Sequence record: SRR9188677_178
Reading direction: 5' to 3' (one strand)
DNA: 20,000 nucleotides
The first letter of the stretch is position 1; every line of letters starts with the position of its first letter. The notes under the pieces were generated by a model. The model saw only the letters and a list, made by a program, of their open reading frames with translations, ran no database searches and had not been told where the DNA came from. The position numbers and the translations under genes were made by a program. Shown piece by piece: positions 1 through 20,000 of the stretch.

Positions 1-801
1 CTCACGCTCGGCGCCAGAAAGCAGCGTGTGATCGGTATAAGCACACCGGCTAACGGCGTGAGAACTGAATATGATGAAGATGCTTTAACACCAACTGCCG
101 CAATTGTAATTAAACCTCTTGAAGGGGTTTCAGTGTTCGGCAACTATATTGAAGCTCTTACTCAAACGCCAATTGGCCCGAATGTTGGGGTATCTAACCC
201 TGGAGCGATGTTGCCTCCTGGCAAGTCCAAACAAATAGAAGCTGGCGTCAAAGTGGATATTGGCAAATTCACTACCACCCTGAGTGTTTTTAGGATTGAG
301 CGGCCAAATACCTTCGTTGATCTAACTACGAATATATTTGGCTTGAATGGCGAGCAACAGAATACGGGATTGGAACTCAACGTTTTCGGTGAACCAGCGA
401 CCGGGGTTAGGCTATTAGGTGGCTTTATGCTTTTGGATGCCGAGCTCGCCAAAACCAGAGGTGGCATCAATGAAGGTAATACAGCAATTGGCGTTGCAAA
501 AGTAAATGTGAATGTTGGTACCGAGTGGGATATCAGCTATGTGCCAGGTTTAACGTTAACTGCCCGAGCTATTCACACAGGTGAGCAATATGTGAATGAA
601 GCCAATACATTAGAGATACCTGACTGGACTCGTTTAGACATTGGTAGTCGTTACGTATTCAAAACCCATGGCAAAACAGTAACCTTAAGAGCAAGTGTCG
701 AAAATGTCACCGATAAAAGATACTGGAGCACAGCGTCTCAATTTGGCTTAACTTTCGGTACGCCGAGAACAGCATTGTTATCAGCCACTTTAGATTTTTA
801 G
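1..801 (+). CDS. TonB-dependent siderophore-type outer-membrane receptor, C-terminal beta-barrel part (5' truncated by window edge)
   Basis: The frame is open from base 1 (LTLGARKQRV...). It shows beta-strand periodicity and motifs typical of TonB-dependent siderophore receptors (SKQIEAGVK, GEQQNTGLELN, VENVTDKRYW). It ends TPRTALLSATLDF with a terminal Phe. Confidence 0.9.
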   Translation, partial: LTLGARKQRVIGISTPANGVRTEYDEDALTPTAAIVIKPLEGVSVFGNYIEALTQTPIGPNVGVSNPGAMLPPGKSKQIEAGVKVDIGKFTTTLSVFRIERPNTFVDLTTNIFGLNGEQQNTGLELNVFGEPATGVRLLGGFMLLDAELAKTRGGINEGNTAIGVAKVNVNVGTEWDISYVPGLTLTARAIHTGEQYVNEANTLEIPDWTRLDIGSRYVFKTHGKTVTLRASVENVTDKRYWSTASQFGLTFGTPRTALLSATLDF

Positions 802-848
802 TACGCATGGTTTAAGAGAGTGTAATAAAAACTATCGCTTCAAAAGTT

Positions 849-877
849 AAAGTCCATTTAGAATAAATGGACTTTTT
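849..877 (+). terminator. Intrinsic terminator-like hairpin after the TonB receptor gene
   Basis: AAAGTCCATTTA-GAA-TAAATGGACTTT is a perfect 12-bp stem with a T run at its 3' end. Confidence 0.65.
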
Positions 878-937
878 AACTTCGTACTCTTGATAAGAAG
901 ACTTGCTTTTGTAGAGTCTTAAAATCGGACGCGCCGA

Positions 938-972
938 AAGAAAGCGGCTTACATACTGCAAGCCGCTTCTTT
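938..972. terminator. Bidirectional terminator-like hairpin between convergent genes
   Basis: AAGCGGCTT (942-950) pairs with AAGCCGCTT (960-968), with an A-rich left flank and T-rich right flank. Confidence 0.55.
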
Positions 973-994
973 ATTTGATAGGTATGAGCAAATC

Positions 995-1022
995 AAACCT
1001 ATGACAAACGCATCATAGGTTT
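995..1022 (-). terminator. Hairpin just downstream of the membrane-protein gene
   Basis: AAACCTATGA-N8-TCATAGGTTT is a perfect 10-bp inverted repeat about 25 bp after the stop at 1047. Confidence 0.5.
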
Positions 1023-1046
1023 AGTGTTCTCCGCATAAAACACAAC

Positions 1047-2207
1047 TCAATGACCTTGGCCACTCTTAAGAATATCGGTGTTAAAACCAAACACCTTACC
1101 CGCCAAAATAAACACCACCCATACCAGCACACCAAAGGGTAAATAACCTGCAAAACCCAGTAGTGGCATTTCAGCATGAATATGAATCACATTGACATAG
1201 GGGATATCGTAAAGCCAGTAATTCGGGTTGGTGACAGGTAATGCTGGATGCGCACTGCCGTAGTTCCAAACCTCCCAAAAAAACCCATTAAACAAGGAGC
1301 TGAGTGCCATCAGAAGCACCGGGCTCCAATTTCCTTTAGCCATGTCCGTGAACGGGGTCCAGATACCGCAGATCATCAATATGCCAGCAATACCTATCAA
1401 AGGCGCGATCCACATTGCCCAGAATAATGGGTAAGGCCAGAATGGCACGGCAGCAAATAATAAAAAACTCAGATACAACATCGGCTTTGCTGGCAGTGCA
1501 AGCGCGGGGCCCTGGGCATAGCGCCCGGCAATTTTAGGAAAAGCATTCAACAAGGTATACCACTCAAAAACGGCAGGCCAAACGGTGCTGTAGGCAAAAA
1601 TAAATATCCACACAATTGTGGCATGGCTTAACCCGGGGATCTCGGTATTTGGGTAATACCAGTTACCTAAGGCAAAGTAATCGAAATATTCAAAGAAATA
1701 CCAGCCACCAATCGATACAACCGCACTAATCAGAAATGTTTTGGGGCGACTAGCGAACAGAGAATAACCACCAGAATAACGGAATGTCAGGCCATCAAGT
1801 ACAAAGATAAAGCCCCACCACATTGGCGTAAACGCGTAATACACCAAATCACCAAATGGTGTCGTTCGCGTCCACATCAACCACCAGAAAAACAGTGTGA
1901 CAACCGCACCCACCCAAAACCACCAGGGCAAGGCACGCAGTGCAGGCCGCGGGGATGGGGCGACCGGCTTAAAACCAAACCATTGCGGAAAAATCAAAAA
2001 AAAAGCAAATGCTGCTTCAAGCAGGGCAACCCCAATAAAAACAATCAGATTAAACCCCGGAGGTTCTTCAACAAACTGTGGCGGAAAAACACCAAAACCG
2101 GGTGGTAGATGCGTGGATGGATAAGCAAACCAGGATGCCGCTAACGGGATCAATAACATCGCTAAAACGGTCATCACCAGCACAGAACGTGTTGAAGTTG
2201 CAAACAT
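1047..2207 (-). CDS. Polytopic integral membrane protein of unknown function
   Basis: Long ORF with many Trp/Phe/Pro-rich hydrophobic segments and two internally similar motifs (WYFFEYFDY...NWYY and GFFWEVWNY...YWLY). ATG at 2207 follows a GGAGG RBS (2219-2215), so it is preferred to the TTG at 2213. Confidence 0.8.
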   Translation of the reverse strand: MFATSTRSVLVMTVLAMLLIPLAASWFAYPSTHLPPGFGVFPPQFVEEPPGFNLIVFIGVALLEAAFAFFLIFPQWFGFKPVAPSPRPALRALPWWFWVGAVVTLFFWWLMWTRTTPFGDLVYYAFTPMWWGFIFVLDGLTFRYSGGYSLFASRPKTFLISAVVSIGGWYFFEYFDYFALGNWYYPNTEIPGLSHATIVWIFIFAYSTVWPAVFEWYTLLNAFPKIAGRYAQGPALALPAKPMLYLSFLLFAAVPFWPYPLFWAMWIAPLIGIAGILMICGIWTPFTDMAKGNWSPVLLMALSSLFNGFFWEVWNYGSAHPALPVTNPNYWLYDIPYVNVIHIHAEMPLLGFAGYLPFGVLVWVVFILAGKVFGFNTDILKSGQGH

Positions 2208-2313
2208 AAACAATCCTCCCCTTGATTTACAAACGATTTATTACTCAACGATGAGCTTTTATTAATATTGGAATAATTAATTTGCAGCAATCATTAATAT
2301 ACCCTGAAAAATA

Positions 2314-2348
2314 AAAGAGACCCAAGGTGTTCCACCTTGGGTCTCTTT
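2314..2348 (-). terminator. Hairpin repeat copy R1; also a plausible terminator of the Mo-oxidoreductase gene
   Basis: AAAGAGACCCAAGGTG-TTC-CACCTTGGGTCTCTTT is a perfect 16-bp stem with a T-tract on the - strand. Confidence 0.8.
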
Positions 2349-2353
2349 ATAAA

Positions 2354-2384
2354 TGTAGCCGCTCTGTGAGTCGAACACAGCACC
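2354..2384 (-). pseudogene. tRNA 3'-half relic (T-arm plus degenerate acceptor strand), candidate att scar
   Basis: The - strand reads GGTG-CTGTG-TTCGACT-CACAG-AGCGGCTACA, a 5-bp T stem with a TTCGA loop. Nineteen nt are identical to 12359-12377. No D-arm or anticodon arm is present. Confidence 0.7.
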
Positions 2385-2414
2385 TGATAGCTTGAACCCT
2401 CTGCCTCTGTTTAT

Positions 2415-4541
2415 TCAAACCAGCTCGACCTCAACCAGGTTATCGCTAAACGTATTTGAATGACCCATATCGCCATACTCAGCGGAGCTGATACAGTTCA
2501 CAGTACCATTGTTGAGTTGGCGCCAATAGCCTAATGTTGCTACGACTATTCCAGGATTTACATCTGTAGTGACGCGTGCCAGACCCTCAAAAGCACCTCT
2601 GTCATTAAATACCTTTACCACCATTCCATCCTGAACGTCTCTTGCTAATGCATCGACCGGGTTGATCATCAGGTATTGCTCTCCCTGCAAGCGGATTTTG
2701 GATTCCATATTCGCATATGAGGAATTGATGAAGCCATGGCTTTTAGGAGAAATGATGTTCAAAGGGAACCTGGCTGCCAGCACAGCATTGGTATCAGCTG
2801 ATTCTCGACTTGCAACATATGCAGGTAATGGATCCAGATCTTCCCCGGGTTGAAAACCCTCGTACATCTGCCTGAAAGGCCCGGCAACGAAATTCTTCGC
2901 GCCTTCGACCATGAACATGCATTTACCAGTTGGGGTAGGGAAATTGCCCTGACGATGAGGTGCACGGTCGTCTTTGGTACCCACATTCAATCTGGCAAAC
3001 CCATGCTCACGCATATAGTTGAGATCAATCCCCTTGCAAGCGGGTGAACTCCAGTCGACATAATTCTGCAGGCACTCGCCATCAGTCCATTTGAAATTGT
3101 CTTCTTCGAATCCCAACCGTTTGGCTAAGCGGCGGAATATCTCATTATTTGGTAATGCCTCTCCGGGAGGCTCGATACATTTGGTGTTATAGGTGAGATA
3201 CAAATGGCCCCAGGATAAAATCATGTCTTCCTGCTCCGCCCCCATGGCTGCCGGCAAGATGATATCTGCATAAGAAGCCGTATCGGAAATGAAGTGATCG
3301 GCCACGATGGTGAACAGGTCTTCCCGCTTCAAGCCTTCGATTACCTTGTCGGTTTCAGGAGACTGTGTGACAGGATTGGTATTCCACACCATGATGGATT
3401 TAATGGGCGTTTCCAGAGGCGTTTCGCCAAGCAGGGCTCTGCCTAATTGCAAGATATTCACGACAGGCGTACCTTCGGGAATGAGATCCGGCCTGCAAAT
3501 CACATCAAATTTGTAGGGATGCTCCCAGACCGGGAATTGTAGCGCCCCTCCTCCCACATGACGCCAGGCACCGATAAGTGCAGGCAGACAGGTGACTGCC
3601 CGTATCGCCTGGCTTCCACCATAATTCCGTTCCAAAGCCACGCCTATGCGGATGGCTGCCGGGGGAGTTGAAGCATATTCACGCGCGAACAACCGAATCT
3701 CGTCTGCTGGTATACCGGTTATTTCGGCAGCCCATTCCGGAGTACAGGTTTTCGCCCTTTCCGCCAGCTCCGCATACCCGACCGTATATCTTTCGACATA
3801 ATCATGATCGACCAGATTTTCTTCAATGATTACGTTCATCATCGCCATCGCCAAAGCGCCATCGGTGCCCGGCTTGGGTGCAATATGCCAATCCGCTTCT
3901 TTCGCCGTTTTGGAAGCGAAAGAATCCACCACCACGATCTTCGCGCCTCTTTTTTGCGCCTCTTTAATGATGTGCCAGTGATGTAGATTGGTGGAGACAG
4001 AGTTACATGCCCAGATCACAATGAAATTTGCATGTATGAAACTTTCGGGGTCTACCCCGGCGGTAGGCCCAACAGTCAGTAACCAGGCAGTACAGGAGCC
4101 TTCACCACAAAAGGTCCTTTCGCATACGGTAGCGCCCAATCGGTTAAAAAAGGCATCCCCGCCGTTTAGTCCATGTACTAGTCCCTGATTTCCCAAATAA
4201 CTGACTGGCAGTATAGAGCGGGGACCATCTTCTTGAATAAGCGTTTGCCATCGATCAACAATAGTATCCAGCGCTTCATCCCAAGTGATTTGCTGAAATT
4301 GTTTGCTTCCTTTTGGCCCTACCCGCTTCATCGGGTATAGAAGACGGTTTGGATGATAATGCCGCTTTTCGTAATCCTTTAATTTTACGCACAAGCCGCC
4401 CCGCGTCATTGGATGATTAGGATTACCTGAAACCGACACCAGCTCCCCGTTCTTGACATGGAATTGCATGGAACAGGTATCGGGACAATCATGAGGACAC
4501 CCACCATGAAAGGTTTCAATTACATCTGCAACATCATTCAT
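2415..4541 (-). CDS. Molybdopterin (bis-MGD) oxidoreductase, DMSO-reductase superfamily, with N-terminal [4Fe-4S] motif
   Basis: CPHDCPDTC...LCVK Fe-S motif, RLLYPMKRVG, PKPGTDGALA, SDTASYADIILPAA, and a C-terminal molybdopterin-dinucleotide-binding domain (INPVDALARDVQDGMVVKVFNDRG). ATG 4541 follows an AAGGAG RBS. No Tat signal. Confidence 0.92.
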   Translation of the reverse strand: MNDVADVIETFHGGCPHDCPDTCSMQFHVKNGELVSVSGNPNHPMTRGGLCVKLKDYEKRHYHPNRLLYPMKRVGPKGSKQFQQITWDEALDTIVDRWQTLIQEDGPRSILPVSYLGNQGLVHGLNGGDAFFNRLGATVCERTFCGEGSCTAWLLTVGPTAGVDPESFIHANFIVIWACNSVSTNLHHWHIIKEAQKRGAKIVVVDSFASKTAKEADWHIAPKPGTDGALAMAMMNVIIEENLVDHDYVERYTVGYAELAERAKTCTPEWAAEITGIPADEIRLFAREYASTPPAAIRIGVALERNYGGSQAIRAVTCLPALIGAWRHVGGGALQFPVWEHPYKFDVICRPDLIPEGTPVVNILQLGRALLGETPLETPIKSIMVWNTNPVTQSPETDKVIEGLKREDLFTIVADHFISDTASYADIILPAAMGAEQEDMILSWGHLYLTYNTKCIEPPGEALPNNEIFRRLAKRLGFEEDNFKWTDGECLQNYVDWSSPACKGIDLNYMREHGFARLNVGTKDDRAPHRQGNFPTPTGKCMFMVEGAKNFVAGPFRQMYEGFQPGEDLDPLPAYVASRESADTNAVLAARFPLNIISPKSHGFINSSYANMESKIRLQGEQYLMINPVDALARDVQDGMVVKVFNDRGAFEGLARVTTDVNPGIVVATLGYWRQLNNGTVNCISSAEYGDMGHSNTFSDNLVEVELV

Positions 4542-4648
4542 CTTCCACTCCTTGAAAAGCAATCAATTGATAACAGCTAAAACAAGCAGACTAAAAACAA
4601 TAAGCCAGGCAATCTATTAAACATACTAACTTGTACGGGCTTAAAAAC

Positions 4649-4678
4649 AAAGACTCAAGGCATTAAGCTTGAATCCTT
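4649..4678. repeat. Hairpin repeat copy R2 (degenerate)
   Basis: AAAGACTCAAGGCATTAAGCTTGAATCCTT aligns without gaps to copies R4 and R5. Confidence 0.7.
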
Positions 4679-4759
4679 ATATTAGTATTGCTTTTCTGTA
4701 AAATGCGAGCATGCGCTCTCCTGAACTAGAGGTATGCAAAATTGATCTTCATGAATAAT

Positions 4760-4864
4760 CCAAGCCAACATAATGGCCAACGATTGTCACCGAGATTACC
4801 GTCGTATCATCCAATTCCTGATTTTCTGGCTATGTTTAAAGACGTGAGACTATGGGTAAGGTTT
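4760..4864 (+). repeat. Degenerate direct repeat B1
   Basis: Colinear shared blocks with 5425-5525: CCAAGCCAACATAA(T/C)GGCCA(A/T)CGATT, CCTGATT.T.TGGCTATG and GACTATG. Confidence 0.75.
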
Positions 4865-4934
4865 GAGGCTGCGGGCCTGAAGCTGAGTGATGTATTGGAT
4901 AGTTGTGATCTTTAAATATTAGTCTCCTAATGTT

Positions 4935-5375
4935 ATGGTGAATATGAATTTATTTAAGCCCTTATTTGTTACAGTATTTATCTTTCTATCAGCGATTGCG
5001 CACGCCGGCATTGACATCAAACCTATTCAACATCCAATTGATGCATGGTATGAAAACAAAATGGCTGAAGAGACAGTTTCAACAACTGCTGACATGCGTA
5101 ACATTACTAATGAAGCCAGGGTTAAGTGGGATTCAGAAATGAATATAGTCTACAAGCGGCTCATGAAAAGATTGAATTCGACCCAGCAAGTGGCGCTTAG
5201 GAAAGCTCAACAACAATGGCTGAAGTACAGAGATACCGAAGGTAAAGCTATTAGTGAAATTATCTCATCACAGCAAGGCACTATTCACCAATTAACCGGC
5301 ACAAACTTAGGCATGCAGCTAGTACGTTCCCGAGCATTGAATCTGCTCGCATATGAACAAGAGTTTTCGAAATAA
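4935..5375 (+). CDS. Secreted LprI/DUF1311-like (lysozyme inhibitor family) protein
   Basis: Signal peptide ending AIAHA, plus the family-type motifs WDSEMNIVYKRLM and LRKAQQQWLKYRD. An alternative start exists at 4944. Confidence 0.8.
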   Translation: MVNMNLFKPLFVTVFIFLSAIAHAGIDIKPIQHPIDAWYENKMAEETVSTTADMRNITNEARVKWDSEMNIVYKRLMKRLNSTQQVALRKAQQQWLKYRDTEGKAISEIISSQQGTIHQLTGTNLGMQLVRSRALNLLAYEQEFSK

Positions 5376-5424
5376 TATAATCAAGCTATTCCATCTCCCG
5401 CCTGGATAAGTCCTGACTTCCACA

Positions 5425-5525
5425 CCAAGCCAACATAACGGCCATCGATTTGTCATGGGAAGCTGAATCGATCAGCCCCTGATTGTTTGGCTATGACTCA
5501 AAACGAGTGACTATGAGCAGGCTTT
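5425..5525 (+). repeat. Degenerate direct repeat B2
   Basis: See B1. Its left flank (about 5389-5434) also matches 7969-8009. Confidence 0.75.
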
Positions 5526-5559
5526 ACAGTTTGTGAATGATTTTTGAGTATTAAATGGT

Positions 5560-6609
5560 TTAAGCTGGTTTTATTAGCACCTGCAAATCATTGCCGCCGG
5601 ACAGGCTTCTATAAGAAGAGTTTATTTGTTCATGCGGTACACCCAACGCTACTGCACTCGCTGCATCCAATCGCGCAACCATTTCAGGGGGCAAACTGAT
5701 ATCCAAAGCACCTAAGGTGGCATCTAATTGTTCTACTGTACGAGGTCCTAATATTGGTATGATTGAAGTTGTCGATCTAGCGGCCTTGTCTAGCAACCAG
5801 GCAATAGCAATGTGGGTTGGACTAGCCCCCAACTCATCTGCAATGGACAAAATCGTATTGAGCAATTCAGTTTCTTTTTCTGACTTTTCAGTATGGACCA
5901 GCATCCCAAGCTTAGTTAAGCGAGTGTCCACATGTTGATCCCGATACTTGCCTGTCAGAAAGCCTCCACCAAGCGGTGACCAGGTGGTAACTCCCAACCC
6001 TAAAGACTCTGACATTGGGATCAGCTCTCGATCTGGCGAACGTTCTGCCAAGCTGTATTCAATCTGAATGCCGATGATGGGAGACCACCCTTTCAAATCT
6101 GCCATCAAGTCCGCCCGTGCAATCCGCCATGCAGGAAAGTTGGAAAGGCCCGCATAAATTACTTTCCCGCTGCGCACCAAATCATCTAATCCACGCAGGA
6201 TTTCTTCCATAGGCGTGACACCATCACTGATATGCACCCAGTAAAGGTCAATGCGATCCGTTTTCAGCCGCTTTAAGCTTTCCTCAACAGCGCGCACCAT
6301 GTTCTTACGGCTGTTACCGGTTCTGGAAATCCCGGCATCGGGTGCAGTTGCATTGCTATATTTGGTTGCAACGACAAATTGATCCCTATCCGAGGCAATG
6401 AAATCACCTAATAATGACTCTGACTCACCGCGTTGATATGCGTTTGCAGTATCAAAGAAATTCCCACCCGCATTTACATACTGATCAAAAATCTTTTTAG
6501 CCTCTTCAGGCGCAGCGCCATGCCCCCACCCTGTACCGAAGTTACCCGTGCCCAACGCTAACTCAGACACTCTCAATCCAGAGTTCCTGCCAAATACTTT
6601 AAATTTCAT
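5560..6609 (-). CDS. Aldo/keto reductase
   Basis: SGLRVSELALGT N-terminus. Catalytic tetrad context FFDTANAY (D,Y), ATKY (K) and LYWVH (H), plus SLKRLKTDRIDLY and WSPLGGGFLTGKY. Confidence 0.93.
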   Translation of the reverse strand: MKFKVFGRNSGLRVSELALGTGNFGTGWGHGAAPEEAKKIFDQYVNAGGNFFDTANAYQRGESESLLGDFIASDRDQFVVATKYSNATAPDAGISRTGNSRKNMVRAVEESLKRLKTDRIDLYWVHISDGVTPMEEILRGLDDLVRSGKVIYAGLSNFPAWRIARADLMADLKGWSPIIGIQIEYSLAERSPDRELIPMSESLGLGVTTWSPLGGGFLTGKYRDQHVDTRLTKLGMLVHTEKSEKETELLNTILSIADELGASPTHIAIAWLLDKAARSTTSIIPILGPRTVEQLDATLGALDISLPPEMVARLDAASAVALGVPHEQINSSYRSLSGGNDLQVLIKPA

Positions 6610-6630
6610 ATGCGTTCTTTATTCTTGATA

Positions 6631-7203
6631 CTACTCATTCAAAGTCTTCTTTTTCGAGGTATCCAGAATTTCTTCTGATAGCTCACTCGTGCCTGCGGCT
6701 CTAGCCAATATCAATGCACCCACCCATTGAGAAAACATGGCGATAGAGTTCTCGCGCTTTTCTTGCTCAGATTCGCCAGGAACAATCTTTGATAGAAGCT
6801 CAACGACTGACTCAATACTACCTTCGAAAACTTTTTGAACTGCGACATCATGGCGTGACACTTCAGGCGCCAATGTTGAAAACACACATGTTGTAGCTAA
6901 CTCGTCTCTATTTTTGGTTGAGAGATAAGAGTTGCCGATGCGAGCAAGAGGATTCTCAATTTCAGGATTGGCTATATGCTCTTCCCATCTTTTTAGAGTT
7001 TTATCGCAAGCTCGTTGGCAAGCTTGAGCGATCAAATCCTCTTTTGACTGGAAGTTCTTATAAAACCCGCCGACAGTCAATCCAGCATTTTTCATCAAAT
7101 CAGCGACACCAATACCATCAAACCCATGCTCTTTAAACAAGATTGATGCAGTGTCGAGTACCAGTTCACGATTCTCTAGCGATTTAGCTCTACTTACTCT
7201 CAT
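6631..7203 (-). CDS. TetR/AcrR-family transcriptional regulator
   Basis: N-terminal HTH LFKEHGFDGIGVADLMKNAGLTVGGFYKNFQSKEDL. Confidence 0.93.
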   Translation of the reverse strand: MRVSRAKSLENRELVLDTASILFKEHGFDGIGVADLMKNAGLTVGGFYKNFQSKEDLIAQACQRACDKTLKRWEEHIANPEIENPLARIGNSYLSTKNRDELATTCVFSTLAPEVSRHDVAVQKVFEGSIESVVELLSKIVPGESEQEKRENSIAMFSQWVGALILARAAGTSELSEEILDTSKKKTLNE

Positions 7204-7251
7204 CAGCTTTTTTCCACATTGGATGCAACTATTTTACTGTGACTTTCGGTA

Positions 7252-7761
7252 TTACTTATTTAAAAGGGATTTAACCGCATCGATACCCGCTTGCGCACAA
7301 GCAACATCTTGATCAGGCATCCCTCCACTGACGCCCACAGCGCCTAAAAACTCTTTGCCAGAACTAAAAGGAATACCCCCACCTAAAGTAACGAAACCAG
7401 GTAAGTTAGCCAGACCTGGCGCTGGCCCACCTTTTTTATCCTTACCAAAAGAAAATTCCTCAAGCGCGCTTGTTGGTAGCTGCATGCCAGCAGAATTTAA
7501 CGCTTTGAGTTTTGATAGCTCAGCGGAAGCAATATAAGCGCCATTCATACGCTGAAAATAGATTGGATTAGCGCCTGCATCAACGATAGTAATGCTCATT
7601 TTCCAACCTTCCTTTGTAGCTTTGGCTTGGCAACCTGCGGCAATCTTTTGCGCTGTTTCAAGATTAAGTACAGGCTGGGCTTCAAATGCATGCGCTTGAA
7701 AACTGACACTCGCTGCGGCAAATGCCAGATTGATGAATAAATGTTTGGGATTCATATCCAT
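7252..7761 (-). CDS. GlcG/HbpS-family (haem-binding-like) exported protein
   Basis: Signal peptide ending FQAHA, with ITIVDAGA...RMNGA and GGIP...GAVGVSGG.PDQD..CA family motifs. Confidence 0.85.
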   Translation of the reverse strand: MDMNPKHLFINLAFAAASVSFQAHAFEAQPVLNLETAQKIAAGCQAKATKEGWKMSITIVDAGANPIYFQRMNGAYIASAELSKLKALNSAGMQLPTSALEEFSFGKDKKGGPAPGLANLPGFVTLGGGIPFSSGKEFLGAVGVSGGMPDQDVACAQAGIDAVKSLLNK

Positions 7762-7788
7762 GTCCTTTAGTAAATGGAAACAGCCATA

Positions 7789-7859
7789 AGATTACGACCG
7801 TAATCTAATAATAAAGGGGCTTCTTGCATAAGTCAAATTTAGATTATGAATATAATCTA
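7789..7859 (-). promoter_or_regulatory. Sigma70-type promoter flanked by two palindromic operators (likely sites for the encoded TetR)
   Basis: - strand TTGACT (7836-7831)-N17-TATTAT (7813-7808). Palindromes AGATTACG-AC-CGTAATCT (7789-7806) and TAGATTAT-GAAT-ATAATCTA (7840-7859) share AGATTA-N6-TAATCT. Confidence 0.75.
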
Positions 7860-7898
7860 TTTTGCAAAATCCTATGAAATATTTGCGCAGCTGTAACC

Positions 7899-7927
7899 AA
7901 GACCCTAGACGTGAACCTAGAGTCTCT
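7899..7927. repeat. Hairpin repeat copy R3 (degenerate)
   Basis: AAGACCCTAGACGTGAACCTAGAGTCTCT matches 24/29 positions of the consensus AAGACCCAAGGCGTTAACCTTGGGTCTCT. Confidence 0.7.
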
Positions 7928-7968
7928 CATCTATAACTGCCTATCTCACAATCGAATTTAGCCCAAAA

Positions 7969-8009
7969 TTCCTCACATCTGGGTAATCCTAGCTCCCCTC
8001 CAAGCCAAC
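7969..8009 (+). repeat. Partial repeat B3
   Basis: CTGGGTAA-TCCTAGCTCCCCTCCAAGCCAAC versus CTGGATAAGTCCTGACTTCCACACCAAGCCAAC (5402-5434). Confidence 0.55.
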
Positions 8010-8140
8010 GACGTGTGGGATTATCCTGATAAGGTTGTAGGATAATCTCATGTAATAAGTTATCTAGTTATCTCTGTGTTGACGAGGTGTTACAAGACAT
8101 GTAGGTTGTGAACTATAAATTTAATTTTTACTAATATTTA

Positions 8141-9655
8141 ATGAACACTATTTCAGAAAATATCAAAATTGCAAGAACAGGCATAGAAGGGTTAGATGTT
8201 GTGCTTAAAGGCGGATTGCCTGCCGGCCGTTTTTATCTATTAGAAGGTGCCCCTGGCTCTGGAAAAACGACAGTTGCTATACAGTTTTTGATGGAAGGTT
8301 TGTCCAATGGTGAAAAGGTACTTTATGTAACTTTGTCAGAAACTGCTGAAGAATTATATGCAGTCGGGCAATCACATGACTGGAATTTAGAAACAATGCC
8401 ACTGTTCGAGTTAGCACAGGCAGATGTTGCACTAAGTTTTGATCGTGAACAAAGTATTTTGCATCCTTGGGAGGTTGAGCTTTCCGAGACTATTAAATTA
8501 ATCACTGATAAAGTTGAAGAAATAAAACCGAGTAGAGTTGTTTTTGATAGCTTGTCAGAAATGCGATTGCTAGCACAGGACTCGCTGCGCTATAGACGAC
8601 AGCTATTGATGCTTAAACAACACTTTGCCTCAAAAAAAATTACGGTTTTACTCGTTGATGATATGACGGGAAATGCTGGCGAACGTGATGTGCATCTACA
8701 CAGCCTCTGTCATGGAGTGATTACGCTAGAACGAAAAACACTTGAGTTCGGTGGAGCAACTAGGAAATTACAAGTTCAAAAGCTAAGAGGTGTTGATTTC
8801 ATAGCTGGCTTCCACGACTTCGCGATAAAAAAAGGTGGAGTAAATGTTTATGCAAGATTAATTGCCTCTAAATTTCATACTGAATTTTTAGAGGAGCCTG
8901 TTCAATCTGGAATAGATGAATTAGACAAATTGCTAGATGGAGGCATGCTAAAAGGCACTACTACACTGATTACTGGCCCTGCTGGCAGCGGTAAAACGAA
9001 TATTGCCCTTCAGTATGTTGCCGAAACTTGCAAGCGTGGTGAGCGGGCCGTTATCTATGAGTTTGATGAGCGTATCGGCACATTACTTACCAGATCAAAA
9101 CTTTTAGGATTTGATCTACAACAATATATAGCTTCAGGTCAATTAAACATCAGGCAGATGGATCCAGCCGAGATTACACCAGGTGAATTTGCGTGTTTAG
9201 TCAAAAAGGAGGTCGAGGAATTTGATGTGAAAATGATAGTAGTGGATAGCTTGGCAGGTTACATGTCCTCTATGCCACAAGAAAAGCAACTACTTCTTCA
9301 AATGCATGAAATGCTGTCTTATCTCAACCAACAAGGTATCGTTACCTTATTAATCAATCCGCAACAAAGCCTTGTAGGAACGATGTCGGTGACAGGTTTG
9401 AATGTTAGCTATATAGCCGATACGGTAATTTTATTACGCTTCTTTGAATTTGAAGGCAGGATCAGGAAAGCCATATCCATCATCAAAAACCGTGGTGGTT
9501 CTCATGAAGATACCATTCGTGAACTGAGAATCGACTCTAAAGGATTACGCATTGGTGAAGTGTTAGATGGCTTCAAGGGCGTGTTAACCGGTGTACCAGA
9601 TTACAAAGGCAGTTCAGATCAACTATTAGAACCACGCACAGATGATACCCAATAG
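8141..9655 (+). CDS. KaiC-like double-domain RecA-superfamily ATPase
   Basis: Two ATPase domains with Walker A GAPGSGKT and GPAGSGKT, TGIEGLD/SGIDELDKLLDGG starts, Walker B VVFDS/IVVDS, KLRG/KNRG arginine-finger regions, and VSYIADTVILLR at the KaiC phosphosite-equivalent position. Confidence 0.9.
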   Translation: MNTISENIKIARTGIEGLDVVLKGGLPAGRFYLLEGAPGSGKTTVAIQFLMEGLSNGEKVLYVTLSETAEELYAVGQSHDWNLETMPLFELAQADVALSFDREQSILHPWEVELSETIKLITDKVEEIKPSRVVFDSLSEMRLLAQDSLRYRRQLLMLKQHFASKKITVLLVDDMTGNAGERDVHLHSLCHGVITLERKTLEFGGATRKLQVQKLRGVDFIAGFHDFAIKKGGVNVYARLIASKFHTEFLEEPVQSGIDELDKLLDGGMLKGTTTLITGPAGSGKTNIALQYVAETCKRGERAVIYEFDERIGTLLTRSKLLGFDLQQYIASGQLNIRQMDPAEITPGEFACLVKKEVEEFDVKMIVVDSLAGYMSSMPQEKQLLLQMHEMLSYLNQQGIVTLLINPQQSLVGTMSVTGLNVSYIADTVILLRFFEFEGRIRKAISIIKNRGGSHEDTIRELRIDSKGLRIGEVLDGFKGVLTGVPDYKGSSDQLLEPRTDDTQ

Positions 9656-12113
9656 TTTAATGGGTAAATGCACTGTATTAATTCTCGCTTCATTTGGTAA
9701 AGATGCCGAATATTGTCTGGCATTGTTAGAAACTGCGGGTATTGAAGCTGATGTAATTCACTCAGTCCATGAATTAGCGCTTGCCATAAACGATAATACA
9801 GGCTCAATTTTGTTAACCAGCGAGTCAATTGCTCGAATCAATCTCAATGAATTAGTTGAAGCGTTGAATGCGCAACCAACCTGGTCAGATATTCCCTTTA
9901 TATATTTAGCGCCGGCTAGGCAAGTATCTTCTTCTACAAACAGTGTTGCAGTACGTAATCTATTGCCCGAAAGAATCTCGAATGTCATGGTTCTTGAAAG
10001 ACCGTTAAGTAGAGAGTCCTTAATTAGTGCCGTTAAGTGGGCATTATCTGCAAGACTCAGACAATACGTGATTCGTGATCAACTGGAACAGCTGAGGCAA
10101 ACATCTGAACAATTACGCGTTTCAAATGAACGTATCGATTTAGCACTCAATTCTGGCACGGTGTTAGGGACATGGATTTGGGATGTCCAACATGATGTTT
10201 TGACAGGTGATGAACGCTTAGCTAAAAGCTTTGGATCCAGCCCGGACGTATTCATAGAGGGAGTCGCTGTTGATACGTTTGTGCAATTAGTACATCCTCA
10301 AGATCAAGCCTATCTAAATCAGATGATTGCCAAAACAGTCCAAAATGGTGGAGTCTACCGAGCTGAATATCGTGTTAAAAATGGAGACGGTAACTGGCGC
10401 TGGGTTGAAGCCAATGGATATTGCGAATTAGACGCGCAGGGTGTGGCTATACGGTTTCCTGGTGTCCTGATCGACATAGATGAGCGTAAAAATGCAGAGG
10501 AGTCTTTAAAACAGAGCGAAAGTGAGCTTCGATTAGTCACAGACTCTTTACCTGTATTAATTGCATTTATTGATATGGAACGCCGGATCAAGTTTGTGAA
10601 CAATGCTTGCGAAACTTGGTTTTACAGACATGAGAGTGATCTCATTGGCAATCAGATCGATAATTTTTTAGTGGAAAGAACTAATCATGGTTCTTTAGAG
10701 CACATCGCTAACGCTCTAGCTGGCAAAATTGTTCACTGCGAACTTGTTTGGCCACATATAGACGGCAAAAGAAGAGAAGCCGAAGTAAGGTTTTTACCTC
10801 GATTGTCTGAAAGTGCTGTAGTTGATGGTTTCCACTTATTTGTAATGGAAATTACAGATCGGAAAATTGCAGAAGAGATTTACCACCAATCCCAGATCGT
10901 TTTAGAACAGCGCGTTGCTGAACGTACTTTAGCCTTACAAAAAGCTATGGATGAGCGATTGGCTGCAGAAGATGCATTGCGGCAGTCTCAAAAGATGGAA
11001 TCTGTCGGCCAACTAACTGGTGGAATCGCACATGACTTTAATAACTTACTTCAAGGTATCACCGGTTCATTGAACGTCATTAAAAAAAGTCTGCAACTCG
11101 GAAAAACTGTAGATGTTGAACGTTATATTGATAATGCCTTGAGTGCATCTTTCAGAGCGGCTGGATTGACGCATCGGTTACTAGCTTTTTCACGTAGGCA
11201 GCCCTTAGACCCTAAGCCTGTTCAAGTCAATCCTCTCATTAGAACTATGGATGATCTATTAATTCGAACGCTGGATGAAAAGATATCGTTTGTACTAGAT
11301 CTGGAAGATAAGCTATGGGAAACGCTTTGTGATATCAACCAATTAGAAAGTGCAATTCTCAATCTCGCCATTAATGCTCGTGATGCCATGCCTGATGGTG
11401 GTCAGTTAAAAATTTCTACACGCAATGTAGTTGAGAAGAAGTTTGCTAGCCAAGATGATGCCGAGTTTGTCAGAATCTCTGTCAGTGATACCGGTACTGG
11501 CATGTCACCTGATGTTATTGAACGTGCATTCGATCCGTTTTTCACTACCAAACCTCAAGGTCAAGGTACTGGGCTTGGTCTATCAATGATTTATGGTTTT
11601 ACCAGACAGTCCGATGGATTCAGTAAAATAGAAAGTACGCTGGGTGCCGGAACTACATTGCATCTTTATCTACCTAGACACCAAAGCCAACACGAGGCCT
11701 TGCCAGCCACTGAAGTCTCAAACTTTCCCAATTCAATTACAGCTGATGGGCAAGTCATATTGGTAGTCGAAGACGATGAAATAATCAGAGCCCTTGTTGT
11801 AGACGCCCTTGAAGATGTAGGCTTTAAAACTCTTCAAGCCAGTGATGGCCCTTCTGGTTTGGACATCTTAAAAAGCAAAGCGTCAATTAATTTACTACTC
11901 ACAGATATAGGTTTGCCCGGTTTAAATGGCAAACAAATTGCAGATGCTGCGCTAGTTGATAGGGCTGAACTAAAAGTTTTATTCATGACAGGTTATGCAG
12001 AGGCTGCAGTTGCATCCTCTGGATTTTTACGTGAGGGAATGGCATTAATCACTAAACCATTTGAAATGGAATCATTGATTACGAAAGTAACTGAGCTAGT
12101 TAAAATTATATAA
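9642..12113 (+). CDS. Cytoplasmic hybrid sensor histidine kinase (degenerate receiver-PAS-PAS-HisKA-HATPase-REC)
   Basis: PAS/PAC motifs (VHPQDQ...EYRVKNGDGNWRWV), H-box GGIAHDFNNLL, N-box NLAINARDAM, G-boxes DTGTGM/FDPFFTTK/GTGLGL, and a C-terminal receiver LLLTDIGLPG...KPF. It overlaps the KaiC-like gene by 14 bp. Confidence 0.93.
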   Translation: MIPNSLMGKCTVLILASFGKDAEYCLALLETAGIEADVIHSVHELALAINDNTGSILLTSESIARINLNELVEALNAQPTWSDIPFIYLAPARQVSSSTNSVAVRNLLPERISNVMVLERPLSRESLISAVKWALSARLRQYVIRDQLEQLRQTSEQLRVSNERIDLALNSGTVLGTWIWDVQHDVLTGDERLAKSFGSSPDVFIEGVAVDTFVQLVHPQDQAYLNQMIAKTVQNGGVYRAEYRVKNGDGNWRWVEANGYCELDAQGVAIRFPGVLIDIDERKNAEESLKQSESELRLVTDSLPVLIAFIDMERRIKFVNNACETWFYRHESDLIGNQIDNFLVERTNHGSLEHIANALAGKIVHCELVWPHIDGKRREAEVRFLPRLSESAVVDGFHLFVMEITDRKIAEEIYHQSQIVLEQRVAERTLALQKAMDERLAAEDALRQSQKMESVGQLTGGIAHDFNNLLQGITGSLNVIKKSLQLGKTVDVERYIDNALSASFRAAGLTHRLLAFSRRQPLDPKPVQVNPLIRTMDDLLIRTLDEKISFVLDLEDKLWETLCDINQLESAILNLAINARDAMPDGGQLKISTRNVVEKKFASQDDAEFVRISVSDTGTGMSPDVIERAFDPFFTTKPQGQGTGLGLSMIYGFTRQSDGFSKIESTLGAGTTLHLYLPRHQSQHEALPATEVSNFPNSITADGQVILVVEDDEIIRALVVDALEDVGFKTLQASDGPSGLDILKSKASINLLLTDIGLPGLNGKQIADAALVDRAELKVLFMTGYAEAAVASSGFLREGMALITKPFEMESLITKVTELVKII

Positions 12114-12316
12114 GGATTGCGATTGACTCCTAACTCAGCTACTGATTCTGCTCCTAAATTAAGCGATCAACAATTTCCAGAACCTTAACCTTTAATTGTT
12201 CTTGGCCAGGACGAGGTGCTTCAGCAACAGCAAGCCGAATTAAATCCTCTCAAGACACTAAGGTCTCTTGAAATTTGATTTCGAATAATATCCAGTTTAT
12301 CTCACTTCAAACAAAT

Positions 12317-12345
12317 AAGACCCAAGCCGTTAACTTTGAGTCTTT
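12317..12345. repeat. Hairpin repeat copy R4
   Basis: AAGACCCAAGCCGTTAACTTTGAGTCTTT, directly adjacent to a tRNA 3' relic as in R1. Confidence 0.75.
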
Positions 12346-12350
12346 ATCAT

Positions 12351-12388
12351 TGGTCACCCTCTGTGAGTCGAACACAGGACCAACTGAT
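12351..12388 (-). pseudogene. tRNA 3'-half relic ending in CCA, candidate att scar
   Basis: The - strand reads ATCAGTTGGTC-CTGTG-TTCGACT-CACAG-AGGGTGA-CCA: an intact T-arm and an acceptor 3' strand one nt shorter than canonical, with no 5' half. Confidence 0.75.
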
Positions 12389-12475
12389 AACTTATTGAGC
12401 CGACCATTTGATTTTTCTGTATATAAACTCATCAAATGATCGCTCAGCCGAAAGCCACTACAACATAATATCCAT

Positions 12476-13267
12476 ATGAAGATTGCCACTTACAACATTA
12501 ATGGGATCAATAATCGGATTGAGCGATTATTGGAGTGGTTAGCCGAAACAGAGCCTGATGCAGTGTGTCTCCAGGAGCTTAAGTCAGAAACGAATAAGTT
12601 TCCAGTCAAGGCTATTGAGAAAGCGGGTTATGGTGCTTTATGGCAAGGTCAAAAAGCCTGGAACGGTGTCGCTATACTTAGTAGAGATAGTGAGCCACTT
12701 TTAATACGCCGCAGCTTACCCGGAGACCCCGCTGACAAACAAGCAAGGTATATTGAAGCGGCTGTAAATGGATTGATTCTGGCCAGTTTATATTTGCCTA
12801 ACGGCAATCCCCAACCGGGCCCAAAATTTGACTATAAATTAGCCTGGTTTCAGCGGTTGAACGTTCATGCTAAAGAGCTTTTAGATACCGGTTTGCCTGT
12901 GGTTCTCGCTGGCGACTATAACGTTGTTCCAACCAATCTAGATATATACAAAACCACTTCATGGGACGACGATGCCCTTTTACAGCCTGAAAGTCGTACA
13001 GCATTCGCAGATCTGGTTAAGCAAGGCTGGACAGATGCATTGAGGTCATGTCATCCCAATGAAAGCATTTACACATACTGGGACTACAAACGAAATCGCT
13101 GGTCTCGAAATGCCGGATTGAGAATCGACCACTTGTTACTGAGCCCGGTATTGGCCGCAGGTCTCCGAAATGCAAATGTGGATAAGGATTATAGAGGCAT
13201 AGAAGGTGCCAGTGACCACGCGCCAACATGGGTGGAGTTTCATTGGGAGCCTGTGATTACAAACTAA
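12476..13267 (+). CDS. xth: Exodeoxyribonuclease III (AP endonuclease family)
   Basis: MKIATYNING, CLQELK, SLYLPNGN, GDYNV, YTYWDY...GLRIDHLL and SDHAP motifs. Confidence 0.93.
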   Translation: MKIATYNINGINNRIERLLEWLAETEPDAVCLQELKSETNKFPVKAIEKAGYGALWQGQKAWNGVAILSRDSEPLLIRRSLPGDPADKQARYIEAAVNGLILASLYLPNGNPQPGPKFDYKLAWFQRLNVHAKELLDTGLPVVLAGDYNVVPTNLDIYKTTSWDDDALLQPESRTAFADLVKQGWTDALRSCHPNESIYTYWDYKRNRWSRNAGLRIDHLLLSPVLAAGLRNANVDKDYRGIEGASDHAPTWVEFHWEPVITN

Positions 13268-13313
13268 TTTTTTTCATGAACTCCATTTGAGTTGAGATTC
13301 ATGCAAATCAAGC

Positions 13314-13706
13314 TTAGCCTTTATCAATTTTCTCAAAAATTTTAGTTAATTTGTCTTCCAAAGTTGCTGAGGTGAATGGCTTCACTACATAACCACTGGC
13401 TTTGGCTTGGGCGGCGGCAATAATATTTTCTTTTTTTGCTTCCGCCGTCACCATAAGAACAGGCAAATTACACAATTTAGGGTCAGCACGAATGTTTTGA
13501 AGCATAGTAAGACCATCCATATTAGGCATATTCCAATCAGACACTACAAACTCGAAATTACCGTCGCGAAGCTTTTCTAGCGCTTCAACACCATCTTCAG
13601 CTTCCTCTACATTGTTATAGCCGAGTTCCTTCAGTAAATTACGTACAATTCTTCGCATTGTAGAGAAATCGTCTACCACCAGAAATTTAGTATTTGGGTT
13701 ACCCAC
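13314..13706 (-). CDS. cheY: Chemotaxis response regulator CheY
   Basis: [64 protein letters not shown] closely match enteric/betaproteobacterial CheY. GTG start after a GGAG RBS. Confidence 0.93.
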
Positions 13707-14318
13707 TGTTACTCCACTGTTCTAAAAAGGTTTGATACTGGTTGATTCAAAATTGAGCTATTTGCAGCTTACTTGGGTGGAACTGTTGAAAAATAAATAG
13801 TGGGATTGTGCAGACTTTGAAAAAAAGTCATGAAAAGTAGATATGTATGCTAAATCAGTTTAACAGCACAGGCATTGTTAAAACATCCAATTTCATAATA
13901 TGAGTGGTAATACAACTAAAGAGTTTTACGACGGTGGGCACAAGAATGAATCGATGTAATCATTCATCGGTGCTACAAGGTAAGGAACTCCGGAAGAGTG
14001 TTCAGGTTTGATAGGTTGTTATTAGATAACATCGTAATATATGCACTAATGAAATGAGGACTACATCGGTGCGATTTTTGCTAATTTAGATGTTTCAATA
14101 GTGATATTATTTCCTACATTCTTCATGAAAGTATAGTTGTGACTGCATAATCGTGGGCCATCTTTTGATGGCTTTTTTTCATTCATTGATGAGCAACCAC
14201 ATATTTAAATTGGGTTGGTACAAGAAGCATTTTTCACAGCCATTATTTCTCGATATTGAGAGTAACAGAAAGGCTGTTTTTTTACTGAAGATTTATTTAA
14301 TAAAGCCGTTAAACGTGA

Positions 14319-16280
14319 ATGAAGTTCAGATCTCAAAATCGAGTTATTTATGCCTACGTCGCAATAATTGTTATACAGGGATGCACCAGTGTTTTTGCCG
14401 CATCCACCGATGTCACTGACATTCCTTTTGAAAACCTTATACAGACAGACATTATCACCGCATCGAGGATCGGCCAGCAGATTAGTAACGCGCCCTCTGC
14501 AGTCAGCACAGTCACTGCGGAAGATATTCGCAAATTTGGTTACCGAACTTTGGCTGACATTATCGGCAGCATGCGCGGGTTATATACAACCAATGACCGC
14601 ACCTACACCTATATGGGGGGGCGCGGATTCGGCCGGACCGGCGATTATGCTGGCAGGGTGATGTTGTTAATCGATGGCTACCAGGCCAATGACAATCTCT
14701 ACAACGCTGCCTACCTGGGCAATGACGGGCTACTGGATGCCGAGCTGATAGACAGGGTCGAATATGTTTCCGGCCCCGGTGGCGTCACTTATGGAAACGG
14801 CGCATTTTACGGCATCATTAATGTCATCACCAAAAAAGGCAGTGATATCAATGGAGTGCAAACTGCCCTGGATGCCGGCAGCTTTGGCAGCCAGAAGGAA
14901 CGGGTGACCTATGGCAAGACGTTGGCCAATGGCTTAAATATATTACTGTCAGCCTCACGGTTCGCCAGTGATGGCCAGACACATTATTATCCTGAATTTG
15001 ATTTCCCTGCCACCAATAATGGCCGAGCAGAAAACCTGGATGATGAGCGCAACCGACGTTTTTTTGGCAAGCTAATTTTTGATAAATGGACCTTAACAGG
15101 TGCATTCGTTAGCCGCCGTAAAAGTGATCCGACTGCACAGTTTGGTGCGGACTTTAATGTCAGCCCTAATTGGATCCAGGATAGCAACGGCTTTATCGAT
15201 CTCAAATACGACGCTGATTTCAACGCGCAGCATAAGGCTTCTTACCGAACCTATTATGGCCAGTATCAGTACCGTAGCCGTGCAGTGTTCACCGGGGAAT
15301 TTTATACGGAAAAAAATATGGGTCGCTGGTGGGGGGCAGAAGCAAAATTCACCAATACCAGCATCGCCAATCACAAGCTGCTCTATGGTGTCGAATACCG
15401 AAATGATTACCAGCAGGACTTTTACTTGCCAGATGCTTCGCTGGAGCACAGCCAGTACCTGATAAGTAGTTATGCGCAAGATGAATATCAGTGGCTGCGT
15501 AACGTGCGCTTGAATATGGGGGCTCGTTATGACTGCGGTGGAAAAAATGCCACTTTTGTCAGCCCGCGTGTGGCCGCTATTTATTCGGCAACCGAAGAAA
15601 CGGATGTGAAGGTTTCGTATGCTTCGGCATTCAGGAGACCGAATGTCTATGAGAAATACTATTCCGACCCCAGTTTTCTGCTACCGAACAGGAACCTGAG
15701 GAAAGAAACAGTGGATGCGACGGAATTGGTGATTGAAAGTCGTCCGGATAGCCAGACCAAAATACAGAATTCCTTTTTCTATTACACAACGCAAAACCTT
15801 ATATCCGCCAGCGAAGTAGGGGGACCAGGCATCATTCAGTATGGCAACTGGGATAAGGCCATCACCAGGGGGGCGGATATCGAGCTGGACCATTTCTGGA
15901 AATCTGGTATGCATCTGAAAACCAGTTATGCCTGGCAACTGGTTGAAGATGGCAATGGACAGTGGATGGTCAATTCACCCAGACATTTGTTCAAGTCCAA
16001 CTTTTCCATGCCATTACTCAGCAACCAGCTCTACCTCGGCGTGGAATTGCAATCGTTTGGCAAGCGTTTAAGCGAGCAGCGTAACGACATAGCTGGCTAC
16101 AGCTTAGTCAATGTCAGTCTGTCTTCCACACACCTGATTCCGCATGTGAATGTCAGTGCGACGGTGCGCAACCTGTTTGACCGCGATTATGCGATTGCCG
16201 CGTCGGGTTTCAATGCGCAGGAAACCATTCTTCAAGATGGCAGGAATATTTGGCTACAAATGGTGTATCAATGGCCATGA
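14319..16280 (+). CDS. TonB-dependent receptor (plug plus barrel) of the YfiR-associated type
   Basis: Signal peptide, ITASR...APSAVSTVTAEDIRKFGYRTLAD plug start, LLIDG and IDRVEYVSGPG..YG..A..GIINVITK plug motifs, and C-terminal VRNLFDRDY...GRNIWLQMVY. Confidence 0.9.
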   Translation: MKFRSQNRVIYAYVAIIVIQGCTSVFAASTDVTDIPFENLIQTDIITASRIGQQISNAPSAVSTVTAEDIRKFGYRTLADIIGSMRGLYTTNDRTYTYMGGRGFGRTGDYAGRVMLLIDGYQANDNLYNAAYLGNDGLLDAELIDRVEYVSGPGGVTYGNGAFYGIINVITKKGSDINGVQTALDAGSFGSQKERVTYGKTLANGLNILLSASRFASDGQTHYYPEFDFPATNNGRAENLDDERNRRFFGKLIFDKWTLTGAFVSRRKSDPTAQFGADFNVSPNWIQDSNGFIDLKYDADFNAQHKASYRTYYGQYQYRSRAVFTGEFYTEKNMGRWWGAEAKFTNTSIANHKLLYGVEYRNDYQQDFYLPDASLEHSQYLISSYAQDEYQWLRNVRLNMGARYDCGGKNATFVSPRVAAIYSATEETDVKVSYASAFRRPNVYEKYYSDPSFLLPNRNLRKETVDATELVIESRPDSQTKIQNSFFYYTTQNLISASEVGGPGIIQYGNWDKAITRGADIELDHFWKSGMHLKTSYAWQLVEDGNGQWMVNSPRHLFKSNFSMPLLSNQLYLGVELQSFGKRLSEQRNDIAGYSLVNVSLSSTHLIPHVNVSATVRNLFDRDYAIAASGFNAQETILQDGRNIWLQMVYQWP

Positions 16281-16786
16281 AGAAACCTCTGCTGTTGATG
16301 ATGGGCCTGCTGTGCCATCATGGCCATGCTCTTGCAGCGGCAATCCCCGAATTGGATATGCGCTCTGCCTACCTATATAACTTTGCTCAATTTACAGACT
16401 GGCCAGTCAATGATCATCCGACCTTCAATATCTGTACCTTGGAAAAAGTTAGCGATAGTATCAGCCCGGAAGTGCTGGCTAACAAAACGGTCCATGGAAA
16501 GAAAATCCGGCTTGCACGTTTTTCGGAATCGACGGATGCCTCCGAGTGCCAGTTGGTTTACCTAAATTCCTCAGACGCCGCCTATGTCGCAAAAATTGCC
16601 AAGATGCTGAGCACCGAGCATGTGCTGACCGTAGGGGAAGAATTTAACGGCAGCGGGCCTGGGATAATCAACTTGTCGATCAAGAACAACCGTCTAGTGT
16701 TTGATCTTGACCTCGCACGTGCGCGCAAAGCCAATATCTCTCTGAGTTCAAAATTGATTCCGCTTGCCCAGAAAGTGCATGAATAA
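16271..16786 (+). CDS. YfiR/DUF4154-family periplasmic protein
   Basis: SAYLYNFAQFTDWP...FNICT, CQLVY, VLTVGE, LVFDLDL..ARKANISLSSKLIPLA. ATG 16277 overlaps the upstream stop (ATGA); an alternative ATG is at 16271. Confidence 0.88.
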   Translation: MAMKKPLLLMMGLLCHHGHALAAAIPELDMRSAYLYNFAQFTDWPVNDHPTFNICTLEKVSDSISPEVLANKTVHGKKIRLARFSESTDASECQLVYLNSSDAAYVAKIAKMLSTEHVLTVGEEFNGSGPGIINLSIKNNRLVFDLDLARARKANISLSSKLIPLAQKVHE

Positions 16787-18906
16787 TGTTTTCTGCCAGA
16801 TTGAATAATCTGTCTATCCAGATTAAATTATTGATGGCCCAGGGTGTGGTGACGATTTCTGCCCTATTTGTGTTGTTGGCCATCGTTCTCGGCTACGGCT
16901 ACACCAGTTTCAGGAATGACTTGTACAATGACTTGGACACCCAGGCCACCATCATTGAACATAGCAGCACTGCCGCGCTGCTCTTTGATGACAAAAATGC
17001 AGCAAATGAAATATTGTCCACGTTAAATCTAATGGGCAGCATCAACCGCGCTTATCTCTTTCATGAGACTGGTCATTTGCTGGCCACCTATGACAAAAAT
17101 CAACATACCGTGCGCGCCTCCCAAATCCGCTTACCCGCGTTACGCAAATTGAAATCCAGTTTCAAAACGCATATCCTGACCCGGGATATCGTGTTTGATC
17201 ACCATGTAATCGGCACTATTTTTATAGAAGCAAATCTGGATAAATTGAATACCCGGCTCGGCCTGCTGGTCCTGGCGGTCATGATTGCTGCCTTCATAGG
17301 ACTGATCATCTCACTGCTAGTCTCAATTAGGATCAACAAATTTTTGACTCAACCCATTCTGGCCTTAACCAACCTGGTAGATAAAGTCTCCAGCAGTCAT
17401 GACTACACCGTACGTAGCCACCTGTTAACTAAAGATGAGATAGGCAGCCTGTCAGTAGGGATCAACGCCATGCTGCGCAGCATTGAGCAAAGGGATGAGC
17501 TGCTGGAAGCTGAGCTGGCCAAACAGAAGCAGGCGGAGAAAGCCCTTGACCGGCTGGCATATTTTGACACCGTTACCCAGCTGCCTAACCGACACTATTT
17601 CAACCAGCAATTGCAAAAGAAAATTATAGAGGCTGAGCGCCTCAACAAGGTCTGCTGCCTGATGTTCATTGATCTTGATGACTTCAAGGTCATCAATGAT
17701 ACCTATGGGCACCGGGTTGGCGACGAGTTGCTGGCGGATGTAGGGCATCGCCTTAAGGAAAACCTCAGGCCTGGCGATGAAGTATTCCGTATAGGCGGCG
17801 ATGAGTTCGCTATCCTGATTTCTGATAATAACCAGTTTTCCCATGCGCGGGAATTAGCCGCTAAAGTCATCCACAACTGTGCTGAAAAATTCATCATCAA
17901 TAACAATGACCTATATATCGGCGTCAGCATAGGTATTAGCGGTTCAACCCAGCCCGGCATACAGGCTACAGATTTGCTGCGCTCAGCCGACAGCGCAATG
18001 TATAGGGCAAAAAATGAGGGCAAGAATAATTTCAAACTCTTTTCCAAGGAAATTGATGATGAATCTCATTTCAGGAACTATCTGGAAACCGCGCTTAGAA
18101 GTGCACTGGGACGCAATGAATTTGAAGTGTATTACCAACCCATCATCAACCTGAAGTCCGAGCAGATCGTCGGTTTTGAGGCTTTGCTAAGGTGGCATGA
18201 ACCCATTTATGGAGATATCAGCCCCGGCATTTTCATTCCATGCGCGGAGCGTATCGGTGTAATTATCCCGATAGGTGAATGGGTGTTACGTCAAGCCTGC
18301 CTGCAACAGAAAAAGTTGCGAGATGAGTTTGGTATCGATTTCATGATGAACGTGAATCTTTCAGGGAGACAGCTGCGAGAGTTTGATGTGGTGCATAAGA
18401 TCCTAGATGTTGTGTCGGAAACCGGCATCAACCCGACCGCCTTGAATATTGAGCTGACTGAAAGCGTGCTGATGGATAACTCCCAGTCTACGATCAATAA
18501 ATTCCATGTCTTGCGCGCTGCAGGCGTAAGCATTTCCATTGATGATTTTGGTACCGGCTATTCATCATTAAGCTACCTGAAGCGGTTCCCAATCAATACA
18601 ATCAAGATTGATCGCAGTTTTATCATGGATATCTCGCACGATTCAGAGGACCAGGCCATTACGCTGGCAATCATTGCCCTGGCAAACACGCTCAAACTCA
18701 CCGTTGTGGCTGAAGGTGTTGAGACGGCTGAACAAAAGAGGATTTTAAGGCAAAATAATTGCGAGAAGGCTCAAGGCTATTTATTTAGTAAACCATTACC
18801 ATCGCCTGCACTAGAAAGTGTGGTTAGAGCTAATTTCTCACTAAATACTCTTGAAGAGCATAATCAAAACTTGATTAATTATGTGGACTCATCAAATTTG
18901 GATTAA
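16786..18906 (+). CDS. Membrane-bound diguanylate cyclase/phosphodiesterase (periplasmic sensor, HAMP, GGDEF, EAL)
   Basis: Two TM segments around an AALLFDD..AA.EIL sensor domain, HAMP (DEIGSL), LDDFKVINDTYGH, RPGD I-site then RIGGDEF, GFEALLRW, IDDFGTGYSSLSYL and VVAEGVET. TAATG coupling with the yfiR-like gene. Confidence 0.93.
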   Translation: MFSARLNNLSIQIKLLMAQGVVTISALFVLLAIVLGYGYTSFRNDLYNDLDTQATIIEHSSTAALLFDDKNAANEILSTLNLMGSINRAYLFHETGHLLATYDKNQHTVRASQIRLPALRKLKSSFKTHILTRDIVFDHHVIGTIFIEANLDKLNTRLGLLVLAVMIAAFIGLIISLLVSIRINKFLTQPILALTNLVDKVSSSHDYTVRSHLLTKDEIGSLSVGINAMLRSIEQRDELLEAELAKQKQAEKALDRLAYFDTVTQLPNRHYFNQQLQKKIIEAERLNKVCCLMFIDLDDFKVINDTYGHRVGDELLADVGHRLKENLRPGDEVFRIGGDEFAILISDNNQFSHARELAAKVIHNCAEKFIINNNDLYIGVSIGISGSTQPGIQATDLLRSADSAMYRAKNEGKNNFKLFSKEIDDESHFRNYLETALRSALGRNEFEVYYQPIINLKSEQIVGFEALLRWHEPIYGDISPGIFIPCAERIGVIIPIGEWVLRQACLQQKKLRDEFGIDFMMNVNLSGRQLREFDVVHKILDVVSETGINPTALNIELTESVLMDNSQSTINKFHVLRAAGVSISIDDFGTGYSSLSYLKRFPINTIKIDRSFIMDISHDSEDQAITLAIIALANTLKLTVVAEGVETAEQKRILRQNNCEKAQGYLFSKPLPSPALESVVRANFSLNTLEEHNQNLINYVDSSNLD

Positions 18907-18926
18907 AGAATATCCCGAAAAATGAG

Positions 18927-19334
18927 CCCGTTGAGAAGCTTAACAATACGGTAGGTCAATTCATCGCTTGGAGGAAAGCAACGGGGCTGTCCCCCAAAAA
19001 CAAAAGCAGAACCTTTGGCATCGCTTATGACAATCCAGATACAGCTGAACCTTCACAATTTCGCTTTGACATTGCTGGCGAAGTTAAAAGTGATGTCCCA
19101 GAAAATACGCATGGAATCGTTATGAAAACCATTCTTGGTGGCCGTTGCGCAGTAGTAAGGCATTTGGGATCACATAATCGCTTGGGAGAGTCAATCTATC
19201 CCTTATACCGGGAATGGCTGCCTAATAGTGGCGAAGAATTACGTGACTACCCACTTTACTTTCAATATTTGAATTTACTACCAGATATTGCTGAGGCAGA
19301 TCTAGTGACAGATATCTATCTACCTCTGAAGTAA
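18927..19334 (+). pseudogene. 5'-truncated GyrI-like effector domain (C-terminal part of an AraC/Rob-type regulator)
   Basis: The frame of ORF 19122..19334 stays open upstream (PVEKLNNTVGQFIAWRKATGLSPKNKSRTFGIAYDNPDTAEPSQFRFDIAGEV...). There is no ATG/GTG/TTG between the in-frame TAA at 18876 and 19122. It ends with the GyrI-type LVTDIYLPLK. Confidence 0.75.
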
Positions 19335-19421
19335 TCAAACAAGACGTCGACTCGACGACCTAATGAAACCGACGCCAGCCAGAACATCTAAAGGGGACAA
19401 GTCGTCGAGTAAGTGGGAATT
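19335..19421 (+). other. Degenerate attC-like stem immediately after the GyrI relic stop codon
   Basis: TCAAAC-AAGACG directly follows the TAA. ACTCGACGAC (19350-19359) and GTCGTCGAGT (19401-19410) form a perfect inverted repeat. The terminal GTT box is missing. Confidence 0.45.
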
Positions 19422-19437
19422 TCCGATATTAATCAAC

Positions 19438-19935
19438 TCATAGACCAGAACTTTTTTGTACAATTTTCAATCCTTCGTTTTCTGAAGGCGGTTCAAAAAA
19501 GTTAGTTACATGATAGAACACAGCCTCATTATCAAACTGCGCACGTTCTGGCTGTTCATGTCTTCGCTTCGCTATCTGTAAAAGACATTCCTCATTACTT
19601 AGATCAAGATAAATAAGCTCGTGGTTGCATTCAATTTCATTACAAAGTTGTTTAAACCAACCCCTTTGATTAATAGTATTTGCTGGGAAATCTATAACAA
19701 CATCAGTGCCGGTTTTTAGAATCGACTGAACGTGCAACTTAACAAAAGCTTTTATTCGAGATGAATACGCTAGATAGTCGTCAAAGGAATTTATTTCGTT
19801 TGGATAATGTGCAGATAACCACTCGTCCTCTGATATCAATACAGCGTTTTTCTCTCGCGCAATCGTTTTTGATGTTGTAGTTTTCCCAGCTCCCATCTTT
19901 CCACAGAAGAAAATTAAATTACCTTTTTGATTCAC
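19438..19935 (-). CDS. AAA_33-type P-loop kinase/ATP-binding protein
   Basis: LIFFCGKMGAGKTT Walker A, LISEDEW, DVVIDFPANT..QR and FE.P...EG. GTG 19935 follows an AAGGA RBS and is preferred to the upstream TTG, which lies in the repeat flank. Confidence 0.85.
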   Translation of the reverse strand: MNQKGNLIFFCGKMGAGKTTTSKTIAREKNAVLISEDEWLSAHYPNEINSFDDYLAYSSRIKAFVKLHVQSILKTGTDVVIDFPANTINQRGWFKQLCNEIECNHELIYLDLSNEECLLQIAKRRHEQPERAQFDNEAVFYHVTNFFEPPSENEGLKIVQKSSGL

Positions 19936-19983
19936 AGCATATCCTTGAGTTTTGCTAAAGTTGATACTAACACCACAAAACAA

Positions 19984-20000
19984 AAAAGACCCAAGGCGTT
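19984..20000. repeat. Hairpin repeat copy R5 (left arm; cut by window edge)
   Basis: AAAAGACCCAAGGCGTT matches the left arm and loop of R1-R4. Confidence 0.7.

Follow-up and report, generated by a model that had tools for sequence, protein, structure and literature searches.

The window (the entire 20,000-nt stretch of DNA that we analyzed) contains gene modules separated by repeats. Module A (1047-2213, - strand) encodes a 388-amino-acid aromatic-rich protein that belongs to no Pfam or NCBIfam family. Module B (2415-4562, - strand) is a molybdopterin oxidoreductase of the DMSO-reductase family, according to both Pfam and NCBIfam. The other modules were identified with Pfam: an LprI-like single-gene cassette (4935-5375, + strand); an aldo/keto reductase with a TetR regulator and a HbpS/GlcG-like gene (5560-7761, - strand); a KaiC-like ATPase with a PAS hybrid histidine kinase (8141-12113, + strand); a composite segment with no strand assigned (12476-19361), which comprises an xth-like nuclease, a CheY-like receiver, a TonB receptor-YfiR-GGDEF/EAL group, and a relic at 18927-19361; and an AAA_33 / zeta-toxin-like kinase cassette (19438-19983, - strand, 36% G+C). 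These results confirm the gene names in an earlier reading of this DNA that had used the letters alone (the sequence-only reading). The G+C content of the modules is 36-49%, versus ~50% in core DNA.

As that reading had claimed, the window contains five co-oriented hairpins, all intergenic by the list of open reading frames. A regular-expression search placed them at 2318-2344 (R1), 4651-4676 (R2), 7900-7925 (R3), 12318-12343 (R4), and 19977-20000 (R5). R5 is truncated by the end of the window and reaches the earliest start codon that the AAA_33 open reading frame could use. An nhmmer profile that was made from the relatives' copies only also found all five (E = 1.8e-25 for R2, 1.8e-12 for R3, 2.1e-8 for R4, 4.7e-6 for R1, and 9e-4 for the cut R5). 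The literal 29-nt consensus did not hold up: with up to 3 mismatches, it matched R4 alone (and nothing in 200 shuffles), so the copies are more diverged than had been implied.

The extent and number of the repeats also had to be revised. All of them lie on the - strand. R1 (2309-2399) is the hairpin plus a decayed 3' part of a tRNA with anticodon CAT (2354-2399, without the CCA), and R4 (12308-12400) is the hairpin plus a tRNA(CAT) 3' part that retains the CCA (12351-12400). In both, as had been noticed, a tRNA T-arm motif (CTGTGAGTCGAACACAG, + strand) follows the hairpin, at 2364 and at 12361. R2 and R3 belong to a longer unit of ~230 nt. R2 (4643-4871) is a full unit, with a 150-nt arm, a decayed tRNA-like part, and the hairpin; it covers positions 2-228 of the nhmmer model and is included in our alignment of units (A1). 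R3 (7899-8009) is a partial unit (model positions 104-221) whose stem has one compensated change. The two additional units are an arm without a hairpin at 5377-5526 (model positions 8-160; nhmmer E = 4.3e-25) and a tRNA-Lys-type unit at 927-1024, which has a terminator hairpin at ~944-975 and a decayed tRNA-Lys 3' part (E = 1.8e-11 with an nhmmer profile of the Lys unit). This makes seven units in the window instead of five. Arm-only copies are not expected from simple integration and so speak against serial integration. ARAGORN called no tRNA genes in the window, and nhmmer found no units within 12476-19361 at E = 10 or better.

The tRNA with anticodon CAT, which ARAGORN labels tRNA-Met, has this hairpin as its native terminator. 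In G006, G034, G036, and at a locus of a fourth genome (L038), an intact tRNA(CAT) has the hairpin directly on its 3' side, which bears out the proposal that the repeats are duplicated tRNA 3' ends with their terminator. The match of the repeat fragments to tRNA(CAT) or tRNA-Lys begins at the anticodon stem and runs through the end of the tRNA (the CCA, for tRNA(CAT)). Three parts make up a full CAT-type unit of ~230 nt: the conserved 150-nt arm, a tRNA 3' part, which in many copies has decayed, and the hairpin. The hairpin, loop included, is far more conserved than the remainder of the unit, where copies are only ~75-85% alike, and for 80 of 83 distinct copies the tRNA-sense strand gives the better fold. 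The 230-nt unit is restricted to the genus, Methylophilus.

A hairpin shaped like an intrinsic terminator, together with one open frame and a conserved 150-nt stretch, could also belong to a generic REP-like or terminator family in which the unit is a small RNA gene that has nothing to do with mobility. We dropped the small-RNA reading of the unit: nothing in the whole window matched Rfam at E = 1 or better, and the consensus fold from RNAalifold was just -0.81 kcal/mol, had 8 pairs, and showed hardly any covariation. The open frame, a 54-amino-acid frame at 4752-4916 that we spotted by eye, is not a gene, as it is disrupted by indels in alignment A1. We also considered whether the arm was the relic of a gene, and compared six-frame peptides and the DNA of four units to 19 loci (16 from an integrase search and three arrays that hold an integrase). 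Only other units were matched.

The distribution of the units largely refutes a REP-like family. In relatives, the units form co-oriented clusters on the 3' side of tRNA-Met(CAT) and tRNA-Lys(UUU). In the complete genome G009, 19 of the 20 unit matches lie in two arrays, one at tRNA-Lys (whose 5' neighbor is an ffh-like gene for a SRP54-type GTPase) and one at tRNA(CAT), and each array is co-oriented with its own tRNA. In G001, the T-arm motif occurs seven times, always on the same strand, in two clusters. Orientation is also uniform in 36 of the 37 metagenome stretches that have more than one unit. The arrays can be dense, with 11 units in 15 kb in G009 (at spacings of 0.5-0.7 kb) and up to 11 units in 10 kb in metagenome stretches. 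In G034, the order is tRNA-orf-unit-orf-unit-Mo-unit. REP or BIME elements would be dispersed in both orientations; these copies are restricted to two loci per genome and to one strand per locus. This excludes the REP-like scatter that the sequence-only reading had raised against its own proposal, and we consider it very improbable that the unit is of this kind.

The tRNA that anchors the window's array is probably not the one that had been predicted. The sequence-only reading expected the cognate tRNA(CAT) beyond position 20000. In the nearest genome (G001), the array is instead anchored on tRNA-Lys(UUU), ~1.7 kb beyond R5, and the T-arm of this tRNA differs from the tRNA(CAT) motif. In G001, the counterpart of R5 closes a full unit, and a tRNA-Lys fragment precedes that unit. 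The tRNA(CAT) of G001 is on another contig, downstream of rpoD; this distance between the cognate tRNA and the window-type array speaks against serial integration. The distal end of the window's array is the tRNA-Lys-type fragment (927-1024), and identity to G001 begins at 937.

It had also been expected that synteny with relatives would break at the repeats. This is the case for module A, the Mo-oxidoreductase, the LprI-like cassette, the AAA_33 cassette, and the break at 937. Four other breaks (at ~13.3, 13.7-14.3, 18.8-18.9, and 19.27 kb) are not at a unit. All four are in the composite segment, whose pieces are separate in relatives. These inner breaks without a unit are another observation that does not fit serial integration.

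Several cassettes, with their units, are found at either tRNA locus in other Methylophilus species. Module A occurs alone within tRNA-Lys or tRNA-Met arrays. The AAA_33 cassette is missing from the nearest genome, and G009 has both AAA_33 and module A, with units, at the other tRNA. A 91% identical copy of the LprI-like cassette and its arm lies beside tRNA-Met in G036. Module B is accompanied by R1 on its 3' side, and the same gene is found with units at tRNA-Met in G034. The KaiC-like/kinase region is a single block (8066-12106) in G003, G026, and G027. The recurrence of these modules with their units, their G+C content, and the absence of integrase genes from the window (by Pfam analysis of its open reading frames) agree with the idea that the repeats delimit integrase-less modules. 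Not all of this "cargo" is foreign, which speaks against serial integration: at least 29 of the 41 genomes from the genus have the Mo-oxidoreductase, and in G012 it adjoins the window's TonB receptor without a unit.

The presence of core-like genes such as these two in or abutting the arrays would also fit a mosaic that arose mainly by homologous recombination between units, with the units as passive patches of homology. The two arrays are mutually inverted in G009 and G010, and an inversion between opposed arrays would swap the distal cassettes and keep the units co-oriented; an inversion tied to a tRNA-Met island is reported for related genera in one part of a study of this family (PMC10872708). 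However, the limited likeness of the units outside the hairpin makes them poor substrates for recombination, we mapped no inversion breakpoint, and this explanation does not account for the initial duplication of the tRNA 3' parts. We think it quite unlikely that homologous recombination was the main process.

Islands beside tRNA genes are a known way for bacteria to gather foreign genes. We propose that the window is part of an additive chromosomal island of Methylophilus that has expanded on the 3' side of a tRNA gene through one site-specific integration after another, and we assign this explanation a probability of roughly 70%. Incoming elements would bring an attachment region in which the tRNA's own terminator is copied together with the 3' part of the tRNA, beginning at the anticodon stem. 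Because the attachment region copies both, every integration would leave one more co-oriented copy, and would displace the older cargo away from the tRNA. A tyrosine integrase probably carried out the integration, and the modules farther from the tRNA would then be the earlier arrivals. Two types of putative attachment region coexist: one from tRNA(CAT), usually with the conserved 150-nt arm, and one from tRNA-Lys(UUU). The scheme does not by itself explain the CAT-type units in the tRNA-Lys array, which counts against it. Most cargo units lack an integrase and would be fixed or decaying remnants, or cassettes that can be mobilized in cis or in trans. The hairpins probably still work as terminators on the tRNA-sense strand.

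We searched for the recombinase. There is no integrase in the arrays of G003, G006, or G009, and no match to PF00589 lies directly beside tRNA(CAT) or tRNA-Lys. That the window and most arrays lack an integrase speaks against serial integration. A P4-like integrase is inside the tRNA(CAT) array of G001, and relatives of it are on unit-bearing contigs of G008 and G035. At 49% identity or above, relatives of the array integrase are found in only 4 of the 41 genomes. The XerD near tRNA(CAT) was rejected as a candidate: it is an equivalog-level XerD, and the block to which it belongs, rpoD-dnaG-tsaD-plsY-xerD-ogt, lies 5' of the tRNA. We saw no remnants of a relaxase or of conjugation genes in the window, and the hallmarks of tycheposons (a tyrosine recombinase with a primase/helicase replication module) were absent, by Pfam, from the window's open reading frames and from one array of G009.

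A recombinase that acts in trans is central to another explanation, an active integron-like system in which the ~230-nt unit acts like attC and excised single-gene circles, each with one unit, use tRNA(CAT), tRNA-Lys, or a resident unit as the site of re-insertion. Dense arrays with many single-ORF cassettes, each followed by a unit (in G009, G034, and metagenome stretches), would be expected of such a system, as would the same gene-plus-unit pairs at two tRNA loci. The conservation of the hairpin and its loop, far above that of the rest of the unit, could likewise reflect a recombination site, but terminator function alone could account for it. The repeats are tRNA-derived units instead of attC sites, no recombinase is beside either tRNA (rpoD is upstream of tRNA(CAT)), and the window's cassettes point both ways, with no common orientation behind a promoter. 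Nor did we find signs of movement. None of 12 whole short metagenome contigs had the terminal overlap of a circle, and the unit had no match in phages, plasmids, or viral contigs. Contigs from four public runs, which cannot reveal rare forms, contained no clean joint, excised circle, or empty site; the joints in these contigs had sides of under 30 letters and ran from unit to unit, as the repeats themselves predict, so they are not evidence of excision. The lack of circles and empty sites also counts against serial integration. We therefore do not retain the description of the array as integron-style, and we consider an active system of this kind unlikely. We similarly doubt a cassette system specific to the Methylophilus lineage, whose site would be the arm, the tRNA(CAT) tail, and the terminator, often beside a tRNA-Lys tail, and whose single-gene cassettes would shuttle between the two tRNA loci with a recombinase in trans. 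Were cassettes found to move in trans, genes could be shuffled in an integron-like manner by a second route, one based on tRNAs.

Growth by repeated integration beside a tRNA gene remains our preferred explanation. The results provide a nucleotide-level view of how the flexible genome is organized in a common plant- and water-associated genus of methylotrophs, which involves two tRNA genes, tRNA-tail repeats of two kinds, and a 230-nt unit; used as a marker, this unit can guide the automatic detection and delimitation of cassettes. They also suggest caution: in Methylophilus, tRNA-Met(CAT) with a nearby xerD is a conserved housekeeping neighborhood.

In general form, the arrangement in the window is already known from Methylophilaceae, Alteromonas, Dehalococcoides, and Prochlorococcus. 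It is like chromosomal integrons in that small cassettes form arrays, with a repeated site after each cassette and with cassettes common to several species; unlike integrons, it has no IntI beside the array, no attC-type sites, and no common promoter orientation, and its repeats are derived from tRNAs. In the tandem ssrA islands of Dehalococcoides, as described in the relevant part of PMC3146451, many direct repeats of the 3' end of an RNA gene also lie downstream of that gene, and some islands lack integration genes and were proposed to be mobilizable in cis, as may be the case here. Those islands differ in that they target tmRNA, with 20-bp repeats and a serine recombinase module beside attL. 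CIMEs, as far as one section of PMC5704250 presents them, have likewise lost integrase and transfer genes, kept their att sites, and stacked into a resident att site, including at tRNA-Lys; they are typically ICEs or IMEs in decay, several kb long, whereas many of our units flank single small genes. The tycheposons of Prochlorococcus, in the portion of their description that we draw on (bioRxiv 10.1101/2020.12.28.424599), also integrate at tRNAs, lie side by side split by partial tRNAs, and leave degenerate remnants with further partial tRNAs in the islands, but the window and most arrays lack their tyrosine recombinase and replication module.

In the additive flexible genomic islands (fGIs) of Alteromonas, at tRNA and tmRNA hot spots, cassettes pile up beside tRNA genes, inserted cassettes have a partial tRNA repeat on their downstream side, and different species share the same cassettes (PMC4898812). 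The pertinent pages of that report, on another taxon, mention no long conserved unit with a terminator. Within the Methylophilaceae, hot spots at tRNAs were reported in part of PMC4109929, and our results extend such coarser reports. The fGI-2 of 'Ca. Methylopumilus' is described in excerpts from PMC10872708 as an additive island with recurring repeats of a tRNA-Lys gene end. It is in the same family, has a tRNA-Lys anchor and direct repeats of the tRNA 3' end, and shares the wide variation in cassette size (330 bp to 42 kb are reported for fGI-2) and the mostly hypothetical cargo. That island is anchored on tRNA-Lys(CTT) and has a 20-bp repeat; here, the tRNA is tRNA-Lys(UUU), the repeats are ~100 nt and include the terminator, and a second type of repeat, from tRNA(CAT) with the 150-nt arm, is mixed in.

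The five hairpin repeats sit where the sequence-only reading had placed them (R1, 2318-2344; R2, 4651-4676; R3, 7900-7925; R4, 12318-12343; and R5, from 19977 to the window end). In the ORF list of the window, every copy lies between ORFs, as that reading had said, and the gene names that it gave agree with Pfam matches. Its 29-mer consensus matched R4 with at most 3 mismatches but matched no other copy (0 matches in 200 shuffles). A profile made from relatives' copies alone recovered all five hairpins in the window (E = 1.8e-25 to 9e-4), and a second profile found a tRNA-Lys-type unit at 927-1024 (E = 1.8e-11). The repeat feature is real and well delimited. A further short hairpin at 905-930 has a similar outer stem (AGACT...AGTCT) and may be a very decayed unit; on one side of it is the terminator of the TonB receptor gene, and on the other is the tRNA-Lys-type unit.

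Because an intact tRNA(CAT) directly precedes exactly this hairpin in four genomes (G006, G034, G036, and the genome with locus L038), we identify the hairpin as the native terminator of tRNA(CAT). The fragments match this tRNA from the anticodon stem to the CCA end and then run into the hairpin, which bears out the idea that the repeats are a duplicated tRNA end plus its terminator. Past the hairpin, they often share ~25 further conserved bases. Within the window, the tRNA 3' part beside R1 and R4 was confirmed: the T-arm motif follows each of them on the same strand. The CCA end is kept in R4 and absent in R1 (two copies only), and ARAGORN called no tRNA in the window. The nearest relative, G001, matches 937-19266 at 98%, and across its genome the T-arm motif occurs seven times, always on the same strand. 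Two copies belong to the window's locus; the remaining five are on a different contig within a span of 46 kb, where the final one is an intact 79-nt tRNA with anticodon CAT. ARAGORN names tRNA(CAT) as Met, and it lies just downstream of rpoD; its position and acceptor stem may resemble those of the lysidine tRNA-Ile2 of E. coli. The hairpin's stem includes a G-U pair that can form only on the tRNA-sense strand. The RNA fold was more stable on that strand for 80 of 83 distinct copies (mean of -15.6 versus -9.9 kcal/mol), with the copies sharing descent and not being independent tests.

Many hairpins have a conserved stretch upstream (in the sense of the tRNA). Altogether, the unit measures ~230 nt and consists of a 150-nt arm, a tRNA-like portion, in many cases heavily decayed, and the hairpin. 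By profile search, R2 belongs to a full unit (4643-4871) and R3 to a partial unit (7899-8009), and there is an arm without a hairpin at 5377-5526, which the relatives-only profile recovered as well. In one copy from G009, the arm is joined to an undecayed tRNA(CAT) 3' part, which connects it with attachment regions of the CAT type. It is not a known RNA (no Rfam match at E = 1 or better), and we found no conserved fold in it. It contains a single open frame, which indels interrupt in other copies, and it has no similarity to integrase genes.

A REP-like element would be scattered across the genome in both orientations. We rejected this reading, as the units are clustered at two tRNA genes and are co-oriented. 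A strict hairpin pattern had 3-10 sites per genome in five genomes (and 0 for a reversed-pattern control). In G009, 9 of its 10 sites are in two clusters, and 19 of the 20 matches to the full unit are in two arrays, with 11 beside tRNA-Lys(UUU) and 8 beside tRNA(CAT), each array being co-oriented with its own tRNA. The same clustering is seen in G001, G006, G010, and G012. The 115-bp core of the arm is present in 22 of the 41 genus genomes. Across the family, 18 of 201 sampled genomes have the unit: 16 of the 18 sampled in Methylophilus and two genomes of one other genus. An exact 23-nt core was found in 38 metagenome stretches, which have up to 11 units in 10 kb; 37 of these contain more than one unit, and the orientation is uniform in 36 of the 37.

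The sequence-only reading had expected an intact cognate tRNA beyond position 20000. In the equivalent locus of G001 an intact tRNA is present, but it is tRNA-Lys(UUU), and the cognate tRNA(CAT) is on another contig. In G001, the counterpart of the R5 hairpin closes a full unit; from this unit toward the anchor come a tRNA-Lys fragment, an islet of one gene, and, ~1.7 kb away, the intact tRNA-Lys(UUU). At the other end, 927-1024 combines a tRNA-Lys-type terminator with the decayed 3' part of a tRNA-Lys, and the match to G001 starts exactly at this unit. Since 927-1024 is Lys-type and G001 has tRNA-Lys past R5, tRNA-Lys sequences probably bound the array at both ends, yet the units that partition the window were copied from tRNA(CAT). 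Lys-type fragments also span the anticodon stem through the terminator; the two tRNAs have identical anticodon stems and adjoining bases; and units of both types are mixed, co-oriented, in arrays at both tRNAs. An arm lies within 300 nt after the Lys-type unit for 17 of 60 distinct units, in a sample that is biased because many loci were fetched through the arm.

The islet in G001 (L017 731-2191, G001:C1) has a 422-aa ORF on the minus strand. On one side of the islet is the intact tRNA-Lys(UUU) and its terminator; on the other, the tRNA-Lys 3' part and terminator are repeated at 90% identity. In G006, the smallest complete genome, one arm copy without a hairpin directly follows the intact tRNA-Lys (L039 1254-1650). 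The locus may be nearly empty here, or else the arm may be part of the flank of tRNA-Lys.

The claim that breakpoints in relatives fall at the repeats held for several modules and for the left G001 break, but not for 12476-19361, which has four synteny breaks without a unit. Module A (1047-2213) belongs to a tRNA-Lys array in both G003 and G010; in G009 it is part of the tRNA(CAT) array and comes directly after the AAA_33 gene and a hairpin. The Mo-oxidoreductase (2415-4562), with R1 at its 3' side, is in the tRNA-Lys array of G001 and G003, and G003 has an extra 2.1-kb module between two hairpins in this region. In G034 the Mo-oxidoreductase is flanked by units and lies 1.5 kb from tRNA(CAT). 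It is present in at least 29 of the 41 genomes, and its direct neighbour in G012 is the window's TonB receptor, without any unit. LprI (4935-5375) and its arm adjoin tRNA(CAT) in G036 (91% identity), and AAA_33 (19438-19983) and the relic (18927-19361) are in a tRNA-Lys array in G032. G001 lacks 1-936 and 19267-19976; its left break coincides with a unit, and on the right the replaced stretch begins within the relic and ends at the hairpin. The four breaks without a unit and the distribution of the Mo-oxidoreductase count against a simple scheme, as do the KaiC-kinase and TonB-YfiR-GGDEF/EAL blocks: in G003, G026, G027, and G023 these are found elsewhere, and nothing more than a tRNA-Lys fragment (G003, G023) or a weak partial unit (G027) is near them. 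The modules' G+C content is 36% to 49%, versus ~50% for core DNA. Recombination between the two inverted arrays could have exchanged cassettes, and might account for the shared cassettes and the trapped core genes.

The 388-aa protein encoded by module A is rich in aromatic residues, and neither Pfam nor NCBIfam has a family for it. Its relatives number 94 among the 120 pattern-matched stretches of the genome collection (52-98% identity among the 80 kept), from Methylophilaceae, Methylobacter, Undibacterium, Colwellia/Thalassotalea, and others. The CheY-like receiver at 13314-13706 has a 72-79% identical DNA match in nearly every genus genome, including on another contig of G001; by sequence, these matches are apparently a conserved paralogue. 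In another array of G009 (L052), the cassettes are a TonB receptor-FecR-ECF sigma set (8113-12212) and a NorB nitric-oxide reductase (14895-17156). NorB is also in the tRNA(CAT) array of G001 (L020 12277-14559), and its presence in these arrays agrees with the island-borne norB of Methylophilus reported in PMC4109929.

We favour serial, site-specific integration at tRNA genes as the explanation. Incoming elements would carry an attachment region that duplicates everything from the anticodon stem of the tRNA through its terminator, and would integrate one after another at the tRNA genes; their integrases would later be lost, followed by some shuffling. An integron-like system whose cassettes are mobilised in trans is a less likely alternative, suggested by arrays packed with single ORFs that each have a unit behind them; the sequence-only reading had likened the array to an integron. 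However, we found no circles or empty sites among public-run contigs and whole short metagenome contigs, no recombinase adjacent to the arrays' tRNAs (PF00589 search of G001, G003, G006, and G009), and no unit in phages, plasmids, or viral contigs. Inside the tRNA(CAT) array of G001, ~17 small ORFs (L020 514-8125, G001:C2) are all on the tRNA-sense strand with no unit between them; they include DUF6882, DUF1877, GNAT, and DUF6985, and many have no family.

The sequence-only reading had proposed to look for an integrase near the repeats. There is no recombinase among the Pfam matches of the window's ORFs, and no PF00589 match in the arrays of G003, G006, and G009. One P4-like integrase is present in the tRNA(CAT) array of G001, on an element that also has genes for ArdA, UmuDC, and GmrSD. 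Its relatives (at least 49% identity) are in 4 of the 41 genomes, in three of them on unit-bearing contigs. It is a candidate only, for CAT-type or Lys-type attachment. The recombinase ~7 kb from tRNA(CAT) in G001, G003, G006, and G009 was rejected, as we read it as XerD, part of a housekeeping block that lies 5' of the tRNA. In G001 (L085, G001:C2:494001-506000, 175-8668), tRNA(CAT) is just downstream of rpoD-dnaG, and an equivalog-level XerD lies ~7 kb away in the block tsaD-plsY-xerD-ogt; the other three genomes have an equally strong PF00589 recombinase ~7-9 kb from the tRNA or its hairpin. According to PMC10872708, a "tycheposon" in 'Ca. Methylopumilus' was defined by tRNA-Met(cat) plus xerD. 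In Methylophilus, judging from gene order, this pairing looks like housekeeping synteny.

Genome comparisons of Methylophilaceae describe islands at tRNA hot spots (PMC4109929), and in 'Ca. Methylopumilus' repeats of the tRNA-Lys end recur in an additive island and mark it (PMC10872708). In the available portions of the literature on Methylophilus genomic islands and tRNAs, including PMC4109929, we did not find a description of this unit. The island principle is already known, and the feature described here shows it with a genus-specific unit and a two-tRNA arrangement. The same principle is described for the additive islands of Alteromonas (PMC4898812), the ssrA islands of Dehalococcoides (PMC3146451), CIME accretion (PMC5704250), and tycheposons (bioRxiv 10.1101/2020.12.28.424599).
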